Shown here: piece after piece, positions 1-64,000 of the stretch
How positions within the stretch are numbered: position 1 is the first letter of the stretch
How the letters are laid out: the number at the start of each line of letters is the position of its first letter
From: Methanobacterium sp.
GTDB taxonomy: Archaea; Methanobacteriota; Methanobacteria; Methanobacteriales; Methanobacteriaceae
Assembly: GCF_038562635.1 (NCBI RefSeq)
Contig: NZ_JBCFBO010000001.1
Location: forward strand, 1,736,192-1,800,191
Direction of reading: 5' to 3'
Length of the DNA stretch: 64,000 nucleotides
Notes under the pieces: model-generated
Databases searched by the model: none
The model's input: only the letters and a program-made list of their open reading frames with translations
Told to the model about the DNA's origin: nothing
Position numbers and translations under genes: made by a program

Positions 1-646
1 GGAAATTAGTGGTTTTCCGAGCAAATTTGATATCTGAATGACTTCCAGCAATTACCGCTACATCCAGATCATCATATGAATCTAAATCTTGTTCTTCAGC
101 AGAATCATCGTTTTTAAATTCCTGAGCATCAAATAACAATGGGGAATAATAGCTACCATTAACCTTTTCAAGAAGTTTGCTTTCGTCTTTATTTACTTTT
201 TCAAAGAAAGAGCTCCTCATTGATGAAACTCTTTTTCTTACCTCTTCATCATGGATTCCAATTATCTGTGCGGCAAGTAGTGCCCCATTGTCTCCACGAT
301 CTATTCCAACGGTAGCAACCGGTGCTCCAAATGGCATTTGAACTGATGCATAAAGCGCGTCGAGCCCGCCTACTTTAACATCTACAGGTACCCCCACCAC
401 AGGTTTATGAGTATTCGCTGCCATTATTCCAGGTAAGTGGGCTGAAAGTCCAGCAATTCCCATAAATACTTCTATTCCATTTTTAGTAGATTCTGTTACA
501 ATTTTTTTAACTTTTTCGTGCGTTCTGTGTGCTGAAGCTACTTTAATATCATAAGGAATACATAACGTTTCCAATATATCTATAGCCTTTTTTGCTATAG
601 AAAAATCAGATGAACTTCCCAGTAATATCATAACTCTTGGTTTCAT
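1..646 (-). CDS. purE: N5-carboxyaminoimidazole ribonucleotide mutase PurE, fused two-domain form; the 3' part of the gene lies beyond the window start
   Basis: Absent from the ORF track because there is no stop in the window. My translation from the ATG at 646-644 gives MKPRVMILLGSSSDFSIAKKAIDILETLCIPYDIKVASAHRTHEKV...GIAGLSAHLPGIMAANTHKPVVGVPV, which carries PurE motifs. After an acidic linker, a second PurE-like start (VAVIAGSHSDIKFARK) begins near nt 60. Confidence 0.85.
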   Translation of the reverse strand, partial: MKPRVMILLGSSSDFSIAKKAIDILETLCIPYDIKVASAHRTHEKVKKIVTESTKNGIEVFMGIAGLSAHLPGIMAANTHKPVVGVPVDVKVGGLDALYASVQMPFGAPVATVGIDRGDNGALLAAQIIGIHDEEVRKRVSSMRSSFFEKVNKDESKLLEKVNGSYYSPLLFDAQEFKNDDSAEEQDLDSYDDLDVAVIAGSHSDIKFARKTTNF

Positions 647-676
647 TTTACACCTTCAAATATCTAATAACATTAA

Positions 677-758
677 TTTTTTATAATGAAAATAAGAAAT
701 TTTCATATGTTAAAAAATTGGGAATTTTTTACAATGAAAATAAGAAATTTTCATATGT
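677..758. repeat. 34-nt direct repeat x2 (period 48 bp); each copy holds one A/T-tract mini-hairpin
   Basis: TTTTTTA[T/C]AATGAAAATAAGAAATTTTCATATGT occurs at 677-710 and 725-758 with 1 mismatch. Each copy contains ATGAAAAT-aagaa-ATTTTCAT (e.g. 686-706). It lies in the divergent purE / glycosyltransferase intergenic region. Confidence 0.9.
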
Positions 759-832
759 GAGAAAGTAAATAGGTATTTCAGATATTTCAATATAACTCGC
801 ATTATTTATAAAATTTGATGTAAATATCAACA

Positions 833-2569
833 TTGGAAATTGAGGTGTACATTTTGTCATGGCTTATCCTACTTTTCGTCTTACTAGTGGCATCCATCAA
901 AAACAGAGGTTCAGAAACAAAAATGACAGTATCTATCGTAATTCCGGCTTATAATGAATCTAAAACTATAGAAAAAGTGATCGGTGTTATAAATAGTTTA
1001 GATTGTGTCAATGAAATAATTGTCGTCGATGACGGATCTTCAGATGATACCTCAAGTATTGCGCAAAAAGCAGGAGCAACAGTTATACTCCACTCTAAAA
1101 ACAAAGGAAAAGGTGCAGCTATAAAAACTGGTTTTGAAAATTCAAATGGGGATGTTGTCGCCTTCATTGATGCAGATTTGAAAAATTTAACCGCAAGACA
1201 AGTGGAAAAAATCATCGAACCCATATTAGATGGAAAAGCAGACGTGACCAAAACAAAATTCAAACGAAAAGCAGGAAGAGTGACAGAATTAACCGCCAAA
1301 CCACTTTTAAATTTCTTTTTCCCAGAATTAAAATATGATCAGCCTTTAAGTGGACAATTTGCAGCGAAAAAAAGTTTCTTAAGTAAGATAAAGTTTGAAG
1401 AAGATTATGGGGTAGACATTGGAATCGTGCTGGACGCTGATGTTAGGGGAATGAGGATAAAAGAAGTAGACATAGGTGAAATTGAACACGTACATTCATC
1501 CATTGAAGGCCTGAATAAAATGGCCAATGAAGTTGTAAGGACTATTGTAGACCGTGCGATGTCATACGGTAGGTTTTCCATGATGGATGACTTGGGAAAA
1601 AACATAAGAATGGCCATTTTAGGACTTTCACTTATAACTTTAGGGCTTTTCTCCATATTTTTCGTTAACAAAATTCCAATGGATATAGGACTAGTAATTC
1701 TAGTATCCGGGCTAATAATTGCCATTTATTATGGCGTACTTCTCGTAAAAAGGACAGCAAATATTCTTTCAAAATCCAGTGGAAGACTCCCCACATTAAA
1801 GTCATTATTTTATATGCACTTTCCGATTCTTATTTCCGGATTAATACTATTAACTATGATATCCACATTTGTAGGATATGTAAGCATAGATGATGGGACA
1901 ATATCAATACAGCCAGCTTCAGGAAATCTCGTGCTAATAGGTCCTAATGGTTTACAATTAGAATCAAGAGGACCTTATACAGTAGATAGCGCCCTTGAGA
2001 ATGAGTATAGCATATTCAGGGTTCCATCCAGCGCTATGAAAACATTAGGCTTGAACTATGGAGATTCCATATATATATTTAACAAAAAATACACTACACG
2101 TCCAACTATACAGGGAGAAGACAATATATTAAGAATGCCAAGAGATGCACGAACATATCTCGGAGTGGACACAAGAACTGTCATATTAGATAGTAATCTC
2201 CGAAATATCTTCAATAATATATATATTGAAAGATCCCTACCAGTACAGGGAAATATTAGCGACATATCCATTATTGAAGGAGCTATAATTAAATCAGATT
2301 ATCAAAACGGCAGAATAGTAAATATATACGTTGATAACCAGAAGGTTGCAACAACATCAGGAGTCCTCAAAGATGGGACTTACAGCATCTACATTAACAA
2401 CATGAAGGATCGTACCATTTACGTCAATAATAACGATGCTAAAGATAATACTACTCTTTACTGGGGCAATCATACCATAAAAATAGAAATTGGAGGACAA
2501 GTTAATTCTAATTTCGAATTTGCAACATCAGATCGAGGCAAATTTTTAAATATATTCTTAAGTAAATGA
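833..2569 (+). CDS. Family 2 glycosyltransferase (dolichyl-phosphate sugar synthase-like) fused to a TM region and a large C-terminal non-cytoplasmic domain
   Basis: MTVSIVIPAYNESKTIEKVI...VVDDGSSDDT...FIDADL are GT-A/GT2 motifs. They are followed by about 4 hydrophobic helices and a C-terminal domain of about 230 aa. The TTG start at 833 adds an N-terminal TM helix; an alternative ATG lies at 923 (AGAGGT upstream). Confidence 0.75.
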   Translation: MEIEVYILSWLILLFVLLVASIKNRGSETKMTVSIVIPAYNESKTIEKVIGVINSLDCVNEIIVVDDGSSDDTSSIAQKAGATVILHSKNKGKGAAIKTGFENSNGDVVAFIDADLKNLTARQVEKIIEPILDGKADVTKTKFKRKAGRVTELTAKPLLNFFFPELKYDQPLSGQFAAKKSFLSKIKFEEDYGVDIGIVLDADVRGMRIKEVDIGEIEHVHSSIEGLNKMANEVVRTIVDRAMSYGRFSMMDDLGKNIRMAILGLSLITLGLFSIFFVNKIPMDIGLVILVSGLIIAIYYGVLLVKRTANILSKSSGRLPTLKSLFYMHFPILISGLILLTMISTFVGYVSIDDGTISIQPASGNLVLIGPNGLQLESRGPYTVDSALENEYSIFRVPSSAMKTLGLNYGDSIYIFNKKYTTRPTIQGEDNILRMPRDARTYLGVDTRTVILDSNLRNIFNNIYIERSLPVQGNISDISIIEGAIIKSDYQNGRIVNIYVDNQKVATTSGVLKDGTYSIYINNMKDRTIYVNNNDAKDNTTLYWGNHTIKIEIGGQVNSNFEFATSDRGKFLNIFLSK

Positions 2570-2597
2570 GTTTAGAATCTCATTTACCTTTAAAAAA

Positions 2598-3530
2598 TCA
2601 ATAATAAACTTTTACGGCTTCTTCTATATCATTGTAAAGTCCTAATGCTGCAAGAGCCCCTATTTTACCATGAGAACCTGTAACTTCAATAAGTTCTATT
2701 CCAAGTTCTTTTGCAGTTTTTTCAGCCTCTTCAAGGGACATCATGGACTGTTTAGTTGCCATTGAATATTCTCTCAGCTTTTCAGGAATTTTAATGCCAT
2801 CTAAAATTGCCATTGAAGTCTTTTGAGATAGGGTACTTTCTTTAAATAGTTCTCGTGCTTCTTCAATTAATTTATCTCGTTCACCGGGTTTAACAGCGAA
2901 AACAAGTGCTATAGCAACGCAATTTTGAGTTTTATTTGGATTGTGAGGATATAACTGCACAATAACATGATTTATATATTCAAATCCCCTTTTACTTAGT
3001 TCAACTCCGACGTTATTAGCTAAAGTCCATGTGGCCCCTTTTTCCTTAGTATCAGTGTCATCAATTCCAATTACAACTTTTTGAAGTTTAGGAGTTACAA
3101 CAGCAGCCCTTCCAACCTTTGAACCACCACCAATATCGTAAAGTTCAACTCTTTTAACCCCTTTTGCCATTCCCCGGCACATTGCAGCCCCAACTCCTGC
3201 TCCAGCCAGACCTGCATGAGTTACTTTTACTTCATCCCCTTCAACAGATACTTCTTCGATCCCTGCAGCAGAAAAACTTGGTTTAAGATTTAAATCGGTT
3301 TTTCCAACGTCTACAAGATATGTATGTTTGTTTCCATCTCTTTCTGCACTTTTTACCAGATCACTTGACCTTTCATATTGATAGACCATCCATTGTGAGC
3401 CCCCAATACAGGGATGATATTCAACAATTTCTACCATATCATCGTCAACCATGGTTAAAATCTTTTTATATGGGGCTACCCATGGGTCTTTAAATCTCTC
3501 TTTTAAGTCGTCAGGGGTTACTATTTCCAT
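2598..3530 (-). CDS. Conserved archaeal protein with a TiaS-N-terminal/DUF1743-like IGIDDTD motif; resembles the methanogen-specific 'methanogenesis marker protein 11' family
   Basis: 310 aa, containing VVIGIDDTDTKEKGATW and a Gly-rich loop HAGLAGAGVGAAMCRG. The family name is from memory and cannot be verified here. Confidence 0.4.
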   Translation of the reverse strand: MEIVTPDDLKERFKDPWVAPYKKILTMVDDDMVEIVEYHPCIGGSQWMVYQYERSSDLVKSAERDGNKHTYLVDVGKTDLNLKPSFSAAGIEEVSVEGDEVKVTHAGLAGAGVGAAMCRGMAKGVKRVELYDIGGGSKVGRAAVVTPKLQKVVIGIDDTDTKEKGATWTLANNVGVELSKRGFEYINHVIVQLYPHNPNKTQNCVAIALVFAVKPGERDKLIEEARELFKESTLSQKTSMAILDGIKIPEKLREYSMATKQSMMSLEEAEKTAKELGIELIEVTGSHGKIGALAALGLYNDIEEAVKVYY

Positions 3531-3903
3531 TTAATAATCACCTAATATTGTAATTAATTAGTTCTGATTGGTTCATAGTTAAATTAATTATAAATAACAA
3601 TTTACAGGAAAATTTGCTGATTCTTGTTGTGTCCTGCAAAATTGTTTAATAATCAATGTGTACTGTTTTGAATTTACTGCTATGTAATATATTAATTTTG
3701 GATTTTCAAATTGATCATGTGTCATGCAACTTAAAGTGTTGTTATTTTAAATGATTATGTTGCTTTGAAAGCACGTTAACGCATTATATTGTATAAAATC
3801 ATCCAAAAAGAGTATTTATGACCATGTTATAAAAAAATGTTGCAAAATAATGATATTTAGACTTAAAAATAATTCATTAAAATTATTAAAATAAAGAGAA
3901 AGA

Positions 3904-4314
<411 letters not shown>

Positions 4315-4426
4315 TATTTTTCCTCCATTTCAAGTATAATTAATCTCAAAATTTTGTGAAATAAATAAAAATTCATTTAAAATGAACTTATTTTATCATA
4401 CATATAATATTTAACTATTAATTTAA

Positions 4427-4513
4427 TTATATTGCACTTAATACAGCAATTGCAACAACCCATACCACCATTATTACAATTATAAATATTGCTATGGCTC
4501 TTGTTCTATCCAT
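4427..4513 (-). CDS. Candidate 28-aa single-pass membrane micropeptide
   Basis: Below the ORF-track cut-off. GGAGGTTAAAAT precedes the ATG at 4513. Translation is MDRTRAIAIFIIVIMVVWVVAIAVLSAI*, a basic N-terminus followed by one hydrophobic helix. There is no homology evidence. Confidence 0.35.
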   Translation of the reverse strand: MDRTRAIAIFIIVIMVVWVVAIAVLSAI

Positions 4514-4523
4514 ATTTTAACCT

Positions 4524-4733
4524 CCAAAAAATTTTATTTTTTGGGCCCTCGAAATCCTCAAAAATCGATGAATTTCGATTTTTGGGAGTTAGAAAAATGC
4601 AAGGCATTTTTCTAAAATTCAGAGAATTTCGGGGCATGTGAAAATCACAGATTTTCACGGTTGCAAAACTGAAAGTTTTGCAAACATCAAAACGAAGTTT
4701 TGAATGTTTCGGAAAATTCAAAATGAATTTTCC
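4524..4733. repeat. A/T-tract mini-hairpin array (about 8 hairpins)
   Basis: Members include CCAAAAAA-tttta-TTTTTTGG (4524-4544), AGAAAAATGC-aag-GCATTTTTCT (4591-4613), GTGAAAAT-cacag-ATTTTCAC (4638-4658), GCAAAACT-gaa-AGTTTTGC (4663-4681) and GGAAAATTC-aaaat-GAATTTTCC (4711-4733). The array abuts the stop codon (4734-4736) of the cysteine desulfurase gene. Confidence 0.9.
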
Positions 4734-5942
4734 TCAAACTCCTGCGAATTTAGATATTTCTTCAACAGTTTCTGTTAATATATCAATCTCTTCTTTAGTA
4801 TTATAATAATGAACCGATGCTCTAACAGTTCCACCAAGTTTATCCGCACCTATATGTTTTATTGCAGGAATTGCGCAGTGATAACCGCTCCTTACACATA
4901 TATCTTTAAGTTCATCCAGTATTTTAGCAACATCATGAGAATTCATACTTTCCACATTGAAAGCAACTATTCCATGAATATTATCTGGATTACCATAACA
5001 TATTGTATTATCTATGCTATTAATCGCGTCAAACATATATTTTGTAAGTTTTGCGCTGTGTTTTTCAATATTCTCAATTCCAACATTTTCCACATAATTT
5101 ATAGCCGCTCCAAGACCAATGACACCAGCTATATTTTGAGTGCCTCCCTCAAATCTACCTGGAGCAGATTCAAGCGTAAAATCATCTTCTGTAACCTTTG
5201 ATACTGTTCCACCGCCGAGATTAACTGGTTTTAATTTATCCATAACATCGCTTTTGGAATATAAAAATCCAGTCCCAACAGGACCAAAAAGACCTTTATG
5301 TCCTGGAAATGAAACAAAATCTGCCTTTGTTTCTTTTACATCAAATTTTACATGTCCTGCAGATTGTGCGGCGTCAACAAGATATAAAATATCGTTTTCT
5401 TCTGCTATATCCCCAATATCATAGATAGGCTGGCATGAACCAATTGAATTTGAGATATGAGTAGTCGTGATGAGCTTTGTAGTATCATCTACAGCTTTTT
5501 CAATATCCCCAATGTCTATTACGCCATATTTATCTGTTTTTATGACTTTAAGATTAACTCCTGCTTTTTTCAAATTGAGCCATGGCAGAAAATTAGAATG
5601 GTGTTCTATATTGGGAACAATTATTGAATCACCCTTCTTAAATTCCAGGCTGTTTGCTACAAGATTTATAGCTTCAGTGGTGTTTTTTGTAAATATAACC
5701 TCATTTCTATTACAGTTTATAAATTTTGCAATTCTTTCCCTTGTATTTTCAAATTTCATTGTTGCTTTAACTGCTGTTTTATAGGCACCCCTTCCTATAT
5801 TAGCATTGAAATTATGAAAATAATCGCACATTGCATTTACTACAGGCTCTGGAGTTGGAGTAGTGCTTGCAGCGTCCAAATAGATTACTTCATTAAGTAA
5901 AGGAATATCCGATCTGATATCAATATTTTGAGTATTTTCCAT
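4734..5942 (-). CDS. Cysteine desulfurase (class V aminotransferase, SufS/CsdA-like)
   Basis: 402 aa with YLDAASTTP, the PLP-Lys region SFPGHKGLFGP, and a C-terminal active-site loop RSGYHCA. Confidence 0.85.
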   Translation of the reverse strand: MENTQNIDIRSDIPLLNEVIYLDAASTTPTPEPVVNAMCDYFHNFNANIGRGAYKTAVKATMKFENTRERIAKFINCNRNEVIFTKNTTEAINLVANSLEFKKGDSIIVPNIEHHSNFLPWLNLKKAGVNLKVIKTDKYGVIDIGDIEKAVDDTTKLITTTHISNSIGSCQPIYDIGDIAEENDILYLVDAAQSAGHVKFDVKETKADFVSFPGHKGLFGPVGTGFLYSKSDVMDKLKPVNLGGGTVSKVTEDDFTLESAPGRFEGGTQNIAGVIGLGAAINYVENVGIENIEKHSAKLTKYMFDAINSIDNTICYGNPDNIHGIVAFNVESMNSHDVAKILDELKDICVRSGYHCAIPAIKHIGADKLGGTVRASVHYYNTKEEIDILTETVEEISKFAGV

Positions 5943-5997
5943 GAAATACGCTCCTAATTAATTTTAAGTCTATTTGAACCCAGTATAAAGTTACAAC

Positions 5998-6987
5998 TTA
6001 TTTTTCCTCTATTTTTCTTCTAATTTCACTGGCCATTTCCATGGTAGATGCATTTCCACCAATATCCCCAGTTACAACTTTACCTTCACTTAAAACTTCA
6101 ACCAGTGCATTTTCAACTGTACGGGCTGCACCATGTTCTTTAAGGTAATCAAGCATCATTACTGCAGATAATATCATTGCAGAAGGATTTGCAATATTTT
6201 TTCCAGCAATATCTGGCGCGGATCCGTGCACTGGTTCAAATAAACCACTATTTTCTCCGATATTAGCAGATGGTATTAAACCAAGACCACCAACAAGTCC
6301 TGCACCCTCATCTGAAAGTATATCTCCAAATAAATTTGTAGTAACGATCACATTAAACATTTGAGGGTTTGTAATGAAAAACATTGCTGTTGCATCAACA
6401 TAACGATCATCGGTTTCAATATCTTTATAATCTTCAGCAACTTTGTAAAAAATGTCTTTAAATAATCCATCTGTTTTTTTAAGTACATTTGCCTTGTGAA
6501 CTGCTGTAACTTTATTTCTGCCATTTTCTTCAGCATAATCAAATGCAAACTTGCAAATTCTTTCTACAGCATTTCTTGTGGTAACTCTTAAAGCAGTGGC
6601 TCCCTCTTCTGTTTCTTCTTCAAGCCCAATATAGAGATCTTCTGTGTTTTCCCTAACAATTACAAAATCTAAATTGTCAAACAAAGCTTTAGTGCCAGGG
6701 TATGATTTAACAGGCCTTAAATTAACGTAAAGCTCAAGTTCCTGTCTTAATCTGACAATAACATCCGCTGCTGATTCTCCAGCAGCACCAAACAGACATG
6801 CCTGCGATTCTTTTACTATATCAATTGTTTCTTCAGGTAAAGGAACTCCTGAGACTGCTTTGCATTCATCTCCTGCGTCTGCAAATGTGTAATCAAATTC
6901 AACTTCAAGTGCATCTAAAACATGTAATGCTGCTTCCATAACTTCTTTTCCGATACCGTCTCCAGGTACCACCGCTATTTTGTACAT
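5998..6987 (-). CDS. 3-isopropylmalate / homoisocitrate dehydrogenase family (LeuB or AksF)
   Basis: 329 aa with MYKIAVVPGDGIGKEV, NLFGDILSDEGAGLVGGLGL and HGSAPDIAGK. LeuB and AksF cannot be told apart by eye. Confidence 0.85.
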   Translation of the reverse strand: MYKIAVVPGDGIGKEVMEAALHVLDALEVEFDYTFADAGDECKAVSGVPLPEETIDIVKESQACLFGAAGESAADVIVRLRQELELYVNLRPVKSYPGTKALFDNLDFVIVRENTEDLYIGLEEETEEGATALRVTTRNAVERICKFAFDYAEENGRNKVTAVHKANVLKKTDGLFKDIFYKVAEDYKDIETDDRYVDATAMFFITNPQMFNVIVTTNLFGDILSDEGAGLVGGLGLIPSANIGENSGLFEPVHGSAPDIAGKNIANPSAMILSAVMMLDYLKEHGAARTVENALVEVLSEGKVVTGDIGGNASTMEMASEIRRKIEEK

Positions 6988-7129
6988 TAAAACACCTTTA
7001 TCCTTATTTATTAACTGTAAAATTATCTAAAATTTAAGTTTAAACTATTGTATCTATTTTAACATTAACCTTATTTTTATATTTTAATTATTATTTTTGC
7101 TTAATTTCGCCCATATATATAAAACTGAC

Positions 7130-7645
7130 ATATTCAATGTATTTTCGTCTTCAAACTTACAAACATCGTAATTTGGACTGTAACCATCGTTTTTTCAGAT
7201 TATATTGATTAGTACATCTTAAATAAGTTTGATCAAAGAATATTCATTTTTATGTTAAAATTGATTGTTTATAGAACTTTAAATTACAAATTTCCTGTTG
7301 TAAAAATCACAACGGGGCCTTTTGAACATATACCCATTGTAAACTTCAATAAATCCACATACATACAAATATAAGAACCAATTTTAACTACAATTTTCCC
7401 CAGAACCACATAATCCATATCAAAGAGCACTTGATGACATAAAATCGTGCCCACCCCTAAAAATTAATAATTCATTGATATTTAACAAATCTATGTATTA
7501 TATGCCCATTCATAGCCTTATCAAGCGAGTCTGCAGGTATTTGATGATCAAAAATGATCATAATTTTCTCAGGATCCCAGACTCTAGGAACCTTAATTTC
7601 ATAAAAAAATTCGGCACATAAATTTTCAGTAATATTACAGGTCAT
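7130..7645 (-). pseudogene. Decayed aconitase-family large-subunit gene (leuC/hacA-like remnant)
   Basis: My translation of 7645-7472 gives MTCNITENLCAEFFYEIKVPRVWDPEKIMIIFDHQIPADSLDKAMNGHIIHRFVKYQ*, which matches the ...NPEKIVILFDHQVPADS...RKFVKEQ region of methanogen LeuC/HacA. After a frameshift the sequence continues GVGTILCHQVL..GKIVVKIGSYICMYVD (Fe-S ligand region degenerate), then TTGNL*FKVL*TINFNI (compare ATGKLWFKVPETIYFNI) with in-frame stops. The lower boundary is uncertain. Confidence 0.7.
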
Positions 7646-7959
7646 TTAAACATCAATATTAATCATATGGACATATAGATCCATATTATATTCATTAGAA
7701 CATCTTTATGCGAAAATACACTATTTTATAGTTCCATATGTTCCCAAAATACATCTAAATTCACATAATTAATCAAAATGCTAAAATAAATATTTATTTA
7801 ATGTTGAAGGCTGTAAAAAGCTTAATTAGGCTGAAAAAAGTTGGCATTTTTAGCAGTTAAGCATATATATCGGGGTGTAAATAGTACTACATATATTATA
7901 TGACATTAAATTAATTCTTCTAAAAATTTATACATGTAGATTTTAAGTGAGGGCTCAAG

Positions 7960-10329
7960 ATGGAAAATGATGTAAAAAGCGAATATCAGCGAATCAGTGA
8001 CAAAATCTCATATGACGATTTCCTAAAAAGAATAGAGGACATGAAAAAGGATTATGAAGATGTAAGTTTTATGGATGAGCTTGATATTGCAAGGATGATA
8101 GTAGGAGAATATATAGACGAAGAAAACGTTCCACTTGCAAAGGACAACGAACTACGTAAAATATCCGAATTAGAGACAGGTTTGCATGATATAAGCATAA
8201 CTGGTCGGATAATGAGAATCTCCAACGCTAAAGCATTTGTAACAAAGAAAGGAAAAGAAGGTAAAGTACAAAACATTATGTTATCAGATGATACTGGGGA
8301 AATTAGAGTAGTACTCTGGACTGATAACATCAAACAACTTAAAAACTTTTCTGAAGGAGACATTGTCAAAATAAACAATGTAGAAATAAAAGATGGATAC
8401 AGAAGTGAAGAGGCCCACTTACAAGGCAGATCAACCATCGAAAAAGTTGAGGGCGAAGAAGCAGATAATTTACCAGAATATGCTGAAAAAATAACAAAAA
8501 TTGCAGACATTAAAGGCGAAATGCAGGTTAATGTAATTGCAAGAGTAGTTAGAATTTCAAGAATAAGAACCTACAACAGCAACGGCAGAGAAGGACAATT
8601 CATTACCCTGGATTTAAAGGATGATACAGGTTCAATATCCTTAACTTTATGGAATAAAGATGTTGAGATTATTAATGAAATAGAACTCAAAGAAGGAGAT
8701 TCTATAAAAATATTAGGTGCCCAAAGCCGTGTTAGAAATGATGAAGTTAATTTAACTCATTCCTGGATTGGAAGGATAATAAAAGATAATTTCGATGTTC
8801 CCGAGTATAAAGAAGAAGTTATGAAGATCGGAGACGCCCATGAAATGAAAGATGTCACTTTAATGGGAGTTGTGAGCAAAATACAGGATGCTATCACTTT
8901 TCAACGTTCAGATGGAAGTGCTGGATCTGTAAAATCAATTGTAATTTCAGATGAGACAGGTTCCATAAAAATAACTCTCTGGAATGATGATACCAAGCTC
9001 GACATCAACAAAGGAGATATCCTGAAAATCACAGGTGGAAATATTGAATTTGATGATTATTCAGAAACTGGTTACAGGGTGAACACTGGATGGAGCAGTA
9101 AAATAGTCATAAATCCAGAAGAAGACGCTGGTTTAAAAGAAGTTCTTGAGGAACACAAAAAAGAGCTTGAACCAATCAAAATTGAAGATTTACATAAACT
9201 TGAAGATGAAGGAGAAGAAGTGGATATCATTGGAAGAATGATGGATCTTTACGATGCCAATGAATTCCAAAGAGCAGATGGAACTACAGGACTTGTAAGG
9301 TCTGTTAAAATCGCTGATGACACTGGAACAGTTCGAGCATCACTATGGGATGACAAAGCAAAGCTCAGGTTAAATAGAGGCGATCTTGTAAAGATAGAAA
9401 ATGCAAAAACCAGGTTTAGAGACGACAGTGTGGAGCTTAGCATTGGAAAAACAGTTAGAATAATTAAAATAAGTGAGAATGATGCCCAGAGCCTTCCACC
9501 TATTGATGAGCTTGAAGGGGAAATGTATAAACCAATTAAAATTAGCGCTTTAGAGAACATAAAAAGTGAAAGAGACGAAGTTGGAATAATTGGACGTATA
9601 ATTAATTTATATGATGTCAATGAGTTCCAAAGGTCCAATGGAACCATGGGAATGGTCAGAACAGTAGAACTTGCTGATGATACTGGTTCTGTTAGAGCTT
9701 CATTTTGGGATGAAAAAGCTGAAATGGGGTTAAACAGAGGCGATGTAATTTGGATTAAAAATGCAAGACCAAGATTCAGAAATGATACTGTTGAACTCAG
9801 TGTTGGAAGAGCCACAATGGTAATCAAACCAAAAGATGAAGATATAGCTGCACTTCCTTCACTTGAAGAAATTGAAGAATCAATATATAAAACCAAGAAA
9901 ATTGAAGAACTTACAGAAGATGATAAAAACATCAAGTTAAGTGGACAAATTATTGAGGCATATGGAGATAGGATACTCTATGAAATGTGTCCAAATTGTA
10001 ATAAAAGAGTAGAATACGTCGATGATGCATTTGTATGTGATTTCTGCGGAGAGGAAATACAACAACCAAACTATCTCATGATAGTTCCATGTGTAATTGA
10101 AGATGACACTGGAACGGTCAGAACAACATTCTTCAGGAAACAAGCTGAAGAATTAATTGGAATGACCACTGAGAAGGCAAATGAAGTGATTATGACGACT
10201 GCAGATGAAGGATCACTTGCAGGAAAAGTCGAAGACCTGATTGGCAGCGAGATTACTGTAATCGCAGATGCAAGCTTCGATGAATACAATGAGGAAATAA
10301 GGCTCATTGCAAAGAAGATAGTAAAATAG
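7960..10329 (+). CDS. rpa: Replication protein A (ssDNA-binding), six OB folds plus a C-terminal zinc ribbon
   Basis: 789 aa. Six repeats carry a DDTG-x-(I/V)-x3-(L/F)W motif: LSDDTGEIRVVLW, LKDDTGSISLTLW, ISDETGSIKITLW, IADDTGTVRASLW, LADDTGSVRASFW, IEDDTGTVRTTFF. A Cys4 motif CPNCNKRV...CDFCGEE follows. Confidence 0.85.
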   Translation: MENDVKSEYQRISDKISYDDFLKRIEDMKKDYEDVSFMDELDIARMIVGEYIDEENVPLAKDNELRKISELETGLHDISITGRIMRISNAKAFVTKKGKEGKVQNIMLSDDTGEIRVVLWTDNIKQLKNFSEGDIVKINNVEIKDGYRSEEAHLQGRSTIEKVEGEEADNLPEYAEKITKIADIKGEMQVNVIARVVRISRIRTYNSNGREGQFITLDLKDDTGSISLTLWNKDVEIINEIELKEGDSIKILGAQSRVRNDEVNLTHSWIGRIIKDNFDVPEYKEEVMKIGDAHEMKDVTLMGVVSKIQDAITFQRSDGSAGSVKSIVISDETGSIKITLWNDDTKLDINKGDILKITGGNIEFDDYSETGYRVNTGWSSKIVINPEEDAGLKEVLEEHKKELEPIKIEDLHKLEDEGEEVDIIGRMMDLYDANEFQRADGTTGLVRSVKIADDTGTVRASLWDDKAKLRLNRGDLVKIENAKTRFRDDSVELSIGKTVRIIKISENDAQSLPPIDELEGEMYKPIKISALENIKSERDEVGIIGRIINLYDVNEFQRSNGTMGMVRTVELADDTGSVRASFWDEKAEMGLNRGDVIWIKNARPRFRNDTVELSVGRATMVIKPKDEDIAALPSLEEIEESIYKTKKIEELTEDDKNIKLSGQIIEAYGDRILYEMCPNCNKRVEYVDDAFVCDFCGEEIQQPNYLMIVPCVIEDDTGTVRTTFFRKQAEELIGMTTEKANEVIMTTADEGSLAGKVEDLIGSEITVIADASFDEYNEEIRLIAKKIVK

Positions 10330-10401
10330 GAAATAAGTTCAAAAATGAATAAGGCAACAGGTGCAGTTTTAAAATATAGAACTTAGATTCCAAAAACTCC
10401 T

Positions 10402-10455
10402 CAAAAAATCTATTCAGATTTTTTGGGCGCTTGAAAAATGTTATACATTTTTCAA
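10402..10455. repeat. A/T-tract mini-hairpin pair
   Basis: CAAAAAATC-tattca-GATTTTTTG (10402-10425) and TTGAAAAATG-ttata-CATTTTTCAA (10431-10455), located between rpa and radA. Confidence 0.85.
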
Positions 10456-10486
10456 CTAATTTTACAAACTTTAAAGGAGAATCAAA

Positions 10487-11422
10487 ATGGTCGAATTAGG
10501 AGATTTACCCGGTGTTGGGGAAAAAACTGCTCAAAAGTTGATAGATGCAGGTTTTGCAGACATGATGAGACTTGCAACAGCAACTGCCAAAGAACTCAGT
10601 GTAAAAGCTGAAATCGGTGAAGGGGTCGCTGAAAAGGTCATTGAAGCTGCAAGGAAAGCTGAATCAATTGATTTTGAAACCGCTTTTGATGTGATGGAAC
10701 GTAGGAAAGACATAGGTAGAATAACCTGTGGAAGTACTGCTCTTGATGAACTCATTGGTGGTGGAATCGAAACACAATCCATAACAGAAGTATTTGGTGA
10801 ATTCGGTTCAGGAAAAAGTCAGATATCTCATGAACTTGCAGTTACAGTACAGCTTCCAGAAGAAAAAGGCGGTCTTGATGCAGAATGTGTCTTCATAGAT
10901 ACAGAAAACACATTTAGGCCAGAAAGGATAGAGCAAATTGCAGGAGGATTTGAACTTGATAATGAAGAAGTACTGCAGAAAATACACATTGCAAGAGCCT
11001 TTAATTCAAGTCACCAAATCCTGATGGCAGACAAAATAAACGAGTTAATCCAAAGTGGAACAAATATAAAACTGGTTATAGTAGATTCTTTAACTGCGCA
11101 CTTTAGAGCAGAATACGTAGGAAGGGAAACACTTGCAACAAGGCAACAAAAACTAAACCAGCACCTCCACACGTTACAAAATATTGCAAACACCTACAAT
11201 GTAGCAGTGTTTGTTACAAACCAGGTGCAGGCAAGACCTGACGCTTTCTTTGGAAGCCCAACAAAAGCTGTCGGAGGTCACGTGCTTGGACACGCTGCAA
11301 CCTACAGAATATGGCTTAAAAAGGGCCTTGCTGGAAAACGAATTGCAAGACTCGTAGACAGTCCTCATTTACCTGAAGGTGAATCTGTATTCAAGATAGT
11401 AACTGAAGGTATTGTTGATTAA
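10487..11422 (+). CDS. radA: DNA repair and recombination protein RadA
   Basis: 311 aa with an HhH N-domain ([12 protein letters not shown]), Walker [10 protein letters not shown] and Walker [16 protein letters not shown] lies upstream. Confidence 0.95.
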
Positions 11423-11898
11423 GTTACAATGTGAAATAGCATGATAACATTTCATGCCTATTTTCTTCTTATTTTTTGAATTTGTTTTTCAATTAAAAAT
11501 TGAGATATAAACTTGTTTTAAAAACATAAAAATACAAATTACTAACTTCTTTTTGCCCAAATTCTATAAAATCCTTTAAAATTATAAGTAATAATTATTT
11601 CAGGATAGTATTAACCTATTAAGTACAAAAGTAGATACAATAAAAAAGTTTATTTTTAATAAAGTATTACATTTAATTAGAGAAAAATTATCTAAGAAAG
11701 TGCATACTTAACTCATTTATAATTCGCCAATAATCTAAAGACACCACTTAAAACAATTATTAAAGTCATTTAGCACAATAATTGACTTAAAATCCAATAA
11801 AACTTAAAATAAATCACGCATTAATACTTGCAGGAACTTTACTCACTTATTTCAGTTAAATAGATAGTTTCATCCATAAATTTTGAAAGGGGGTATTT

Positions 11899-13260
11899 AT
11901 GGACATGAGTCTAATTAAAAAATTAAGGCTTTCTTTATCGATCATAACCGGTAAGTTAGTAAGATTTGGGCTTAAAACAACAGGAAGGACCGCTACAGCA
12001 TTACCTGGGAATATTGCGCTTAGAATAGAACCAGATCTTCTGAAAATCGTGAATGAAAGATGTAAAAAGAAAGTTATTGTAACTGGTACAAATGGTAAAA
12101 CTACCACAAATAACTTAATTGCCCATATATTAGGGGGCAATTTTAAAAATGTCCTCTCAAACTTGAGGGGTGCAAATATGCCCCAAGGCATTGCAAGCAG
12201 TTTTATCGAAAACAATAAGGACGAATACGATTGGGGAGTCTTCGAAGTAGATGAAGGCTCTTTTACAAGAATAATGAGAGATATTGAACCAGATTATATC
12301 GTTGTGACCAACTTTTTCAGGGACCAGCTCGACAGATATGGGGAAATAGAAAACACTGTATCCATGGTTTATGAAACCATTAAACCTTTAAATACATCCC
12401 TTATTTTAAATGCAGACGACCCACTTGTATCTAAATTTAAAAATTTAAATAAAAATAATATATTCTACGGGATTAAAAAGAATAAATTCAGCAGCAAAAA
12501 TGAAAAAATAGTGGAAACACGAAATTGTCCATCATGCAACAGTTATATTGATTATGAATATTTTAACTATGGACAATTAGGCAGTTACAACTGTAAAGAA
12601 TGTGGATTTAAAAATCCCTATTATGATTATTACATTGAAAATATCAATTATAAGGATAACAAATATTGTTTTGATATTAATACTGCTAAAGAAACATTTA
12701 AAGATACATGTTTTGAGTACGAAGGAATTTACAACATTTATAATTGTTGCGCAGCATTTACGTTTAGCTGCGAAATAGGAATTGGACCATCTGAAATTAT
12801 TCATAGGATGGAAAATTTTGACTATAAACTAGGAAGAATGGAAGAAATTAAATTTAGAGACAAAATCATAAAAATTGTGCTAACTAAAAATCCCATTGGA
12901 CTTACAGAAGTAATTAAAAGCATATCCCATGATAAAAGAAGAAAAGCCATTCTTTTTATTTTAAATGATAATCCCGCAGATGGCCAGGATATCTCATGGA
13001 TATGGGATGCAGGGCTAAGCAAATTCAAGAACATCGAAAACTTAAAAAAAATCTATTGTTCTGGAAAAAGGGCCGAAGATATTGCACTAAGAATTGAATA
13101 CGCCCATATTCCTACAGAAATTATAAAAATAGATGATGACATGCAGGAATCAATCAAAGAAACAGTTCATGAAGATGTTGAAATTGCATATATACTGCCC
13201 ACATACACAGCAGTTTTCGAGACCAGGGACATGGTACTAAATTTAACACATGGCAAGTAA
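11899..13260 (+). CDS. Mur-ligase family protein with MurT architecture
   Basis: 453 aa with the ATP site VTGTNGKTTTNNL, a Cys4 ribbon CPSC...CKEC, and a C-terminal DUF1727-like region. Confidence 0.7.
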   Translation: MDMSLIKKLRLSLSIITGKLVRFGLKTTGRTATALPGNIALRIEPDLLKIVNERCKKKVIVTGTNGKTTTNNLIAHILGGNFKNVLSNLRGANMPQGIASSFIENNKDEYDWGVFEVDEGSFTRIMRDIEPDYIVVTNFFRDQLDRYGEIENTVSMVYETIKPLNTSLILNADDPLVSKFKNLNKNNIFYGIKKNKFSSKNEKIVETRNCPSCNSYIDYEYFNYGQLGSYNCKECGFKNPYYDYYIENINYKDNKYCFDINTAKETFKDTCFEYEGIYNIYNCCAAFTFSCEIGIGPSEIIHRMENFDYKLGRMEEIKFRDKIIKIVLTKNPIGLTEVIKSISHDKRRKAILFILNDNPADGQDISWIWDAGLSKFKNIENLKKIYCSGKRAEDIALRIEYAHIPTEIIKIDDDMQESIKETVHEDVEIAYILPTYTAVFETRDMVLNLTHGK

Positions 13261-13361
13261 CCACGATAAACTGTTGAAACTACTCACATATTACATGTCT
13301 TGACAGAAGTTTCCTAGATTAAGGATTCCTATTAAATTTAATGTTACGTGGAGGATAAATT

Positions 13362-14087
13362 ATGGAATTAAATATATACCATATGTATCCAGATATTCTA
13401 AATTTGTATGGAGACATTGGTAATGTAATCTGCCTGAAAAGGAGATGCGAATGGAGAGGGATTACTCCCCATATAATTAATTTTAGCTTAAATGAGGAGA
13501 AACATGATTTAAGTGAAGGAGATATCTTTTTTATAGGCGGCGGATCGGATAGAGGCCAGGGAATAGTATATTCTGATTTTTTAAAATATAAAGATTCTTT
13601 TAAAGATATTATCGAAGATTACGGTGTTGTCCTTGCTATATGCGGAGGATATCAACTTTTAGGTGAGAAATATATTGATAATGAAGGTAAAGAAGTCTCT
13701 GGTCTTGAGATATTCAATTATTCGACTGTAAGTGAAGAAGGAAGACTAATTGGGAATGTTATAATTGAAAATCAATTAGGATTAACTCCTAAAACTATTG
13801 TAGGGTTTGAAAATCATGGTGGAAGGACATACAGCGACTATAACCCTTTAGGGTTAGTAAAATCAGGATATGGAAATAATGGAAAAGATAAAAAAGAAGG
13901 TATAGTCTATAAAAACTGCATAGGTACCTATCTTCATGGCCCCATACTTCCAAAAAACCCGCATTTAGCTGATTACTTAATTTTAAAAGCATTACAAAGA
14001 AAGTACGAAGTTGAAAAATTACAGTCTTTAAATGATGACTTTGAAAATTTAGCCCATAAAAAAGTAATAAAACTTTACTGTAGATAA
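13362..14087 (+). CDS. CobQ/CobB-type glutamine amidotransferase, GatD-like partner of MurT
   Basis: 241 aa with the nucleophile elbow LAICGGYQLLG and the His region GTYLHGP. GGAGG lies upstream. The gene sits immediately downstream of the MurT-like gene. Confidence 0.7.
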   Translation: MELNIYHMYPDILNLYGDIGNVICLKRRCEWRGITPHIINFSLNEEKHDLSEGDIFFIGGGSDRGQGIVYSDFLKYKDSFKDIIEDYGVVLAICGGYQLLGEKYIDNEGKEVSGLEIFNYSTVSEEGRLIGNVIIENQLGLTPKTIVGFENHGGRTYSDYNPLGLVKSGYGNNGKDKKEGIVYKNCIGTYLHGPILPKNPHLADYLILKALQRKYEVEKLQSLNDDFENLAHKKVIKLYCR

Positions 14088-14127
14088 TATTTTTTTATAA
14101 AATAAAAAGCGGCCAATGTGATATGAT

Positions 14128-14901
14128 ATGTGTGAACTGCTGGGATTATCATTTAATACACATGTAAGGCCTAATCTGTCTTTTAAAGGATTTCGCCTTA
14201 GAGGTAAAGCAAATCCTGATGGATGGGGCATATCTTTTTACCCAGATAAATCTACACAGATTATAAAAGAGCCTTTAGAAGCTGAAGAAAGCTTATTATC
14301 CGAATTTATCGAACTTTATCCTAAAATTAAATCAAAAATATTTGTTGCACATGTAAGACTAAATAGCGCCGCACCGCCTGCACATATGAATACTCATCCC
14401 TTTGGACGTGAATTAAACGGCATAAGTTTTGCTTTTGCACATAATGGAAATCTAACTAATTATCAAAAAGATTTTGACATTTCTACTTTTAAACCGATTG
14501 GTGAAACTGATTCTGAAGCTGCTTTCTGCCATTTACTCAACAGAATAAAGGAAAAAAAGATTAAATTTTTTGATAATTCCAGTTATAGATGGTTACTTGA
14601 TGAATTAAGGCATATCAACAATTATGGCAAATTTAACTGTATTTTTTCAGATGGCAAACATTTATTCTGTTATTATGACATGAACGGATTTAACAGCCTA
14701 TTCTACCTTCACCGCGAGGCCCCCTACCACCATACACATCTTTCAGATGAACATTTTGATATACATCTTAAAGAACAAAAATCAACTGAAAAAGAAGGAT
14801 ATATAATAGCTACACGACCTTTAACTGATGAAAAATGGCAAAAGTTTGAGCCAGGGGAACTTAAAATCCTGAAAAATGGCAAAATAATTCGTAATGAGTG
14901 A
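14128..14901 (+). CDS. Class II (Ntn) glutamine amidotransferase, YafJ-like
   Basis: 257 aa with the N-terminal MCELLG (Cys2 nucleophile), HVRLNS...HPF and FAHNGNL. Confidence 0.7.
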   Translation: MCELLGLSFNTHVRPNLSFKGFRLRGKANPDGWGISFYPDKSTQIIKEPLEAEESLLSEFIELYPKIKSKIFVAHVRLNSAAPPAHMNTHPFGRELNGISFAFAHNGNLTNYQKDFDISTFKPIGETDSEAAFCHLLNRIKEKKIKFFDNSSYRWLLDELRHINNYGKFNCIFSDGKHLFCYYDMNGFNSLFYLHREAPYHHTHLSDEHFDIHLKEQKSTEKEGYIIATRPLTDEKWQKFEPGELKILKNGKIIRNE

Positions 14902-15090
14902 GATTTAATATTCCCCCGAGTTGTTAAATTTATTATTTAAACTAACAAGATACATTCGATTTATTAATGATAAATCACAATTTATAATATAGAACCTGTT
15001 TTAAAGCCGTGAATTATTTTTAGTTTTCAAATGCATTTAAAAAAAGCTAAATTAGTATTTAACCATTATTAATAGTGTTAAGGGAATTAT

Positions 15091-15993
15091 ATGAACTCAG
15101 TTGAAACCATTATCCCCATCATAGCCATGATTCTTCTTGGTTATGTCTTAAAAAGAACCAATGTTTTAAAGGCGGAAGACGCAGTATCTCTAAATAAAAT
15201 TGTGATAAATATTGCAATTCCATCACTCATATTCCTTGCAATATACAAAGTAAATTTATCTATTCTTCCACTTATAGTTCCAATTCCAATTATATGCATA
15301 TCTGTTGGAATAATTTCTGGTTTAATTGCTTATTTGATTTTAACTCTTAAAAATTACCCAAATAAAACTAAATGGAGTGTTGTATCAACTAGTGCTCTTT
15401 TTAATTCTGGTTTTCTTGGATACCCTGTTGTGCTAGGTGTTTTCGGAACAGATGGATTTATAAGAGCTATTTTCTATGATATGGGCTCTATGATCCTTTT
15501 TATAAGTTTTGGAATATTCTTCCTTTTAATGCTAGGTGGAAAATATTCAGATATTTTAAAAAGATCACTCCTGTTTCCTCCACTTTGGGGAATTATCATG
15601 GGTCTCCTGTTAAATTTTTTAAATATACCACTTGGATATGTAATTACACAAACATTAACTTACTTAAGTGGCGCTGCCATACCTCTTATAATGATATCCT
15701 TAGGGTTATCTATGGAATTTAGAGGAATTAAAGAACATATTGGACTTGCATCATTAGTATCCTCCATAAAATTAGGTATAGCTCCATTAATAGCATTTAT
15801 AATTGTCCTTATTCTAGGTATGGGTGGCCTTGAAAAATCAGTTACAGTTTTAGAAGCAGGAATGCCCTCAGCAATGCTCGCACTTGTTCTGGCCATTACC
15901 TATGAGCTAGACATAAAAGTATCAGCAGCATGTATCTTTTTAAGTACTGTACTGAGTATGATAACTCTCCCTATACTATTATTTTTAGTATGA
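15091..15993 (+). CDS. AEC (auxin efflux carrier) family permease
   Basis: 300 aa with about 10 TM helices. The N-terminus IIPIIAMILLGYVLKRTNVLKAEDAVSLNKIVINIAIPSLIF is typical of the AEC family. Confidence 0.7.
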   Translation: MNSVETIIPIIAMILLGYVLKRTNVLKAEDAVSLNKIVINIAIPSLIFLAIYKVNLSILPLIVPIPIICISVGIISGLIAYLILTLKNYPNKTKWSVVSTSALFNSGFLGYPVVLGVFGTDGFIRAIFYDMGSMILFISFGIFFLLMLGGKYSDILKRSLLFPPLWGIIMGLLLNFLNIPLGYVITQTLTYLSGAAIPLIMISLGLSMEFRGIKEHIGLASLVSSIKLGIAPLIAFIIVLILGMGGLEKSVTVLEAGMPSAMLALVLAITYELDIKVSAACIFLSTVLSMITLPILLFLV

Positions 15994-16151
15994 GACTACA
16001 GAATTTGAAGTGATTTAGGGCTTAATTTGGTGTTTCATAAAGAAAATGAACATTATACTATCAAAAATATAAAAAAAATAGAATTAATTTTAATTAAAAA
16101 TTTCGATGTATTCGTCAAATTGGACTGTAAACTCCATAAAGCTGGTTTTCT

Positions 16152-16985
16152 TTATCCTAAAAAGTTCAGGAGCTCACGGTTAACTTCTTCAGTATGTGTC
16201 CAAGCAATACCATGTGGCCCATCTTTTATTACCACTAATTTACTGTCTTTCACAAAATCAGGCATACGTTTTCCAGAATTAGGGAAAGGAACAATTCGAT
16301 CCTGATCACCATGAATTATTAGTGTTGGCACATCAATACGCTTGACATCTTCTCTGAAGTCTACTCCCCATGTGTCTACACAATCAATTGACCCTTTCAT
16401 TGAAGCTTCGACTGCAGTATTCCAGCTTGCCTGATATGCATGTTTACTGACTCGTTTACCTTCGAAAACATCCATATTGTAGAAGTCTGTGCAGAATTTA
16501 GTCATAAATGCTGGCCGATCCTCAGTAACTGCGTTTTTAAGCTCCTTAAAAAGACTTTCATCTAATCCTTCAGGGTTATCATCAGCCTTACGAAGGAAAG
16601 GAGTGACTGAAGAGATAAGAACAACTTTACTTACATCTCCAGTTCCATATTTTCCAATATATCGAGCGATCTCTTCACCCCCCATTGAATGACTGACCAA
16701 TGCAAAATCATGTAAATTTAGTTCAGCAATAAGCTTATGCAGGTCTTCAGCAAATGTATCAGGGTCATAACCTGACCAGGGTTGGCTGGAATTTCCAAAT
16801 CCTCTTCGGTCATAGGTGATAACGCGATAACCTGCATCAAGTAGTGCAGGTATCTGCTTCTCCCATGCACGGCTACTTAATGGATAACCATGAATTAAAA
16901 TTATCGGTTTTCCTTCACCATAATCTTCATAATGTAAATTTATATCGCCTGAATTTCCTTTACCTACTTTAATAAACGGACACAT
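16152..16985 (-). CDS. Alpha/beta hydrolase, non-haem haloperoxidase/arylesterase-like
   Basis: 277 aa with LIHGYPLSSRAWEKQ, the nucleophile elbow SHSMGG, and IIHGDQDRIVP. Confidence 0.75.
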   Translation of the reverse strand: MCPFIKVGKGNSGDINLHYEDYGEGKPIILIHGYPLSSRAWEKQIPALLDAGYRVITYDRRGFGNSSQPWSGYDPDTFAEDLHKLIAELNLHDFALVSHSMGGEEIARYIGKYGTGDVSKVVLISSVTPFLRKADDNPEGLDESLFKELKNAVTEDRPAFMTKFCTDFYNMDVFEGKRVSKHAYQASWNTAVEASMKGSIDCVDTWGVDFREDVKRIDVPTLIIHGDQDRIVPFPNSGKRMPDFVKDSKLVVIKDGPHGIAWTHTEEVNRELLNFLG

Positions 16986-17381
16986 TTATTTACCTCCACT
17001 TTTATTTATACATGTTTAGGCCCAATATTCTAATGAATAAAGCTTTTATAAACGATTTAACTGAGTATACAAAGTTTAAAGATATTGCACCTATTATAAT
17101 TAAGATATTAAAACTATTAAAAACTTATTATTTTTTAAAGTATAAGTATTACTGACAACTATTCATGTCCCCATAAATGAGCCAGTTAACTATAACACAG
17201 AAAAAATAACGCATTAAAACAAGCCTGATTTCAATAAAAAATCTATTTAAATTAGTTTTTTAAACCTGAAACCCATTCAACAGCTAGTTTTAGAGAACAA
17301 CTAATTCTATGAAAATAAATCAATTAAAAGTAATATATCTAAATTCAATTTAAATCTTCAAAATGAAAAATAAAAATAAAT

Positions 17382-17816
17382 TTAGAGGTAAGACTTTACG
17401 TACCTGGATTTTTCATCTCTTATTTTATCCAGTATATACTTTTCATTATCCTCATTTATTATTTCTTTGGCCTTAGGAAAAATTTCTTTTTCTTCTTCAT
17501 CGATATGAAGCTCTATAATCTCTTGAAGTACTCCCATTTTAGGCATCCATCGTTCGTCGCTTTTATCCAGTTTATCTAATTCATAGATCAATTTTTTGCC
17601 AAGTTCATGTTCCTCATATCTTTCAAGGACCATGAATGATTCTTTTTTCCTGAGTGCTGGATAAAAATATATCTCTTCTCCCAGCATATGGGATTCCCAT
17701 TCTTTTTGGATTTTAGGAAATTGTGAAGGGTCCTTATTTTGTATAGTTTCCCTCAAAAGATTCTTTATATTATCATGGTCATTCTTTAGTAATTCATAAA
17801 CATTATTTTCTGCCAT
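17382..17816 (-). CDS. Hemerythrin-like (HHE cation-binding) domain protein
   Basis: 144 aa with LKNDHDNIKNLL, HMLGEEIYFYP and HIDEEEKEIFP. Confidence 0.65.
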   Translation of the reverse strand: MAENNVYELLKNDHDNIKNLLRETIQNKDPSQFPKIQKEWESHMLGEEIYFYPALRKKESFMVLERYEEHELGKKLIYELDKLDKSDERWMPKMGVLQEIIELHIDEEEKEIFPKAKEIINEDNEKYILDKIRDEKSRYVKSYL

Positions 17817-18127
17817 TTAATCACCTTCTCAAAATCTTTGATTTTTTGTGGTCCCAAAACCTACGATTTTTCATAGCTTTGATTTAATTTAAGGGAACTT
17901 TTTTCTAAATTTTTATACATTAATAGATCTGAACTTTAGTAGTAATATTTTTTACTTAATTATTAGTAACATTTTTAAAGTATGCTATTCAAAAGTATAG
18001 CTCAAACACAGTTACAAAATTAAAATCATATATAATCAATTATTTTAATCAATAAACGTTTTTTTTAATGGCTAATTTAAAGTTATCTTATCTTATGAGA
18101 TAACACTATAAAAGAGAGGTGATAATT

Positions 18128-18331
18128 ATGGCACGACGTGGTGGAATGACTACAGAAATACAACAGGCATTAAAGGGTATGGATTACCCTGCAAGTAAAC
18201 AAGAGTTAATGCAACAGGCCCAAAAGAATAATGCAAGTCAAAATGTTATGCAAGCCATAGAAAATCTACCCGAACAAAAATTTAACTCACCTACTGATGT
18301 TCAAAAAGCATGGGGACAAGAAAAGAGATAA
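18128..18331 (+). CDS. DUF2795 family small protein
   Basis: MARRGGMTTEIQQALKGMDYPASKQELMQQAQKNNASQNVMQAIENLPEQKFNSPTDVQKAW. I prefer the ATG at 18128 (GAGAGGTGAT upstream) over the track's GTG at 18119. Confidence 0.6.
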   Translation: MARRGGMTTEIQQALKGMDYPASKQELMQQAQKNNASQNVMQAIENLPEQKFNSPTDVQKAWGQEKR

Positions 18332-18765
18332 AATGTGGGATTAATTCCCACAATTCCTACTTTTCTTATTTTATATTCTAAAATAAATCATTAATGATTT
18401 AATTATTTTAAATTATTTAATATTAAATTTCATTTTTTAAATCAAGTTAAAATACACCACAATTGATTGAGGATCTGCTCGTTTAATACATGTTAAAATT
18501 TATACCCCCTTATAAAAAAAGAGACAGTTAATAGTTTTGCAAAATTTAATAATAAAAATGAAATCCGATGAGTATTTTTATTAAGTACAAAAGCGAACAA
18601 TACTTTTATTAAATAAATTTCCCTTACGGGAAAAACAGCAGGTCTTCAATGTTCTCATATATAAACTTTGTATAAAAAAATAAATAGAAAAGTTTATCTG
18701 TATCATTGATAGACCTACACCCATATACATAAAAATCATTCATCACACATGTGAAAGGTGATCTA

Positions 18766-20754
18766 ATGGCAGAAGAAAAAAAAGTAGAAACTAGTGAAGA
18801 ACCTAGAATAGGTGTATACGTTTGTCACTGTGGTATCAACATCGGTGGTGTTGTTGACGTAGTGGCAGTTAGAGATTATGCAGCCACACTTCCAAACGTT
18901 GTTGTAGCTGAAGAGTACAAATATTTCTGTTCAGACCCAGGTCAGGAAAAAATCCAGAAGGATATTAAAGAAAAGGGCTTAAACAGAGTAGTAGTAGCAG
19001 CATGTTCACCAAGGCTCCACGAGCCAACATTCAGAAGATGTGTATCAGAAGCAGGATTAAACCCATTTTTATTTGAATTCGCGAACTTAAGAGAACACGA
19101 TTCATGGGTACACATGGATGAACCTGAAGCAGCAACTGAAAAAGCAAAAGACTTAACAAGAATGGCAGTTGCAAAAGCAAGGTTATTAGAACCTCTAGAA
19201 GCTGAAACAGTTAGCGTTACAAATACCGCTATGGTTATCGGTGGAGGAGTTGCAGGTATTCAGTCAGCTCTCGATTTAGCTGACATGGGATTCAAAACTT
19301 ACTTGGTCGAAAAGAACCCAACCATTGGGGGAAGAATGGCCCAGTTAGATAAAACATTCCCAACTCTCGATTGTTCAATGTGTATTCTCGCACCTAAAAT
19401 GGTAGATGCAGGAAAACACGAAAATATTGAATTATTAGCTTACTCAGAAGTTAAAGATGTAGAAGGATACATCGGTAACTTCAAAGTAACCGTAGAAAGA
19501 AAACCAAGATACGTAGACGAAGATCTCTGTGTAGGATGCGGGTCATGTGTAGACGTCTGCCCAATAGAAATACCAAACTACTTCGACGAAGGAATTGGTA
19601 TGGTTAAAGCGGCATACATTCCATTCCCACAAGCAGTACCTCTCCTCGCTACAATCGACAAAGATTATTGTATCGAATGTGGTCTCTGTGACCAGATATG
19701 TGAAAGAGGAGCAGTTCAGCACGATCAGGTAGCTGAAGAAGTTGAACTTGACATAGGTACAATCATCGTTGCAACCGGTTACGACCAGTTCGACGCAAAT
19801 GAAAAACTTGAATACGGATATGCAGACAACGCAAACGTTATCACAGGATTAGAAATCGAAAGGATGATTAACGCATCAGGACCAACAGAAGGTCACGTAT
19901 TAAAACCATCTGACGGTAAACACCCAAAAAGCGTTGCATTCATATTATGTGTTGGTTCAAGGGACGAAAAAGTCGGTAACGAATACTGTTCAAGAGTTTG
20001 CTGTATGCACTCCATGAAAAACGCTCAGCTCGTTAAAGACCACGAACCTGACACTGAAGTCACTATCTATTACATGGATATAAGGGCATTCGGTAAAGGA
20101 TTTGAAGAGTTCTACAAACGGTCACAAGAAAAATACGGTATTAAATTTATCAGAGGCCGGCCAGCAGCAATTCTCGGAAACCCTGACCAGACCCTTACAG
20201 TAAGGGCAGAAGACAGCTTACTTGGAAGAGTAACTGAATACAACTATGATATGGTTGTACTCGCAGCTGGACTCGTACCACCAGCAGGTGCTAACGAATT
20301 AAGACAGACCATTGGGCTCTCCAAGAGTGCAGACGGTTTCTTAATGGAAGCTCACCCAAAACTCAGGCCTGTAGACACACTTACTGAAGGTGTATTCCTT
20401 GCAGGTGTAGCACAAGGACCAAAAGATATTCCTGACTCCGTAGCACAAGCATCAGGTGCTGCAGCAAGAGCAGCAATTCCAATGGTTAAAGGTGAAGTGG
20501 AAATTGAACCAATTACTGCATACACCGATGAAGACGTATGTGGTGCATGTGCAGTTTGTGTAGAACTCTGTCCATACGGAGCTCTAGCAATAGACGAAGG
20601 CCATGCAACTGTTAACATAGCTCTCTGCCACGGATGTGGAACATGCGCTGCAGCATGTCCATCTGGAGCAATGGACCAGAGCCACTTCAAGACTGACCAG
20701 ATTATGGCTCAGATTGAAGCTGCAATGGGCGGAACCGGAGCACAATCCAAATAG
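18766..20754 (+). CDS. hdrA: CoB-CoM heterodisulfide reductase subunit A
   Basis: FAD site [16 protein letters not shown] and four ferredoxin-type motifs ([47 protein letters not shown]). I prefer the ATG at 18766 (AAAGGTGAT upstream) over the track's GTG at 18751. Confidence 0.9.
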
Positions 20755-21107
20755 ATTAAGGAAATTATTCCTTATCTTTTATTTTTATTTTACAACTATT
20801 TCTAACTAATTAACTGTTTTAACTACTTATTTTAGCTTTATAATAGTTTTAGCGCGTTTAATGAAAGAATTTTAATTATAATCATTTTAATGTCCTGTTG
20901 ACATATACTTAAAGCGTTGGATGCAACTTAAATATGTTTCAAAGCGTTTAAAACTCTTCATTTTTAGCCAGATGTTTTAAAATGATTATTTTAACTAATC
21001 AACTGATTTATTTCCAAAAAGGATATATTAATAATATACAAATTAAAGATCAAAATGTATTAAATTACAGTTTATTTTTAAGAATTTTGTAAGGATGGGA
21101 GTTTAAA

Positions 21108-21898
21108 ATGGACTACAATGAACTTGGAAATAAATTAAAGGAAATCTTGAAATTAAAAAATGATCCAGTTGCCATAAAATGGTCTGTAAAAGAACCAAGA
21201 GATATTGAAAAGGAAGAAGGTAAATCTAGATTTTCTACCAAACTTACGAAAATCGTAGATTTTCGTGCCAACGAAACCATCGGTTTCGTGGCCCCAAACC
21301 TTTGCATTTGAGGGCTCCAAAAATTCTATGAATTTTTGAGAGCTAGACAAAGCTATGCACGGCGAAACTTTCTATGCAACTGCTGAAGAAGAGGAATGTA
21401 TGGGTGGTGCAAGATATTCGGGACTTAAAGACCCAAAGGAATTCCCTGCAAACATGCAAAGTGGTGCATTTTTAGTTCCAATGGGAGTTTACAAGAATAT
21501 ACCTGCAGTTCAACGTTCGTGGAAAAATAATTTGAATGTAGAATGCGGGATTTTTAACGCCGTTATCTTTGCCCCCCCCCCCTTGTAAATGCAGAATTTG
21601 AACTGACGTGATATTTGTAGTCTGCAATGCAAAACAGGGGATGGAAATACTCCATGCAAATGCGTATGATTCGGGTGCACATGGCTTAGGTGCTGATTCA
21701 GGACCAATATGCAGCTCAATGGCCGCAGTTCCTTATATGACTGGAAAGGTCACCTACGGTTTTGGAGATGTGGGTTCCAGACAGCATATGGATATTAACC
21801 CAGAAGATATTATGGTTGCTATTCCTGCAAGTGAATTTTCCCGTATAATATCCAACTTAGAAGAAATGAGAACCAAAAAATTCTTTAAGGAAAGGTGA
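21108..21898 (+). pseudogene. DUF169 family gene, disrupted by a 100-nt hairpin-array insertion and two frameshifts
   Basis: Three consecutive ORF fragments (21108-21311, 21355-21588, 21608-21898) together read as one DUF169-like protein: ...KSRFST / ELDKAMHGETFYATAEEEECMGGARYSGL...VIFAP / LVNAEFE / DVIFVVCNAKQGMEILHANAYDSG... Confidence 0.8.
21240..21339. mobile_element. 100-nt A/T-tract mini-hairpin array inserted in the DUF169 coding sequence (MITE-like behaviour)
   Basis: CGAAAATC-gta-GATTTTCG (21247-21265), ACGAAACC-atc-GGTTTCGT (21271-21289) and CAAAAATTC-tat-GAATTTTTG (21318-21338). Deleting 21240-21339 restores the reading frame between fragments 1 and 2. Boundaries are good to within a few nt. 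Confidence 0.6.
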
Positions 21899-22220
21899 TA
21901 TTAATTTATTCGCTCATGTCCAAGTCTGTGTACATTTATAATTCATGCTATAACTGGTTAATTTAAATTAAAAATTTCAAGATGTCAACCCATTTGTTTT
22001 GTGAACATTCAAAACATGAGCGAATTTATTTTACATTCTTAATTTATCCAGACACTTTTAATTTTGCAGAATTCAGTTTTTTAAGAAAAATCATAGAACT
22101 ATTTCAATAAAAATCAGAATTTTCAGTGATTAAGTAGTCATTTTTGAAAGTATTTATACTCATTTATTTTATACATAGTTATGTAAAGCTACTTAATTTA
22201 CATTTACTCGGAGGCAATCA

Positions 22221-23540
22221 ATGTTTAAAGATGAAAAATGTACTCCCGATGTCAAAAACGGAGGACAATTAATGTACGAAAATCAAAAATATGCTCTTAA
22301 AATCAAAGAAGTTACTAAAGAACATCATAGATGGATGGAAAATAGTATAAACTTAATTGCAAGTGAAAATATAACCAGTATAGACGTAAGGGAAGCTCTA
22401 GCATCAGACCTATCCCACAGATATGCGGAAGGTTTACCATGTGAAAGGCTCTATGAAGGCTGTGAATACATAGACATAATTGAAAACTTAACAATTGACC
22501 TATCCAAAAAACTGTTTAATGCTGAACATGCTAATGTACAGCCAAATTCAGGGGTCGTTGCAAACTTAGCCTCATTTTTTGCCCTTACAAATTATAATGA
22601 CCTCCTTATGGCATTAAATGTGCCTGTAGGTGGCCATATAAGCCATGCAGAAGTCAGTGCAGCCGGAATAAGGGGTTTAAGAATCAAATCACACCCATTC
22701 AACAGCGAAACAATGAACATCGATGCCGATGCTATGAAAAAAGAAATTATAAAAAACAAGCCCAAAATGGTTCTTCTTGGCGGTAGTTTATTCTTATTCC
22801 CTCACCCTGTAGAAGATGCACGTGAAGCAGCAGACGAAGTAGGTGCAAAAGTTATGTACGACGGAGCACATGTACTCGGTCTTATAGCTGGTGGCCAATT
22901 CCAGGACCCTCTTAAAGAAGGAGCTGATATTCTTGCTGGAAGTACCCACAAGACCTTCCCCGGTCCTCAAGGTGGTATGATCCTCTGCAAAGAAGACATA
23001 AAAGATAAAATAGACACAGCTGTATTCCCTGGAGTTGTAAGTAACCATCACCTTCACCATGTAGCTGCATTAGGTATTAGTTTAGCAGAAATGCTTGAGT
23101 TCGGTGAAGATTATGCAAAACAGATAATTAAAAACGCTAAAGCTCTTGCACAGAGCCTTTATGAACTTGGCTTTGATGTTCTCTGTGAAGACCTAGGATT
23201 TACAGAATCTCACCAGGTAGCTATGGATGTTAAGAAAGTAGGCAGTGCAGCTAAAATGGCAAAAGACATGGAAGCTAACAACATCATCCTTAACAAGAAC
23301 TTACTCCCATGGGACGACCGTAAACGGACCGATGATCCATCCGGCATAAGGGTTGGTACACAGGAAATAACCCGCCGTGGATTAAAAGAAGCTCAAATGG
23401 AAGAAGTTGCAGAGTTCATCAAAAAAGTAGCCATGGAAGGTAAAGACGTTAAAGCGGAAGTTACAGAGTTCATGAACCAGTACAACACTGTACACTACTG
23501 TTTCAGAGAAGATTTAGCTTATAAATACATTGATTTCTAA
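22221..23540 (+). CDS. glyA: Serine hydroxymethyltransferase
   Basis: 439 aa with LIASENITS and the PLP-Lys motif [18 protein letters not shown] precedes both the ATG at 22221 and the alternative ATG at 22272. Confidence 0.9.
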
Positions 23541-23570
23541 TTCAACTACTCCCCAAATCTTTTATTTTTC

Positions 23571-23858
23571 GGCGCGCCAAACACGAAGTGTTTGAGGGCT
23601 TTTTTCATAAAAAAAGCCGTCAAAAAATCTTCGATTTTTTGGGCCGCGAATCGAAGATTCGCCGGGATTGATCAAAAAAATCCCTCGAAAATCTTAGCTT
23701 GCAAAATTTTTAATTTTGCAGCCCCAAAATTCTACGAATTTTGAGGGATTTTCGGGGCATGTGAAAATTTTCAATTTTCACGGTTGCGAAATTTCATTTC
23801 GCAAACATCAAAAACCTTTGTTTTTTGAAGGCCTCGCGAAAAAACTCTGTTTTTTCGC
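23571..23858. repeat. A/T-tract mini-hairpin array (about 11 hairpins)
   Basis: Examples are CAAAAAATC-ttc-GATTTTTTG, GCGAATC-gaa-GATTCGC, GCAAAATT-ttt-AATTTTGC (23701-23719), GTGAAAAT-tttca-ATTTTCAC (23761-23781), GCGAAAT-ttc-ATTTCGC (23786-23802) and GCGAAAAAAC-tct-GTTTTTTCGC (23836-23858). Confidence 0.9.
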
Positions 23859-24090
23859 TGCGGTAGAAAGAAATCAACTATTTATTCCCTTTTTTAATAT
23901 TTCATTAATTAAAAACAATCAAAATTAGAAATCAATATCTTTCTATTTTTTTAACTTTTCAATACTATTTCTATCAATTTTAAAGGCGAAATCAAATTCT
24001 CGATTATCTATCTAATTTTATAAATACCACTTTTCTCATATATTGAACAAATTAAAGTTTACAATTTTAATACATTTACGAGGAGATTGA

Positions 24091-24783
24091 ATGAAAATAG
24101 CCTTTGGAATTACAGGAGCAGGTCACTTACTTTCAGACAGTGTTGAATTAGTGGAACAGTTAATGACAAAGCATGATGTAACTGTTTTACTTTCAAGTGC
24201 AGGAGAAGAAGTTCTCAAGATGTACGGACTTTACGAAAGAATAGAAACAATAACAGGCGGATATTACAACGAATTAATCCGGGAAAAAGACCAGAGATTC
24301 AGTTATCCTATAACCGGACGATTTTCACTGGGGAAATATGATCTTCTCATTGTATCCCCTGCAACTTCAAATACCATTGGAAAAATTGTAAGTGGTATTG
24401 CAGATTCACTGGTTACAAATGCAGTCGCACAATCTGGAAAAGGCGGAGTTAAAACATGCATAATCCCAGTAGATCTTGAATCAGGGGATGTTGAAACCGT
24501 ACTGCCATCCAAACTTGAATTAGATACATGTCAAAAATGTGAGCCATGTGCCGCTGCAGCCGCTTGTCCAGGCAATGCAATAACTCCAGGGGTTGAAATA
24601 GATCTCCTTAAATGTGAAGGCTGCGGTGCATGTGCAGCAGCATGCCCATTTTCAGCGATTTCTGCCGGGAAAATAATCACCATCCACATGAGGGAAATTG
24701 ATATTGAAAACACCAAAAAACTCTATGAATTTGAAGGTATTGAAGTTTTAGAACATCCTTCTAATTTAAAAAATCTTTTTTAA
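24091..24783 (+). CDS. Archaeoflavoprotein (AfpA-like) fused to a 2x[4Fe-4S] ferredoxin domain; DmrX-like probable dihydromethanopterin reductase
   Basis: [14 protein letters not shown]...SSAGEEV...[27 protein letters not shown] is an AfpA/flavoprotein fold. It is followed by [14 protein letters not shown] and [12 protein letters not shown]. Confidence 0.65.
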
Positions 24784-25049
24784 ACAGAAAGTAAAAATAA
24801 TAAGTCCACTAAACCTTTATTTTTCCTACAGGATTTAATAAAGAACCATTCAGATTAAAAATATTAATTTTTATTACATTTCTTTTCCAAATATTACAAC
24901 ATATGGAACGCTCACACCCCGAATGTTGTGCAAACAATATCGCTTCATTTTCGTGTGTCACTGTTAATTAAATTGCATTTTTTTAAGATAAATCCCCTAT
25001 AATCAATTAAACTACAATTTAACATAAAGTATAACTAATGCACAGGATC

Positions 25050-25200
25050 ATGGACATGTAAAAATCGCAATTTTTACGGTCACCAAAACCTTCGAAAACT
25101 GTTAAATCTTCGATTTGACGTATCGAAAATTGTAAATTTTCGAATGCTTTGTTTTCGAGGTTCCAAAAATCTCCGATTTTTGAAGACTGTCGGTTTTTGT
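25050..25200. repeat. A/T-tract mini-hairpin array (about 5 hairpins)
   Basis: GTAAAAAT-cgca-ATTTTTAC (25058-25077), CGAAAATT-gta-AATTTTCG and CAAAAATC-tcc-GATTTTTG (25164-25182). Confidence 0.85.
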
Positions 25201-25237
25201 GAACATGAGCGTTAGAAACTTTTAAGAGGGTATCAAT

Positions 25238-25816
25238 ATGGCAGATCAAAACCATCTGGAAAAGTATCGTGAAAAAAGAGATTTTGAAAACACTCCTGAA
25301 CCATTTACAAGTGAAAAAGTTTCAGATAAGCCAAGATTTGTAGTACAAAAACATGATGCAAGTAAACTCCATTATGATTTCAGGTTGGAAGTTAACGGTG
25401 TTTTAAAGTCCTGGGCAATTCCCAAGGGACCTTCTACAGATCCCAGTCAAAAAAGGCTTGCAGTCCCAACAGAAGACCATCCCTTGGACTATATTGATTT
25501 TGAGGGAGTTATTCCTGAGGGAAACTACGGCGCAGGCACTGTAATTGTCTGGGACACTGGCACTTATCACAACTTAAATGAAAAAAATGGCCACAAAATC
25601 AATATGGAAGAATCTATCAACAAGGGACACGTGGATATCTGGCTTGAAGGCCATAAACTTAAAGGGGGCTATGCCCTTATACGTACAGGAAAAGGAAACC
25701 GGAAATTCTGGCTTCTTTTGAAAAAGAAAGATGAAAAAGCAGATAAAAATAAAGACATCCTGATTGATCAGCCAGAATCTGTATTAAGCAGACGTACCAT
25801 CGATGAGATCATATGA
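25238..25816 (+). CDS. Stand-alone LigD-type 3'-phosphoesterase (PE) domain protein
   Basis: 192 aa with LEKYREKRDF..TPEP and FVVQKHDASKLHYDFRLE, the hallmark motif of the DNA ligase D phosphoesterase domain. Confidence 0.8.
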   Translation: MADQNHLEKYREKRDFENTPEPFTSEKVSDKPRFVVQKHDASKLHYDFRLEVNGVLKSWAIPKGPSTDPSQKRLAVPTEDHPLDYIDFEGVIPEGNYGAGTVIVWDTGTYHNLNEKNGHKINMEESINKGHVDIWLEGHKLKGGYALIRTGKGNRKFWLLLKKKDEKADKNKDILIDQPESVLSRRTIDEII

Positions 25817-25884
25817 AAAATACGGCAAAAATGAATAAGTTTTTAAAAGTTTAAAAACAAATATGATAGCTAGGAGGTAGTGCA

Positions 25885-26280
25885 TTGGCCGAATCAGAAA
25901 ATAGAGATTTAAATTATCTTATTGGTGAACTGGAAAATGGTGATTGGAGAAGAAGAGAAGATGCTGTAGAACTTCTTGCAGAATTAGCAGAACCCAAGGC
26001 TGTAGATCCTTTAATTAAAGCATTGAAAGATGAAGACTGTCATGTTAGAGAAGCTGCCGCTTTATCGCTTGGTATTTTCGAAGATAAAAAGGTTATTGCT
26101 CCACTAATTGAAGCACTGCATGATGAAAGGGCAAGTGTTCGATATGCTGCCGCAGTTGGCCTTTCTGGAGCTGGAGATAAGAGCGCTATAAATCCACTTG
26201 AAAAAGCGTCTAATGATGAAAATCCTGTGGTAAAAAAAGTTGCTCAGATGGCTCTAAATTCAATAAAAGAAAGACAATAG
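25885..26280 (+). CDS. HEAT-repeat (PBS-lyase-like) protein
   Basis: 131 aa with repeated units: RREDAVELLAELAEPKAVDPLIKALKDEDCHVREAAALSLG, then VRYAAAVGL, then VKKVAQMAL. TTG start, with AGGAGGT upstream. Confidence 0.65.
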   Translation: MAESENRDLNYLIGELENGDWRRREDAVELLAELAEPKAVDPLIKALKDEDCHVREAAALSLGIFEDKKVIAPLIEALHDERASVRYAAAVGLSGAGDKSAINPLEKASNDENPVVKKVAQMALNSIKERQ

Positions 26281-26310
26281 AACCACCATATTACTTATTT
26301 TTAAATTTAT

Positions 26311-26703
26311 TTATTTAGCATTTTCACACGTAAAATCTAATTCATCCCCTATTTCCGTACCTGATGACTCAATAGTGCCTTTTTCCATTTCTATGACATA
26401 TTTTGCAGGATTTTTAGGAGTATAAGTTTTCCATGGATCAATTGAAATTATATCAACTACTTTTTTATCAACATCTGCAAAAATGATATCCAGAGGAAAC
26501 CTTACAAAAAACATGTGAATAGCTGAACCACTTCGACTTCTACTACTTGGAAGCTTTAAAATTAGTCCACGTTTAAGTTCCTTTTTGAACATTGTTCCCC
26601 TTAATCTTGAGAAGAATGTATCTGCAATTTCGCTTTCGCCAAGTACAGTAGATTTAGTTCTGTTCATTACTATAAGATGTTTACTATTTGGATAATTCTG
26701 CAT
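26311..26703 (-). CDS. DUF192 family protein
   Basis: 130 aa with [13 protein letters not shown]...[15 protein letters not shown]...KYVIEMEKG, the pattern typical of COG1430/DUF192. Confidence 0.6.
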
Positions 26704-26921
26704 TTTAAAGCCTCTTTTTATAAATTAAAATTATATGCACATTTTCAATAATCATATGACATTTAACATAAGTATTAAATTTTTTAGATTATCTTACTCT
26801 ATTCTTTATTAGTAGGGTAAGAATATATTTAAATATCTTAAAAAATAAGAACATATGAGATCACGGTTACTTTGACTTTACATTTTATGACGTATTTGTA
26901 TAATTAAAAGGGAGGACATTT

Positions 26922-28154
26922 ATGAAAAAAAATATTTTCATTGAAAAGCTCATTCAAAAACCAATTGAACAGCAAGAAATAGAGATAGTAGAAAGAAAAG
27001 GTATAGGACACCCCGATAGTATCAGTGACGGAATAGCAGAATCCGTAAGCAGAGCTTTATGCAATGCATATATCGAGCAGTTCGGAGAAATAATGCACCA
27101 TAACACTGATGAAGTTCAAATTACAGCAGGAGAATCAGACCCAGTATTTGGCGGCGGAGATATAATCAAACCTATGGACATTCTCCTTACAGGAAGAGGA
27201 ATAGCCGAATTCCATAATGAAAAAAATGGAAAATTAGAAATAAAGAAAATGGGCCTTGACAGAATAGCCATAGCTGCTGCAAAAGAATACTTACGAGAAA
27301 ATATCATAAACCTCGATGTCGAAACTGCCACAGTCGTAGAATGTAAAATAGGACACGGATCAGGCGATTTAACAGACGTATTTAAAAGAAAAGGAGAAGC
27401 ACCTTCATCTAACGATACATCATTTGGTGTAGGTTACGCGCCATTTTCAGAAACAGAGAATATAGTACTCGCTACAGAAAATATGCTAAACTCCCGAGAC
27501 TTTAAAAAGAAATATCCTCAAGTAGGTGAAGATATTAAGGTTATGGGACTTAGAGACGATAACCATATCGTGCTTACAGTTGCTTCAGCCATGGTTTCAA
27601 AATATGTTAATGATCTTGACCATTATATCGATGTAAAAGCAAAAGTACACGATGAAGTACAGAAACTTGCCGAAAAGTACACAGAAAGAAATGTAGAAGT
27701 TTATATAAACACTGCAGACATTCATGACCCAGAAAATCCTTCAGTTTATCTGACTGTTACTGGAACTTCCGCAGAAATGGGTGACGACGGTTCTGTAGGA
27801 CGTGGAAACCGTGCAAACGGGTTAATAACACCAAACAGACCTATGTCCATGGAAGCAACTTCCGGAAAGAACCCAATAAACCACGTTGGTAAAATATACA
27901 ACCTTTTATCAAATAAAATTGCAAATGATATAACTGAAGAAGTTGAAGGGGTAAAACAGGTACATATAATGCTTTTAAGCCAGATAGGAAAACCAATTAA
28001 CCTTCCAAAGGCTGCAAGTGTCCAAATGATTCTGGAAAATGGATACCAGCTTGAAAATGTTAACAAGCAGGTAGAAGAAGTCACAGATTACTGGTTAGAA
28101 AATATAACAAGCATAACTGACATGCTTGTAGCTGGTAAAATCAGGACTTTCTAA
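26922..28154 (+). CDS. mat: Archaeal-type S-adenosylmethionine synthetase
   Basis: 410 aa with [19 protein letters not shown] and [17 protein letters not shown]. Confidence 0.9.
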
Positions 28155-28510
28155 GCAAATTTTAAGTGAAAAGGTATATACAATGTATGATGCTTGAATA
28201 TGCCCCTTAATCTCTTTTTTTTAGCGAATAAGTTTTATATAACTTATATTTTAAATATAATTAGCATAATTTCTAGTAATAGAAAATTCATTTTATAAAT
28301 ATGTAAAGTTATAGCGTATAGACCAAATATAAAGCTTCTATAATACATTTAACCTTTTAAATAAGTCTATTTCTATTGAAATAGTTTAATATATACATTT
28401 AGCACATCATGAAAGTTAATTTCTTATAAATTTAAAATAAGTAAATATTTATATTTACTTAGTACAATATTACCCCGTGTGAACTTGATAAGATTAAAAG
28501 GGGTGAAAAA

Positions 28511-31303
28511 TTGAAAAGGCAACTATTAATTTTAATTATTTTTTCTATATTAGCCTTGATAACGTGTGAAACAGCTTCAGCATCACCCGATTTAGCGGTA
28601 ACTTCTGTAAATGTGACAAGTAATGTTTCACCAGGCAGTACAGTAACAATAAATGATACTGTGACTAATCAAGGTGATCAAGCAGCAGATGGATTCACTG
28701 TAGGCTATTACATACAGGATGAATATGCTGTAGTTAAAAAACCTGCTAGTCAGCGTAATGCATCTATTTATGGAGATAAAGTAGTCTGGTCTGATTACAG
28801 ATATGATCGGCAGGAAAGTGATCTTTACTATAAAAATATTACAGGTACAGAAGACGGAGTTATTTATACTCCAGGTGATCAACTTAATCCTGCAATTTAT
28901 GGAGATGTAATTGTATGGCAGGAAAATTTGTCCTGGTTAGGTAATTCTCATTGGCAAATTCTGGGTTATAATATTCCAGGTAGAGATGATCCAATTAATG
29001 ATAGTATATACCTATTATACAACACAACTTCTGATCAGATCAATCCATCAATATATCAGGATAAAATAGTCTGGCAGCAGCAGAGATCAGACGGAAGCTG
29101 GGACATATATTTATATGACTTCCCAATCACAGACGATATCGCGATGCCCAAAGAGAAATGGATTACGCGAATAACTAAAGACGGTGCTAATCACATTAAT
29201 CCGTATGTTAATGGAAATTACATTGTATGGCAGCAAGATAATGGAGACGGCATCTGGAATATATACACATATGATCTTTCTACAGGAGATATAAATCGAG
29301 TATGTCAATCTTCAGAAAACCAGACTAATCCTGCGCTTTATGGAGATAACGTTGTCTGGCAGCAGTATAACACAACCAGTAAAAACTGGGACATATACAT
29401 GTATGATCTTTCCGCAGATGAAGAAACCCAAATAACCCATAATACATCCAACCATATTAATCCTGCAATTTACGGGGATAAGATAGTGTGGCAGGACAAC
29501 AGGAACGGGAACTGGGACATATACATGTACGATTTAACTCTTGGAATTGAAAGGCAGTTAACTATAGACAAAGGGAACCAGATAAACCCTGCAATATATG
29601 ATAATAAAGTTGTTTGGACTGATGATAGAAACAGTAATGAAGACATCTACATGACAGATGACCTCACATTAGCACCAGAATATACTCGTTACGTTTCAGG
29701 TCTAGCAGCAGGAAAATCAGATAGTGCACTGACAAATATAACTTTACCATCGGATTTAAAAGCAAACGTCAATTATTACATACTAGTTATGGCAGATGCA
29801 GCGTACGATAACAGCGTTTCTGAATCTAACGAAAATAATAATATAAAATTCAGCGGTGCAATGATTGTACCTGATGCCGACCTCACAATGCCTTCAGTAT
29901 CTGGGCCTGCTACAGCTCAAACAGGCGGATCAATGGTAGTAGTAAATACTGTGAAAAATATAGGGACCAAAAACTCAAATCCATTCCATGTCTATTTCTA
30001 TCTCTCAAAAGACGGCACTACATTAAATACCAAGATTGGATCTAGATTTGTTTCAGGAGGTCTCAAAGCAGGTGCATCAAACACTGCATACACAAATCTT
30101 ACAATTCCATCCAATATCTTTGGAAGCTATTATATTGTAGCAGTAGTTGATCCTCTAAATAAAACATGTGAAACAAATAAATTAAACAATATTGTGGCTT
30201 CTTCAACCACTACAAATATATGTGCTCCAGATCTTGTTATTACATCAATAAGCACAGGAACAACCACATACAAAAGAGGAGACAAAATAACCATCCAAAA
30301 CACAGTAAAAAACCAGGGAAGCTCCACATCAAAAGGTTTCTATGTTAACTTCTATCTCTCAAATGACAGCACTATTACCACATCTGACACCTACCTAGGA
30401 CAAAGATACATATCAGGAGGTCTCAACGCGGGCATATCAAATACAGAATACACAAACTTTACAATCCCATATGATGCGTCTGGAAATTACTATATCGGGG
30501 CGATAGTTGACTCAACTAACACCGTATTTGAATCAGACGAATCAAACAATATAAAAGCATTCTCAACTACCATAGAGGTATGTTCACCTGATCTTGTTAT
30601 TACATCAATAAGCACCGGGACAACCACATACAAAAGAGGAGACAAAATAACCATCCAAAACACAGTGAAAAACCAGGGGAAAATTGCATCAGGAGGATTT
30701 TATGTCAATTTCTATCTCTCAAATGACAGCAACATTACCACATCTGACACCTACCTAGGACAAAGATATATATCAGGTCTCAATGCAGGTGCATCAAATA
30801 CAACAACCACAAGCTTTACAGTCCCATCCAGCCTATCTGGAAACTATTATATTGGGGCGATAGTTGACTCAACCAACGCAGTTTTTGAATCAGACGAATC
30901 AAACAATATAGCGACCTATTCAAACACTATAAATGTAGTCCTTCCTGATCTTGTAGCTTCATCAGTAAGTGCAGGATCAACTTCGTACAGAAGAGGCAGC
31001 AAAATGACTATTAAAAACACAGTGAAAAACCAGGGAAAAGTTTCATCCGGAGGATTTTATGTCAAAATTTACATCTACCGAAGCTATAAAGGCAAAATAA
31101 CTTCCATATACCTTGGTAGACGATACATTAGCTCACTTAAAGCAGGGGCATCAAATACAGCGTACACTAAATTAACTATACCTTCAACTATAGCAAAAGG
31201 ACTTTACTACTGCAAGATGGTAGTCGATACAGAAAACAAGGTATCAGAGTCCAGCAAATCAAACAATGTGATTAGCAGCGGAACATGGGTGAATATATTT
31301 TAA
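28511..31303 (+). CDS. Secreted surface protein: CARDB domain, beta-propeller repeats, then five CARDB-like repeats
   Basis: 930 aa with the signal peptide MKRQLLILIIFSILALITCETASA. About 8 blades carry NPAIYGDK(I/V)VWQ...WDIY(M/L)YDL. PDL(V/A)(I/V)TS...TV(K/T)NQG units are characteristic of CARDB. TTG start. Confidence 0.75.
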   Translation: MKRQLLILIIFSILALITCETASASPDLAVTSVNVTSNVSPGSTVTINDTVTNQGDQAADGFTVGYYIQDEYAVVKKPASQRNASIYGDKVVWSDYRYDRQESDLYYKNITGTEDGVIYTPGDQLNPAIYGDVIVWQENLSWLGNSHWQILGYNIPGRDDPINDSIYLLYNTTSDQINPSIYQDKIVWQQQRSDGSWDIYLYDFPITDDIAMPKEKWITRITKDGANHINPYVNGNYIVWQQDNGDGIWNIYTYDLSTGDINRVCQSSENQTNPALYGDNVVWQQYNTTSKNWDIYMYDLSADEETQITHNTSNHINPAIYGDKIVWQDNRNGNWDIYMYDLTLGIERQLTIDKGNQINPAIYDNKVVWTDDRNSNEDIYMTDDLTLAPEYTRYVSGLAAGKSDSALTNITLPSDLKANVNYYILVMADAAYDNSVSESNENNNIKFSGAMIVPDADLTMPSVSGPATAQTGGSMVVVNTVKNIGTKNSNPFHVYFYLSKDGTTLNTKIGSRFVSGGLKAGASNTAYTNLTIPSNIFGSYYIVAVVDPLNKTCETNKLNNIVASSTTTNICAPDLVITSISTGTTTYKRGDKITIQNTVKNQGSSTSKGFYVNFYLSNDSTITTSDTYLGQRYISGGLNAGISNTEYTNFTIPYDASGNYYIGAIVDSTNTVFESDESNNIKAFSTTIEVCSPDLVITSISTGTTTYKRGDKITIQNTVKNQGKIASGGFYVNFYLSNDSNITTSDTYLGQRYISGLNAGASNTTTTSFTVPSSLSGNYYIGAIVDSTNAVFESDESNNIATYSNTINVVLPDLVASSVSAGSTSYRRGSKMTIKNTVKNQGKVSSGGFYVKIYIYRSYKGKITSIYLGRRYISSLKAGASNTAYTKLTIPSTIAKGLYYCKMVVDTENKVSESSKSNNVISSGTWVNIF
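30228..30947 (+). repeat. Tandem 360-bp coding repeat (two CARDB units) with near-identical cores
   Basis: 30230-30318 versus 30590-30678 shows about 3 mismatches in 89 nt, and 30349-30415 versus 30709-30775 is similarly close. The offset is exactly 360 nt. Confidence 0.85.
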
Positions 31304-31311
31304 ATCAGGGA

Positions 31312-31329
31312 TCTCAAGCTAGCTTGAGA
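31312..31329 (+). terminator. Perfect 18-nt palindrome just after the surface-protein stop; possible 3'-end structure
   Basis: TCTCAAGCT|AGCTTGAGA lies 9 nt after the stop at 31303. It is followed by a second GAGGG..CCCTC stem and T-rich sequence. A role in termination is inferred only. Confidence 0.3.
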
Positions 31330-31635
31330 AGAGGGGCAAATACCTCCCTCTAAATTCTTTATTATATCCCCAATATTTTAATTTTTAAAATAACATATCT
31401 TAAAACTAAATTTAAACTTTTTTTAAAGGCAAATATAAAAAAGTAGTACATAATTACAAATAAATTTTAAGTTTAAGCTAAAAAGTTTCAGTATAATACC
31501 TATGTCTCTAGAGACATAGGTAAATTACTTAATTAATGGCCATCCACTCAATCTTCCCAAAATGAGAGTGGCAATTCATCCTTTTTTATAACTTATTAAT
31601 AAGGTTTTCGGTAAAATTATAATTTTATAATAATT

Positions 31636-31779
31636 GACGCCCCATTTGAGAGTTCAAACAAGAGGGTGAGCGGGGCGCCATAATTAGTATAGTGATATTG
31701 TATAAAAATTAGTAGGTGTAACATCCCCCCGGAGGCGATACGATCAGTATTAAAAATAGTATCGTTGTAATAGGGGATG
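31636..31779 (+). other. Two GC-rich stem-loops in an otherwise AT-rich intergenic region (candidate structured RNA)
   Basis: Hairpin 1 is CGCCCC(31638-31643)/GGGGCG(31672-31677). Hairpin 2 is CATCCCC(31722-31728)/GGGGATG(31773-31779), with an inner CGATAC/GTATCG stem. The strand and any transcription are unknown. Confidence 0.25.
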
Positions 31780-31983
31780 CACTACTAGTTAAGATTAAAG
31801 GTATTTATATCTTTTTCTATTTCGCAAAAAAATACTATTACCTCAAAAAATATGCGTTAACTTTTAAATATCTGCGAATCAGATATAGATCAAGAATAAA
31901 TTAATGAAAAAAATGTAATGAAGCACAGAAATTTTTACAAAAAAGCTGATTCTTATATTTAATTTATAAATACCCTAAGGAGA

Positions 31984-34900
31984 ATGAAAATGCCAATAAA
32001 AGAGGCCAAGAGATCATACGATACAAAGCTTATAGAAAAAGATATTCAAAAGTTTTGGAATGAAAACAGTATATATCAAAAAACAGACAAATTAAGAGAG
32101 AATAGTCCTAAATTTTCATTTTTAGACGGCCCTCCTTATTGTAGTGGTAAAATACACCTGGGAACTGCATGGAATAAAACCATAAAAGACACTTTTTTGC
32201 GCTTTAAAAGCATGTCAGGTTTCAACCTGCGGAGACAAGCTGGATGGGATACTCATGGACTTCCTATAGAACACAAAGTAGAAGGGTTACTCGGTTTAAA
32301 AAGTAAAAAGGAAATTGAAACTAAAATAGGAATTGCCAATTTTGTAGAAAAATGTAAAGAATTTGCAATCGAAAATAAAGCCCTCATGACCGATCAGTTT
32401 AAAATGCTGGGTATATGGATGGACTGGAATAATCCTTATGTTACTTTTGATACTAAATACATGGAATCCTGCTGGTGGACCCTAAAGAAAGCAAACGAAA
32501 AAGAACTTCTTATAAACGATCTCAGAGTTATAACATGGTGCCCCCGATGTGAAACAGCACTTGCACTTGCAGAAATCGATTATGAAAATAAAGAAGACCC
32601 TTCAATTTATGTTAAATTCCCATTAAAAGAGTCTGAAAACGGTAATGAATACATACTTGTATGGACAACAACACCATGGACCCTTCCTGCTAACATGGCA
32701 GTATGTGTACATCCTGATTTTGATTATGCTTATGTTAATGTTAACGGCGAAGTTTATATAATGGCAGAAGCCCTTGTTAGCTCTTTATTCGAAGATCAAG
32801 ATTATGAAATTCTTAAAACAGTGAAAGGTAGTGATCTTGAGGGCCTTGAATATCAACACCCACTTATAGATGAAATACCTGTTCAAAAAGAATTTACGCA
32901 TAAAATACTTCCAGGAGAACATGTAACTTTAACAGAAGGTACTGGTTGTGTTCATACCGCTCCAGGACATGGTCCAGACGACTTTGATATTGGTAAAAAA
33001 TACGGTTTACCAATATTCTGTCCAGTAGATGAGGCAGGACTATTTAAAAAAGAAGCTGGAAAATATGAAGGCGAATTCGTAAAAGAAGCCGATCCTTACA
33101 TCATAACTGATTTAGATGTACACGGTTTACTCTTTAAAGAAGGCATAATTGACCACAGGTACGGGTTCTGCTGGAGATGTAAAACTCCTATTATATACCT
33201 TGCAACACAGCAGTGGTTCCTTAAAGTTACAGACATTAAAGACAAAATGTTATCCGAGTTAGACCATGTTGAATGGGTTCCAGAATGGGCTGGTGAAAGC
33301 AGGTTCCGTAACTGGGTTGAAAATGCAAGAGACTGGACAATATCAAGGCAGAGATACTGGGGAATTCCAATTCCAATCTGGAGATGTGAAGACTGTGGAG
33401 AAATAACCGTTATAGGATCCATCGACGAGTTAAAAGAGAAAACAGTTAAAGGAACTCTCGAAGGAGATTTCATACACAGACCGTATGTTGATGAAATTAC
33501 AATCCAGTGTGAATGTGGGGGAGACATGAACCGTGTCCCTGACGTTTTAGACGTGTGGATAGACTCAGGAGTAGCAGGATGGGCAGCTCTGCACTATCCC
33601 GAAGAAAAAGAAATGTTTGATGAATGGTTCCCTTACGATTTCATAACAGAAGGACATGATCAAACTAGAGGATGGTTCTATTCACAATTAGGGTGCGGAG
33701 TAATATCTTTTGACAAAGCACCATATAAAAAAGTTTTAATGCACGGATTTACCCTCGATGAAGAGGGAAGAAAGATGAGTAAATCCCTCGGAAACGTAGT
33801 AGCGCCAGAAGAAGTCATTGAACAGTACGGAGCAGATATACTAAGATTTTATCTACTCTGGGGAAATAAACCATGGGAAGACCTGAAATTCACATGGGAT
33901 GAGATTAAAAACGTCCAGAAAATGTTCAATATTCTCTGGAATGTTTATGTATTTTCAACTACCTACATGGCAATAGACAATTTCAACCCAACACTGTACA
34001 CTGAAAAAGATCTTAAATTAAGAGATGAGGACAGATGGATAACTTCACGTGCTAATTCTCTTGCAAAAGAAGTAACAGAAGCTTTAGATTCATTATATCT
34101 CCATAAAGCTACAAGGGCTATAAATCATTTCATACTGGAAGATTTGAGCAGATGGTATGTTAGACTCATAAGAGGACGTACATGGGTTGAAAAAGAAGAT
34201 CCTGATAAATTAGGAGCTTACTTTACACTATATAACGCCTTAAAACTTCTAATTAAAACAATGGCCCCAATAACTCCCCACATTACCGAAGAGATTTACC
34301 AGAATCTCATAAAAGGAGTGGAAGAAGATGCTCCTGAAAGTATACATATGGAAGACTGGGAATTCAATGAAGACTTGATTGATACAGAATTAGAAGAAAA
34401 TATGGATATCGTCAGAGATATCATCGAAGCATGTGCAAGAGGAAGAGATGTTGCAAGATACAAACTTAGATGGCCCGTAAGCGAAATTGTAGTTGTTTCT
34501 GAGGACAAAAAAGTTTTAAGCGCAGTTGAATCACTTAAAGCTGTCATAATGGAACAGGCCAATACAAAAGAGATCATAGCAACAGATGAATTTGAAAACC
34601 TCAAGATAATTGCAAAACCTAATTTAAAGACCCTTGGACCAAGACTCAGAGGCGATGCACCAAAAGTAATGAAACATCTTACAGAAGCCGACGGATCAGA
34701 GATAAAAGCAGTCTTAGATGCTGAAGAAAGTTATTCTGTTGAAGTTGATGACAGAACCATAGAACTTGGTGTTGACGATATTTTATTTGAAACTGAACTT
34801 CCAGAAAATCTTGTAAGTGCAGATTTCGATTCTGGAAATGTATTCATAAACACAGAAGTCACTGAAGAAATATTATCCGAAGCAATGTCCAGAGAACTTA

Positions 34901-35130
34901 TAAGAAGAGTTCAAGACATGCGAAAAGACCTTGACTTAGATGTTGAAGCCAATATTCAGGTATTTGTAGAGTGTGATGAAGGTTTCAAAGAATTAATTAA
35001 ACCATTCTTTGACTTTATTTCCAATGAGGTACGTGCTGAACAGCTGAGTTTTGAGGCACAGGAAGGAGATTATACAAAAGAGTGGAAGATTGAGGATGAA
35101 AACCTTAAAATAACTATCAAAAAAACATAA
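31984..35130 (+). CDS. ileS: Isoleucine--tRNA ligase
   Basis: 1048 aa with the HIGH-type motif [16 protein letters not shown] and the motif [15 protein letters not shown] lies upstream. Confidence 0.95.
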
Positions 35131-35159
35131 TAAAATATTAAAGTGTTTTTGATCAACCG

Positions 35160-35264
35160 CTCAAAAATTCGTAGAATTTTTGGCCCCCCGAAAATCCCTC
35201 AAAATTCGTAGAATTTTGGGGCATCGAAAATTTTTAATTTTCGAAAGCTATGATTTTCGAGGGC
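35160..35264. repeat. A/T-tract mini-hairpin array (about 4 hairpins)
   Basis: CAAAAATTC-gta-GAATTTTTG (35162-35182), CCCTCAAAATTC-gta-GAATTTTGGGG (35196-35221) and CGAAAATT-ttt-AATTTTCG (35225-35243). Confidence 0.9.
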
Positions 35265-35286
35265 TTTTTCCTAAAAATGTTGAAAG

Positions 35287-35338
35287 GTGGAAGATTGAGG
35301 ATGAAAACCTCAAAATAACAATTAAAAAAACACAATGA
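35287..35338 (+). repeat. Duplicate of the last 49 nt of ileS, retained as an in-frame tail
   Basis: 35082-35130 versus 35287-35335 differs at 4 of 49 positions. Three differences are synonymous third-position changes and the fourth turns the stop TAA into CAA. Copy B reads [18 protein letters not shown] possible third partial copy lies at 35345-35369. Confidence 0.8.
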
Positions 35339-35405
35339 GGTAACAAACCTCAAATAACTCTTAAAAATATACACTAATTAAATATATTAACTACAGCGTG
35401 ATATC

Positions 35406-37583
35406 ATGACCCTAACAGATTCAGAATGTAAATTTGTAAAAAAAGAACTGGGACGAGACCCCAATTCATTGGAGTATGGTATGCTTGACATAATGTTTTC
35501 AGAGCACTGCTCCTATAAAAGCAGCCGTCCTATTTTAAGATTATTCCCAAACGAAGGTAAACATGTTATCCTTGGTCCCGGAGACGATGCGGGAATTGTT
35601 GAATTGACAGATGAACTCGCACTTGTTATTGGAATGGAAAGCCACAACCATCCATCCGCAATTGAACCTTATGGTGGTGCTGGAACAGGTATTGGCGGTA
35701 TACTTAGAGATATCATTTCTATGGGTGCCAAACCGATTGCATTACTTGATTCATTAAGATTTGGACCTCTTGAAGACCAAAAATCAAGGTACATATTTGA
35801 ATATGTGGTAAAAGGAATTTCAGATTATGGAAATAGAGTAGGAGTCCCAACTGTCGGTGGAGAAATTGAATTTGATGATAATTTCAAATTTAACCCGCTT
35901 GTAAATGTTATCTGTGCAGGGCTTGTTAATAAAAGCGATATTGTATTAGGTTCTGCACCTAATGTAGGTGATATCTTTGTCCTTATGGGAGGTACCACAG
36001 GAAGAGACGGAATACATGGAGTAACATTTGCATCTGAAGAGCTTACAACTGAATCTGAACTCGAAAGCAGACCTGCAGTTCAAGTAGGAGATCCTTTCAC
36101 TAAAAAAATGGTTATGGAAGCTACATTTGAAGCACTTGATAAAATTGACGTGGTTGGACTCAAAGATTTAGGCGGCGGAGGCCTGACATGCTGTGTTTCA
36201 GAAATGGCTGCTAAAGGCGGAAATGGGGCTGAAGTAGAACTTACAACAATTCCACTTAGGGAAGAAGGAATGACACCATATGAAATAATGCTTTCGGAGT
36301 CCCAGGAAAGAATGATTTTTGTTGTAAACCCTAAAGATGTGGACGCGTTAATGGAAATATTCAATAAATACGAACTTCCAGCAGCAGTTATTGGCAAAGT
36401 TACAGATACTGGTAGCTTAGTTTTGAAAAAAGAAGGCGAAGTTATAGCAAATGTTCAAACAGAACTTCTTTCAGATCCTCCAGTTGTTAACAGGGAATCA
36501 TGTAATCCAAAAGAAAAAGGATGCGGACCATCTGAATCTGCGGAATATCAAGAAGTAGAAGATATCGATCCTCAGGAATCTCTTCTCAAACTTCTCTCCT
36601 CACAGAACATCGCAAGTAAAAGCTGGGTTTACAGGCAGTACGATCACGAAGTACAGATTAGAACTGTTATTAAACCCGGCGATGATGCAGCAGTTCTTAG
36701 AATTGATGATGAAAAGGCCATTGCACTTACCTCAGACTGTAACAGTATACACACAAAGCTCGATCCATACCATGGAGGGGCTGGAGCAATTGCAGAAGCC
36801 ATAAGAAATGTTGTTTCAATGGGTGCTGAACCAGTATGCGTTGTTGATTGCCTGAACTTTGGAAACCCTGAAAAACCAGATGTTTTCTGGCAGTTTAAAG
36901 AATGCATCAAAGGAATGTCAGACATTGCAAACAAATTTGAAACTCCAGTAATAAGCGGTAACGTTAGTTTTTACAACGAAACTGAAGGAGTAACTGTAAA
37001 TCCTTCCCCAGTTGTGGGTGTTGCAGGTCTAATGAATATAAAAGACATTAGAACTATGGATTTCAAAAATGAAGAAGATAAAATCATATTAATCGGTAAA
37101 ACTTATCCTGAGCTTGACGGTTCCCAATACCATAAAGAAATTTTTGACATTGTCCAGGGAAAATCTCCAAAGGTGAATATGGATGCTGAATTTGAATCTT
37201 CAGAGGCAGTTCTAAAAATAATTCATGAAGATGAAAATGATGCGGTAACAGCGGTTCATGATTGTTCAGCTGGAGGAATAGCCGTTGCAGTTGCTGAAAT
37301 GGCAATTTCAGGTGATCTTGGAGCAACTATAGATGTTTCAAAGGTGCCTAAAGAAGATAATATAAGTGATGCTGAAACATTATTTTCAGAGTCCAACGCA
37401 AGATTCATTGTTACAGTTAAAAGTGAATATGTGGATGAAATATTAAACAAAATAAATGCTCCTGCAGCAGTTATCGGAGAAGTTGGAGGTAAAACTTTAA
37501 CTATTGACCAGAATCTGATAAATGTAGATATTGAAAAGCTCAAAGAATCATATTATGGAGTAATAGAAAAATTCATGGCTTAA
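35406..37583 (+). CDS. purL: Phosphoribosylformylglycinamidine synthase subunit PurL
   Basis: 725 aa with [35 protein letters not shown] and ISMGAKP. Confidence 0.95.
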
Positions 37584-37616
37584 TTAGCATGATACAAAAT
37601 TTTACGGCCTGATGAT

Positions 37617-38177
37617 ATGGAAAAAGAGAACTTCAGACAGTTGATTCATGCATCAGGTATCTTTATTGTTTTTGTAAATATTTTTTTAAGCCCCCTCATT
37701 GCCATACTCACGTGTATAACAATTGTGCTTATTGTAGAAGCTATTTTTAGAATCGATGAAAATAGAAAAGTATTCTTCTTTTCTTTTATTTTAAGGAAAT
37801 GCAAACGGGAAAACGACGAACGAGGGTTTGTCTATTTCTTTATTGGAATTATACTGACACTTTATTTATTTAAATTTAACATAGCTATTGCCAATGCTGC
37901 AATACTAATTTTTTTACTGGGAGATTCTGCATCCACCATATTTGGAAAAAGATTTGGAAAAACACGGCTACCATTCAATGAAAGGAAAACTGTAGTGGGA
38001 ACATCTGCATTTTTTATTGTTGCATTAATCGGTGCATTAACTCAACTTCCATTGACTCCTGCATTAGTTGGAGCATTATGTGGTGCTATAACTGAAGCAT
38101 ACAGCCCTATAGATGACAATATTCCAATTCCAGTGATAGCCGGTATTGCAATGAGTTTAGTAGTATACCTTATATAG
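37617..38177 (+). CDS. CTP-dependent polyprenol/dolichol kinase or cytidylyltransferase-family membrane protein
   Basis: 186 aa with about 6 TM helices. LLGDSASTIFGKRFGKTRLPFNERKTVVGTSAFF resembles the CdsA/DolK family signature. Confidence 0.5.
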   Translation: MEKENFRQLIHASGIFIVFVNIFLSPLIAILTCITIVLIVEAIFRIDENRKVFFFSFILRKCKRENDERGFVYFFIGIILTLYLFKFNIAIANAAILIFLLGDSASTIFGKRFGKTRLPFNERKTVVGTSAFFIVALIGALTQLPLTPALVGALCGAITEAYSPIDDNIPIPVIAGIAMSLVVYLI

Positions 38178-38256
38178 TAAAGAGATGAAACAATTAATTT
38201 CAATATCAAAGTTAATCTTGACACACAATTGAAAATTAAATTAAGCCGGTGAAATA

Positions 38257-39276
38257 TTGCGTCTAAACAAGTTGAATATCATTGGAATCATTATGATTCT
38301 TTTTGCAGTCTTACTCGCGGTTACAAGTTTTCTGGACAGTACCATCCTAACACTTACGTACCATCTTATGGAAGGGTCATCTAAAGGTAAATCCCTAATT
38401 CTTTTTGCAGTTATGGGCAGTTTCCTGTTACTTTACCCTTTATTCCAATCAAATGGACTAATTGGAAAGAGAATATCATCACTAAGCCCTAGCTTAAAAA
38501 TAGATGCCCAGAAGTATCTTAAATTCACCATAATAACTATATTCTTTACATATATAGTTGGACTGCTCATTGAAGTCTGGATAAGAATAAAACTTGGCGT
38601 GTCCCTTTTCACCATGTTCGTGTCTTATACTGGAAATGAATTCAGCACAACTGCATTAACACATAGTCATGCGTTTAAATCAGTTTTAGGCTATGTAATT
38701 CACTCGATGGGAATACACGTTTCTTCAACTATAAATACTGGAGTCCCACTTGCACAGTATACTGTTCCATTCTCACTTATCATCTTAATTACATTCCCCC
38801 TGATTTATATAGCAGGAATAACTGCTTTAAGTGAAAAGAGAGACCTTTATAAAGTTTTGCTCGCATTTTTCCTGACCCTCTCCTTTATTACAATGCTTGA
38901 TGGAGGAATGCTTGATTACCCTGCATGGATTGCTCTTGCGGGTCTTCTAATAATTTATTATGTCAGCAAAAAACCTTTTTCACCGCGAGATTTGTATAAG
39001 CCGGCCCTCATAATGGCATTGATTATTATTCTCAGAGTTTCAATCAGTGTATTTGGATCTAATACTGATTTTCATGAATTAACAATTATAGACCCTGTAG
39101 ACAACATAAACCTAAATGGTTACGATGTTTTAAGTATTCAAAAAGAAGGAAATAAAACAATAGTTGAATTACCCGGAAATCTATCTGATAAACCGCTTTT
39201 ACTCAAATTGATTCCTGATTTAAAAGGTCAGTGTAGTGGGTTCGCACTTTCATGGAATTATAAAGCCTGGGTATAA
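38257..39276 (+). CDS. Hypothetical polytopic membrane protein
   Basis: 339 aa with about 8 hydrophobic helices and a C-terminal soluble domain of about 80 aa. TTG start with GGTGA upstream. I recognise no family. Confidence 0.5.
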   Translation: MRLNKLNIIGIIMILFAVLLAVTSFLDSTILTLTYHLMEGSSKGKSLILFAVMGSFLLLYPLFQSNGLIGKRISSLSPSLKIDAQKYLKFTIITIFFTYIVGLLIEVWIRIKLGVSLFTMFVSYTGNEFSTTALTHSHAFKSVLGYVIHSMGIHVSSTINTGVPLAQYTVPFSLIILITFPLIYIAGITALSEKRDLYKVLLAFFLTLSFITMLDGGMLDYPAWIALAGLLIIYYVSKKPFSPRDLYKPALIMALIIILRVSISVFGSNTDFHELTIIDPVDNINLNGYDVLSIQKEGNKTIVELPGNLSDKPLLLKLIPDLKGQCSGFALSWNYKAWV

Positions 39277-39407
39277 CTCAGCAACGCCAAAATTTTATTT
39301 TTAACCGTGAATTCCATGTCAAGCCTGTGAAAATAAGGTCTTGCATGCCGCACCTTCGTGCGGTAAAAAAAATTAATTTAGAAAACTAAAAAACAGAAGA
39401 AATAACA

Positions 39408-39752
39408 TTATTCAAGATAACTTTTGCTGATATTTTTTCCCATTTTAATCATACGTTCATTAAACTCAATGAACTTACTTAAAATTTCCTCTCGGCGCTC
39501 TAAAATTAGTCTAACCAGTTGATATTCAGTTGAAATTTTCAAATCCCTAAAAAATACAGAATTAGTATCTCTTACTACCAATATATCTCCTTCAGCCACA
39601 CGTAGCCTGTAAGAAGTATTGGCGATGATTTCTATTTCATCTCCATCTTTTGTATAACTATTTACTATTTCTGCAATTCTATTCAGTTCAGCATATATCC
39701 TGCTTTCAATTTCCAAGCGTTCCTCATGTAATTTTCTAAGATCTTCAGACAT
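39408..39752 (-). CDS. Hypothetical protein
   Basis: 114 aa, charged and probably helical at both ends. It is the last gene in the same orientation after the ABC transporter genes. I recognise no family. Confidence 0.45.
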   Translation of the reverse strand: MSEDLRKLHEERLEIESRIYAELNRIAEIVNSYTKDGDEIEIIANTSYRLRVAEGDILVVRDTNSVFFRDLKISTEYQLVRLILERREEILSKFIEFNERMIKMGKNISKSYLE

Positions 39753-39961
39753 GATACCACAAGAATAAATTTATATTAAAAATATTTAAATCTTTGTTAA
39801 ATCTTTAAGAAATAATTAGAATTAAAAGCCATACATGTTATTTATATGCTAAAACAGATTTGTTATTATATATTTTAAAATTTCATGGCGTAAATCCAAA
39901 TTTAGATTCATATAATCCGCTTAACCTACCAAAATACCAAATTTAATACATAAATAAAAAT

Positions 39962-41101
39962 TTAGAGCCTAATAGCTCTTTCATGTCTAAAGTATGTTAC
40001 AGCCAGTGCAAAAATTAGGGTAGATGCTAAAATCGTAGGAATGAAAAATAATATCATATCCCATGAGATAATTGGAGTTGAAGATAATTTAACCATTAGA
40101 ACTGTTGGAATAATATTTAAAATTCCTTCAAGATAAGGCATTTTTATAAAGAGAGGCATAAAGAAGATAAATGTTGCAAACATTAAAGCAAGTGTTATAG
40201 CCGAATTTGCCTCTTTAGTACTGTCAACAAGCATAGATATCAATATCCCCATCCCAATAAATGCTAAACCAATGAAAACAAGCATGAAAATTAAAACAAA
40301 CACGTTATAAATTGGAACCCCAAGCAAATTCAGTAAAATGATCCATGCAATGCTCTGAATCAGTGAAAATGAAAGAATAGGTAAAATTTTTCCAATTACT
40401 ACCATTGAACTTGAAATAGGAGTCATAAGAATCATTTCAAATGTTTTTCTCTCTTTTTCCCCCACAATACTATCTGTTACTATGTTACTTGCAAGGAAAA
40501 ACGGGAGGAGGAGAACAAATGGAACTATGAATCCATACATTATTTCCACAAAATAAGAAGTATTTAAGGCCAATTTCGCTATGTTATCCTCATTAATATT
40601 TATTTGATTTAAAATCACTGGATTTTCAATTTTCTGGATCATTTCTTTACTTATTCCTGCAGATTGCAGTTTCTTTTCTAATTTAAATTTATTTACAGCA
40701 TCACTTATTTTTTCAGATACTATTGGGTAAAAAGGATTAGATGTATCTGATTGAACAAGTATATCCTGTTTTGGAGAAGATGAAACCGTAACTACAGCAA
40801 TTAATTCTGATCCAAGCAATTTATCAGCTTTACTCATATTTTTGAAATAAACTACATTCAGTTTTTGGGCACTTAGATCATTTGCAATGGTTGAATTTTT
40901 CAAATCTTCAGAAATCCCCACTGTAAGATGGGATGTAACTCCAAACTTATCCAGGAGTCCAGGATCAGTTATAACAGCACTTCCTACCCCCAAACCAAAC
41001 GCCCCAAGAATTATAAATATCTGAACAAACACAACCATGATGTAAATTCGGTTAGTCAATATATCTTGAGCTTCTTTTTTTGCAAGTGCGATTACCTTCA
41101 T
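39962..41101 (-). CDS. ABC-2 type transporter permease
   Basis: 379 aa with an N-terminal TM helix, a large extracytoplasmic loop and a C-terminal 5-TM bundle. The motif SIVGEKERKTFE is shared with the neighbouring permease. Confidence 0.7.
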   Translation of the reverse strand: MKVIALAKKEAQDILTNRIYIMVVFVQIFIILGAFGLGVGSAVITDPGLLDKFGVTSHLTVGISEDLKNSTIANDLSAQKLNVVYFKNMSKADKLLGSELIAVVTVSSSPKQDILVQSDTSNPFYPIVSEKISDAVNKFKLEKKLQSAGISKEMIQKIENPVILNQININEDNIAKLALNTSYFVEIMYGFIVPFVLLLPFFLASNIVTDSIVGEKERKTFEMILMTPISSSMVVIGKILPILSFSLIQSIAWIILLNLLGVPIYNVFVLIFMLVFIGLAFIGMGILISMLVDSTKEANSAITLALMFATFIFFMPLFIKMPYLEGILNIIPTVLMVKLSSTPIISWDMILFFIPTILASTLIFALAVTYFRHERAIRL

Positions 41102-41200
41102 TTTATCTCCTGTAAATTACAAATGATTAAATTCATATGTAAATCTTTTTAGTTAATTTCCTAAAAGCCCCCTGGCTTAATATGCACATAAAATTTACAT

Positions 41201-42397
41201 CTAATTCATCTTTGAAATATTCTTAATACCAACTAATTCAAGGGCCAACCTTACTATACCTGGCCTTGGTCCAAACATTATATCATCTCTTTCAAAGAGT
41301 TTTATTGTAATCCAATATGATATGGCACTTATAATAAGTATAGAAATGATTGGAATCATTAAATCTGTCATAGAGATGGGATCACCTGAAAACAGGCGCA
41401 TTACAAGGGTCATTGGAGAGATGTTAGCTGCGGCTGACTTACTTGAGATATAAGCAAGGGCTGGGATCACGAGAAATCCAACAATCCCTATATAAATAAA
41501 GCTTAATCCAATCCCTGCCTCTTTATAATTCTTAGAATATGCTGCTATGACACTTGTTATCCCCACGATCGGAATAGAGGTTAATATAATCACTAAATAA
41601 ACTAAAATAGGATTTTTAAGGTCAAAACCTGCCACTAACAGTATAAGAATCCACAGTGCTACTTGAACAGCTATTACTAAAACTACTGCCAAATTTTTTC
41701 CAATTATAATTTCTCCATGGCTCAAAGGCATGGCTATCAATATTTCTCCTGTTTTCCTCTCCTTTTCACCTACAATACTGTCGATGATCATATTTCCAAA
41801 AAGGAAAAGGGGAAGGAAAAGCAGGATTGAAACCATCATTTTTTTAATAAGCTGTAATGGTAAGGACTCTCCTTTTTTTTCTTCCCTAACATCAGGGTCA
41901 ATTGTACTTGTGGAAGGAACCAGTGAACTTATCCATTGATTAGAGATAGAAGAAGAAATAACTTTAACTGTAGAATTTACCTCCTCAGTCACCACACTCC
42001 TCTTCGGATCGGCATAATCAACAAACAGATTTAAAGTAATAGGTTGGAAAGTATCTATTTTACCAATAGAATTTTCAGGAACAATCAACGCAGCTGTGGC
42101 CTTACCACTTTTAACCTGGTTTACCGATTCATTACTTCCGAGTGGAGTTATACCAAGAACTTCATGATTCAATTGTTTTTCAAATAAGCCACTTGTATCT
42201 GAAACGCCCATTGAAGCAAAATTAGTCAAAGATGGAGATAACGTAACGCCGTTTTCAGATTCTATATTGCCAATAAACATGTTTAAGAAAACTATCATTA
42301 AAACTAAGACAGAAAGCTGCATTAAAAAGATCATCAAAAACTTTCTGCTCGAGAGGGTATTTTTAAACTCCCATTTAGTTATAGTTGAAAATCTCAT
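41201..42397 (-). CDS. ABC-2 type transporter permease (paralog)
   Basis: 398 aa with the same architecture. SIVGEKERKTGE matches SIVGEKERKTFE in the neighbouring permease. Confidence 0.7.
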   Translation of the reverse strand: MRFSTITKWEFKNTLSSRKFLMIFLMQLSVLVLMIVFLNMFIGNIESENGVTLSPSLTNFASMGVSDTSGLFEKQLNHEVLGITPLGSNESVNQVKSGKATAALIVPENSIGKIDTFQPITLNLFVDYADPKRSVVTEEVNSTVKVISSSISNQWISSLVPSTSTIDPDVREEKKGESLPLQLIKKMMVSILLFLPLFLFGNMIIDSIVGEKERKTGEILIAMPLSHGEIIIGKNLAVVLVIAVQVALWILILLVAGFDLKNPILVYLVIILTSIPIVGITSVIAAYSKNYKEAGIGLSFIYIGIVGFLVIPALAYISSKSAAANISPMTLVMRLFSGDPISMTDLMIPIISILIISAISYWITIKLFERDDIMFGPRPGIVRLALELVGIKNISKMN

Positions 42398-42415
42398 GAT
42401 AAAACCCTGAAATAT

Positions 42416-43330
42416 CTATTTCACAGCATGAATGAATACATCCTCAAGTGACGGCTCTTTAGTATTTACAGATGCTACATTATGTCCAATCAAGCTAACT
42501 ATATCTGAAATGTCTTCTTTAGAATTTAAAGATACTTCCAGATTTTTACCCTTTAAGTTTACATTTTCTACAGAATTAAAATTAAGAATTTTATCAGTAT
42601 CTATATCTGCATGGTTAATTTTTATCTGGAGTATAGTTTGACCGTGAATTTTTGCCTTAAGATAATCAGGAGTGCCCATATCCCTGATTTTACCTCCACT
42701 TAAAATCGCGACCCTATCACAGAGAGCATCGGCTTCTTCCATGTAGTGAGTGCACAAAATTATGGTCTTTTCACCTTTAAGGTCTTCTATAAAACTTCTA
42801 ATTGAAAGTGCAGTAGCAGGGTCCAGTCCCATTGTAGGTTCATCAAATATAATGATTTCTGGATCGTGGATTAAAGCCCTTGCAATACCAATTCTTTGAC
42901 GTAGCCCCTTTGAAAATGTGTTTATTTTATGTTCTGCGCGATTTTCCATTCCAACAAGCTCAAGAAGCTCATAAACTCTATCGTTAAGCTTTTCTTTTGG
43001 GACCCCATAAAGTTCACCAAAATATCTAAGCAGATCGCGTGCTTTAAACCTTTCATATAAATTTGGCTCTTCTGGAAGGTACCCTATCATTGATTTAGTT
43101 GTAATTGGATCTTCCAGAACATCGTGTCCACCAACAAAAACAGTCCCCATATCTGGTTTCAATATACCACATATTATCCGTATTGTAGTGGTCTTTCCAG
43201 CTCCATTTGGCCCTATGATCCCTAAAAGCTCTCCTTTCTTAATATTCAGGCTTAAATTATCTAAAGCCTGTATTTCACCAAAATATTTAGTGAGAGAGTC
43301 TATTTTAATCATATCTTCTTTTAAGTCCAA
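42416..43330 (-). CDS. ABC transporter ATP-binding protein
   Basis: 304 aa with Walker A GPNGAGKTT, signature FSKGLRQR and Walker B IIIFDEPTMGLD. TTG start. Confidence 0.9.
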   Translation of the reverse strand: MDLKEDMIKIDSLTKYFGEIQALDNLSLNIKKGELLGIIGPNGAGKTTTIRIICGILKPDMGTVFVGGHDVLEDPITTKSMIGYLPEEPNLYERFKARDLLRYFGELYGVPKEKLNDRVYELLELVGMENRAEHKINTFSKGLRQRIGIARALIHDPEIIIFDEPTMGLDPATALSIRSFIEDLKGEKTIILCTHYMEEADALCDRVAILSGGKIRDMGTPDYLKAKIHGQTILQIKINHADIDTDKILNFNSVENVNLKGKNLEVSLNSKEDISDIVSLIGHNVASVNTKEPSLEDVFIHAVK

Positions 43331-43339
43331 GGTTTAACC

Positions 43340-43860
43340 CCTTAAAAACTGTTAAAATCCCTTAAAATCTGTGATTTTGGGGATCCTCAAACGCGAAGCA
43401 TTCAAAAATCTCTGATTTTTGATGCGTCAAAATTCTTATAATTTTGACAGCGTTTGGGACATGTGAAAACCTTTGGTTTTCACGGTTGCGGAACATTAAA
43501 AAATCTCCGATTTTTTATGCAACGAAAAATGCAAAGCATGCAAACACTTCGTGTTTGCTGTTACAAAATCGTAGATTTTGTAAACATTTTTCTCCTGCTT
43601 TGTTCTGCAAACATCGGAAATCTTGATTTCCAAATGTTCGAAAAATCTTTTTGATTTTCTCAACCTCAAAAAATTTTTTATTTTTTTGGGCCGTCGAACA
43701 CATGGTGTTCGGGCCCTACAAATCTTTGATTTGTGGCCAAGGAAACATAGTTTCCTACGGCTTAGAAATCAGAGCAGTCGAAAATTCATAGAATTTTCGT
43801 CGCGTCAAAATTTTCAATTTTGACAGATTTCGAAAGGTTCAAAAAATTCATAGAATTTTC
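43340..43860. repeat. Largest A/T-tract mini-hairpin array (about 18-20 hairpins, about 520 bp)
   Basis: TCAAAAATC-tct-GATTTTTGA (43402-43422), GTCAAAATT-cttat-AATTTTGAC (43426-43448), GTGAAAAC-ctttg-GTTTTCAC (43463-43483), GCAAACAC-ttc-GTGTTTGC (43540-43558), TACAAAATC-gta-GATTTTGTA (43562-43582), GGAAAC-ata-GTTTCC (43741-43755), CGAAAATTC-ata-GAATTTTCG (43779-43799) and GTCAAAAT-tttca-ATTTTGAC (43804-43824). Confidence 0.9.
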
Positions 43861-44152
43861 CTCAACTTTAGCGTTTGAAAGTTAATTCTTAATTTGTACT
43901 GTTTAAATATTTAGAGATATTGATTAGATGTGTTATCTAATATTAATAGTTTATACAAATCTGACAAACAGAAAGCAACTCCTTGTTTAATATTTGATAC
44001 TATCCAACTTTTTATTGCAATATTTAATCAAATAATAACTTTAAAAGTGGTAGCACAAAACATTAATAATAAAAAATACTTAAATTATCTTATTGTAAAA
44101 CACGTTCTTCAAGTGTATTTCTCCTTAATTAGATTTATAAAAACGTGGTAAA

Positions 44153-44647
44153 ATGGAAAATGAAAATAAATATAAGAAAGCTGCTTTTGCAGCAGGCTGT
44201 TTTTGGGGTATTGAAGAAACATTTAGGACTACAAAAGGAGTCATATCTACTGCGGTAGGTTACATGGGAGGGCATACAGAAAATCCGACCTATGAAAATG
44301 TTTGTTCTGGAAGAACTGGCCATGCGGAAACAGTAGAATTGACTTATGATCCTTCGGTGATCACCTACAATGAATTACTGGATATTTTCTGGAAGATCCA
44401 TGACCCCACAACGCTTAACAGACAGGGGCCAGATATAGGTGAACAGTACAGATCTGTAATTTTCTACTACGACAGCGAACAGGAAAAAGCAGCACGTGCT
44501 TCAAAGGAAGAACTTCAACAATCTGGTATGTATAATCGAGATGTTGTAACCGAAATTGTACCTGCAGATAAATTCAAATTTTACATGGCTGAAGATTACC
44601 ATCAGCAGTATTTGAAAAAAAGAGGACGCAGCAGCTGCAGATTCTAA
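44153..44647 (+). CDS. msrA: Peptide methionine (S)-S-oxide reductase
   Basis: 164 aa with [15 protein letters not shown] and [12 protein letters not shown]. Confidence 0.95.
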
Positions 44648-44884
44648 AATAATTTGCATATAAAAGATATAATTAATTTTATTTCATTTTTTGTGCCTAA
44701 AAACATGTTAATTATTTGACATGATATAATAGAGTAATACAAAATAGTGATTTTTGACATAAATTACAAGTGTATTACAAAAATACTATTTAGGAAGAAC
44801 TTAGATAATTTCCAGACATACATTGCAAGTGTATAACGAATTAATTCAAAAATACTGGTTTTCAATAAGTACAGTCCCTACCAC

Positions 44885-45298
44885 TTAAAATTGCTCCAAA
44901 TAATTTTCTACTATGGCATCAACTATACACGGCGCATTCCATCCTATGATATCTGCAGCAGCTTCTTCAAGCTCAGGAGGTACATTTTCCATACCGTAAG
45001 GCCTGATGACAATTATGGGCTTTTCTAATTTATTTGAAATGTCTATTTGCTTCTTTATAATATCTTTATACTTATTGTATAGCCCTGAAAGAATTATTAC
45101 AACTCCTACAGGCATTATCTGTTCTTGAAGCTCTTCTCCAGTGATCTTATCTTTTTCAAGTATCCCATAGTTTTTAAACTCAAAATCATGTGCTGCTGCC
45201 AATTTCTCAGTAAACGTGTTATATTCTTCCTCATTTTGACCTATATGGCTTATAAATATATTATATAATCTTGATTCTGATTCAAACATTTCATCCAC
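44885..45298 (-). CDS. TIR-like domain protein (DUF1863 / MTH538 / ThsB-like)
   Basis: 137 aa with YNIFISHIGQNEEEYNTFTEKL..FEFKNYG...VVIILSGLY...KPIIVIRPYG...IIGWN. This matches my memory of the MTH538-type TIR-like fold family. Confidence 0.5.
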   Translation of the reverse strand: MDEMFESESRLYNIFISHIGQNEEEYNTFTEKLAAAHDFEFKNYGILEKDKITGEELQEQIMPVGVVIILSGLYNKYKDIIKKQIDISNKLEKPIIVIRPYGMENVPPELEEAAADIIGWNAPCIVDAIVENYLEQF

Positions 45299-45476
45299 CT
45301 ACAATTTAATGATCATTTAATTATCATTAATAGAAATTATGGATAAAATTGGTAATTTATTTTTTGATTTAAAAATAGAAATACTTAAAATCTAAAAAGA
45401 GGTAAAGGGTTTAAAACGATCTTCACCTCTTAAACCGTAGCTCAGCCCTAACGAATCATGGATTTAACTGCATGTA

Positions 45477-46106
45477 TTATACAATTAAATAATTATATCC
45501 ATAAGCTCTGTAAGGAACTGTTTTCCATTTTCCGTTTTGGTATAGTTGAACTGATCTGTGTCTGCTGGAATAACTTGTCGCGTATTGAATTACTCTTGAT
45601 TTGTAGCCTGCAGCTTTGAATTTATTGTTTAAATATGCACTGTATGCCCAACAATCACCTGCATGGTATTTAACTAAGCCAGAAGCAGTACTAACTCCAC
45701 TTCGGTAGCCGTATCCTGCAGCTGATTTCATAATTGAGTTTAATTTTGGGTCGCTGAATGTATCTGCTTTACCGCTTGAGGTATAAGATGAACTACTGGA
45801 ACTTGATGCTGCTTTAACTGTACTGGTTTTGTATTTATAATAATATTTCCAGGTATACTTCCAAGTGTACTTCCATGTATAGTACCATCTACCGTGGGAT
45901 TTATACCAATGTTTATACCAGTGTTTGTACCAGTGCTTATACCATACTTTAACTTTTACACTGGACGCTGCATTCACTTTCAAAACGTCTGTGTGTTCGT
46001 TTAGACCAATTTGAGCATTATCATCCGATGCACTTTGGTCCGATGCCCCCACCGCAGAGGGCAAAATGCTTATTGCCATAGCTATTGCTATTAGCAAAGC
46101 ATACAT
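45477..46106 (-). CDS. Secreted protein with a W/Y/K/H tandem-repeat segment and a transglutaminase-like Cys-His core
   Basis: 209 aa. Hydrophobic N-terminus ending AVGA; (WYKH)x3-WYKS and (KYTW)x3 at aa 55-93; a poly-Ser linker; C-terminal YHAGDCWAYSAYLNNKFKAAGYKSRV...RHRSVQLY resembling a transglutaminase core. Confidence 0.5.
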   Translation of the reverse strand: MYALLIAIAMAISILPSAVGASDQSASDDNAQIGLNEHTDVLKVNAASSVKVKVWYKHWYKHWYKHWYKSHGRWYYTWKYTWKYTWKYYYKYKTSTVKAASSSSSSSYTSSGKADTFSDPKLNSIMKSAAGYGYRSGVSTASGLVKYHAGDCWAYSAYLNNKFKAAGYKSRVIQYATSYSSRHRSVQLYQNGKWKTVPYRAYGYNYLIV

Positions 46107-46705
46107 AGATTGTCGCTTAATTATACCGCCTCCGTGTCCAAAAGTATTAATACACCTACTTAGTACTTCTTGGACAAAACAATAATCAACTTACAGCATA
46201 TATAAATGTTTTGGTTTTTTTGTCAAAAAAAAGCCTTTATAGCTCTCTTTTTTAGATTTAAGACTCTTTTAAAGTGTATTTAAATGTCGAATTACAGATT
46301 AACGCGTTTAGTTTGTATTTTTACTAAATTAGCTCTAATTAAACCCCATTTGAAAAAATTGTCACTAATTGATGCTATTATACATCTAAATTACACGCTC
46401 AAATTATGTATAGTATTTACTATCAAGTTCATTCATACATATAATCCTTATACGCATATAAATGTCAAAAATACAATCTACAATATGCTATTTACAGAAT
46501 TAGCCATTAAATATATGTTATAATAGAAATGATACAAAATTTCATATTTTCCAGATTAATTGAAAATATTATTATTTAAAATGCCCTTCAAAAGTCGATT
46601 TATAGTACAGCCAACCCCATAAAACTATAACTTACATACAATCATATACATAACTACTTTTTATACTCAAAATCCATTACAATCAAATTACGGAAGTAGA
46701 CTGAA

Positions 46706-47920
46706 ATGTTCATATCTGAATTGATACCAGTTAAGGATGCGCTAAAAATCATAGACAACATTGAAATTAAACTTGATATTGAAAGGATTCCTCTTGAAGA
46801 AGCATATAATAGAGTCCTTGCAGAAGATATAAAAGCACTTTTAGATTCTCCCTCCTTTGACCGATCTGCTATGGATGGTTATGCAGTAAAAGCTGAAGAT
46901 ACATTCGGATCCTCTGAAACCAGTCCTGCATATTTAAAAGTTGTAGATAGAATAGGTGCTGGCGATACGTCAAAAATAGTTTTAAAGCAGGGTGAAGCTA
47001 TAAAAATCGCTACTGGGGCACCAATACCAGAAGGTGCAAACGCAGTTGTCATGGAAGAGTATACCTACGAAGAAAACAATGATTTGGAAGTTTCAAAAAC
47101 ATTATTTCCAGGGGAAAATGTTGCCCCCTTTGGAGAAGATTTTAAAAAAGGTGATGAACTCCTAAAATCAGGGGAAATCTTAAGACCTCAAGATATTGGG
47201 ATAATAACGTCTGCAGGCCATGATACCGTAAATGTATTTAAAAAGCCCAAAATAGGTGTGATAACTACTGGAAACGAACTTGTAATGTCTAAATCAGAGA
47301 TTAAAGGGGCTAAAATTATAAATTCAAATTATTATACACTAAAAGCACTCGTTGAAAGTACTCTTGCAGTTCCAGAAGTTACCCATTGCGTTGACGATGC
47401 ACAAAAAGTAAAAGAACAAATTGAAATATTTTTAAAGTCATATGATGCCATAATAACCACTGGAGGCACTGCCATAAGTAAAGGAGATGTTGTGGTAGAT
47501 GTGGTTGATAAAATGGGAGAAGTTTTAATTCATGGAGCAGCTATAAGACCTGGAAAGCCCTTTGGATTTGGAGTAATAAATGAAACCCCCATATTCATGC
47601 TTTCAGGATATCCTGTAGCTTCAATGGTGCAGTTCGATATTTTCACTCGCAATTACCTTCTTAAAATGCAGAATATTCATAAAGAGTTCTCAATCATTAA
47701 AAAAACAGCATCTAGAAAGATTGCGTCAACACTTGGCAGAACAGATTATGTTAGAGCAAAAACAGAAGGCAATTTAGTACATCCCCTTAAAATAGATGGA
47801 TCTGGAATTATAAGATCTATGGTTGAATCCGACTGTTATATCTTGATAGAAGAAAATGTTGAGGGTATAAACGAAGGCGAAGAATGCGACGTTTTACTTT
47901 ACCATTCGTTAAAGGTATAA
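46706..47920 (+). CDS. moeA: Molybdopterin molybdenumtransferase
   Basis: 404 aa with SPSFDRSAMDGYAV and TTGGTAISKGD. Confidence 0.9.
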   Translation: MFISELIPVKDALKIIDNIEIKLDIERIPLEEAYNRVLAEDIKALLDSPSFDRSAMDGYAVKAEDTFGSSETSPAYLKVVDRIGAGDTSKIVLKQGEAIKIATGAPIPEGANAVVMEEYTYEENNDLEVSKTLFPGENVAPFGEDFKKGDELLKSGEILRPQDIGIITSAGHDTVNVFKKPKIGVITTGNELVMSKSEIKGAKIINSNYYTLKALVESTLAVPEVTHCVDDAQKVKEQIEIFLKSYDAIITTGGTAISKGDVVVDVVDKMGEVLIHGAAIRPGKPFGFGVINETPIFMLSGYPVASMVQFDIFTRNYLLKMQNIHKEFSIIKKTASRKIASTLGRTDYVRAKTEGNLVHPLKIDGSGIIRSMVESDCYILIEENVEGINEGEECDVLLYHSLKV

Positions 47921-48031
47921 CTAATTAGATTCATAGTTAAATTTTCAAACTGACAAAATTTATAATTAATATTACGATATAAATAAATATTAACAAATAA
48001 TAATTTATTATGTGGATTTAAAGGTGATCAT

Positions 48032-49225
48032 GTGGACCCTTATTATGTAATAGAACTTTATGCTATAGCATTTGTTGTTATATGGGTTTTAGCCCTTTTA
48101 TTTAAGGACAAACTAAAAATTGATGTAAGTGGCCCTCTTTTAATGAGGAGAACTACTCGACTGAGGGATTTTATTGACTCTATTGCTCAAAAGAGTCCCC
48201 GATTCTGGCGATGGAGCATGAATATTGGAATACCCATAGCTGTATTTTTTATGTTCCTAATGCTTATTCTACTTGCATATACACTAATAATGGCAATATA
48301 CGGAATAGTTATTGGTCATGGAGGGGGAGCGGCAGCAGCAGGTGTAGGTGTTGCAATTCCAGGATTGGCCATTCCAGGATCTTCATTCACCGTACCATTT
48401 ACATATGGATTAATTGCACTTGTAACTGTCATAGTTTTTCATGAGTTTGCACATGGAATCCTGGCAAGGACTGAAGGGATTAAAATCAAATCAATCGGAC
48501 TACTATTACTTGCCGTTTTACCAGGTGCATTCGTTGAACCTGATGAGGAAGAAGTTAATAAAGCTTCCCGACCTGCAAAACTCAGGATTTATGCCGCAGG
48601 ATCTATATCTAACCTTGCTGTGGCAGCTGTTGCCATATTACTTATGAATCTGCTGGCATTTTCATTTGTTGGTCCTTCTTTCCATCCGCAAGGAGTAGAA
48701 GTCCAAAATACAATGCCTAATACTCCTGCTTATGGAGTTTTGCAAAACGGAATGGTTATAACTCATGTTAACGGCTACGAAGCGACAAATATAAGCACAT
48801 TTACGGATATACTAAACACTAAGGTTAAGCCCGGTGAAGAAGTTAATATTACGACTAATCAAGGTACGTTTAAACTTAAGGCAATGGCAAACTCTAACAA
48901 TACAAACCATGCTTATCTAGGAGTAATTGTACAAAATCATTTGACTGTTAATCAAGATGTTACCAGTAAATATGGAGATATAATACCATGGTTCCTGTAC
49001 AGTTTATACTGGTTATTCTACTGGATAGGCTTTTTAAACCTCGGAATTGGAACTTTCAACTTGCTTCCTTTAAAACCTCTTGACGGAGGATTAATGTTAG
49101 AAGAGCTCTTAAATTATGTAACATCAAGCGAATTAGCAAATAAAATTACAAAAACTATTTCAATAATTTCACTCGCACTTGTCGTAGGTTTATTTAGCGT
49201 GCTTTTCGGGTCATTAATTGTATAA
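48032..49225 (+). CDS. Site-2 protease family (M50) membrane metalloprotease with a PDZ-like insert
   Basis: 397 aa with HEFAHGILAR (HExxH) and NLLPLKPLDGG. GTG start after AAGGTGAT. Confidence 0.85.
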   Translation: MDPYYVIELYAIAFVVIWVLALLFKDKLKIDVSGPLLMRRTTRLRDFIDSIAQKSPRFWRWSMNIGIPIAVFFMFLMLILLAYTLIMAIYGIVIGHGGGAAAAGVGVAIPGLAIPGSSFTVPFTYGLIALVTVIVFHEFAHGILARTEGIKIKSIGLLLLAVLPGAFVEPDEEEVNKASRPAKLRIYAAGSISNLAVAAVAILLMNLLAFSFVGPSFHPQGVEVQNTMPNTPAYGVLQNGMVITHVNGYEATNISTFTDILNTKVKPGEEVNITTNQGTFKLKAMANSNNTNHAYLGVIVQNHLTVNQDVTSKYGDIIPWFLYSLYWLFYWIGFLNLGIGTFNLLPLKPLDGGLMLEELLNYVTSSELANKITKTISIISLALVVGLFSVLFGSLIV

Positions 49226-49264
49226 ATGGCTTTATTAAGCCATAATACTATTTTTTTTAATAAA

Positions 49265-49930
49265 TTAATTCTTATCCGTTTTCTCTACCCTACTTATAGC
49301 CTTTTCAAATGCCTCTTTATGGAAATTAGCTGCCATCTCCTTTTTACACTCATCATCAGTGAACAATCTCATTTTTGGTGCCCTACAAGGATAATGCTGC
49401 AATTTAAGGCCTGCTTTAACAGGTAAATCTTTTAAATCCTGCCCTATCATTTCTTCAGCTACAAAATACGTTGATCCACATGGAGAAGACCTTAAAACTT
49501 CTATATCAACAATTTTGTCTCCCTGGCAGTTTACCCTAACAATTGGCCTTCCAAATTTGGATACAAACTCATCAAATACAGGATTACCATTTTCTTGAAG
49601 ATCACACATGTTTTCAGGGCATGTAACATTTCCCAATCTTTCAAGCTGATTTTTAAACCCTTCCCCTCTCCAGGCAGCCACAATTACCCACCCTACATTA
49701 TCATGGATCATTTCAACAAGGTCAAGAGCAAGATCCGGATGAAGAATATAAGTTATCAGTATATCTGCACCTTCCAGCCGTTTCAATGCATCCTCAGGAA
49801 TCTCAATTTCATCCATGAACATGGATACAGGCGGTTCAAGCTCAACAAAATCCGCGTCAAATTCTTTACTTATATATTCATATGCACGTTCTCCATACGG
49901 ACCATCTGTAGCTATTGCAATTTTTAACAT
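49265..49930 (-). CDS. DUF166 family protein
   Basis: 221 aa with [20 protein letters not shown] and several conserved Cys ([21 protein letters not shown]). The family is assigned from memory. Confidence 0.5.
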
Positions 49931-49968
49931 CTTTTCAATCTCCTAGTTCCCATTTACATATATTCAAA

Positions 49969-50343
49969 TTATTTTACTAAATCTTCAATTAAACCAACAA
50001 TTTCTGGATTAATAAGTTTATAGTGTATCCATACTCCCTCTTTACGTCCTTTGATAAACCCTGCATTTTTAAGTACATTTAAATGATGTGAAATAGTTGA
50101 TTGGGGCTTTTCAAGAGCCATAATTATTTCACAAACACACAGCTCCCCGTCCTGCAATAAATAAAGTATTTTAAGCCGGGTCGGGTCTGAAATTGCTTTA
50201 AATTGATCTGATCTGACTTCAAAAGTTTTATCAGAAGGAATTTTAGATAAAATTTCCTTTAAATTTTCTATCTGGTCATTACAGGGTTTTCCCTTGCCGG
50301 TAATTTCACATGTTTTCATAGTTATCCCTGTTAAAAAGCTCAA
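49969..50343 (-). CDS. arsR: ArsR/SmtB family transcriptional regulator
   Basis: FKAISDPTRLKILYLLQDGELCVCEIIMALEKPQSTISHHLNVLKNAGFI. The start is possibly the internal Met (MKTCEITG...). Confidence 0.85.
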   Translation of the reverse strand: MSFLTGITMKTCEITGKGKPCNDQIENLKEILSKIPSDKTFEVRSDQFKAISDPTRLKILYLLQDGELCVCEIIMALEKPQSTISHHLNVLKNAGFIKGRKEGVWIHYKLINPEIVGLIEDLVK

Positions 50344-50383
50344 ATTTCGGAATATTTTTCACTCTTTAAATGTGTTAATTTAA

Positions 50384-50623
50384 TCATGCTTTTTCTTTTA
50401 TCCATTTCTTGATTTCATCTACTGATGGAAGTCTTCCCATTGATTTTATTTCACCTTCAACTGCGAATCCAGGCATGGACATTAAGCCTGCTTCTAATAT
50501 TTTATCCATATCTTGAATTTTAACGATTTCTATATCCATATCTAATTCTTTTACTGCTTTTTTTACAGCCTTTTCCAGTGCTTTACAATTAGCGCATCCA
50601 GTACCGTATACTTGAACTTTCAT
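50384..50623 (-). CDS. Thioredoxin-fold small protein (Thioredoxin_3 / redox-active disulfide protein 2-like)
   Basis: 79 aa: MKVQVYGTGCANCKALEKAVKKAVKELDMDIEIVKIQDMDKILEAGLMSMPGFAVEGEI, containing a CxxC motif. Confidence 0.8.
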   Translation of the reverse strand: MKVQVYGTGCANCKALEKAVKKAVKELDMDIEIVKIQDMDKILEAGLMSMPGFAVEGEIKSMGRLPSVDEIKKWIKEKA

Positions 50624-50666
50624 TTTTTATCACCTTTCTCGGTTTAAATTTTGTCATAAAATGATT

Positions 50667-51647
50667 TTAACCTATTATGAAATTAAACAGGTATCCTATC
50701 AAAATAATAGATACTGCCAGTATTCCAACAAACACTGCCAGAAGCTTTGGTTTCAACACTTTCCTTAAAATTATCATTTCAGGAAAAGAAAGTGCCGTAA
50801 CAGACATCATAAATGCCAGTGCAGTACCTACAGGAATACCTTTTTCAATAAACACTGCTACTAACGGTATAATACCTGCAGCATTAGAATATAAAGGAAC
50901 TCCAATAAGAACAGCTACAGGAACTGCTAAAGGATTACCTGGACCAGCATACTTGACTAATAGTTCAGCAGGAGCGTATCCATGTATTAGCGCACCTATA
51001 CCTATTGCTATAATTACATATGGAGTGACTCTCTTTAAAATGTCGACCATATAGTCCCAACCATATTGAGCACGTTCTTTTAGTGTCATTTTTTCTAATC
51101 CAGTTACATTACTACCCGTAGCTTCCATTTTTTTCAGCATTTCATAAACATAGCTTTCAACTTCGCCTTCCAGTTTAAGCCTTCCTATAATTATACCTGC
51201 AGCTATAGCTATTATGAGCCCTGAAAGAATATATAAACCAGTTATTTCCCACCCTACCATTCCTAAAAGCAGAATAACTGCTATTTCATTTACCATTGGT
51301 GATGAAATCAAAAAAGAAAATGTTACACCCAGAGGTATGCCCGCCTCTACAAAACCTATGAATAAAGGCACCGCTGAACATGAACAAAATGGAGTAATAG
51401 TACCTAGGAGAGCTGCCAGTATGTTGCCTAAATACTCGTTCTTCCCGCTGACAATCTGTCTTATCTTAACAGGCGAAATATAACTCCGGAAAAATGATAT
51501 TACAAATATTAAAACAGCGAGTAAGATCAATATCTTAATAGTATCATATATAAAGAAATTGACTGCGCTCCCCAATGAAGAAGTCTGATTTAAGCCCAAT
51601 AATGTGTATGTAAGGTAATTAACCATTTCCTGTAATATATCTGCCAA
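50667..51647 (-). CDS. Permease of the ArsP/DUF318 (COG0701) family
   Basis: 326 aa, polytopic, with the TPFCSCSAVPLF motif typical of this family. Confidence 0.75.
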   Translation of the reverse strand: MADILQEMVNYLTYTLLGLNQTSSLGSAVNFFIYDTIKILILLAVLIFVISFFRSYISPVKIRQIVSGKNEYLGNILAALLGTITPFCSCSAVPLFIGFVEAGIPLGVTFSFLISSPMVNEIAVILLLGMVGWEITGLYILSGLIIAIAAGIIIGRLKLEGEVESYVYEMLKKMEATGSNVTGLEKMTLKERAQYGWDYMVDILKRVTPYVIIAIGIGALIHGYAPAELLVKYAGPGNPLAVPVAVLIGVPLYSNAAGIIPLVAVFIEKGIPVGTALAFMMSVTALSFPEMIILRKVLKPKLLAVFVGILAVSIILIGYLFNFIIG

Positions 51648-51676
51648 ATTATCGCCAACTTTTTTTTAAAGTTTCA

Positions 51677-52444
51677 TTATTTAACTGCCTTAATTTGAAC
51701 ACTGGTGATTTTTCCTACCAGCCGTTCGTCCATGTTTGGCTCTGTGAAATAGTGCTGTTCCACAGTTTGGATATCTTTAAATCCTGCTTCTTTTATTGTA
51801 TCCAAATAAGCTCCTTTCTCCATAGCTCCTGCAATGCAGTTAGACCATGCGTCAAAACTGCGTTTAATCTCTCCAGGAATATTTCCCTCTGTCACCAGAT
51901 CTGATACTAAAATATGCCCTCCCGGCCTTAAAACCCTAAAAGCTTCTTTATAAGCTACCAATTTATCAGGCGTAAGGTTAATTACGCAATTACTTATAAT
52001 AACATCTATAGAATCATCATTAACGGGTAAATTTTCTATTTCTCCCAGTTTAAATTCAACATTTTCATATTTACCTTCTTCAGCATTTTTAACGGCAGTT
52101 TCTACCATTTCTTCAGTCATATCTACTCCAATGACTTTACCCGATTCGCCAACCTTGTTTGCTGCAAGAAAAACATCTATTCCCCCGCCAGATCCAAGAT
52201 CCAATACTGTTTCTCCTTCTTTAAGATCTGCAAGTGCAGTAGGATTGCCGCATCCGAGCCCAAAAACAGCTTCTTCAGGTATACTTTTAATATCTTCCAT
52301 GGTATACCCTGCAGCTTTAGCCTGTTCAATTGTTAAATCAACTCCAGAGCAGCAAGAACAATAAGATTCTTCTTTTGTCGCTATTTTTGAGTATCTACCC
52401 TTTACAAACTCCTTAATTTCTTTTTCGTCCATTATATGCACCAT
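51677..52444 (-). CDS. arsM: Arsenite S-adenosylmethionine methyltransferase-like
   Basis: 255 aa with N-terminal CSCCS, GLGCGNP, the SAM motif VLDLGSGGGIDV, and NCVINL. An alternative start lies at 52432. Confidence 0.75.
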   Translation of the reverse strand: MVHIMDEKEIKEFVKGRYSKIATKEESYCSCCSGVDLTIEQAKAAGYTMEDIKSIPEEAVFGLGCGNPTALADLKEGETVLDLGSGGGIDVFLAANKVGESGKVIGVDMTEEMVETAVKNAEEGKYENVEFKLGEIENLPVNDDSIDVIISNCVINLTPDKLVAYKEAFRVLRPGGHILVSDLVTEGNIPGEIKRSFDAWSNCIAGAMEKGAYLDTIKEAGFKDIQTVEQHYFTEPNMDERLVGKITSVQIKAVK

Positions 52445-52595
52445 TTCAAATAAGTTTAATTCTATATATCCAAATATATGGATATATTAAATATAAAATT
52501 ATTGATTTTTCATATAAAAAACAACAAAAATTCAAGCTTATATACTTTGAACTTACAAAATTCATAGTGTCTAATTCCGAAAGGTGAAAAAATAA

Positions 52596-53957
52596 ATGAA
52601 AATAGCAATAGTAGGTGCTGGAGCCGGTGGGCTTTCAACAGCCTCTAACATAAGAAAATACAATAAAGATGCGGAAATAACTGTAATTACCATGGGGAAA
52701 CATATTGCTTATTCCCCTTGTGCTATCCCCTATGTTTTAGGTGGGGAAGTAGAGAATTTTAAGGATATCATTATGCATGAAGCAGAAGATTACCTTGAAA
52801 AGAACATAAAGATCATAACTCAAGCAGAAGTTTTTGACATATCAAGCAGCGAAAATAAAATAAAATACCGTCTTATAAACGAAAAAACAGAAGAATATGA
52901 ATTATCCTATGACTATCTCATTATAGCAACCGGGGCAAGTTCATTCATCCCTCCAATTGAAGGTACTAACCTAAATGGTGTTTTCAAGCTTAGGACCCTT
53001 GAAGACGGTCTTAAAATCAATGAATGGGCTGAAAAAAGCCAAAATGCAGTGATTATAGGGGCGAGTTTAATAGGTGTAGAAGTATCATATGCACTCCGGC
53101 AAAAGGGCCTTAATGTTACAATGACTGAGATGCTACCTCAAATCATTCCAAGGTCACTGGATCCAGATATGGCAACAATAGTTCAGGATTACCTGGAAAA
53201 ACACGGCATAAACGTGATTTTAGGGCAGGGAATTGACAAAATCATAGGCGATGAACATGTAGAAGGGGCTGTCTTTGAAGACAATGTTATAGACGCTGAT
53301 CTGGTCATAATGGCTACTGGAGTCCGGCCTAAAACAAAATTAGCCGAAATGGCAGGGTGTGAACTTGGAAAATGGGCAATAGTGGTCAATGAAAAGATGC
53401 AGACATCCATACCAAACATATATGCAGTTGGAGATTGTGTAGAAGTATTCGACGCGATAACTGGAGAGAGCACTCAATCCATGTTAGGAACAACTGCTGT
53501 AAGACAGGGAAAAATCGCAGCCAAAAATATCGCAGGAATAACTGCTGAATTTAAACCAGTCCTAAATTCCAATGTCTCCAAAGTTGGAGAACTTGAATTT
53601 GGTGCTGTAGGCCTAACAGTTGCATCAGCACGGCAAAACGGAATAGATGCGACATATGGTAAAATTAGAGCTCTTACCAAAGCCCGTTATTATCCTGGGG
53701 CAAAAAGAATTGATGTTAAAATTATAAATAATCTTAAAGGACGGATTATTGGATGTCAGCTGATTGGGGAAGAAAGAGTTGCAGAAAGAGTAGATATAAT
53801 GTCACTCGCTATAATAAAGGGCGTTACCTGCTCTGAACTTGCAACTACAGAATTTTCCTATGCCCCTCCAGTTTCAATGGTTACAGATCCAATTATTCTG
53901 GCTGCAGAAGATGCTTGCAGTAAATTAAAATCAGTTAATAAGGAAGAACAAGATTAG
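52596..53957 (+). CDS. Pyridine nucleotide-disulfide oxidoreductase, NADH oxidase / CoA-disulfide reductase family
   Basis: 453 aa with MKIAIVGAGAGG, a single redox Cys in IAYSPCAIPY, and a second Rossmann motif VIIGASLIGVE. Confidence 0.8.
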   Translation: MKIAIVGAGAGGLSTASNIRKYNKDAEITVITMGKHIAYSPCAIPYVLGGEVENFKDIIMHEAEDYLEKNIKIITQAEVFDISSSENKIKYRLINEKTEEYELSYDYLIIATGASSFIPPIEGTNLNGVFKLRTLEDGLKINEWAEKSQNAVIIGASLIGVEVSYALRQKGLNVTMTEMLPQIIPRSLDPDMATIVQDYLEKHGINVILGQGIDKIIGDEHVEGAVFEDNVIDADLVIMATGVRPKTKLAEMAGCELGKWAIVVNEKMQTSIPNIYAVGDCVEVFDAITGESTQSMLGTTAVRQGKIAAKNIAGITAEFKPVLNSNVSKVGELEFGAVGLTVASARQNGIDATYGKIRALTKARYYPGAKRIDVKIINNLKGRIIGCQLIGEERVAERVDIMSLAIIKGVTCSELATTEFSYAPPVSMVTDPIILAAEDACSKLKSVNKEEQD

Positions 53958-54038
53958 TTCTCCTAAAACTTTTTTATTTAAATTTTTAACGCTAAAAAAA
54001 TTATAATTAACTTAATTATCCAATTAAGCTATCTAAAC

Positions 54039-55529
<1,491 letters not shown>

Positions 55530-55654
55530 TATAATACCTCCAGCATCCAATTGGACTTTAAAAATTAAAATTAAATAATTATGATAAATTGTATCCCTTT
55601 TGAAGCGTGTTAAATCCCCTTTTACGTTTCACCTCTTAGGTAGTACAACCTATT

Positions 55655-56281
55655 TCAATAACGTATTTTATTATTGCCAAATCCATATTTTAAAAAATCT
55701 ACAAGACTACTTGAATTTTCAAGCACTTTTTCCATTTTATAGTCTTCTTCTTCATCAAACATTTCGTTAAAATGGAATACCATATAGTTCAATATTTTTA
55801 GGATGAAATCCTCAGAAAATCTATTATTAAAATCTCCATCTTTAATAGCTTTTTTGATTCTTTCCTCAAGCCATGCTTCCTTATTTCTCTCAAGGATATT
55901 TTTCGCATATTCGTAAATTTCACTTTCCCTTTCCTTCCGGAACATTATACCCAGTTTAAAATACTTGGGAAATGCAACTGCAAACTCATAAGCTATCTGG
56001 ACCTGCACTTTAAATCTTTCAAAGATATCTTTTCCTTTAAGATCATCAATACATCCTTTCATACGGTCATTTATGAATTTGCACTCAGCTTTATGGGCAG
56101 ATTGAAGTAAAAACACGTAAAAAGCCTGTTTATCTTGAAAGTGATAGTAAAAGGTACCTTTGCTGATACCTGCATTTTTAAGGATAATATTTAAGGAAGC
56201 ATTTTCGTAATTTTTCGCTGTAAATTCATCTAAAGCCGCCTCAATAAGTTCATTTTTTCTTTTAAATGACTTTTGTTCCAT
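55655..56281 (-). CDS. TetR/AcrR family transcriptional regulator
   Basis: 208 aa with the HTH region ELIEAALDEFTAKNYENASLNIILKNAGISKGTFYYHF. Confidence 0.85.
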   Translation of the reverse strand: MEQKSFKRKNELIEAALDEFTAKNYENASLNIILKNAGISKGTFYYHFQDKQAFYVFLLQSAHKAECKFINDRMKGCIDDLKGKDIFERFKVQVQIAYEFAVAFPKYFKLGIMFRKERESEIYEYAKNILERNKEAWLEERIKKAIKDGDFNNRFSEDFILKILNYMVFHFNEMFDEEEDYKMEKVLENSSSLVDFLKYGFGNNKIRY

Positions 56282-56508
56282 TTAATTTATCCTCCATCAG
56301 ATGGCCTATAAATGAAAGCAGTATATCCTTTTAATCTTCAATACATACACTCTCAATATATACTGGTTTTAAGTGTATTGCAAATATAATATATAAACCT
56401 GATGGTCTAGACTATGCAGTCTACAGAATTAAAATTGTTTAAAATAAAAATAGTTTAATTTTGAGGAATTTTCTTAAATTTTATAAAAATTTAAATACTT
56501 TCCTTTTC

Positions 56509-57117
56509 TTAAACTTTTGAAACCTTTTTCAAATGTATCTTATGACCATATCCTTTTTGTTCTTTACTGATTCTATACCTGTAACCTGTAGCCTCTTCAA
56601 GTGCCATTGCTGAAGTATTGGTATAAGGACATGTTGTTATTAAGACTCCTTGTTTTTCAAGCTGCTTACACAATCCAAAGAAACGGCAATTTTTTATTTC
56701 AAGTTCGGCTTCTCCATCCCTAACCTCATATTCCATATCTCTTGCAAATTTATGTTTAATGAAATATTCTTTTACAGATTGAAAAGCAGATTCTCCATTT
56801 GTAAACTCAACACCGTCTTTTTTCAATTCATTGGTAAACGTACGGCCTATTTCTCTAGTTACAGAGTAAGATCCCCTCCCAGATATTGTCCAGAGGCCGT
56901 GTGTTAAAGCCAGTATCATAAGAGCCATTGGACCTTCCCCTTCGGATCCTATCTTTTCATCTTCAAGGGGGAAAAACTGATCCTTTTCTATACCGCATAT
57001 TGGGCAAACCCAGTCTGCAGGAAGATCTTTTAAATCGGTACCTGCTTCAATTCCATTTTCAGGGTCTCCACTACTTGAATCGTAAATATAACTGCATATA
57101 TCACACTTGTATCTCAT
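56509..57117 (-). CDS. Rubredoxin domain fused to a Cys-containing C-terminal domain of about 140 aa (possibly V4R-like)
   Basis: MRYKCDICSYIYD...DWVCPICG is a rubredoxin. The C-terminal ...LEIKNCRFFGLCKQLEKQGVLITTCPY... only loosely resembles V4R. The track start at 57129 is an alternative. Confidence 0.6.
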   Translation of the reverse strand: MRYKCDICSYIYDSSSGDPENGIEAGTDLKDLPADWVCPICGIEKDQFFPLEDEKIGSEGEGPMALMILALTHGLWTISGRGSYSVTREIGRTFTNELKKDGVEFTNGESAFQSVKEYFIKHKFARDMEYEVRDGEAELEIKNCRFFGLCKQLEKQGVLITTCPYTNTSAMALEEATGYRYRISKEQKGYGHKIHLKKVSKV

Positions 57118-57452
57118 TTTATCATCCAATTAACTTTTTTTACCATGATTAAGATTTTTAAGCTTTAGAAAATTTTTATATATCGTTTGGCTTTACCCGA
57201 ACTATTTATATATTATACACAAATAATGCATATAAATGTTGCTATCTAACTTAAAACCGTAATTAAAAGCAGCTAAAGAGTAATACAGAGAAGATAATCT
57301 AAAAATCCATAAAAACATAAATTATAGCCTCAAATCAAATAATAATCTACTAATTACAGAATATGCTTAATAAAACATTCCCAACAATAAAAAAAAAGTA
57401 GACCCTTGAAAATTGTATATTTTCAAGGGCGTGAAATGAGAACTTTACTCAT

Positions 57453-58820
57453 CTATCCTAAAATTGCTTTAATATCTTCTTTTGGGTCTCCAATTGGTTT
57501 TATATCGTAATTTTCGACCAGTACATTTAGAATATCTTCATTTACCCATGCAGGTATAATTGGACCAAGGTAAATACCTTTAATTCCAAGTGCAAGCAAG
57601 CTCCAAAGGATTGCAACGGCTTTCTGCTCCATCCAGCTTAAAACAAATGTGAGTGGAAGCTCGTTTATCTCCAGGCCAAATAATTCTGAAAGTGCAGCTA
57701 CAATGTCAATTCCAACTATTGCATCGTTACATTGACCAAGGTCTATTAATCTTGGAACTCCCTCAATATCACCAAGCTGAAGGTCATTGTACCTGTATTT
57801 ACCGCATGCAAGTGTCAATACAACTGTATCTTCAGGTAAATTTTTGACAAATTCTCTATAATAGCTTGTTTTTGGCATTGGGGAATCACATCCTCCAACT
57901 ACAAAGAATCTCCTTATTTTTCCCGCTTCTACTAATTCTTTAATTTTTGGGGCAAGTGAAAGGACTGTGGAAGCTCCAAATCCTGTTGTAAATACTTTTT
58001 CTCCAGGTTCATCTGGAAGTTCTGGTAAAGATTTTGCTTTTTCAATTACTGGGGTAAAGTCGTAATCGTCTATATGCGGGACTCCAGGTAACTGTGCAAC
58101 TCCTGATGTGAACATTCTTTCTTTATATTCATCTGTTGGTATTAATACACAGTTCGATGTTCCAAGTATTGCGACAGGGTACTTTGAAAATGTTTTCCTC
58201 TGATCGAACCATGGTCCCCCAAGTTGCCCGACAAGATGGTCGAATTTTTTAAATTCAGGATATCCATGTGCAGGAAGAAGCTCTGAGTGTGTGTAAACGT
58301 TAATTCCTGTCCCTTCTGTTTGTTTAAGCAGTTCATATAATGCTTTAAGGCTGTGACCCGTAGCAACGATACCATGACCTTTTACAGTTCCAGTTTTTAC
58401 TTCTGTTGGTTCAGGTTCGCCGTATTTTTCTATAAGAGCTTTCTTTAAAAGCTGCATTGTTTTTATGTTCATTTCCCCTGATTCAAGAGCAAGTTTTACA
58501 AATTCTCCTGTATCCTGGTTAACATTTGTTAGTGTAGAGTAAAATCCTCTTTCTAAAAATCCATCTACTTCTGGATCGGTATATCCCAATTCTCTTGCGT
58601 GGTAAAGATATGCAGATATACCTTTAATTGAAAACAATAGATTGTCTTGAAGTCTTGCAACTGTTGCTCCCTTTCCACAAACACCTTTTACTGTACAACC
58701 AGTTCCTCTAGCAGTTTGAGAGCACTGATAACAAAGCATATCTAAGTCTTCTTTTACAGGTGGACAACTTCCGCCTCCTGATGATTCAGAACTTTTCCTA
58801 CCAAATAGTTCAAATTTCAT
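57453..58820 (-). CDS. hcp: Hybrid cluster protein / hydroxylamine reductase (short class)
   Basis: [21 protein letters not shown] is the N-terminal cluster motif. I prefer the ATG at 58820 (GGAGG 6 nt upstream). This start leaves a Gly/Ser-rich N-terminal extension of about 27 aa ahead of the core. Confidence 0.85.
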
Positions 58821-59071
58821 GTTTTTCCTCCATCTTACTGTGTTCGTCTGCATACGAATGTTTCATTATCTACGAACAATAGCATATATAATTTTCGGTT
58901 TTGTTTCATAGTGCACGAACAAAGTATATAAAGAACACCAACATACTTTGTAAACAAGAAAAGTTATCTTATTCAAAAAAATATGATTATCAAAAAAGTT
59001 AATATTTAAACATATCATTTTATCTAGGACTAAAGTAGAACTAGATATAAACCTTAAAGAGAGGCTATCTT

Positions 59072-59842
59072 ATGAAAGACACGAATCAAAAAAAATCCCA
59101 CGATACCCAAATCGGATTATTTGCAACATCAAAGGGTATACGAGCCATAGATAGTCCCGTAAAGTCTAAAATATTATCAATGCTTAGAAAAGGAGAATTA
59201 AGCTTTGATCAGATAGTAGCTTCATCTGGAAAGGCCAAATCAACTGTATCAGTACACCTCAAAAAACTGGTAGATGAGGGAATAATCGATTCAAAGCCTG
59301 ACCCTCAAGATGCACGTAAAAAGATATTTTTTATAAAATCAGAATATATCGGCGAATTGGCACGAAATAAAAAACAGGAAGACGATTTAGAGAGTTACGT
59401 CTCCAGCTATGTTTTAAGCGACGGAGACCCGTTCGAATTTTTCAGATTAATGTTTAAGACCATACGTGTAGGCCTAATAAACCAGGGTATTAATATTGAC
59501 CCCATACTTCACGATGCAGGGATCAAAGTAGGAAAAGCACTATATGAAAGAGTAGCTGACCCCGAAATGAGCAAATTCCTCGGAAATATCGCCCAGTTCT
59601 GGGAAACCCACTATCTAGGTAATGTTGAAGTTAAAAATCTTGAACCTTTAATAATTAACGTCAGCGAATGCTATGAATGCAGGCATTTGCCTTACCTTGG
59701 AAGACCTGCATGTGCATTTGATGCAGGAATATTAGAAGCTCTTTTTTCATCTTATTACAATGATAAACGAGCCGTTACTGAAACAAAATGCTATGCTATG
59801 GGCAATAAATACTGCTGCTTTGTTATAGACAAAAATGAATAG
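59072..59842 (+). CDS. Winged-helix (ArsR-like) regulator fused to a V4R domain
   Basis: [45 protein letters not shown] is a wHTH. The C-terminal [27 protein letters not shown]...[16 protein letters not shown] follows the V4R cysteine pattern. Confidence 0.65.
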
Positions 59843-59852
59843 TCAATAAAGA

Positions 59853-61463
59853 CTATTTCAAATTTGTGAGCACTTCAGAACCTAATTTTTTAATATCTCC
59901 ACTTTGAGAGTATTGATAAAGACCCGCGTATGCAGGAGCTGAATCTTCACTTTTTGGAGGTATAATAACAGCAAATGTCATGGTACATTCATTTTTATCT
60001 ATCCAGGTACCTGAATTTATATAGACATTCTTTTCCTGTTTTTCATTGAAGGATGTTATGACACGTGCCTCATGAGAATGTCCAAATATAACTATCCTCT
60101 TATCAGAATTAGGGTTATTGAAATACTGGACAGATGATTGATCATCAAGATGACTGGCCAAAGCTCCTTTCAAAACTGCTTCTGATGTAGGTATTTTAAC
60201 AGGGACTAAATTATTAGTTTGCCTTTCCTCCCAACCTTCAATAACTCCCTTATGTAATTTAACATCGATATAACCATTATCTAAATTCTGATATGGTAAC
60301 ACATCGCTTATTGAATAAAAGCCAGTAAATCCATCTATATTTGTGTTTATGACCTTTTCATCGAGCCCTTCTTTTACAGGTAAATCTGTAATAAGGCCTT
60401 TCCAGACATTCCAGTAAAGGAAATAAAGATACTGAACCTCTCCAAGTTCATTTTTATTAACAACAGGTAATGGATCATCTCTTTTAGGGCGCCCCTGAAT
60501 AACTGAACTTGTTGCCATCCTTGTAAAGATATATCCCGGAGGCAGTATGGAATCTGTTTGAGTTATAGATCTGTTTGAAAAATCAGGTGCACAGTAGAAA
60601 TTATATCTATGTCCATGTTCAACAACTATTTCAGGGAAATCTCCAGGAGTATATGCCCCCAAACCTTTAACATCACGGGCTTCAAATATTCCCGGCATGA
60701 TGCTTTGAATATCTTCGGAATTTATCAATAAATCATGATTTCCAGGTACATATGTCACCTTTATTATGCCTTCTTTTATTATACGGTTAAAGGCATCCAT
60801 CACAGGTTTATTGTTTACAGCCACTGCCTTTACAAAGTCCCGCTGTGTTTTTCCATTAAATGTATCCAGATTCATCGGAATAAACCATTCATCGATTAAA
60901 TCACCGGCTATAACCAGTTCTTTGACATTTGGTGAAGTTCTAACTTGATCTAAGAACTTAACCAGGGCCTCCCTGTTTCTGTTAATTTCAGCGTAGCTGT
61001 CGTTTGCACCTAAATGGAGATCACTTATACATAATATCAACGTTCTTTGATTGTTTAAATCCAAAATGCCCTTTGAATCCAGATTAAATGAGTAATCTAC
61101 AGCAAAGTAATTTGTAAATTCTTCTTTTAAAGATGTTCCACTTACAGATTTTACTCCGCCCTTTATGTGAAGTTTATACTCTTCCCCTTCAGTAAAGTTT
61201 GTATTGTCAGATTTACTGATATAAAGAACAGATGATGAATTTTCATCAGAACCTACTATAATATCTTCTTCTATCTCTTTCCCATTAGATTTAACTTTAT
61301 AAAGTTTTATTCCATCTGAAACTGTATCCATATCTAAATTCTCGCTGAATACTATATTTAATTTCCATGTAGGGCCAATGATAGATGGATCTTCTATTTT
61401 ATCTGATAAAGGAATCTCTGTTTCTACATTTAGCAGTAGTTTAACTATTTCTTTAGAATTCAA
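59853..61463 (-). CDS. Calcineurin-like metallophosphoesterase with an N-terminal Ig-like domain
   Basis: 536 aa with ISDLHLG, AGDLIDEW, VPGNHD, EHGHRYN and FGHSHE. Confidence 0.75.
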   Translation of the reverse strand: MNSKEIVKLLLNVETEIPLSDKIEDPSIIGPTWKLNIVFSENLDMDTVSDGIKLYKVKSNGKEIEEDIIVGSDENSSSVLYISKSDNTNFTEGEEYKLHIKGGVKSVSGTSLKEEFTNYFAVDYSFNLDSKGILDLNNQRTLILCISDLHLGANDSYAEINRNREALVKFLDQVRTSPNVKELVIAGDLIDEWFIPMNLDTFNGKTQRDFVKAVAVNNKPVMDAFNRIIKEGIIKVTYVPGNHDLLINSEDIQSIMPGIFEARDVKGLGAYTPGDFPEIVVEHGHRYNFYCAPDFSNRSITQTDSILPPGYIFTRMATSSVIQGRPKRDDPLPVVNKNELGEVQYLYFLYWNVWKGLITDLPVKEGLDEKVINTNIDGFTGFYSISDVLPYQNLDNGYIDVKLHKGVIEGWEERQTNNLVPVKIPTSEAVLKGALASHLDDQSSVQYFNNPNSDKRIVIFGHSHEARVITSFNEKQEKNVYINSGTWIDKNECTMTFAVIIPPKSEDSAPAYAGLYQYSQSGDIKKLGSEVLTNLK

Positions 61464-61682
61464 AGGACTAACCTCCTAAGTTAAGGTGTAAACCTAAGCA
61501 CACTATTTTATTAATTAAATTAATTTTATAGACAAATATAAATTCTCAAGCTTCCATTTAAACATTTCTTTTTATACATCTCCAAAAAATAAGATTATAA
61601 TTTATTTAATAAAAGGAGCATAAACCGATTAAGAAAAATAACGCTTAATAAAATGATTTACAAATTAAAAGAGTTAATTATA

Positions 61683-62378
61683 TCATTTATAAAGAATTTC
61701 CATGATTTTATCCGTGTTTTTAAAGTTTTCTACAACGTAATCTGCCCCACAATCCACTAATTCTTTAACACTGTACATTCCAGTAGCCACTGCTATAGTT
61801 TTAAGGTTATATGCTTGAGCTGCTTCTACATCACGAGGAGTATCTCCCACGACAAAAATTTTATCCCCCTTAAATCCAAACTGGTTTTTTGCAATGTTTA
61901 AAGCTTTTTTAACCATTAATGAACGGTCAGCGTTGTCGCTTCCAAAACCTCCAAATGAGAAGTAACTATCAAGACCTGCCCTTCCTAGTTTAGCGTGGGC
62001 TATAGGCTCTAAATTTCCTGTTACTAATCCTAAAAGCACATTTTTGCGCTGGAGCTCCTCTAAAAGTTCAACAGTTCCCTCAAATACATGTATATCTTCA
62101 CACTGTACATTTTTCAGGTAGTAATCAGCCATGAAATCCAAACAGTTTTGGAAATCTTTCTGGATTTCTGCTGTAGTTAATCCCCCTAATGTTAATATTT
62201 CCTGTAAAATTAGTTTATCACTTTTACCTGCGGCGTTTACACTGTGTACATAATCTTCCATGCCGTAAAATTTCTTAACACCTTCTATATAAGCTTTATA
62301 ATGACATTCCGCTCCCTGAACTAATGTTCCATCGATATCAAACAGCATTAAAATATTATTTTGAACCATTGTTACCAT
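61683..62378 (-). CDS. HAD superfamily hydrolase (phosphoglycolate phosphatase-like)
   Basis: 231 aa with LFDIDGTL, LVTGN and VVGDTPRDVEAA. Confidence 0.8.
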   Translation of the reverse strand: MVTMVQNNILMLFDIDGTLVQGAECHYKAYIEGVKKFYGMEDYVHSVNAAGKSDKLILQEILTLGGLTTAEIQKDFQNCLDFMADYYLKNVQCEDIHVFEGTVELLEELQRKNVLLGLVTGNLEPIAHAKLGRAGLDSYFSFGGFGSDNADRSLMVKKALNIAKNQFGFKGDKIFVVGDTPRDVEAAQAYNLKTIAVATGMYSVKELVDCGADYVVENFKNTDKIMEILYK

Positions 62379-62647
62379 CTATAATTTTTTAACTTTTGAG
62401 ATGAATTATAATTTTCAACTTAATATAGTCAACCCACCACTTCAGCCATCTTTTTAAATTCAATTATTTAAAGTTCATTTTTGATAATTAACCCTATAAA
62501 TATGATTTAAGAAGATATAGGAATATTAAAAGCAGATCAAAGGAAATTTAATGATGTATATAGTCAAATAAATTTTATTTAACGCTCCTGTCCATTATTA
62601 TGTGCATGGTTTATACTTCATTAACATGTTATATTGAAAAAAAACAA

Positions 62648-62675
62648 AGCTTGCAAAAACTATGTTTTTGCAGCT
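62648..62675. repeat. Solitary A/T-tract mini-hairpin
   Basis: AGCT-t-GCAAAAAC-tat-GTTTTTGC-AGCT, downstream of the small rubredoxin gene. Coordinates are good to +/-1. Confidence 0.7.
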
Positions 62676-62771
62676 ATTTAAAATAGTTAAGAAAATTCCC
62701 CAATATTAAAAAAAACAAGTAATTTTTAGTGAATTATAAAAAAATCAGGTTTTGAAATTTCCGTGGAGCCA

Positions 62772-63005
62772 TTATTTCTTTAATTCTTGAATGAATATAC
62801 TGCTTATTAAAGACATAATTCGGCCATTTTCATGATAATTTAGTTTTTTATTTTCCAGAGGGTAAAAATAATTTTTTTCTATGCCGCATACAGGGCAAAC
62901 CCAATCTGATGGAAGATCCTCTAAATCAGTCCCTGTTTCAATTCCATTTTCAGGATCTCCATTAGCTGGATCGTAAATATAACTGCATACATCACATTTA
63001 TACAT
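62772..63005 (-). CDS. Rubredoxin with a short non-homologous tail (paralog of the N-terminus of 56509-57117)
   Basis: [54 protein letters not shown] followed by a 23-aa tail. Confidence 0.8.
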
Positions 63006-63029
63006 TTATATCACCCGAATAAGGAGGGA

Positions 63030-63405
63030 ATGAGAGAATAAGACAGAAGCGGTAGTCTCATTTATTATTTCTCTCATGAATTTGAAATTGTGTAAGGAGA
63101 GATATAAACCCTCGAAAATCTTTCAAAATTTCGATTTAAAAGATTTTCTGGGCCCTCAAAATTCATAGAATTTTGAGCAACAAGGAACGGAGGCGGTATT
63201 GTCCTCATTAACATCTCTCCATAACTTTAATTATGTGATAGAGATTAAGTCTATGCAATATGCTCTTGATTTAATCTCTCAATGAATTAAGCAGCGGAGA
63301 GAACTTAGATGAAGGGTGGTAGGTTAATTATCGTACAGTATCTCTCCACAAAGTTAATTCAATTAAATAAGGGAGAGAAATAGGTGATCTTTAAGAATCT
63401 CTCCC
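63030..63405. repeat. Tandem array of five hairpins sharing a GGAGAGA/TCTCTCC stem
   Basis: U1 ATGAGAGAA(63030-38)/TTCTCTCAT(63069-77). U2 GGAGAGAT(63096-103)/ATCTCTCC(63213-220). U3 AGAGATTAA(63240-48)/TTAATCTCT(63271-79). U4 GGAGAGA(63296-302)/TCTCTCC(63341-47). U5 GGGAGAGA(63371-78)/TCTCTCCC(63398-405). The tails after each stem are similar (CATGAATTTGAAATTGTG, CATAACTTTAATTATGTG, CACAAAGTTAATTCAATT). Confidence 0.8.
63109..63178. mobile_element. A/T-tract mini-hairpin pair nested in the loop of unit U2 of the GGAGAGA array
   Basis: GAAAATCTT(63114-122)/AAGATTTTC(63140-148) and CTCAAAATTC-ata-GAATTTTGAG (63155-63177). U2's remaining loop (GGAACGGAGGCGGTATTGTCCTCATTA) is homologous to U1's loop (AGACAGAAGCGGTAGTCTCATTTATTA), so this 70-nt block looks inserted. 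Confidence 0.6.
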
Positions 63406-63448
63406 AATTTTGGCATGAGGGAATTGATGATAAACTGAAGCACATAGT

Positions 63449-63868
63449 TTATTTAAAATATCTTTCTAAAATTCCCTCTAGCATTTTAGCATGGCGGCCT
63501 TCATCCCTTGAGCTTTCATCAAAGAAATCATGAGCCGGGTCAATATCACACTCTTTAGCTTTTTTAGCTGCGGCTTTCTTTTCATTGTTAGCCATTGTTT
63601 CACCATTTAACATCATTTCAATGTTTTCTTTGAGGGAAGGCTTAATAATTCCACCAAGTTCTGCAAAATGGGAAGCGTGGTTAGCTTCATCCAGTGCAAT
63701 TCTTGTCAAGACTTCGCCTACTTCTGGAAGGCCGTCTCTTTGTGCCTGGCGGGCCATAGCCAGGTACATTCCTACTTCCTGGCATTCTCCGTTAAAATTG
63801 GCCTGAACTGCTTCTTCTATATCTGTGTTTTTACAAATTCCAATTTCGTGTTCGTTTATTATTTCCAT
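63449..63868 (-). CDS. Rubrerythrin-like ferritin-fold diiron protein (no rubredoxin domain)
   Basis: 139 aa with [30 protein letters not shown] and [10 protein letters not shown] (paired E...ExxH motifs). Confidence 0.8.
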
Positions 63869-63892
63869 TTTAATCTCCTCTATTCCAATTTA

Positions 63893-64000
63893 TTAAAGCC
63901 CTTTTATCTCCTGAGCAAGTTTTTTACCTGTCTGGAAGCATTTTTCCAGTTCATCTGCATCAGGTACGTAATATATTTCGTATTGATCTTTTACATCGAA
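63893..64000 (-). CDS. 3' end of a gene that starts beyond the window; the tail weakly resembles the flavodoxin-like C-terminus of FprA-type flavodiiron proteins
   Basis: My translation is [35 protein letters not shown], open to the window edge. The product guess rests on context (rubrerythrin and rubredoxin downstream) and a weak memory of FprA C-termini. Confidence 0.3.

Follow-up and report, generated by a model that had tools for sequence, protein, structure and literature searches.

Hairpin arrays in Methanobacterium: probable small mobile repeats of an undescribed family

Hairpin arrays in the window

The DNA analyzed here is a 64,000-nt stretch of Methanobacterium sp. (GCF_038562635.1, contig NZ_JBCFBO010000001.1, positions 1,736,192 to 1,800,191), referred to below as the window. 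An earlier note had described a window-wide family of A-tract/T-tract mini-hairpins packed into arrays, and on re-examination the hairpins stand where it placed them. The empty sites of relatives revised the locus bounds to 21243-21342, 23541-23868, 35158-35264, and approximately 43340-43865. The features are as follows:

4519-4733, unstranded: seven perfect hairpins in an array flanked by a possible 28-aa ORF and by the end of a minus-strand aminotransferase gene (stop codon TGA, 4734-4736)
10402-10455, unstranded: two adjoining hairpins in the spacer between an RPA-like gene and radA (covariance-model match, E=3e-4)
17829-17875, unstranded: degenerate array abutting the ribosome-binding site and start of a minus-strand hemerythrin gene (model E=0.02)
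21243-21342, minus strand: discrete 100-nt element of four hairpins within a DUF169 gene, now a pseudogene
23541-23868, unstranded: 328-nt array of 10 hairpins directly after the glyA stop codon
25046-25215, unstranded: hairpin array within a 316-nt replacement (24915-25215), with a core unit at 25087-25165 (plus strand)
35158-35264, plus strand: 107-nt element in which a left-end hairpin, CGCTCAAAAATTCgtaGAATTTTTGG, accompanies a core unit (35184-35266) with a three-way-junction fold
43340-43655, minus strand: first tandem element, in the divergent msrA/ABC-transporter spacer
43655-43865, minus strand: second of the tandem pair; its core unit, on the minus strand, spans 43756-43838
62652-62672, unstranded: solitary family-type hairpin TGCAAAAACtatGTTTTTGCA with a weak model score
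63109-63178, minus strand: short intergenic element upstream of a small rubredoxin paralogue, with boundary right-end motif GATTTTCGAGGG and one perfect 10-bp hairpin

All covariance-model matches in the window with E<0.01 lie inside arrays. The locus at 677-758, formerly counted in the family, lies in a promoter region and consists of AT-only palindromes in a 48-nt tandem duplication; with a family-model score of only E=0.1, it is probably something of a different kind. The site listed as an array at 62648-62675 does hold a family-type hairpin, but a single one.

Perfect stems with 3-6 nt loops were counted in the window and in 30 dinucleotide-preserving shuffles of it. The window contains 92 stems of at least 7 bp (29.1±5.9 in the shuffles), 48 of at least 8 bp (7.9±2.7), and 35 of at least 9 bp (2.5±1.4). 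When clustering was defined as a stem of at least 8 bp with a neighbour within 60 nt, 35 clustered stems were found, compared with 0.4±0.9 in the shuffles. This is the kind of control that the earlier note had proposed, and both density and clustering far exceed it, which supports a single hairpin family well above chance. Together the arrays span 1,641 nt, making up 2.6% of the window and 12% of the part that is non-coding, and hold 43 hairpins with stems of at least 7 bp. Because their GC content is 35%, compared with 25% in the window's other intergenic DNA, they form a distinct sequence class. Across all retrieved DNA, 54 arrays were counted.

The building block is a perfect mini-hairpin consisting of a clamp, an A-tract, a 3-nt loop, a T-tract, and a second clamp. 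In a set of 253 array hairpins, drawn from related loci as well as the window, 176 have a 3-nt loop and 150 a C:G closing pair, and the 5' arm carries an A-tract in 152 and a T-tract in 11. Centre-to-centre spacing peaks at 24-28 nt. The hairpins are palindromic on both strands, with G·U pairs almost absent. An oligo-T run in every hairpin, as first described, is an overstatement; a tract of at least four A or T is present in about 60%.

Shared units, end motifs, and insertion pattern

Several loci share an approximately 80-nt core unit whose predicted fold is a three-way junction, with an outer stem enclosing two hairpins. This unit is about 90% identical over 70-97 nt across many loci. A covariance model found 45 copies (E<1e-6) in 788 kb of retrieved DNA, a number that makes the unit look commoner than it is because one of its hairpins served as bait for the metagenome loci. 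Compensatory changes occur in 22 of 27 pairs, a count that leans toward structure because the 45-copy alignment was fitted to the model. In 17 core units aligned by hand, 97% of cells are paired, four of the eight outer-stem pairs show compensatory changes, and one T·G is invariant. The 35158-35264 element is the top model match (99.5 bits), and its core unit terminates in GATTTTCGAGGGCT. The 23541-23868 array matches at 87 bits with a folding z-score of -10.2, and its core unit occupies 23679-23759 on the minus strand; further minus-strand units lie at 43380-43462 and 43518-43596 in the first tandem element. Matches in the 4519-4733 array fall at 4616-4694 and 4546-4637, and two metagenome contigs from the same strain carry that array unchanged.

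Sharing extends beyond the stems. Conserved non-palindromic linkers (GGGGCATG, CGGTTGC, and GCTATG) join the hairpins of recurring segments, as in the composite GGGGCATG-hairpin-CGGTTGC-hairpin-AACATC-hairpin at 4626-4712, and GGGGCATG composites are also found at 23749-23832 and 43451-43530. The 21243-21342 element is 88% identical over 95 nt to a segment inside an array of another species (L031; L-numbers are labels of the related loci used as comparators). The elements have recurring end motifs, left CGCTCAAAAATTC and right GATTTTCGAGGG, and vary in length through internal hairpin cassettes. The left motif stands exactly at the array boundary in seven loci and the right motif in six, with a variable 105-460 nt between them. 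Both tandem elements at 43340-43865 start with GTTGAG(G)AAAAT, read on the minus strand. One hairpin, CTCCAAAAATTCtatGAATTTTTGAGAG, is simple in the window and carries a two-hairpin cassette in its loop in L030, L031, and L051. Element orientation is independent of the flanking genes.

Presence and absence of the arrays was compared in related Methanobacteriaceae, as had been proposed; the main comparators share approximately 90% DNA identity with the window. The polymorphism is clean, affects at least six sites, and runs in both directions. Four window arrays (21243-21342, 23541-23868, 35158-35264, and 43340-43865) have clean empty sites in relatives. Conversely, L004 and L009 each carry an array after hdrA, and L007 carries one between convergent genes, where the window is empty; the L009 array is an event independent of that in L004. 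The 21243-21342 element is missing in L003-L007 with the flanking codons conserved, and in L003 the DUF169 ORF is uninterrupted (251 aa, matching DUF169), confirming the suspected insertion into a coding sequence. The 23541-23868 site is empty in L003-L007 and L023, and Methanobacterium sp. ACI-7 has a shorter array there with the same ends. At 35158-35264, L004 has an empty site consisting of the hairpin CAACATTTTTtctAAAAATGTTG, and L009 has a 298-nt version between the same ends. Approximately 525 nt at 43340-43865 are missing in L082, L083, L085, and L086, in which the msrA/ABC-transporter spacer measures 245-318 nt versus 840 nt in the window. This polymorphism supports the earlier suggestion that the hairpins spread. 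The array at 17829-17875 is old and occupies a place shared with relatives: L003 and L023 also carry hairpin elements there.

Insertion prefers spots in or beside existing hairpins and T-tracts, which are native sites that resemble terminators and directly follow stop codons; the loops of earlier family copies are favoured as well, and nested, back-to-back arrays are the result. The 23541-23868 array, for example, occupies the loop of the native hairpin GATTTCTaaaaAGAAATC. The 24915-25215 replacement separates the start of a LigD phosphoesterase gene from a conserved TATA-like box. No target-site duplication was found at four well-resolved junctions. A possible 5-nt repeat at the L004 junction is explained equally well by alignment ambiguity, and an ileS 3'-end duplication is older than the array. 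No conserved target sequence was found at the array sites, and insertion boundaries differ among the element sub-types.

Interpretation of the arrays

It is probable, in our view, that the arrays represent copies and accretions within a family of small mobile DNA elements, neither coding nor autonomous, in a group of Methanobacterium species. We found no description of such a hairpin family in the literature searched. Several observations count against this reading, among them the missing target duplication, the lack of a conserved target sequence, and the uneven insertion boundaries described above. None of the window's ORFs is a transposase or other mobilising gene, and all of them look housekeeping. 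No pair of copies more than approximately 93% identical was seen at different sites in the retrieved DNA, and for that reason recent copy-and-paste is inferred from empty sites rather than from twins. By inspection, the array-adjacent ORFs in the 788 kb include no autonomous insertion sequence with the same ends. Old, position-fixed arrays, as at 17829-17875, also exist.

The earlier note had suggested that the arrays act as bidirectional terminators or insulators. As an account of why they exist, selected by the host and kept to separate transcription units by facing polymerase with a T-run from either side, this seems doubtful. Archaeal RNA polymerase terminates at oligo-T, and with the A-then-T polarity (152 versus 11) the 3' arm carries a T-run whichever strand is read. 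Runs of T5 or more reach 15.8 per kb in the arrays, 2.4 times the 6.7 per kb of other intergenic DNA and equally on the two strands, and several arrays start right at a stop codon. As the main explanation, however, the proposal encounters close relatives that have the same gene ends without arrays, and in the window arrays occupy none of the eight convergent spacers and two of the seven divergent ones. One array lies within the DUF169 gene, and the two at 24915-25215 and 43340-43865 each separate a conserved TATA-like box from the start codon of an intact gene, a position in which a strong terminator would be harmful. A scan for bacterial-type terminators flags only one array hairpin, and the shared non-palindromic linkers, shared ends, and nesting are left unexplained. 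At most, acting as terminators or insulators would be a side effect: the many T-runs may dampen transcription across the arrays as a by-product, which would not be why the arrays exist.

Alternatively, the arrays could have been made in place by intra-strand template switching, fold-back priming, or end-joining with templated filler, without a dedicated element or enzyme. Such processes would suit the perfection of the hairpins (33 of 38 array hairpins), the core-unit stems of the hand alignment, in which changes affect both sides and seldom just one, the concentration of insertions at pre-existing hairpins, and the lack of target duplication. We nevertheless regard this origin as unlikely, given that 70-100 nt segments with the same linkers reappear both in other species and at unrelated loci, that defined end motifs recur at array boundaries, and that blocks of 100-525 nt were gained in one step relative to relatives.

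Somewhat more improbable is that the units are structured-RNA genes or cis-elements, such as a dispersed small-RNA family or stabilising UTR elements. The three-way junction covaries strongly, its conserved T·G would be a wobble pair on one strand only, and the right end often adjoins a T-run. Against these features stand the palindromy on both strands with almost no G·U, the mixed orientation relative to neighbouring genes, the back-to-back packing of units in both orientations without room for promoters, and their gain and loss between close relatives. Rfam 15 gave no window match at gathering thresholds, and at the permissive E<=1 only chance-level matches.

Binding-site arrays for a dimeric DNA-binding or chromatin protein, functioning on double-stranded DNA, are highly improbable: a half-site-like consensus, AAAAT(C/T)-N3-(G/A)ATTTT, does recur with regular spacing of approximately 25 bp, but there is no candidate protein, the long-range outer stems covary as well, and stem sequences vary freely while pairing is kept, which fits a folded strand rather than a fixed recognition sequence.

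If the arrays are copies of a mobile family, movement may proceed through folded single-stranded DNA, with a hairpin-specific enzyme supplied in trans that would recognise the folded strand. Candidates would include an IS200/IS605-type Y1 HUH transposase or a domesticated RAYT-like relative.

Comparison with known systems

Like the arrays, archaeal oligo-T intrinsic terminators place T5-T7 runs immediately behind genes, on both strands, but in the arrays the T-runs lie inside stems, and relatives can do without the arrays, which are also found in 5' leaders and in one coding sequence. Integron attC sites, single long imperfect palindromes whose RYYYAAC and GTTRRRY ends pair and which flank gene cassettes near an integrase, were considered and rejected: TTCAAC or CTCAAC is present at some boundaries, but the opposite ends mismatch, and cassette ORFs and an integrase are lacking in the window. 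BOX elements of the bacterium Streptococcus pneumoniae are intergenic and consist of boxA, a variable number of boxB, and boxC. They share with the arrays a modular plan in which conserved ends enclose hairpin-forming internal modules that vary in number, but their sequence is unrelated, and their modules, of 45-59 nt, are not nested. Like the arrays, BOX elements have no known mobilising enzyme.

IS200/IS605 elements and their gene-less derivatives (PATEs) likewise lack target duplication and have subterminal hairpins at both ends; a single-stranded DNA route is plausible, and the transposase family exists in Archaea. Unlike them, the arrays have many hairpins rather than two and no tnpA or tnpB nearby, and their flanks (ATCAAC, TTAACT, ACTATT, ACTAAA, TACTCA, and TATTTT) show no fixed 4-5 nt target at the left end. 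Prokaryotic MITEs, including those of Sulfolobus and haloarchaea, are similarly non-coding, multi-copy elements of 100-500 nt with insertion polymorphism, gene disruption, and stable folded structures. The present elements differ in lacking target-site duplications and a known parent insertion sequence, and in their highly variable length, which results from the hairpin cassettes. The likeness to MITE ends is partial and the inversion loose: the left end CGCTCAAAAATTC is similar to the reverse complement of the right end (CCCTCGAAAATC), the match is short and imperfect, and other sub-types differ. A MITE review lists none for Methanobacteria (PMC10969869).

The REP/BIME system of Proteobacteria (REPINs, with RAYT/TnpA-REP), to which the arrays were first compared, is the best available analogy. 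The present host is an archaeon, and its hairpins are shorter (17-25 nt), AT-rich, of A-then-T polarity, and far more variable in sequence; the conserved unit is a three-way junction and not a REP doublet. The clamp bases vary without the GTAG/CGTC foot tag of REP, GTA being a loop sequence here, and no RAYT-like (Y1 HUH) gene is present among the window ORFs. In Archaea, only the ordinary IS200-type subclass of Y1 transposases has been reported, and no REP-associated class (PMC6006769). The two systems nonetheless share dense, clustered, short extragenic palindromes in mosaic arrays, copies in both orientations, compensatory changes that keep the structure, a preference for sites after genes, and use as targets for further insertions; both are non-coding and presumably moved in trans. 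The arrays would best be read as an archaeal family of palindromic mobile elements, REP/BIME- or MITE-like and mobilised in trans.

Density and build of the hairpin arrays

The earlier note on this DNA had described intergenic clusters of back-to-back mini-hairpins, each built from a clamp, an A-tract, a loop, a T-tract and a second clamp, and reading those loci confirmed hairpins of that form. A scan for perfect stems with loops of 3-6 nt returned 92 stems of at least 7 bp in the window, most of them within the clusters already described. Hairpin density and clustering in the window were both far above those of 30 dinucleotide-preserving shuffles of the same DNA.

Perfect hairpin stems in the window, observed and in shuffles
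Stems of at least 7 bp: 92 observed, 29.1±5.9 in shuffles
Stems of at least 8 bp: 48 observed, 7.9±2.7 in shuffles
Stems of at least 9 bp: 35 observed, 2.5±1.4 in shuffles
Stems of at least 8 bp with a neighbor within 60 nt: 35 observed, 0.4±0.9 in shuffles

The arrays extend over 1,641 nt (2.6% of the window) and account for ~12% of the non-coding DNA in this stretch; their GC content is 35% versus 25% for the remaining intergenic DNA. Hairpin anatomy was summarized from 253 array hairpins of the window and related loci. Of these, 176 have a 3-nt loop and 150 a closing C:G pair, the commonest loops being GAA/TTC and GTA/TAC, and the 5' arm carries an A-tract in 152 and a T-tract in 11. C-GNA-G triloops are exceptionally stable in single-stranded DNA. 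Stems are perfect in 33 of the 38 hairpins of the window arrays; strand inference from G·T versus A·C mismatches was dropped because the five imperfect stems were too few.

Arrays are mosaics of 15-97 nt segments that recur between arrays, in either orientation, in the window and in other species. The hairpin CTCCAAAAATTCtatGAATTTTTGAGAG, for example, is simple in the window, and its loop is replaced by a two-hairpin cassette in three loci (L030, L031, and L051). A left boundary motif, CGCTCAAAAATTC, was found at seven loci and a right boundary motif, GATTTTCGAGGG, at six, mostly abutting a T-run, with 105-460 nt between the two. A second sub-type of array starts with GTTGAG(G)AAAAT and finishes with GGCC-CAAAAAATaaaATTTTTTGG-AGGTT.

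Positions 677-758 were rejected as a family member on the basis of AT-only palindromes, a 48-nt tandem duplication and a poor score against the family model. The tandem duplicates there are 93% identical, contain the palindromes ATGAAAATaagaaATTTTCAT (twice) and TAAAAAATTgggAATTTTTTA, and lie upstream of a glycosyltransferase gene; this stretch resembles an operator or promoter that has been duplicated and does not resemble the hairpin family. The spacer at 63090-63420 holds scattered short copies of CTCTCC/GGAGAG motifs that are unrelated to the A/T-tract hairpins. It lies upstream of a small rubredoxin-like ORF (62796-63002, minus strand) that shares 61% identity over 69 aa with the N-terminal region of a 206-aa rubredoxin-domain protein (56509-57129), and this paralogy accounts for the 158-nt DNA repeat shared by 56954-57111 and 62845-63002. 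Beside the array at 4519-4733, a possible 28-aa hydrophobic ORF (4427-4513, minus strand) has as its GGAGGT ribosome-binding site the last bases of the array. In the window and in two relatives (L003 and L023), a hairpin and GAGGTG are similarly arranged ahead of the hemerythrin gene (window position 17816).

Presence and absence of arrays among relatives

The window was compared by blastn with orthologous loci of relatives at ~90% DNA identity. Clean alignment gaps fell precisely at the arrays, bearing out the earlier proposal that the hairpins spread.

Array blocks of the window that differ between relatives
21243-21342: 100-nt block, absent in five relatives, with codons conserved on either side
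23541-23868: 328-nt block, beginning directly after the glyA stop codon
24915-25215: replacement, in place of ~33 nt separating a conserved TATA-like box from the start codon of the LigD-phosphoesterase gene
35158-35264: block, missing in the relative L004
43340-43865: block of ~525 nt, missing in four relatives

The site of the 21243-21342 block lies, in L003, within an intact 251-aa DUF169 gene, whereas in the window both the insertion and an additional frameshift disrupt the gene. The second frame break of this pseudogene (21108-21898) falls near 21588-21608 relative to the intact gene. A near-whole copy of the block (95 nt, 88% identity) occurs in the L031 array, inside the loop of a further hairpin. 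At 23541-23868, the empty site of six relatives is the hairpin GATTTCTaaaaAGAAATC, whose loop the window block occupies; Methanobacterium sp. ACI-7 has here a 75-nt array that begins and ends with the same bases and whose last hairpin carries a compensatory change. For 35158-35264, the empty site in L004 consists of the hairpin CAACATTTTTtctAAAAATGTTG, whose 5' arm is where the window block is inserted. The terminal 61 nt of ileS (35082-35142) are repeated with 85% identity at 35287-35347, downstream of the true gene end. A reading of this repeat as a long target duplication was rejected, since L004 has the duplication without the hairpin array between its copies; L007 lacks the duplication.

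Two blocks part promoters from genes. The ~525-nt block separates a conserved TATA-like box from the ribosome-binding site of an ABC-transporter gene, and the msrA/ABC spacer measures 840 nt in the window versus 245-318 nt in the four relatives. Beside msrA, a ThsB-like TIR domain protein (Thoeris defense domain) adjoins a 209-aa protein without a Pfam match (44885-45298 and 45477-46106, minus strand), and this pair is kept in two relatives (L083 and L085). Directly downstream of the 24915-25215 replacement is a stand-alone LigD 3'-phosphoesterase domain gene, an end-joining repair component (25238-25816).

The reverse was also observed. L004 and L009 carry independent arrays just 3' of an hdrA-like gene, in or beside a native hairpin (TAAGGAAattaTTCCTTA) with its T-tract, and the window is empty there. 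A spacer between convergent genes is filled by a 336-nt array in L007 and measures 30 nt in the window. The array at 17829-17875 is old, its position being common to L003 and L023. No convincing target duplication was found at any array junction examined, no fixed target sequence was seen at array ends, and no copies above ~93% identity were found at different sites in the fetched DNA.

The serine hydroxymethyltransferase of the window (22221-23540) is 99% identical in protein sequence to that of a Methanobacterium sp. MAG (UBA8) and 97% identical to that of MBAC-LM. All Pfam-matched ORFs of the window are ordinary cellular genes, and no transposase, RAYT, integrase, or HUH nuclease was found among its ORFs, nor any tRNA in the window. 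A CARDB-repeat surface protein gene (930 aa, 28511-31303) contains internal repeats of 357-360 nt and ~130-156 nt and has no counterpart in the L004 and L007 alignments. Metagenome contigs, scanned with one core hairpin as bait, yielded 55 loci, including many low-GC contigs with full arrays, and the ORFs adjoining arrays in these loci resemble housekeeping genes. L030 belongs to strain ACI-7 (hemL 100% identical), and L066 is identical to a locus of the UBA44 MAG. Array density varies widely among relatives. High-GC bait matches such as L060 were not counted as this family, being isolated hairpins of other organisms that lie behind tRNA-like sequence. On that 53% GC contig, which comes from an unrelated organism, the A/T-tract hairpin pairs GAGCTCAAAATCttcGATTTTGAGCT and GGAGTTTTGCgaaGCAAAACTCC (6515-6771 and 7293-7345) follow tRNA-gene-like ends and matched the bait pattern.

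A conserved core unit

The most widely shared array segment is a core unit of ~80 nt, in which an outer stem (e.g., CGAAAATC ... GATTTTCG) encloses two hairpins. Seventeen copies, chosen by hand, were aligned with MAFFT. Standard pairs fill 97.4% of pair cells, versus 64-72% when the partner is shifted by one column; four of the eight outer-stem pairs show both-sided changes, and one T·G is invariant. A covariance model built from this alignment and run over the window with filters off matched six full-length units.

Full-length core units matched by the covariance model
23679, minus strand
25087, plus strand
35184, plus strand
43380, minus strand
43518, minus strand
43756, minus strand

Weaker partial matches were also obtained, and all matches in the window at E<0.01 fall within arrays. 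In 788 kb of fetched DNA the model found 45 core units at E<1e-6, whose alignment, itself fitted to the model, has compensatory changes at 22 of 27 pairs. A second composite, GGGGCATG-hairpin-CGGTTGC-hairpin-AACATC-hairpin, has compensatory changes at 4/9 pairs and no one-sided variation. Core-unit orientation is independent of the direction of neighboring genes. A uniform strand bias was rejected: all four copies of the GGGGCATG composite lie on the plus strand and the core units are divided into two plus and four minus, so that a replication-strand bias cannot be claimed.

Origin of the arrays and comparison with known systems

The arrays fit a non-autonomous mobile element family better than any rival, because they come as one-step blocks with defined ends, the same blocks recur in other species and at sites unrelated to one another, a gene has been disrupted, insertions are nested in loops, orientation is free, and structure persists as sequence drifts. 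The suggestion in the earlier note that they could act as bidirectional terminators or insulators is not supported as the main explanation, and such activity is a possible side effect: it would account for the A-then-T polarity and T-run density of the arrays, but leaves unexplained their polymorphism between relatives, their occurrence in none of the eight convergent spacers of the window, and the insertions that separate promoter from start codon. A scan for bacterial-type terminators flagged only one array hairpin. Generation in place by template switching would explain the perfect stems but neither the shared non-palindromic linkers nor the shared ends, and so fits less well than a mobile family. 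An RNA role is unlikely given the mixed orientation, back-to-back packing and turnover of units. Known RNA families were ruled out, as the window had no Rfam match at gathering thresholds and permissive searches of the arrays gave only chance-level matches; a virus or plasmid origin was rejected as well, the bait hairpin having no viral-contig match and the 35150-35270 element none in a plasmid collection.

For a mobile family, strict Watson-Crick palindromy, triloops of a stable DNA type and the absence of target duplication lead us to infer an intermediate of folded single-stranded DNA and an enzyme specific for hairpins. We tentatively raise the possibility, which we consider somewhat improbable as a whole, that this is the first archaeal REP/BIME-like system. 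A hairpin-specific protein not recognized so far, possibly a domesticated archaeal Y1 HUH protein, would use single-stranded DNA to copy both the ~80-nt unit, a three-way junction with a strand-specific T·G, and its satellite mini-hairpins. Copies would enter hairpin loops and terminator sites, and the nested arrays built up in this way would reshape promoters, leaders, and gene ends. The array system is present in ACI-7, a cultured strain, so such a system, if real, would be experimentally tractable.

Small palindromic mobile repeats have been much studied in bacteria and scarcely in archaea. Since this family takes up ~12% of the window's non-coding DNA, differs sharply between species ~90% identical, separates promoters from their genes and is able to disrupt genes, it is a fast source of variation, both regulatory and structural, within a major methanogen group. 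The preference for hairpins and terminators, together with nested growth, offers a concrete lead to the responsible enzyme, and the covariance model of the core unit provides a means of annotating the family in genomes.

Full-text literature searches found no account of such arrays in Methanobacterium. In the literature searched, no REP-associated transposase class is reported for Archaea (PMC6006769), and a review of MITEs gives none for Methanobacteria (PMC10969869). The closest systems are REP/BIME arrays with their RAYT transposases, prokaryotic MITEs, gene-less IS200/IS605 derivatives, and the modular BOX elements of pneumococci. Integron attC sites were rejected because the array ends lack pairing and cassettes are absent. 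The REP/BIME likeness drawn in the earlier note is the best available, but the hairpin family departs from it in defining features, with neither a GTAG nor a CGTC tag and no RAYT gene among the ORFs of the window. Unlike MITEs, it shows no target duplication, and its ends form no clear terminal inverted repeats; unlike IS200/IS605 derivatives, it has no fixed target beside the left end. The BOX elements of pneumococci, with their modular build, are likewise among its closest counterparts.

Follow-up and report, generated by a model that had tools for sequence, protein, structure and literature searches.

Why does one short hairpin recur at several places of an archaeal chromosome, and why are substitutions in one arm of its stem matched by substitutions in the other? 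These questions are raised by 64,000 nucleotides of Methanobacterium chromosomal DNA (NZ_JBCFBO010000001.1, 1736192-1800191; hereafter the window, meaning this whole stretch), with a G+C content of approximately 34%. The window is 99.99% identical to an ENA contig (ERZ27275380 k141_3117) and 99.7-99.9% identical to a 3.1-Mb JGI contig (L001; L numbers denote the loci compared). Archaeal housekeeping genes in it encode RPA, RadA, IleRS, PurL, the archaeal SAM synthetase and an HdrA-like protein, and no tRNA or tmRNA genes are found in the window.

A preliminary description of this DNA reported the hairpin GGGGCATGTGAAAAT-cacag-ATTTTCACGGTTGC at positions 4631-4664 and the same two arms around another loop, tttca, at 23754-23787, together with two copies in which both arms had changed: GTGAAAAC/GTTTTCAC at 43456-43489, where T to C on the left is matched by A to G on the right, and GTAAAAAT/ATTTTTAC at 25052-25084, where G to A is matched by C to T. 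Re-reading of the sequence confirms the four hairpins and both paired changes, but the extent of the stem has to be redefined, being 9 bp if the loop is 3 nt (GTGAAAATC-aca-GATTTTCAC). The pattern CATGTRAAAAY-N3-9-RTTTTYACGGT has four matches in the window (starts 4635, 23758, 25055 and 43460, all on the + strand), and 0.00 are expected from 100 dinucleotide shuffles of it. When the four copies are aligned, the common core is only about 30 nt, GGrCATGT[G/A]AAAA[T/C]-loop-[A/G]TTTT[C/T]ACGGTyrC, and their flanks are non-homologous, yet rich in other hairpins.

Perfect hairpins with a stem of at least 8 bp number 51 in the window, against 8.2 in local shuffles. An A-run in the 5' arm is seen in 42 of them, and the loops are mostly 3 nt. 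Intergenic DNA has about 3 such hairpins per kb, coding DNA 0.06. In related loci, 0.57 Mb altogether, hundreds of hairpins have the core ..AAAATC-NNN-GATTTT.. in common, with variable outer pairs. Tandem Repeats Finder does not detect the arrays that such hairpins form, because the units are too diverse.

A unit of two hairpins

The recurring hairpin is the first half (H1) of a two-hairpin unit of approximately 52 nt, with the layout CATG-H1-CGG-H2-A, followed by CAT[C/G]. A second self-complementary hairpin had already been noticed at 4663-4681 and 23786-23802, both times followed by the spacer AAACATCAAAA, and it is present there as described. It is, however, not confined to these two best copies, since the copies at 25052 and 43456 also have one, the arms of which are about 100 nt apart with more hairpins nested in the loop. 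What had been missed is that the hairpin is half of a 52-nt mobile unit, that the arrays are nested insertions and that the family is found in two archaeal phyla. Each unit consists of two different hairpins side by side in one orientation, not of inverted doublets. The hairpins are subterminal at both ends, with only 1-4 nt outside each, and there are no terminal inverted repeats. CATG on the 5' side of H1 and CGG on its 3' side are kept in both host lineages, a conservation partly imposed by the search pattern.

The limits of the unit are apparent from its surroundings: units are 90-100% identical over 52 nt, whereas identity in the flanks is only 20-57%, apart from one side of one pair with 88%. 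For example, the window unit at 4635 has 98% identity to units in two loci of Methanobacterium MBAC-LM (L025 and L035) with unrelated flanks. With a covariance model of the unit, about 15 pair units in the window score as significant, one of them a diverged form at 707-758 on the - strand. A clean pair of sites is provided by paralogues of a miniature element (MITE) also present in the window, in which the empty form GGACATG|AGCG (L098) corresponds to the filled form GGACATG[TAAAAATCGCAGATTTTTACGGTCACAAAAACCGAAGTTTTTGTGAACATG]AGCG with 51 nt inserted (L083 and L104). In 22 comparisons of filled and empty sites, the two differ by about 50 nt or multiples, and the inserts are mostly 45-54 nt, which is two hairpins, the others being 63, 67, 95 and 103 nt. 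Four independent H1-H2 insertions with different left flanks start with CATG and are followed by CA(T), and the same start and end pattern is shown by a CAT-led variant unit nested in array A4 (see below). Read on the reverse strand, the unit lies 3' of NATG (five independent sites) and itself ends with CATG, although a duplication of 3-4 nt would look alike. Junction microhomology in these comparisons varies between 0 and 5 nt. Pairs of hairpins with other types of sequence have different junctions and share no termini.

The units choose particular places. When empty sites were folded, 15 of 17 insertion junctions lay outside the stems, 5 in loops and 10 in linkers, against a background of 48% of positions (p = 7e-4). 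Since insertion goes into loops and linkers, arrays become nested.

Nested arrays in the window

The arrays and units of the window are as follows.

707-758, - strand: diverged two-hairpin unit, ACAT-ATGAAAAT..ATTTTCAT-TG-TAAAAAATT..AATTTTTTA-ACAT (covariance model, 46 bits)
4522-4525: CTCC, left copy of a 4-nt direct repeat around array A1 (right copy at 4739-4742)
4526-4738: array A1, 213 nt with 9 hairpins, holding copy 1; an insertion present or absent by strain
4546-4634: host hairpin H0, CCCTCGAAAT ... TCAGAGAATTTCGGGG, interrupted at 4556-4618 by a nested pair of hairpins of 63 nt (sequence and fold)
4635-4688, + strand: unit copy 1, made of CATG, H1 at 4638-4658 (GTGAAAATC-aca-GATTTTCAC), GG, H2 at 4661-4683 (TTGCAAAACT-gaa-AGTTTTGCAA) and ACATC (covariance model, 67.5 bits)
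10402-10455: hairpin pair between the RPA and RadA genes
21246-21338, 35146-35244 and 62652-62672: further small arrays
23578-23858: array A2, between the serine hydroxymethyltransferase and flavoprotein genes
23758-23809, + strand: unit copy 2, made of CATG, H1 at 23761-23781, GG, H2 at 23784-23804 and ACATC (covariance model, 78.8 bits)
24909-25211: an older, different MITE with terminal inverted repeats CGCTCAC.../...CATGAGCG, copy 3 sitting in its right end (paralogues L083 and L104 filled, L098 empty)
25055-25207, + strand: unit copy 3, made of CATG, H1 at 25058-25077, GG, H2 arms at 25080-25090 and 25192-25202, and ACATG
43364-43859: array A4, about 500 nt, between the divergent ABC-ATPase and msrA genes
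43385-43459: host hairpin CAAACGC...GCGTTTG immediately before copy 4, its loop containing two hairpins (fold)
43460-43615, + strand: unit copy 4, made of CATG, H1 at 43463-43483, GG, H2 with its arms at 43486-43494 and 43602-43610, 107 nt apart, and ACATC
63109-63183: 75-nt two-hairpin insertion near the rubrerythrin gene, present or absent among genomes

Array A1, folded as single-stranded DNA, reaches -62.9 kcal/mol (z = -11.7). The arms of its host hairpin H0, upstream of the copy at 4631, can also be read as CCCTCGAAAT...ATTTCGGGG, and in L098 the same hairpin is found in an unsplit form (CCCTCGAAATTCATAGAATTTCGGGG). Copy 3 combines two kinds of element, a MITE with an inserted unit; its H1 has 8 bp and a 4-nt loop after a 1-nt deletion, and its H2 is split by 101 nt of nested hairpins. 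Inside the insert of copy 4, a host hairpin at 43524-43592 (GAAAAATG..CATTTTTC) is itself split by the CAT-led unit at 43537-43584, and the single-stranded fold at copy 4 recovers this nested structure (z = -9.7). An array of about 270 nt occupies the site of the diverged unit at 707-758 in Methanobacterium MBAC-AD2. These modules explain why intergenic regions in a group of Methanobacterium genomes are unusually long and filled with hairpins.

Recent mobility among strains

Mobility of the module is recent. Array A1 is absent in strain L141, the ribH protein of which is identical and the flanking DNA near-identical in alignment, and also in the more distant MBAC-AD2 (L051). Since both are empty, A1 is an insertion in the lineage of the window. 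The empty site reads TTCGCAGGAG|GTTAAAAT, and the filled site has GGAG on both sides of the 213 nt. A class-V aminotransferase gene (4734-5942) and a 28-codon membrane-like ORF downstream of it (start near 4517, - strand) once abutted, and A1 puts 213 nt more between them. The insertion rewrote the end of the aminotransferase gene, its last two codons and stop changing from …A G G stop to …A G V stop, and it kept the ribosome-binding site of the small gene, the GGAG of which is now duplicated. Arrays located in operons and promoter regions, one of which altered a coding sequence in this manner, may affect gene expression.

Other sites behave similarly. The spacer between the ABC-ATPase and msrA genes holds a different array in strains L133 and L136, about 190 nt instead of the roughly 500 nt of the window, between near-identical flanks; this shorter array contains an H1 split by two nested hairpins. 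Downstream of msrA, an array is present in strains L133 and L137 and none in the window. Of 10 genomes with an identical rubrerythrin protein, 6 have the 75-nt pair at 63109-63183 and 4 lack it. Since arrays differ between strains of near-identical flanking DNA, they could be used as strain markers.

Changes in the two arms are coupled

The preliminary description took the paired changes as an argument against simple drift, to be abandoned if a larger alignment had unpaired single-arm substitutions as often as paired ones. Paired changes clearly outnumber single-arm changes in 38 distinct H1 and 25 distinct H2 sequences, so that the argument holds. In 76 copies from Methanobacterium, position 2 of the H1 stem is G-C in 37, A-T in 37 and unpaired in 2, and position 7 is T-A in 59, C-G in 16 and T-G in 1. 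Among the 38 distinct H1 sequences, 98.5% of cells pair and all three variable pairs change in both arms, with 38 double-change, 3 wobble and 5 unpaired cells. Shuffles give 13.1±3.9 double changes and reached 38 in 0 of 500, and pairing is destroyed when the partner column is slid. As most loci were picked for a perfect H1 match, invariant positions of H1 are uninformative.

H2 lies outside the search pattern and is therefore an independent test of covariation. All nine pairs form in 37 of 75 units, with 27 different arm sequences, and shuffles almost never reach 8. In the 25 distinct H2 sequences, which were chosen by their flanks and not by pairing, six of nine pairs change in both arms (46 double-change, 1 wobble and 12 unpaired cells); the shuffled expectation is 14.5±2.9 double changes, and 46 was again reached in 0 of 500. 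Wobble cells are 3 of 342 in H1 and 1 of 225 in H2. Even an insertion can be compensated, as seen in orthologous H2 hairpins of L065 and L074 that differ by an insertion in both arms. Comparison of orthologous arrays between species gave only 13 usable hairpins, because arrays turn over too fast.

The palindromic core of these hairpins might suggest that they are arrays of double-stranded DNA binding sites for a dimeric regulator or a chromatin protein. However, a dimer would drive both half-sites to one consensus and does not predict matched G-to-A and C-to-T changes of the arms at every variable position, and the 50-nt insertions, the nesting and the strain polymorphism have no explanation in terms of binding sites. 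We consider it very improbable that the hairpins are of this kind.

Pairing is maintained at the level of DNA

If the folding of RNA were selected, the hairpins would terminate transcription, protect the 3' ends of mRNA or be small RNAs. Oligo-T is a termination signal in archaea, and runs of T4-6 are found in the 3' arms on both strands. Most arrays lie between tandem genes and fold very stably, but the hairpin density is lowest, not highest, between convergent genes. With respect to flanking genes, the module is in the sense orientation in 18 cases and antisense in 24; divergent gene pairs surround it in 11 cases and convergent pairs in 7. Moreover, G·U pairs are nearly absent in the covariation, and there is no wobble excess on the sense strand: in tandem intergenic regions, single mismatches of this strand are of the G:U type in 31 and of the A:C type in 26 hairpins. 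No Rfam family is matched in the whole window at gathering scores, and in E-value mode nothing appears below E = 0.1 in two array regions. The presence or absence of whole arrays among near-identical strains is also against a role of RNA, and such a role seems unlikely to us.

Loops speak in the same direction. Within identical stems and flanks of fixed orientation, a loop triplet and its reverse complement are about equally common. In Methanobacterium the counts are 9:13 for GAA/TTC, 7:7 for AAA/TTT, 5:3 for GTA/TAC, 2:3 for ATA/TAT and 2:3 for GCA/TGC, and in Candidatus Methanolliviera, a second host, they are 4:8 for GAA/TTC, 3:3 for AGA/TCT and 5:2 for AAA/TTT. Loops can flip in this way only if copying or recombination crosses a DNA hairpin in its folded state, and this process would also transfer a change from one arm to the other. 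Resident copies, on the other hand, decay in place, as exemplified by the 1-nt deletion in the window H1 at 25058-25077, by an A:C mismatch in L125 and by T:G mismatches that differ between strains. Because resident copies decay, pairing is enforced during copying rather than by any function at the site. The process takes place on DNA and not on RNA. The preliminary description had left two choices, selection on the hairpin or a self-templated copying mechanism, and the evidence favours hairpin-mediated copying of DNA, since pairs are of the Watson-Crick type only, loops flip, orientation is independent of genes and there is no G:U-type excess on the sense strand. Apparent compensatory evolution can thus stem from DNA copying rather than from selection on an RNA fold, which calls for caution in covariation-based searches for RNA genes.

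Host range

Hosts were scanned with one genome per species, and both the host list and the copy numbers are lower bounds. Among the matches listed, the module occurs many times in the Methanobacterium species and MAGs MBAC-LM, MBAC-AD1, MBAC-AD2, UBA8, UBA44, ACI-7, M. oryzae and the OH_CBB/OH_CDB MAGs. The complete MBAC-LM genome has at least 18 copies, 9 on each strand among the matches listed, with no block pattern and no obvious replication bias in this small sample. The location of all four window copies on the + strand was accordingly rejected as a sign of a general strand bias.

At least 25 copies are found in three MAGs of Ca. Methanolliviera, an oil-degrading archaeon unrelated to Methanobacterium. 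The layout is the same as in Methanobacterium, H0-CATG-H1-CGG-H2-GCAT-H3, although the G+C content of the module loci is 42.8% in Methanolliviera versus 32.7% in Methanobacterium. One 26-nt H1 and its linkers are thus conserved across two archaeal phyla, and their identity in phyla of differing G+C content points to a sequence-specific, transferable element.

Bacterial matches of the module pattern were rejected as isolated chance matches, and so were four matches in viral contigs, all by chance and without arrays. On a contig labelled as a Bacillota MAG (L062, JAEZGY010000069.1, OH_CDB_116), a module of the usual Methanobacterium style is flanked by hairpins. The OH_CDB Methanobacteriota MAGs stem from the same study as this contig, so that its label probably reflects an error of binning and not a bacterial host.

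How are the units copied and moved?

We tentatively favour a reading in which the hairpin belongs, as one of two halves, to a mobile DNA module of about 50 nt that is selfish and non-coding, is copied while single-stranded and folded, and is moved in trans by an enzyme that recognises hairpins. The module and its sister hairpin pairs (core AAAATC-NNN-GATTTT) would insert into intergenic DNA, preferably at spots that are single-stranded in folded DNA, i.e., hairpin loops and linkers between hairpins, and successive insertions would build the nested arrays. Copying would go through the single-stranded, folded module, and TnpA of IS200/IS605 and the REP-associated Y1 (HUH) enzymes may serve as a working model for the putative enzyme acting in trans. 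Pairing would be preserved for two reasons. First, only copies that fold would propagate. Second, synthesis across a folded hairpin would template one arm from the other and flip the loop. An enzyme acting on folded single strands is favoured by the two hairpins, which are the minimal substrate of such enzymes, by the discrete ends, by apparent insertion adjacent to a motif resembling the unit's own end, by the single-stranded targets and by the conservation of H1 and linkers in two phyla.

Several points count against an enzyme. It would be unusual for one IS200-type enzyme to recognise so many stems; the junctions are variable, other pair types have no common termini, and no strand bias is seen in the MBAC-LM sample. 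A transposase is also missing from the DNA searched: Pfam applied to essentially every ORF of the window finds none, and a regular-expression search for HUH...Y motifs finds no Y1/HUH motif in 1078 ORFs of about 0.73 Mb of related loci. Neither a RAYT-like gene nor a cognate tnpA/tnpB element sharing the ends of the module was found in the window and these 0.73 Mb. When ORFs of 93 archaeal loci were clustered and the top clusters examined with Pfam, no module-linked gene emerged, only housekeeping or common families.

The main rival, and a serious one, is DNA-level copying without a dedicated enzyme, which we judge somewhat unlikely. Hairpins would stall replication, and the nascent strand would switch template. 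A switch within the hairpin would perfect the stem and flip the loop. If 2-5 nt of microhomology in the linkers (CAT, GGAG) led the strand into another array, copying of at least one period and return would insert units, and the step of about 50 nt would be the spacing of conserved CAT linkers. The short, variable microhomology of 0-5 nt at junctions agrees with this, as do the loop flips with perfect Watson-Crick stems, the compensated two-arm insertion in the orthologous H2 of L065 and L074, the swapping of whole arrays between near-identical flanks and the failure to find a transposase. However, insert sizes and ends are sharp even at non-array sites, e.g., inside the end of a MITE, and template switching does not account well for a 26-nt H1 conserved with its linkers over two phyla. 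The family is also restricted to some lineages, yet replication slippage is universal.

If an enzyme moves the units, they would reveal an archaeal, hairpin-specific system for single-stranded DNA with a minimal substrate of about 50 nt, which is of interest for mobile DNA and as a possible tool. If there is no enzyme, the arrays are a natural record of template switching in archaeal replication. With still more reserve than for the enzyme as such, we propose as a possibility that Methanobacteriales and Methanoliparia harbour an undescribed class of ultra-small (about 50 nt) two-hairpin mobile modules. Such modules would integrate into single-stranded loops and linkers of their own arrays ('Russian-doll' DNA), fold-back copying would flip loops and make arm changes look compensatory, and the hairpin-specific enzyme system would be shared horizontally.

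Comparison with known elements

The module is closest in kind to REP/BIME/REPIN sequences and to gene-less elements derived from IS200/IS605, and it is a member of neither. REP, BIME and REPIN of proteobacteria, which depend on RAYT/TnpA-REP Y1 HUH enzymes, resemble it as short, many-copy, intergenic, non-coding palindromes in mosaics, and module hairpins are likewise short, many-copy palindromes located almost only between genes. In both, stems vary yet stay paired, and a short unpaired motif stands at the foot of the hairpin, GTAG in REP and, with a conservation partly imposed by the search pattern, CATG/CGG in the module. However, a REPIN is an inverted REP doublet forming one long hairpin, whereas the module is a tandem pair of different hairpins. 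Unlike REP, module units insert in the loops of earlier units, their loops flip, and no RAYT-like gene was found in the sampled DNA. The target is shared with IS1397 and ISKpn1, which insert into loops of REP palindromes; these are full-size, transposase-encoding elements, while the module is a pair of small palindromes.

Elements of the IS200/IS605 family also transpose with a preference for single-stranded targets, as in IS608, and gene-less derivatives of the family are known from haloarchaea as PATEs. Like them, the module has hairpins at both ends, neither terminal inverted repeats nor a fixed target duplication, and seems to insert by a short motif resembling its own end (NATG/CATG on the reverse strand). 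Unlike them, it is only about 50 nt, has just two hairpins and very diverse stems, and shows neither a cognate tnpA/tnpB in the sampled DNA nor a detected strand bias. Classical MITEs are similarly small, non-coding, intergenic and strain-variable, but their terminal inverted repeats and fixed-length duplication are missing in the module, in which junction repeats are 0-5 nt.

One arm of a hairpin templates the other in quasipalindrome template switches, in loop inversions of chloroplast hairpins and in the terminal flip/flop of parvoviruses. Simultaneous two-arm changes and loops in both orientations are common to these phenomena and the module. They are local and mutational or replicative, whereas the module forms a family of defined units, dispersed by insertion at new sites. 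Assignment of the module to an Rfam family or to intrinsic terminators was rejected (no match in the window, no fixed orientation and almost no G·U pairs in the covariation).

Tandem units of two hairpins, nesting of the element in its own loops and flipping of loops are not known as features of the REP or IS200/IS605 families. Searches of the full-text literature gave no description of such arrays, and the two-hairpin element appears to be undescribed in archaea so far. A 2018 survey found only the classical IS200-type subclass among archaeal Y1 enzymes and no REP-associated ones (PMC6006769).

Other features of the window and related loci

Some observations concern neighbouring genes and elements. 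In MBAC-LM locus L097, paralogous ORFs of 74 and 94 aa (5814-6038 and 6402-6686) lie between two inverted copies of the module; they belong to no obvious family and are not transposase-like. The tetranucleotide CTAG is markedly scarce in the window (47 observed versus 100 expected from trinucleotides), and other 4-base palindromes are near expectation. A restriction-modification link at CATG was considered and rejected, as CATG is not avoided (observed/expected 1.06).

A classical MITE of 112 nt at 21911-22022 ends in terminal inverted repeats that match perfectly over 8 bp, CGCTCATG/CATGAGCG, and is bordered by a target duplication of 8 bp, AATTTATT, at 21903-21910 and 22023-22030. L002-L004 and L006 share it with the window, whereas L005 lacks it, as does the JGI contig, which is otherwise 99.7-99.9% identical. 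The element at 24909-25211, upstream of the LigD-phosphoesterase gene, is its older relative of about 300 nt with the same ends.

Gene content also varies. The spacer between the rubrerythrin and HAD genes (62378-63449; L144-L153) includes a short rubredoxin gene that some strains have intact (73-107 aa), whereas elsewhere it is truncated or partly deleted (39-40 aa) or missing; the rubrerythrin protein is identical throughout. A 930-aa protein with five CARDB domains is encoded at 28511-31303, and its gene contains 2.5 copies of a 357-nt tandem repeat at 30180-31065 with 80% matches, as expected for a variable cell-surface protein. Finally, a small protein with a Thoeris ThsB-like TIR domain (PF08937, E = 1.4e-8) is encoded at 44885-45298 on the - strand, adjoining the gene of a 209-aa protein without a Pfam match (45477-46106). 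The surrounding intergenic DNA differs among strains, and the two may be a defence gene pair.

Follow-up and report, generated by a model that had tools for sequence, protein, structure and literature searches.

Locus and gene context

The window, that is, the whole stretch of 64,000 nt (64 kb) of Methanobacterium sp. contig NZ_JBCFBO010000001.1 from whose first letter all positions are counted, carries a DUF169 (PF02596) pseudogene on the plus strand at 21108-21898, between hdrA (18751-20754) and glyA (22221-23540). As described in the initial annotation, which was made from the sequence alone, the open reading frame at 21108-21311 ends with ...EEGKSRFST and then reads into hairpins, and ELDKA stands in frame ahead of the open reading frame at 21355-21588. 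Once its three frame lesions are mended, the gene encodes a protein of 228 aa, which covers positions 1-209 of the 209 positions of Pfam DUF169 (E = 6e-48, 163.9 bits) and shows an identity of 93-96% to the intact orthologs, likewise of 228 aa. An exact look-up of hdrA yielded no match.

A true MITE with a 9-bp terminal inverted repeat (TIR) and an 8-bp target-site duplication (TSD) is located 13 nt downstream of the DUF169 gene. It is polymorphic between sublineages, and DDE transposases are therefore considered active in the window lineage. According to a 2024 review, archaeal MITEs are little known, and Methanobacterium thermoautotrophicum appears to lack them (PMC10969869).

Structure of the insertion

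The DUF169 gene is interrupted by a hairpin array of 100 nt (21243-21342). In a DNA alignment with six intact orthologs (given as L001-L005, L058 and L060), the comparison that the initial annotation had proposed as a check, the array corresponds to a single clean 100-nt gap, the sole gap at that position; the intact orthologs carry no extra residues there, so that the refuting condition named in the initial annotation does not hold, and the empty site reads ACCAAA followed directly by CTAGACAAA. Because CT is present at both junctions, the bounds can be moved by 2 nt, up to 21245-21344, which is equally valid. The native codons CTA GAC AAA to the right of the insert are undamaged. Removal of exactly 21240-21339, as previously suggested, has the right length and restores the homology, but the ortholog alignment places the junction 3 nt further right, and the repaired protein reads ...RF(C)TK/LDKAMHGE (the slash marks the junction), matching the orthologs, rather than ...ST/ELDKA. 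An assembly or sequencing artefact was ruled out by the presence of the identical 100 nt, base for base, in nine independent assemblies from different samples (JGI, ENA and Logan runs), among which only the length of a poly-C tract varies.

Four hairpins make up the insert. H1 (21246-21266; ACGAAAATC-GTA-GATTTTCGT) has a perfect 9-bp stem and a 3-nt loop, and its type (CGAAAATC) is also seen in L005, L010 and L057. H2 (21271-21289; ACGAAACC-ATC-GGTTTCGT) has a perfect 8-bp stem and the base ACGAAA...TTTCGTG in common with H1. H3 (21292-21314; CCCCAAAC-cttTGCAt-TTGAGGG) is degenerate, its fold being a hairpin from which an A bulges out, and the terminal hairpin H4 (21315-21342; CTCCAAAAATTC-TAT-GAATTTTTG(A)GAG) has a perfect core at 21318-21338. 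The three family hairpins recognized at the outset are all perfect; the degenerate H3 had been missed. Compared with shuffled sequences, the segment 21225-21360 folds with z = -7.8 on the plus strand and z = -6.6 on the minus strand, and the 100 nt alone with z = -7.5.

The ends of the 100 nt, CTTACGAAAATC... and ...TTTTTGAGAG, are not inverted copies of each other, and neither terminal inverted repeats nor a clean TSD were found at the insert ends and junctions, in line with the initial annotation; the ends of the inserts are hairpin ends or feet. A 9-bp TSD consisting of CTTACGAAA and CTAGACAAA was considered, as the two are naturally occurring versions of one set of three codons, and rejected: only 5 of the 9 positions match, and the counterpart of this pair in L074 (CATTCGAAA and CTGGATAAA) counts against it. 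The resemblance may reflect microhomology or chance. The codons ATT ACG AAA of the M. bryantii-like L058 may represent an excision footprint, which is not claimed here; Leu-Thr-Lys is common in unrelated orthologs. The window, the compared loci and the other arrays compared yielded no full-length copy of the 100 nt, and only single hairpins and hairpin pairs of the block recur elsewhere in the window and the compared loci. Among the 10 other metagenome loci matched by the H4 24-mer, no donor with the full order H1-H2-H3-H4 was detected.

Further lesions of the DUF169 gene

Three additional lesions of the window copy had been overlooked in the initial annotation. At 21234-21236, TCT replaces the near-invariant Cys43 codon (TGC/TGT), a change of TGC to TCT and of Cys to Ser. 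A poly-C tract at 21572-21582 consists of 11 C, compared with CCCCRC in the orthologs, which gives a net frameshift of +5 nt; it is the sole C or G run of at least 7 in the 64 kb, and its length differs by assembly (11, 10 or 7). A 1-nt deletion at 21603/21604 (GAACCNGAC to GAACTGAC) is present in all assemblies of the window lineage and is not found in L071, L072 and L075. In these three, the site is occupied by hairpins, the insertion is the sole lesion and the C-terminal 179-codon open reading frame is intact. Substitutions at invariant residues are seen in the occupied DUF169 alleles.

Since the other insertion alleles retain Cys43, its replacement by Ser is regarded as later decay, and the same applies to all three lesions because the sister alleles retain the intact C-terminal frame. 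The hairpin insertion was the first lesion of a dispensable gene, the dead copy of which then underwent further decay in the window lineage. The same gene was inactivated otherwise in L103, by a 1-nt deletion, and in L076, by a second, different 101-nt array of four hairpins at another site.

Alleles at the same site in other lineages

A 53-nt allele with H1 and H4 only occupies exactly the same site in L072 and L073. The 53-nt allele of L075 has the H1 loop inverted (TAC versus GTA in L072), and in the 48-nt allele of L074 the second hairpin has a different apex on the same H4 base. The 101-nt allele of L071 carries compensatory changes in H2 and H3, its H2 being CGAAATC-TCT-GATTTCG (a compensatory change of C:G to T:A) and its H3 the perfect hairpin CCCCGAACAC-TAC-GTGTTCGAGGG. 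H2 is missing from the 53-nt alleles; H4 is identical across the 100-, 101- and 53-nt alleles of both clades in which the H1...H4 insertion occurs at the same nucleotide. The nearest relatives of each clade are empty at the site, and this two-clade occurrence needs recombinational spread or loss, which is plausible because the DUF169 gene is a recombination mosaic.

Judged from these alleles, the 100-nt array is one state of an evolving site, with a 47-48-nt pair of H2 and H3 apparently gained or lost between H1 and H4. Since the site is occupied by different alleles in other lineages, insertion as one 100-nt unit is unproven. The locus had been presented as the clearest case of arrays inserting as units, a statement that is not upheld in view of the 53-, 48- and 101-nt alleles and the lack of a full-length sibling among the sequences compared.

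Features and distribution of the hairpin family

Hairpins of the family are AT-stemmed, 19-28 nt each, and have the form 5'-SN-AAAA(A)-YY / 3-nt loop / RR-(T)TTTT-NS. The window contains 34 perfect hairpins (stem of at least 8, loop of 3), compared with 2.4 in shuffles; the A-first perfect hairpins number 27 (0.27 expected) and the T-first ones 3 (0.43 expected). Apart from those in the DUF169 pseudogene, all perfect hairpins of the 64-kb window lie in spacers. The polarity is constant on both strands, the 5' arm carrying the A-run and the 3' arm the T-run, which suggests that the retained copies may serve as bidirectional oligo-T terminator-like signals (predicted); the arrays would probably be strong terminators in either direction.

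The arrays are mosaics of recurring hairpin types, with single hairpins and a larger module (see below) in both orientations and loops present as reverse-complement pairs. G/C clamps and a bulged A or T recur among the hairpins, and the asymmetric bulge orients each hairpin; both orientations are present. The flanking tetranucleotide is not constant across hairpin types, and GTAG was seen only within some loops. The H4 24-mer is found exactly in 10 other metagenome contigs, all of them different loci with varied partners. Recurrent adjacencies among these contigs are H1-type with H4 and H3-type with H4 (H3-type then H4 in L087), and H4 is typically the terminal hairpin of its array. The stems of H1 and H4 recur at many other loci and genomes, where the loop of H4 is the same and the loops of H1 are different.

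A search of the whole window against Rfam at gathering thresholds yielded no match, and around the locus only chance-level matches appeared at E up to 1. A plasmid or virus origin was considered and is unsupported by the searches: the 326-nt array described below had no match in PLSDB plasmids or INPHARED phages, and a 22-mer of the module had none in IMG/VR. Neither a Y1 transposase nor any other transposase was found beside the arrays of the window, the ten array-flanking genes being housekeeping genes according to Pfam scans. No description of these Methanobacterium hairpin elements was found in the full-text literature searched, and the family is apparently undescribed. It is a multicopy family that changes fast in some Methanobacterium genomes and fills intergenic spacers as mosaic arrays or as three-way-junction modules of about 80 nt.

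Three-way-junction module

One such module of about 80 nt (35184-35266, plus strand) has an outer stem, CCCCGAAAATC/GATTTTCGAGGG, which encloses two hairpins, and is about 90% identical to positions 3694-3776 of L032, a different locus in another species. The module at 23679-23759 has the opposite orientation (minus strand; 99 bits with model R2) and has 37 identical nt in common with the copy at 35184, on opposite strands. A module at 25087-25163 scored 47.9 bits in the search with model R2. In fifteen aligned matches, 97.8% of the cells are paired and 20 of the 31 pairs show changes on both sides, the alignment having been fitted to the model and thus leaning towards structure. The module contains a conserved unpaired GCTWT motif. 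Block-wise copying is supported, as a predicted process, by the roughly 90% identity of the module across species and loci in both orientations, together with the recurring H4 24-mer and adjacencies, and not by the DUF169 locus alone.

Other arrays and their turnover

The 326-nt array at 23541-23866 begins directly after the stop codon of glyA and lies within the loop of a native hairpin, TTGATTTC-TAAAAA-GAAATCAA. It is missing in L002, L003, L004, L005 and L058, in which the spacer from glyA to the next gene measures 134-194 nt, compared with 553 nt here. The 217-nt array at 4522-4738 is missing in the sister lineage L099, whose empty site reads GCAGGAG/GTTAAAAT, with the 4-nt GGAG at both junctions; an empty site in a sister lineage also exists for the array at 355-448 of L002. 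The array at 25058-25200 is part of a segment of about 310 nt (24905-25215) that is specific to the window lineage, and the array at 35143-35286 is flanked by a 61-nt duplication of a gene 3' end. The largest array of the window (43340-43880) occupies a divergent intergenic region and includes modules at 43381-43461 and 43758-43838; its content is wholly different in L091 and L094, where the flanks are about 99% identical. In L085, a 51-nt block of two hairpins is inserted in frame within a DDE transposase motif.

Regarding the junctions of six events, repeats of 2 (CT), 0, 6 (TTAAGG), 0, 4 (GGAG) and 0 nt were observed, with no fixed TSD. The left flanks of the six inserts (CCAAA, TCTAA, TAAGG, GAGTT, AGGAG and TAGAA) have no target tetra- or pentanucleotide in common. 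Native hairpins host insertions at glyA and hdrA. Mobility and turnover of the family are indicated by the empty sites in sister lineages, the L076 array, the L085 block and the replacement of array content between flanks of about 99% identity.

Proposed mechanism

The overall best explanation, to which a probability of roughly 0.55 is assigned, is the insertion of a block of mobile hairpins in a dispensable gene, with the family spreading by hairpin-guided template switching. The family is best read as a set of mobile hairpins in an archaeon that resemble REP/BIME elements, and we infer that hairpin-guided copying accounts for both its spread and its upkeep. While single-stranded DNA is being replicated or repaired, blocks of whole hairpins would be copied from one array to elsewhere: the nascent strand would quit the target, copy at least one complete hairpin from a folded donor array and return to the target via a microhomology of 0-6 nt. 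The preferred landing places of new blocks would be at or inside existing hairpins, so that arrays would grow by nesting, and the four-hairpin allele may be read as nested H1-[H1'-H4']-H4. Strand-switching inside one hairpin (the quasipalindrome mechanism) would keep the stems perfect and give rise to 'compensatory' changes and flipped loops.

Template switching is favoured because TIRs are absent and the junction repeats vary (2, 4 and 6 nt, and 0 in three events), because the inserts end at hairpin ends and a 61-nt duplication flanks the array at 35143-35286, and because native hairpins at glyA and hdrA have received insertions. The GTA/TAC loop inversion between L072 and L075 and the compensatory changes, which set H2 and H3 of the window apart from those of L071 and affect 20 of the 31 module pairs, point in the same direction. 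Against it count the lack of a donor of the 100 nt in the window, the compared loci and the metagenome scan with the H4 24-mer, as well as the absence of microhomology at 3 of the 6 junctions. Single hairpins are exactly conserved between loci and metagenomes, the polarity is fixed and the module has a conserved unpaired GCTWT; a sequence-specific protein, for instance a transposase, would be expected to produce these features, which purely passive copying does not predict. A further point against the mechanism is the two-clade occurrence of the H1...H4 insertion at one and the same nucleotide, as it calls for the recombinational spread or loss mentioned above.

Alternative explanations

The main rival supposes REP/BIME- or PATE-like elements that are moved in trans by an HUH tyrosine transposase of the RAYT or IS200/IS605 TnpA type whose gene would lie elsewhere in the genome; a single-strand-specific enzyme of this kind would recognise the hairpins and cut at their feet, resulting in whole-hairpin insertions without TIR or TSD. 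It is rather unlikely, even if inserts that start and stop at hairpin feet without TIR or fixed TSD agree with it, as do the single hairpins identical to the base across loci and genomes, the orientation that the asymmetric bulge gives to hairpins found both ways round, the conserved unpaired GCTWT of the module and the usual place of H4 at the end of an array. No Y1 transposase, however, was found beside any array within the window, no common tetra- or pentanucleotide target precedes the inserts on their 5' side (AAA, TAA, AGG, GTT, GAG and GAA), and the 61-nt target duplication and junction repeats of 2-6 nt are unexpected under peel-and-paste transposition. No archaeal REP/RAYT system was found in the literature searched, and we know of no report of one.

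That the hairpins formed on the spot in an already dead gene, through local slippage or the generation of palindromes and with no import, is very improbable. The insert does begin with 9 nt (CTTACGAAA) that are also seen in other orthologs as a natural Leu-Thr-Lys codon variant of the position, TAGATTTTC in the upstream coding sequence repeats part of the H1 arm, and hairpin apices were altered in place between alleles; H1 and H4, on the other hand, are canonical family members whose stems occur at many other loci and genomes, the native codons right of the insert are undamaged, and the insertion is the sole lesion in L071, L072 and L075. Still less probable is a MITE of the classical kind, derived by deletion from a DDE insertion sequence and mobilized by cut-and-paste transposition, for which the size of the block would be suitable and the required transposases appear to be active in the lineage, given the true MITE next to the gene. 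The block lacks terminal inverted repeats and a fixed TSD, full-length copies are absent from the window and the compared loci, and the arrays are mosaics of single hairpins, all of which speaks against such an element. The least credible assumption is a gene that is still functional, with the block being removed from or bypassed in the RNA, by way of an archaeal bulge-helix-bulge intron or of recoding, or with the gene working as two polypeptides: the intact C-terminal 179-codon frame of three diverged occupied alleles would be in line with it, but the occupied alleles measure 100, 101, 53 and 48 nt (1, 2, 2 and 0 modulo 3), the in-frame 48-nt allele contains TGA, invariant residues are replaced, the window copy has two further frameshifts, and other lineages have lost the gene in different ways (the L076 array and the L103 deletion).

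Comparison with known systems

Features in common with the REP/BIME/REPIN sequences and RAYT of E. coli and Pseudomonas are short imperfect palindromes, extragenic over-representation, occurrence as single copies or mosaic clusters with either orientation, insertions that differ from strain to strain and have neither TIR nor TSD, and the frequent position just after stop codons. In REPs, the head, a conserved GTAG-like tetranucleotide by the palindrome, is the cleavage signal, and the RAYT gene is itself flanked by REPs. The Methanobacterium family differs in being archaeal, in its AT-rich stems, A-run/T-run polarity and 3-nt loops, and apparently in lacking a conserved GTAG-like head; no RAYT was found beside the arrays of the window, and the hairpins also form the covarying three-way-junction module and nest in one another. 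PATEs, which are non-autonomous, IS200/IS605-derived elements (e.g., in Haloquadratum and cyanobacteria), are similarly small, with hairpins at both ends and neither TIR nor TSD, but they are discrete, have fixed ends and insert 3' of a fixed short target, whereas mosaic content and no common target were observed here.

The RPE of Rickettsia and the palindromic repeats of organelles (Volvox; GC clusters and double-hairpin elements of fungal mitochondria) are likewise selfish hairpins in spacers and sometimes in coding sequence, with no known transposase, although lineages and sequences differ. The 51-nt block found in frame in the transposase of L085 is reminiscent of an inserted RPE; RPEs, however, are 100-150 bp long, in frame and kept in functional proteins, whereas at the DUF169 locus the frame is broken and the gene decays. 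Quasipalindrome-templated mutation (E. coli, phage T4) predicts stem correction, apparent compensatory changes and loop inversion, all three of which were seen between alleles, but it is known as a mechanism of point mutation in one hairpin and not for block copying to new loci.

Tentatively, the family may represent an undescribed kind of archaeal mobile DNA, in which self-propagating hairpin modules, including the three-way junction of about 80 nt, spread without TIR, TSD or recognisable transposase, nest in one another's loops and junctions, flip their loops and remake entire intergenic arrays while the flanks change by less than 1%, and possibly supply bidirectional terminators (predicted). 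If this is true, and the spread is enzyme-free (copy-choice at folded single strands) or due to a new enzyme, it would constitute a new mode of repeat proliferation and, for Archaea, the first system of the REP type. In bacteria, REPs and BIMEs have been familiar for forty years; they have rarely been caught in the act of moving, and to our knowledge comparable systems in archaea are essentially undescribed. The DUF169 locus is an unusually clean natural experiment: owing to the coding site, the ancestral state is known to the base, and the allele series (empty, two-hairpin, flipped-loop, altered-apex and two four-hairpin forms) shows the birth and remodelling of arrays. It also provides a test case for the idea that replication template switching is by itself sufficient to spread hairpin repeats. 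The arrays also affect genome annotation, as they split genes, change stop codons and fill spacers.

Insertion in the DUF169 gene

The window (Methanobacterium, 34% G+C) contains a broken DUF169 gene (21108-21898), which lies between hdrA (18751-20754), the first gene of the region, and glyA (22221-23540). Two DUF169 ORF fragments and three perfect hairpins were found at the positions reported in the initial annotation. A homology search with the rebuilt protein yielded more than 500 homologs, every one of them DUF169; the top matches were intact proteins of 228 aa (93% identity), and the Pfam DUF169 model was covered over its whole length. DNA alignment with six intact orthologs showed one clean 100-nt gap. 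The empty site reads ACCAAA followed directly by CTAGACAAA, and the insert occupies 21243-21342 (up to 21245-21344), its bounds being ambiguous because CT is present at both junctions. The initial annotation had placed a 100-nt insert at 21240-21339; the length was correct, whereas the ortholog alignment puts the true junction 3 nt further right. Taking out the insert restores, as had been claimed, an ortholog-like reading (...RFxTK joined to LDKAMHGE). The block, composed of hairpins H1 (21246-21266), H2 (21271-21289), H3 (21292-21314, degenerate) and H4 (21315-21342), formed a far more stable fold than shuffles did, on either strand (z = -7.8 and -6.6). Exact look-up of the window GlyA protein gave ten independent assemblies (JGI, ENA and six Logan runs), and the identical 100-nt insert was present in 9/9 of the GlyA-matched assemblies covering the site. 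The insertion is real and well resolved; as a gene-killing event it is ordinary.

Allele series and recombination

The protein cluster holding the 67-aa first fragment also has fragments of other lengths, and the contigs concerned (L071-L075) have hairpin insertions at the very site occupied in the window. The resulting allele series is informative on how such hairpin repeats evolve. The window and the related contigs L061 and L067 share the 100-nt allele H1-H2-H3-H4. The allele of L071 (101 nt) has the same H1 and H4, with CGAAATC-TCT-GATTTCG as H2 and a perfect H3, CGAACAC-TAC-GTGTTCG; several of its differences from the window are compensatory. H1 and H4 only (53 nt) are present in L072, L073 and L075, the last with an inverted H1 loop (TAC for GTA), an inversion that alters all three bases of the loop and leaves the stem as it is. 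The 48-nt allele of L074 consists of an H1-like hairpin and CTCCAAACAC-TTG-TGTTTGAGAG, which has the base of H4 and a different apex. Because the lengths (100, 101, 53 and 48 nt) are 1, 2, 2 and 0 modulo 3, and the in-frame allele contains a TGA, splicing or recoding of the insert was excluded. Since H1 and H2 share the base ACGAAA...TTTCGTG, and H3 and H4 the base CYCCAAA...TTTGAGRG, the four-hairpin form can be read as H1-[H1'-H4']-H4, in which a two-hairpin block would have nested into the junction of another.

Comparison over 560 nt of sequence 3' of the insert separated the occupied alleles into two clades, the first with the window, L061, L067 and L071 (nearest empty relative L058) and the second with L072-L075 (nearest empty relative L004). 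Between the clades, H1 and H4 together differ at 1 of 53 nt, and the coding flanks at about 10%. The N-terminal part of the window gene is nearest to the intact ortholog L003 (95%), the C-terminal part to L071 and L058; hdrA is nearest to L003 (95%) and glyA to L004 (95%). Judged by sequence relatedness, the DUF169 gene is a recombination mosaic, and the pattern suggests that Methanobacterium lineages frequently exchange DNA by homologous recombination. With such a mosaic, recombinational spread or loss of the insertion allele is plausible, alongside repeated site-specific insertion. The comparison with L003, L004, L071 and L058 covered 18513-23540.

Decay and repeated loss of the gene

The same ortholog alignment revealed three further lesions in the window, namely a change of Cys43 from TGC to TCT, located 8 nt before the insert, a poly-C run at 21572-21582 (11 C against CCCCRC in orthologs, +5 nt) and a 1-nt deletion at 21603/21604. 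Cys43 is kept in the occupied alleles of L071-L075, and an intact 179-codon C-terminal ORF is kept in L071, L072 and L075, so the insertion was the first lesion; on this comparison the other three are later decay in the lineage of the window. No other C or G run in the 64 kb reaches 7. The length of the poly-C run varies among assemblies of the same lineage (11, 10 or 7 C); the tract may be hypermutable within a dead gene, or the homopolymer may have been miscalled. Otherwise invariant residues are substituted in occupied alleles (S85N and P99R in L071; L147F and G160S in L061). In this group the gene is apparently dispensable. In contig L076 (also NCBI WP_331275699.1) the insertion site is empty, and the DUF169 ortholog carries a different 101-nt array of four hairpins (5991-6091) about 110 nt beyond it; the ortholog in L103 has a simple 1-nt deletion around 435. 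Both were inactivated independently, a dispensable gene being lost repeatedly.

The hairpin family and its arrays

The window contains 34 perfect hairpins (stem at least 8, loop 3 nt), compared with 2.4 in dinucleotide shuffles. An A-run is present in the 5' arm of 27 of the 34 (0.27 expected), and only 3 show the opposite polarity. Except for those in DUF169, all lie in intergenic spacers, next to housekeeping genes (RPA, RadA, NifS-like, RibH, MsrA, PurL).

Compared with related sequences, the arrays are lineage-specific. A 326-nt array after glyA, which occupies a native hairpin loop, is missing from five related genomes, and a 217-nt array (4522-4738) is missing from the sister lineage L099. 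The latter enters the last sense codon of a NifS-like aminotransferase gene (4734-5942, minus strand) at 4734-4741; the gene ends with ...GGA GGT TAA in the empty allele and with ...GGA GTT TGA in the window, so that in the window the final residue and stop codon come from the array. In L002, a 94-nt array of its own lies within the native hairpin after hdrA, and L005 carries an array at a position that is free of one in the window. Upstream of msrA, contigs L091 and L094 have array content wholly different from that of the window, with flanks about 99% identical.

What different arrays have in common is limited to single hairpins or short blocks. An exact scan of a metagenome collection found the H4 24-mer in ten contigs, all at other loci, usually as the last hairpin of an array and preceded by varied partners, among them hairpins of the H1 and H3 types, as seen at DUF169. 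In one of these (L085, 3800-3852), a 51-nt block of two hairpins, the last being H4, lies in frame within a DDE_Tnp_1 transposase ORF (which has an additional stop further upstream), between the E and D of the Y..R...E......K signature of IS4/IS5 transposases. This in-frame block recalls the Rickettsia palindromic elements.

Several arrays contain a module of about 80 nt, in which an outer stem (CCCCGAAAATC / GATTTTCGAGGG) surrounds an unpaired GCTWT and a pair of hairpins. Identity is about 90% among the copies at 35184-35266, at 23679-23759 (opposite strand) and at another locus in another species (L032, 3694-3776). A covariance model gave 15 full or near-full matches (E <1e-8) from 11 sources; 97.8% of the alignment cells are paired and 20 of 31 pairs are changed on both sides. 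The covariation score was 0.443, compared with 0.173 in shuffles (0 of 500 reached 0.443) and at most 0.096 with partners slid, a margin that is still large for an alignment fitted to the model and so favouring structure. Because orientation relative to neighbouring genes is mixed, the module is argued to be a DNA-level element, not a cis-acting RNA.

Relation to known elements and proposed mode of spread

The nearest known systems are the bacterial REP/BIME/REPIN elements, the IS200/IS605-derived PATEs, the Rickettsia palindromic elements and some palindromic repeats of organelle genomes. The Methanobacterium hairpins fit the description of REP/BIME, but not that of classical MITEs, and do not show the fixed target of PATEs. 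No published description of them was found in the literature searched, and a 2024 review gives very few archaeal MITEs (PMC10969869); this is apparently an undescribed, very dynamic archaeal hairpin-repeat family.

Whole-hairpin blocks turn up at new sites. Their insertions show no terminal inverted repeats (TIR), and the repeat between the end of the left flank and the end of the insert was 2, 0, 6, 0, 4 and 0 nt in six events. Around a 144-nt array segment (35143-35286), a 61-nt direct repeat (35082-35142 and 35287-35347, 85% identical) duplicates the 3' end of a 1048-aa gene, including a second possible stop, and looks like a long target duplication from the arrival of the array. Hairpin loops flip, stems remain complementary via double changes, and two insertions are located in native hairpins. 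Given the variable microhomology, the occasional long target duplication, block boundaries at the feet of hairpins, inverted loops and corrected stems, the blocks may spread by template switching of replication or repair on folded single strands, which would extend quasipalindrome strand switching. To the account as a whole, with a copy-choice mechanism, we assign a probability of about 55%. The main rival, in which a putative RAYT or IS200-like single-strand transposase moves the hairpins, would better explain the base-perfect conservation of individual hairpins, their polarity and the conserved unpaired motif; among the array-flanking genes in the window no adjoining transposase was found, and we regard this rival as less likely than copy-choice.

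Archaeal transcription terminates at oligo-T. With the polarity of these hairpins, each strand has a T-run in the 3' arm, which suggests that they are retained as putative bidirectional terminator-like signals.

Other features of the region

The DUF169 stop is followed, after 13 nt, by a classical 112-nt MITE (21911-22022) with a perfect 9-bp TIR (CGCTCATGT / ACATGAGCG) and an 8-bp target-site duplication, AATTTATT, at 21903-21910 and 22023-22030. The window sublineage and L003 carry this MITE, and sublineage B (L061, L065, L067, L069) as well as L001, L002, L004, L058 and L060 lack it, so it is a polymorphic element that was probably active recently. A segment of about 310 nt (24905-25215), found only in the window lineage, where it replaces about 28 nt of L003, has ends (AACGCTCAC... 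/ ...GTGAACATGAGCGTT) similar to those of the 112-nt MITE and a hairpin array in its right half; it is either an array-carrying MITE or an array nested in a MITE.

The gene downstream of msrA (44885-45298, minus strand) has a ThsB_TIR domain in sister contigs and may encode a Thoeris-like defence component; between the two genes, L091 and L095 carry a hairpin array of about 180 nt that the window does not have. Internal tandem repeats, their periods about 129-156 nt and about 357-360 nt, occur in two large genes (28511-31303 and 31984-35130), for which CARDB and Tricorn_N domains are annotated in the sister contig. Nowhere else do the two sublineages diverge as strongly as in this region (98.1% identity, 30 gaps).

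Follow-up and report, generated by a model that had tools for sequence, protein, structure and literature searches.

Duplicated ileS gene ends, a junction palindrome and a nested hairpin array between ileS and purL in Methanobacterium

In the Methanobacterium DNA analyzed here, a stretch of 64,000 nucleotides that we call the window, the ileS gene for isoleucine--tRNA ligase is followed on the same strand by purL. The encoded IleS protein is 99% identical to that of Methanobacterium sp. MBAC-LM (L001), the nearest relative. Profile searches on both sides identified a methionine adenosyltransferase, a beta-propeller protein and an ABC-2 permease as neighbors of the ileS-purL pair, and gave no family match for three small ORFs downstream of it. 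The space between the two genes holds further copies of the ileS end, a palindrome and an array of small hairpins (Table 1).

Table 1. Genes and sequence features of the ileS-purL region, in window coordinates.
Feature	Position	Strand	Basis or remark
ileS (isoleucine--tRNA ligase), working gene	31984..35130	+	ORF list; NCBIfam TIGR00392, 1118 bits
Copy A, newer copy that forms the working ileS 3' end; last 16 codons with stop	35082..35130	+	
Short post-stop spacer taaaatattaaagtgttttt, running into the palindrome	35131..35150	+	compared with L001 and L004 spacers
Palindrome 5' arm GATCAACC	35151..35158	+	T-run/A-run palindrome unbroken in array-less relatives; run X9 allele
Array of A-first hairpins, nested; 106 nt, inserted later	35159..35264	+	absent in L001, L004, X9
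Polymorphic 37-nt hairpin unit	35164..35200	+	joint 35163->35201 in runs X6, X7, X10
Palindrome T-run, loop, A-run and 3' arm TTTTTCCTAAAAATGTTGAAAG	35265..35286	+	adjoins copy B directly
Copy B, displaced ancestral ileS 3' end, a relic ending CAA TGA	35287..35338	+	
Small hairpin TGAGGTAACAAACCTCA at the former stop	35336..35352	+	
Copy C, a decayed tail copy of older date, broken by an indel	35345..35377	+	73% over 33 nt
Conserved purL upstream region, TTAAATATATTAAC ... GCGTGATATC, Shine-Dalgarno-like	35378..35405	+	block in alignment A1
purL CDS	35406..37583	+	NCBIfam TIGR01736, 997 bits

The last 49 nt of ileS occur again at 35287-35335, 205 nt away from start to start and identical at 45 of 49 positions, and a weaker similarity stretches to 61 nt (35082-35142 / 35287-35347, 85%). 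A first, sequence-only reading of this DNA had reported the repeat together with its differences, which we confirm: three are synonymous (CTT/CTC, ACT/ACA and ATC/ATT), and the fourth turns the stop codon TAA into CAA, followed by TGA. The third, partial copy that it described is likewise present and is here called copy C. As a chance control, the tails of 51 window ORFs were each compared with the 700 nt downstream. The ileS tail scored 37, the next best scored 13 and control segments scored 12 or less, which rules out a chance origin of the repeat; ileS is the only one of the 51 with a downstream duplicate of its tail. The same reading had held that copy B still reads in frame. Copy B is indeed open internally, but its offset of 205 nt (3 x 68 + 1) places it in the +1 frame relative to ileS, so that read-through at the stop of copy A would not lead into its frame. 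A 52-codon ORF around copy B (35180..35338) had no family match in the profile search, and a small protein there is thus unsupported. For annotation, neither copy B nor the surrounding ORF should be called a gene.

Diversity-generating retroelements also leave a repeat of a gene 3' end downstream, with a hairpin nearby. The ileS repeat, however, is only 49 nt long, its differences (T/C, T/A, C/T and T/C) are not confined to adenine, and the neighboring genes tested include no reverse transcriptase. This candidate is unsupported.

The IleS protein was used to scan one genome per species, which returned 78 loci, about 40 of them Methanobacteriaceae with ileS followed by purL. A single tail lies 27-33 nt from purL in L003, L011, L005, L008, L009, L013 and L039; a candidate match in L008 proved to be a HEAT-like protein repeat and was discarded. 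L002 and L040 have a single tail plus a decayed copy C of about 40 nt, with 67 nt from ileS to purL. Two or three tails are present in the window, L001, L004, L007, L010 and L006. The expectation that some relatives would have one tail and no array was therefore correct for L002, L040, L011, L003 and others. In alignment A1, the window stretch that begins with copy B and leads up to purL is collinear, base for base, with L002 and L040, which have one tail, and copy B for this reason occupies the ancestral place of the ancestral end. The alignment thus shows copy B to be the former 3' end of ileS, presumably no longer translated, at the site upstream of purL where relatives have their gene end, and bears out the earlier suggestion that an ancestral gene end had been displaced. 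Copy A and the spacer are the novelty, and copy A is the working end. The sequence after copy A, TAAT..TTAAA, is post-stop sequence also found in L003 and L040, and further along GTGTTTTTGAT (35143-35153) is an inverted match of ATCAAAAAAAC (35116-35126) within the ileS tail. At the old stop position, in the small hairpin, TGAGGT is common to L002, copy B of L004 and L001, and L040 has TAATGT.

The locus is a record of serial displacement of the ileS end, as seen in copy C and in the three tails of L001. Copy C stems from a tandem duplication of about 39-40 nt made up of ~29 nt from the gene end, the stop codon and 7 nt more. This copy occurs in L002, L040, L001 and L004, is missing from L003 and L011, and is an older duplication than that of A and B, now broken by an indel. 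L001 carries copy A, copy B and a truncated, indel-bearing B' beside the old downstream sequence. Tail number therefore varies inside one clade from three (L001) through two (window, L004) to one (L002, L040), and because the single-tail L002 and L040 are nested in the tree among genomes with the duplication, tails would seem to be lost easily.

The substitutions that separate copies A and B have a distinctive character. Synonymous and non-synonymous codon differences number 3 and 1 in the window, 4 and 0 in L001, 7 and 0 in L004, 2 and 3 in L007, 1 and 1 in L010, and 3 and 0 in L093, a contig described below. Within the window clade (window, L001 and L004) plus L093, 17 of 18 differences are synonymous, against an expected share of about 0.33 for a constrained copy A and a drifting copy B (P ~1e-7, with events that are not fully independent owing to shared ancestry). 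B copies across genomes differ at the same synonymous sites as vary among working tails. In the X39 strain, copy B equals copy A of L001 at 51 of 51 positions, whereas 4 sites differ in the strain's copy A. Close relatives show a mosaic pattern over the final ~500 nt of ileS. Since the differences are nearly all synonymous and a B copy in one strain equals an A copy in another, B copies are probably former working alleles or have been refreshed by recombination. Such comparisons indicate a probable turnover by recombination, whether by collapse and re-expansion of A and B, gene conversion or allelic replacement. One old duplication that then decayed neutrally is a poor fit to the pattern. What neutral decay produces at this locus is shown by copy C and by B' of L001, which have indels and changes at any codon position.

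In the array-less relatives L001, L004, L007 and L010, the spacer between the tails ends in a perfect palindrome, TTTTGATCAACC-T4-7-(0-2 nt)-A4-6-GGTTGAARG. Its general form is TTTTTGATCAACC-Tn-An-GGTTGAAAG, with GGTTGAA on the 3' side, where Tn is T5-7 and An is A5-6 with N0-2 in between. The palindrome adjoins copy B directly in every case. This right junction is constant and falls at a TGG codon, the succession of GAARG and TGG being common to the window, L001, L004 and L007. On the left, a variable gap of 9-52 nt of other sequence lies between repeat and palindrome, and the repeats measure 49-62 nt in the window, L001, L004 and L007, about 36 nt in L010 and 21-23 nt in L093. Oligo-T runs terminate transcription in archaea. 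With T5-T7 on the plus strand and T5-T6 on the minus strand just after the gene, the palindrome should constitute a putative bidirectional intrinsic terminator of the archaeal oligo-T type. The depth of assembled RNA contigs, which break in repeats, was about two-fold lower 3' of the array (152 vs 71), too crude a measure to interpret. A scan of the locus for bacterial-type promoters and terminators was uninformative, the host being an archaeon.

In the window, the palindrome is split by the 106 nt of A-first hairpins. The array consists of a hairpin at 35162-35182 and an outer stem (35185-35196/35252-35263) that encloses hairpins at 35194-35224 and 35224-35244. In a DNA fold, the split arms still pair through a CAACC/GTTG stem around the array (-32.1 kcal/mol, z = -6.4). 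Among strains, the array is variable. The strain of run X9 has both tails with GATCAACC-TTTTTT-AAAATGTTGAAAG and no array (joint 35158->35274), near-identical strains in X6, X7 and X10 are without one 37-nt unit, and the X39 strain has 180 other letters of unknown identity in the array position. Further variants among strains, read from fragmented contigs, contributed little. These alleles show the array to be a later insertion inside the palindrome loop, with units still being gained or lost, and its variation between strains is recent and ongoing. Because two-tail alleles without an array exist and the array is nested in the palindrome, the duplication and the palindrome came first and the array later.

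This order bears on the proposal of the sequence-only reading that the insertion of the array itself made an unusually long target-site duplication. The proposal gains some support from the methionine adenosyltransferase gene of L003, where a perfect 18-nt repeat of the gene tail, stop included, brackets an array of about 197 nt made of one T-first and four A-first hairpins, and relatives have one tail and no array. At ileS, however, both tails occur without an array in the close relatives L001 and L004, in the more distant L007 and L010, with spacers of about 40-90 nt, and in the X9 strain. The distant relative L006 has a degenerate form of the same layout of tail, spacer, palindrome and tail, with a longer spacer and again no array. 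Moreover, the array lies inside the palindrome and not beside the repeats, it changes by 37-nt units with the repeats untouched, and the other 10 of 11 arrays in the window have no flanking duplication. A rule that arrays carry flanking repeats is thus ruled out in the window (1/11), L003 being a single exception. The array-less two-tail alleles refute an array-made duplication for this locus, and we regard that origin as very improbable. The outcome that the same reading had named as contrary to its proposal, copies without an array between them, is closely approached in L001, L004, L007, L010 and X9, although not every relative has copies.

The hairpins themselves belong to a repetitive population. 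The A-first motif has 21 matches in the window against 1.6 expected, perfect A-first hairpins number 60 in 64 kb, and array units are common to different loci and genomes at 86-98%. In being short palindromes that are dispersed between genes and clustered in arrays, they resemble the REP and BIME sequences of bacteria, with which they also have in common a position mostly just 3' of stop codons, variation between strains and a plausible effect on termination or mRNA ends. They differ from REP/BIME in having an archaeal host, in stems that vary around a common A4-T4 pattern rather than one conserved sequence, and in the nesting of units in one another's loops. No RAYT-type transposase was identified among the screened ORFs of the 64-kb window, and to our knowledge REP insertion does not duplicate tens of target bases. 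A search of Rfam at the locus matched only a plant miRNA model, at 23 bits (E = 0.64) where the gathering score is 94, and membership of a known RNA family is unsupported. We found no paper on such repeats in Methanobacterium, nor on the palindrome sequence.

Among the 78 loci of the ileS scan, the palindrome was found solely at ileS, and our first impression was of a locus-specific sequence. Metagenome contigs and other loci of organism A overturned this impression. A scan of the contigs for the exact pattern returned 106 stretches with the palindrome. Complementary C/G fills the unspecified positions in 56 of 89 distinct matches, and conservation extends to the 5' flank TTTT(G/T), which lies outside the search pattern; the sequence is highly conserved over contigs of 25-55% G+C. 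In the Methanobacterium-like contigs L092, L103 and L145, the palindrome comes after A-first hairpins and has no flanking repeats, and at least two further loci of organism A have the palindrome as well. Other contigs with the palindrome encode archaeal-type LonB, SMC or SecD/SecF. Its usual sites are directly 3' of stop codons, beside tRNA genes or before ribosome-binding sites, as would suit a bidirectional terminator of the oligo-T type. The palindrome is thereby shown to be a dispersed repeat family. Some palindrome-bearing contigs had been binned as giant viruses.

In about 68 cases, a palindrome stands just 3' of an ORF end, and only that of L093 has a tail duplicate; a regular long duplication by the palindrome is thus unsupported. 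The homologues of proteins from L093, a contig of 1.56 Mb, carry the label Candidatus Altiarchaeota. On this contig, a circularly permuted ATP-grasp gene ends in QTVFVD and a stop, followed by 18 nt and then by an ileS-type palindrome, after which comes a second copy of the last seven ATP-grasp codons with three synonymous changes. Between this copy B and the stop codon of MgtC, a convergent gene, are 2 nt, and the spacing is equal in L198, a relative with an empty site that has one tail and no palindrome. L093 is an independent second case, in which the old tail stays by its neighbor and a new tail and the palindrome have been added upstream.

The recurrence of a ~30-nt palindrome at the duplicated-tail junction of unrelated genes in two archaeal phyla (ileS and the Altiarchaeota ATP-grasp gene) would follow if the palindrome were a non-autonomous mobile mini-element, inserted at staggered cuts 20-60 nt apart, whose survivors at gene ends are those that duplicate the stop. 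Its dispersal within genomes, its conservation across contigs so different in G+C and its contact with copy B in every case fit this idea. Against it stand the rarity of tail duplicates among ORF-end palindromes, the dispersed copies without flanking repeats in L092, L103 and L145, a repeat length that is not fixed (21-62 nt), the intervening sequence on the left and the finding of no transposase or integrase among the neighbors of ileS-purL in the profile search. We consider a mobile mini-element improbable. Similarly doubtful is its wider form, a mobile "portable terminator" of Methanobacteriota, Altiarchaeota and other archaea that would insert between tightly packed genes, duplicate a 20-60 nt target with its stop so that neither neighbor is damaged, and then act as a landing pad that seeds nested hairpin arrays. 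Direct repeats around an insert with inverted-repeat symmetry are also what transposons and MITEs leave as target-site duplications. Repeats of the ileS type, in contrast, vary in length, where those of transposons have a fixed length of 2-15 bp typical of the family, and they stand apart from the insert on its left side; most palindrome copies are without direct repeats. Elsewhere in the window, at 21903-22022, lies a true MITE with an 8-nt duplication.

Integrative elements are found at gene 3' ends, such as those of tRNA genes, and casposons at the aEF-2 gene. The ileS repeats could on this model be attL/attR-like remains of an element that carried its own copy of the gene end. The polarity fits, for the newer, proximal copy completes the gene and keeps it whole and the host end has been displaced to the distal side, and the differences between A and B are allelic and synonymous in kind. 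Nevertheless, only 45-205 nt separate the repeats, with no integrase, casposase or other gene, the gap in every lineage is occupied by one 30-nt palindrome, alone or with hairpins, the repeats vary in length, and the palindrome also stands alone at many loci. We give almost no credence to a relic of this kind.

The explanation that we favor, with moderate confidence, is that an old ileS end was displaced by a duplication with a palindrome at its junction and that the array was nested in the palindrome later. Illegitimate, microhomology-guided recombination or a replication template switch at the palindrome would have produced a local duplication of ~50-60 nt from the end of ileS, covering 16 codons, the stop and a few more bases. 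The left side of the joining would be homologous, within ileS, as in a one-sided variant of homologous recombination, and on the right side the palindrome 3' arm GGTTGAAAG would have been joined to the similar ileS sequence AAAAGAnTGGAAG. The palindrome 3' half AAAAGGTTGAAAG matches ileS AAAAGAATGGAAG at 10 of 13 positions, in what is short, AT-rich DNA, and a palindrome copy at another locus is followed by GGTGGAA, again a short similarity in AT-rich DNA. With about 6-10 of 13 nt matching in such AT-rich sequence, a microhomology step at the junction is only plausible, and the match may be a coincidence.

Palindromes and quasipalindromes prompt tandem duplication through template switching or illegitimate recombination, which in bacteria has a homology-facilitated form. 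The ileS locus has in common with such duplications a short head-to-tail repeat, a hairpin-forming sequence at the junction, a short and perhaps coincidental similarity at the join, and later expansion, collapse and gene conversion as in tandem repeats; the instability of copy number among close relatives (one, two or three tails) is also as expected of this class. It differs in that a dispersed, conserved palindrome family supplies the junction sequence, one gene end shows a recurrent or persistent event across species, and the displaced copy keeps coding-like substitutions. After the initial duplication, the tails would behave as small tandem repeats that expand, as in L001 with its three, and collapse to one, as in L002 and L040. 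Exchange of sequence with working alleles may be the reason why copy B differs almost only at synonymous sites.

Tolerance of the insertion may depend on the repeat itself. A terminator between the genes would be harmless to both only if the ileS end were duplicated: the first copy would retain the reading frame and stop, and the last copy any purL signals that overlap the old tail. The tight ancestral spacing, 27-33 nt to purL and 2 nt in L093, suggests why only tail-duplicating insertions survive. As a complement to the favored explanation, copy B could be under selection for putative purL signals (promoter or leader) in the old ileS end, and the duplication would then uncouple ileS termination from purL initiation. 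The ancestral spacer is so short and contains the Shine-Dalgarno-like GCGTGATA, and any purL promoter must therefore fall in the ileS tail. A tail copy is retained next to purL in every duplication (copies B and C; L007, L010 and L006), and copy B of L093 likewise keeps the ancestral 3' flank of the convergent gene. The tail nonetheless has no recognizable BRE/TATA conserved across species (the L010 and L013 tails differ), and copy B variation tracks codon positions rather than a promoter footprint. Selection of this kind is a tentative idea, and we lean against it.

The same palindrome and junction are present at 76-81% ileS DNA identity, which points to one of three histories: an old origin with many losses and gene conversion, spread by lateral recombination, or repeated targeted events. 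If the flanking direct repeats and the palindrome ease deletion, long persistence would need selection.

Taken as a whole, the feature combines known kinds of event, palindrome-associated duplication and REP-like repeats, in a new way at the end of ileS. Two seemingly joint events can be separated, the tail duplication with its palindrome coming first and the nested array later, and this order is useful for understanding the origin of hairpin arrays in this Methanobacterium. The end of ileS has been displaced serially, and the old ends form a readable fossil record. If mobility of the palindrome were established, archaea would have a new kind of element. The locus is a small natural model in which illegitimate recombination, gene conversion and the gain of terminators can be studied in polyploid methanogens.

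The T-run/A-run palindrome that lies between the two copies of the ileS tail belongs to a dispersed family that is conserved in sequence, with the consensus TTTT(G/T)GATCAACC-T4-8-(0-4 nt)-A4-8-GGTTGAA, and it occurs at many unrelated intergenic sites in metagenome and viral contigs (L079-L196). The contigs that carry it range from 25 to 55% in G+C and comprise Methanobacterium-like, Altiarchaeota and other archaeal-type contigs as well as some giant-virus bins. Within them the element is often found directly 3' of stop codons or next to tRNA genes, and in some (L184, L088, L089 and L083) it forms tandem arrays of hairpin plus spacer. A literature search for the palindrome found no paper mentioning its sequence.

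Two Methanobacteriaceae that are more distantly related have the palindrome fused in frame to the 3' end of ileS (L026 7100-7160 and L006 7110-7153). The fusion alters the C-terminus of the protein, which reads ITINLLEKG* in L026 and is a decayed version of this in L006. Deletion between two ATCAA motifs of a tail-spacer-palindrome structure would explain these fusions. At the old ileS stop, the hairpin TGAGGTAACAAACCTCA is common to L001 (Methanobacterium sp. MBAC-LM), the two-tailed L004 and the single-tailed L002. Since L040, another single-tailed relative, has TAATGTTAAAACCTC at the equivalent site, the 6-bp stem originated by about three substitutions.

Features of the window, with positions in window coordinates
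Feature	Position	Description
DUF169 gene	21108-21898	split into three ORFs
MITE-like insert	21903-22022	120 nt; 8-nt direct repeat AATTTATT; terminal inverted repeats CGCTCATGT.../...ACATGAGCG
Tandem repeat	30180-31065	357-nt unit, 2.5 copies, 80% matches; inside beta-propeller repeat protein gene 28511..31303
Palindrome, window copy	35148-35158 with 35265-35286	
Nested hairpin arrays	35185-35263 and 43386-43458	outer stem around two complete inner hairpins
Hairpin TGAGGTAACAAACCTCA	35336-35352	old ileS stop position

The 64-kb window holds 60 perfect A-first hairpins, whose array stems follow a common pattern, xAAAA..-loop-..TTTTx, and share no single sequence. Arrays grow by nesting: outer stems of the form CTCAAACGC...GCGTTTGGG or CCCCCGAAAATC...GATTTTCGAGGG surround the inner hairpins, as if new units had been inserted into the loops of older hairpins. 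In the ileS-purL array, the window strain and runs X1-X5 carry a 37-nt hairpin unit (35164-35200) that the near-identical strains of X6, X7 and X10 lack. A further A-first array (21246-21338) takes the place of profile positions ~32-47 in the DUF169 gene, which appears to be a pseudogene disrupted by it; the X9 strain skips this region (21230-21348), and the gene is also polymorphic for an indel at 21572. The neighboring MITE-like insert is missing from the near-identical strains of X6, X7, X9 and X10.

Gene ends are also repeated elsewhere. In L003, the counterpart of window gene 26922..28154, which encodes methionine adenosyltransferase, has its end perfectly repeated over 18 nt (aaaataaggacattctaa) including the stop (3088-3319). 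Between the repeats lies an insert of ~197 nt that is made up of five hairpins, four A-first and one T-first. This gene has a single tail and no array in the window, L001, L004, L011, L013 and others; in the window genome, the beta-propeller repeat protein gene separates it from ileS. On the minus strand of L004 (reverse-complement coordinates ~9560-9850, about 1295-1585 on the plus strand), the 3' end of a small ORF recurs ~200 nt downstream as a degenerate copy of ~95 nt, with no hairpins in between. Palindrome-free tail duplications therefore occur in these genomes too.
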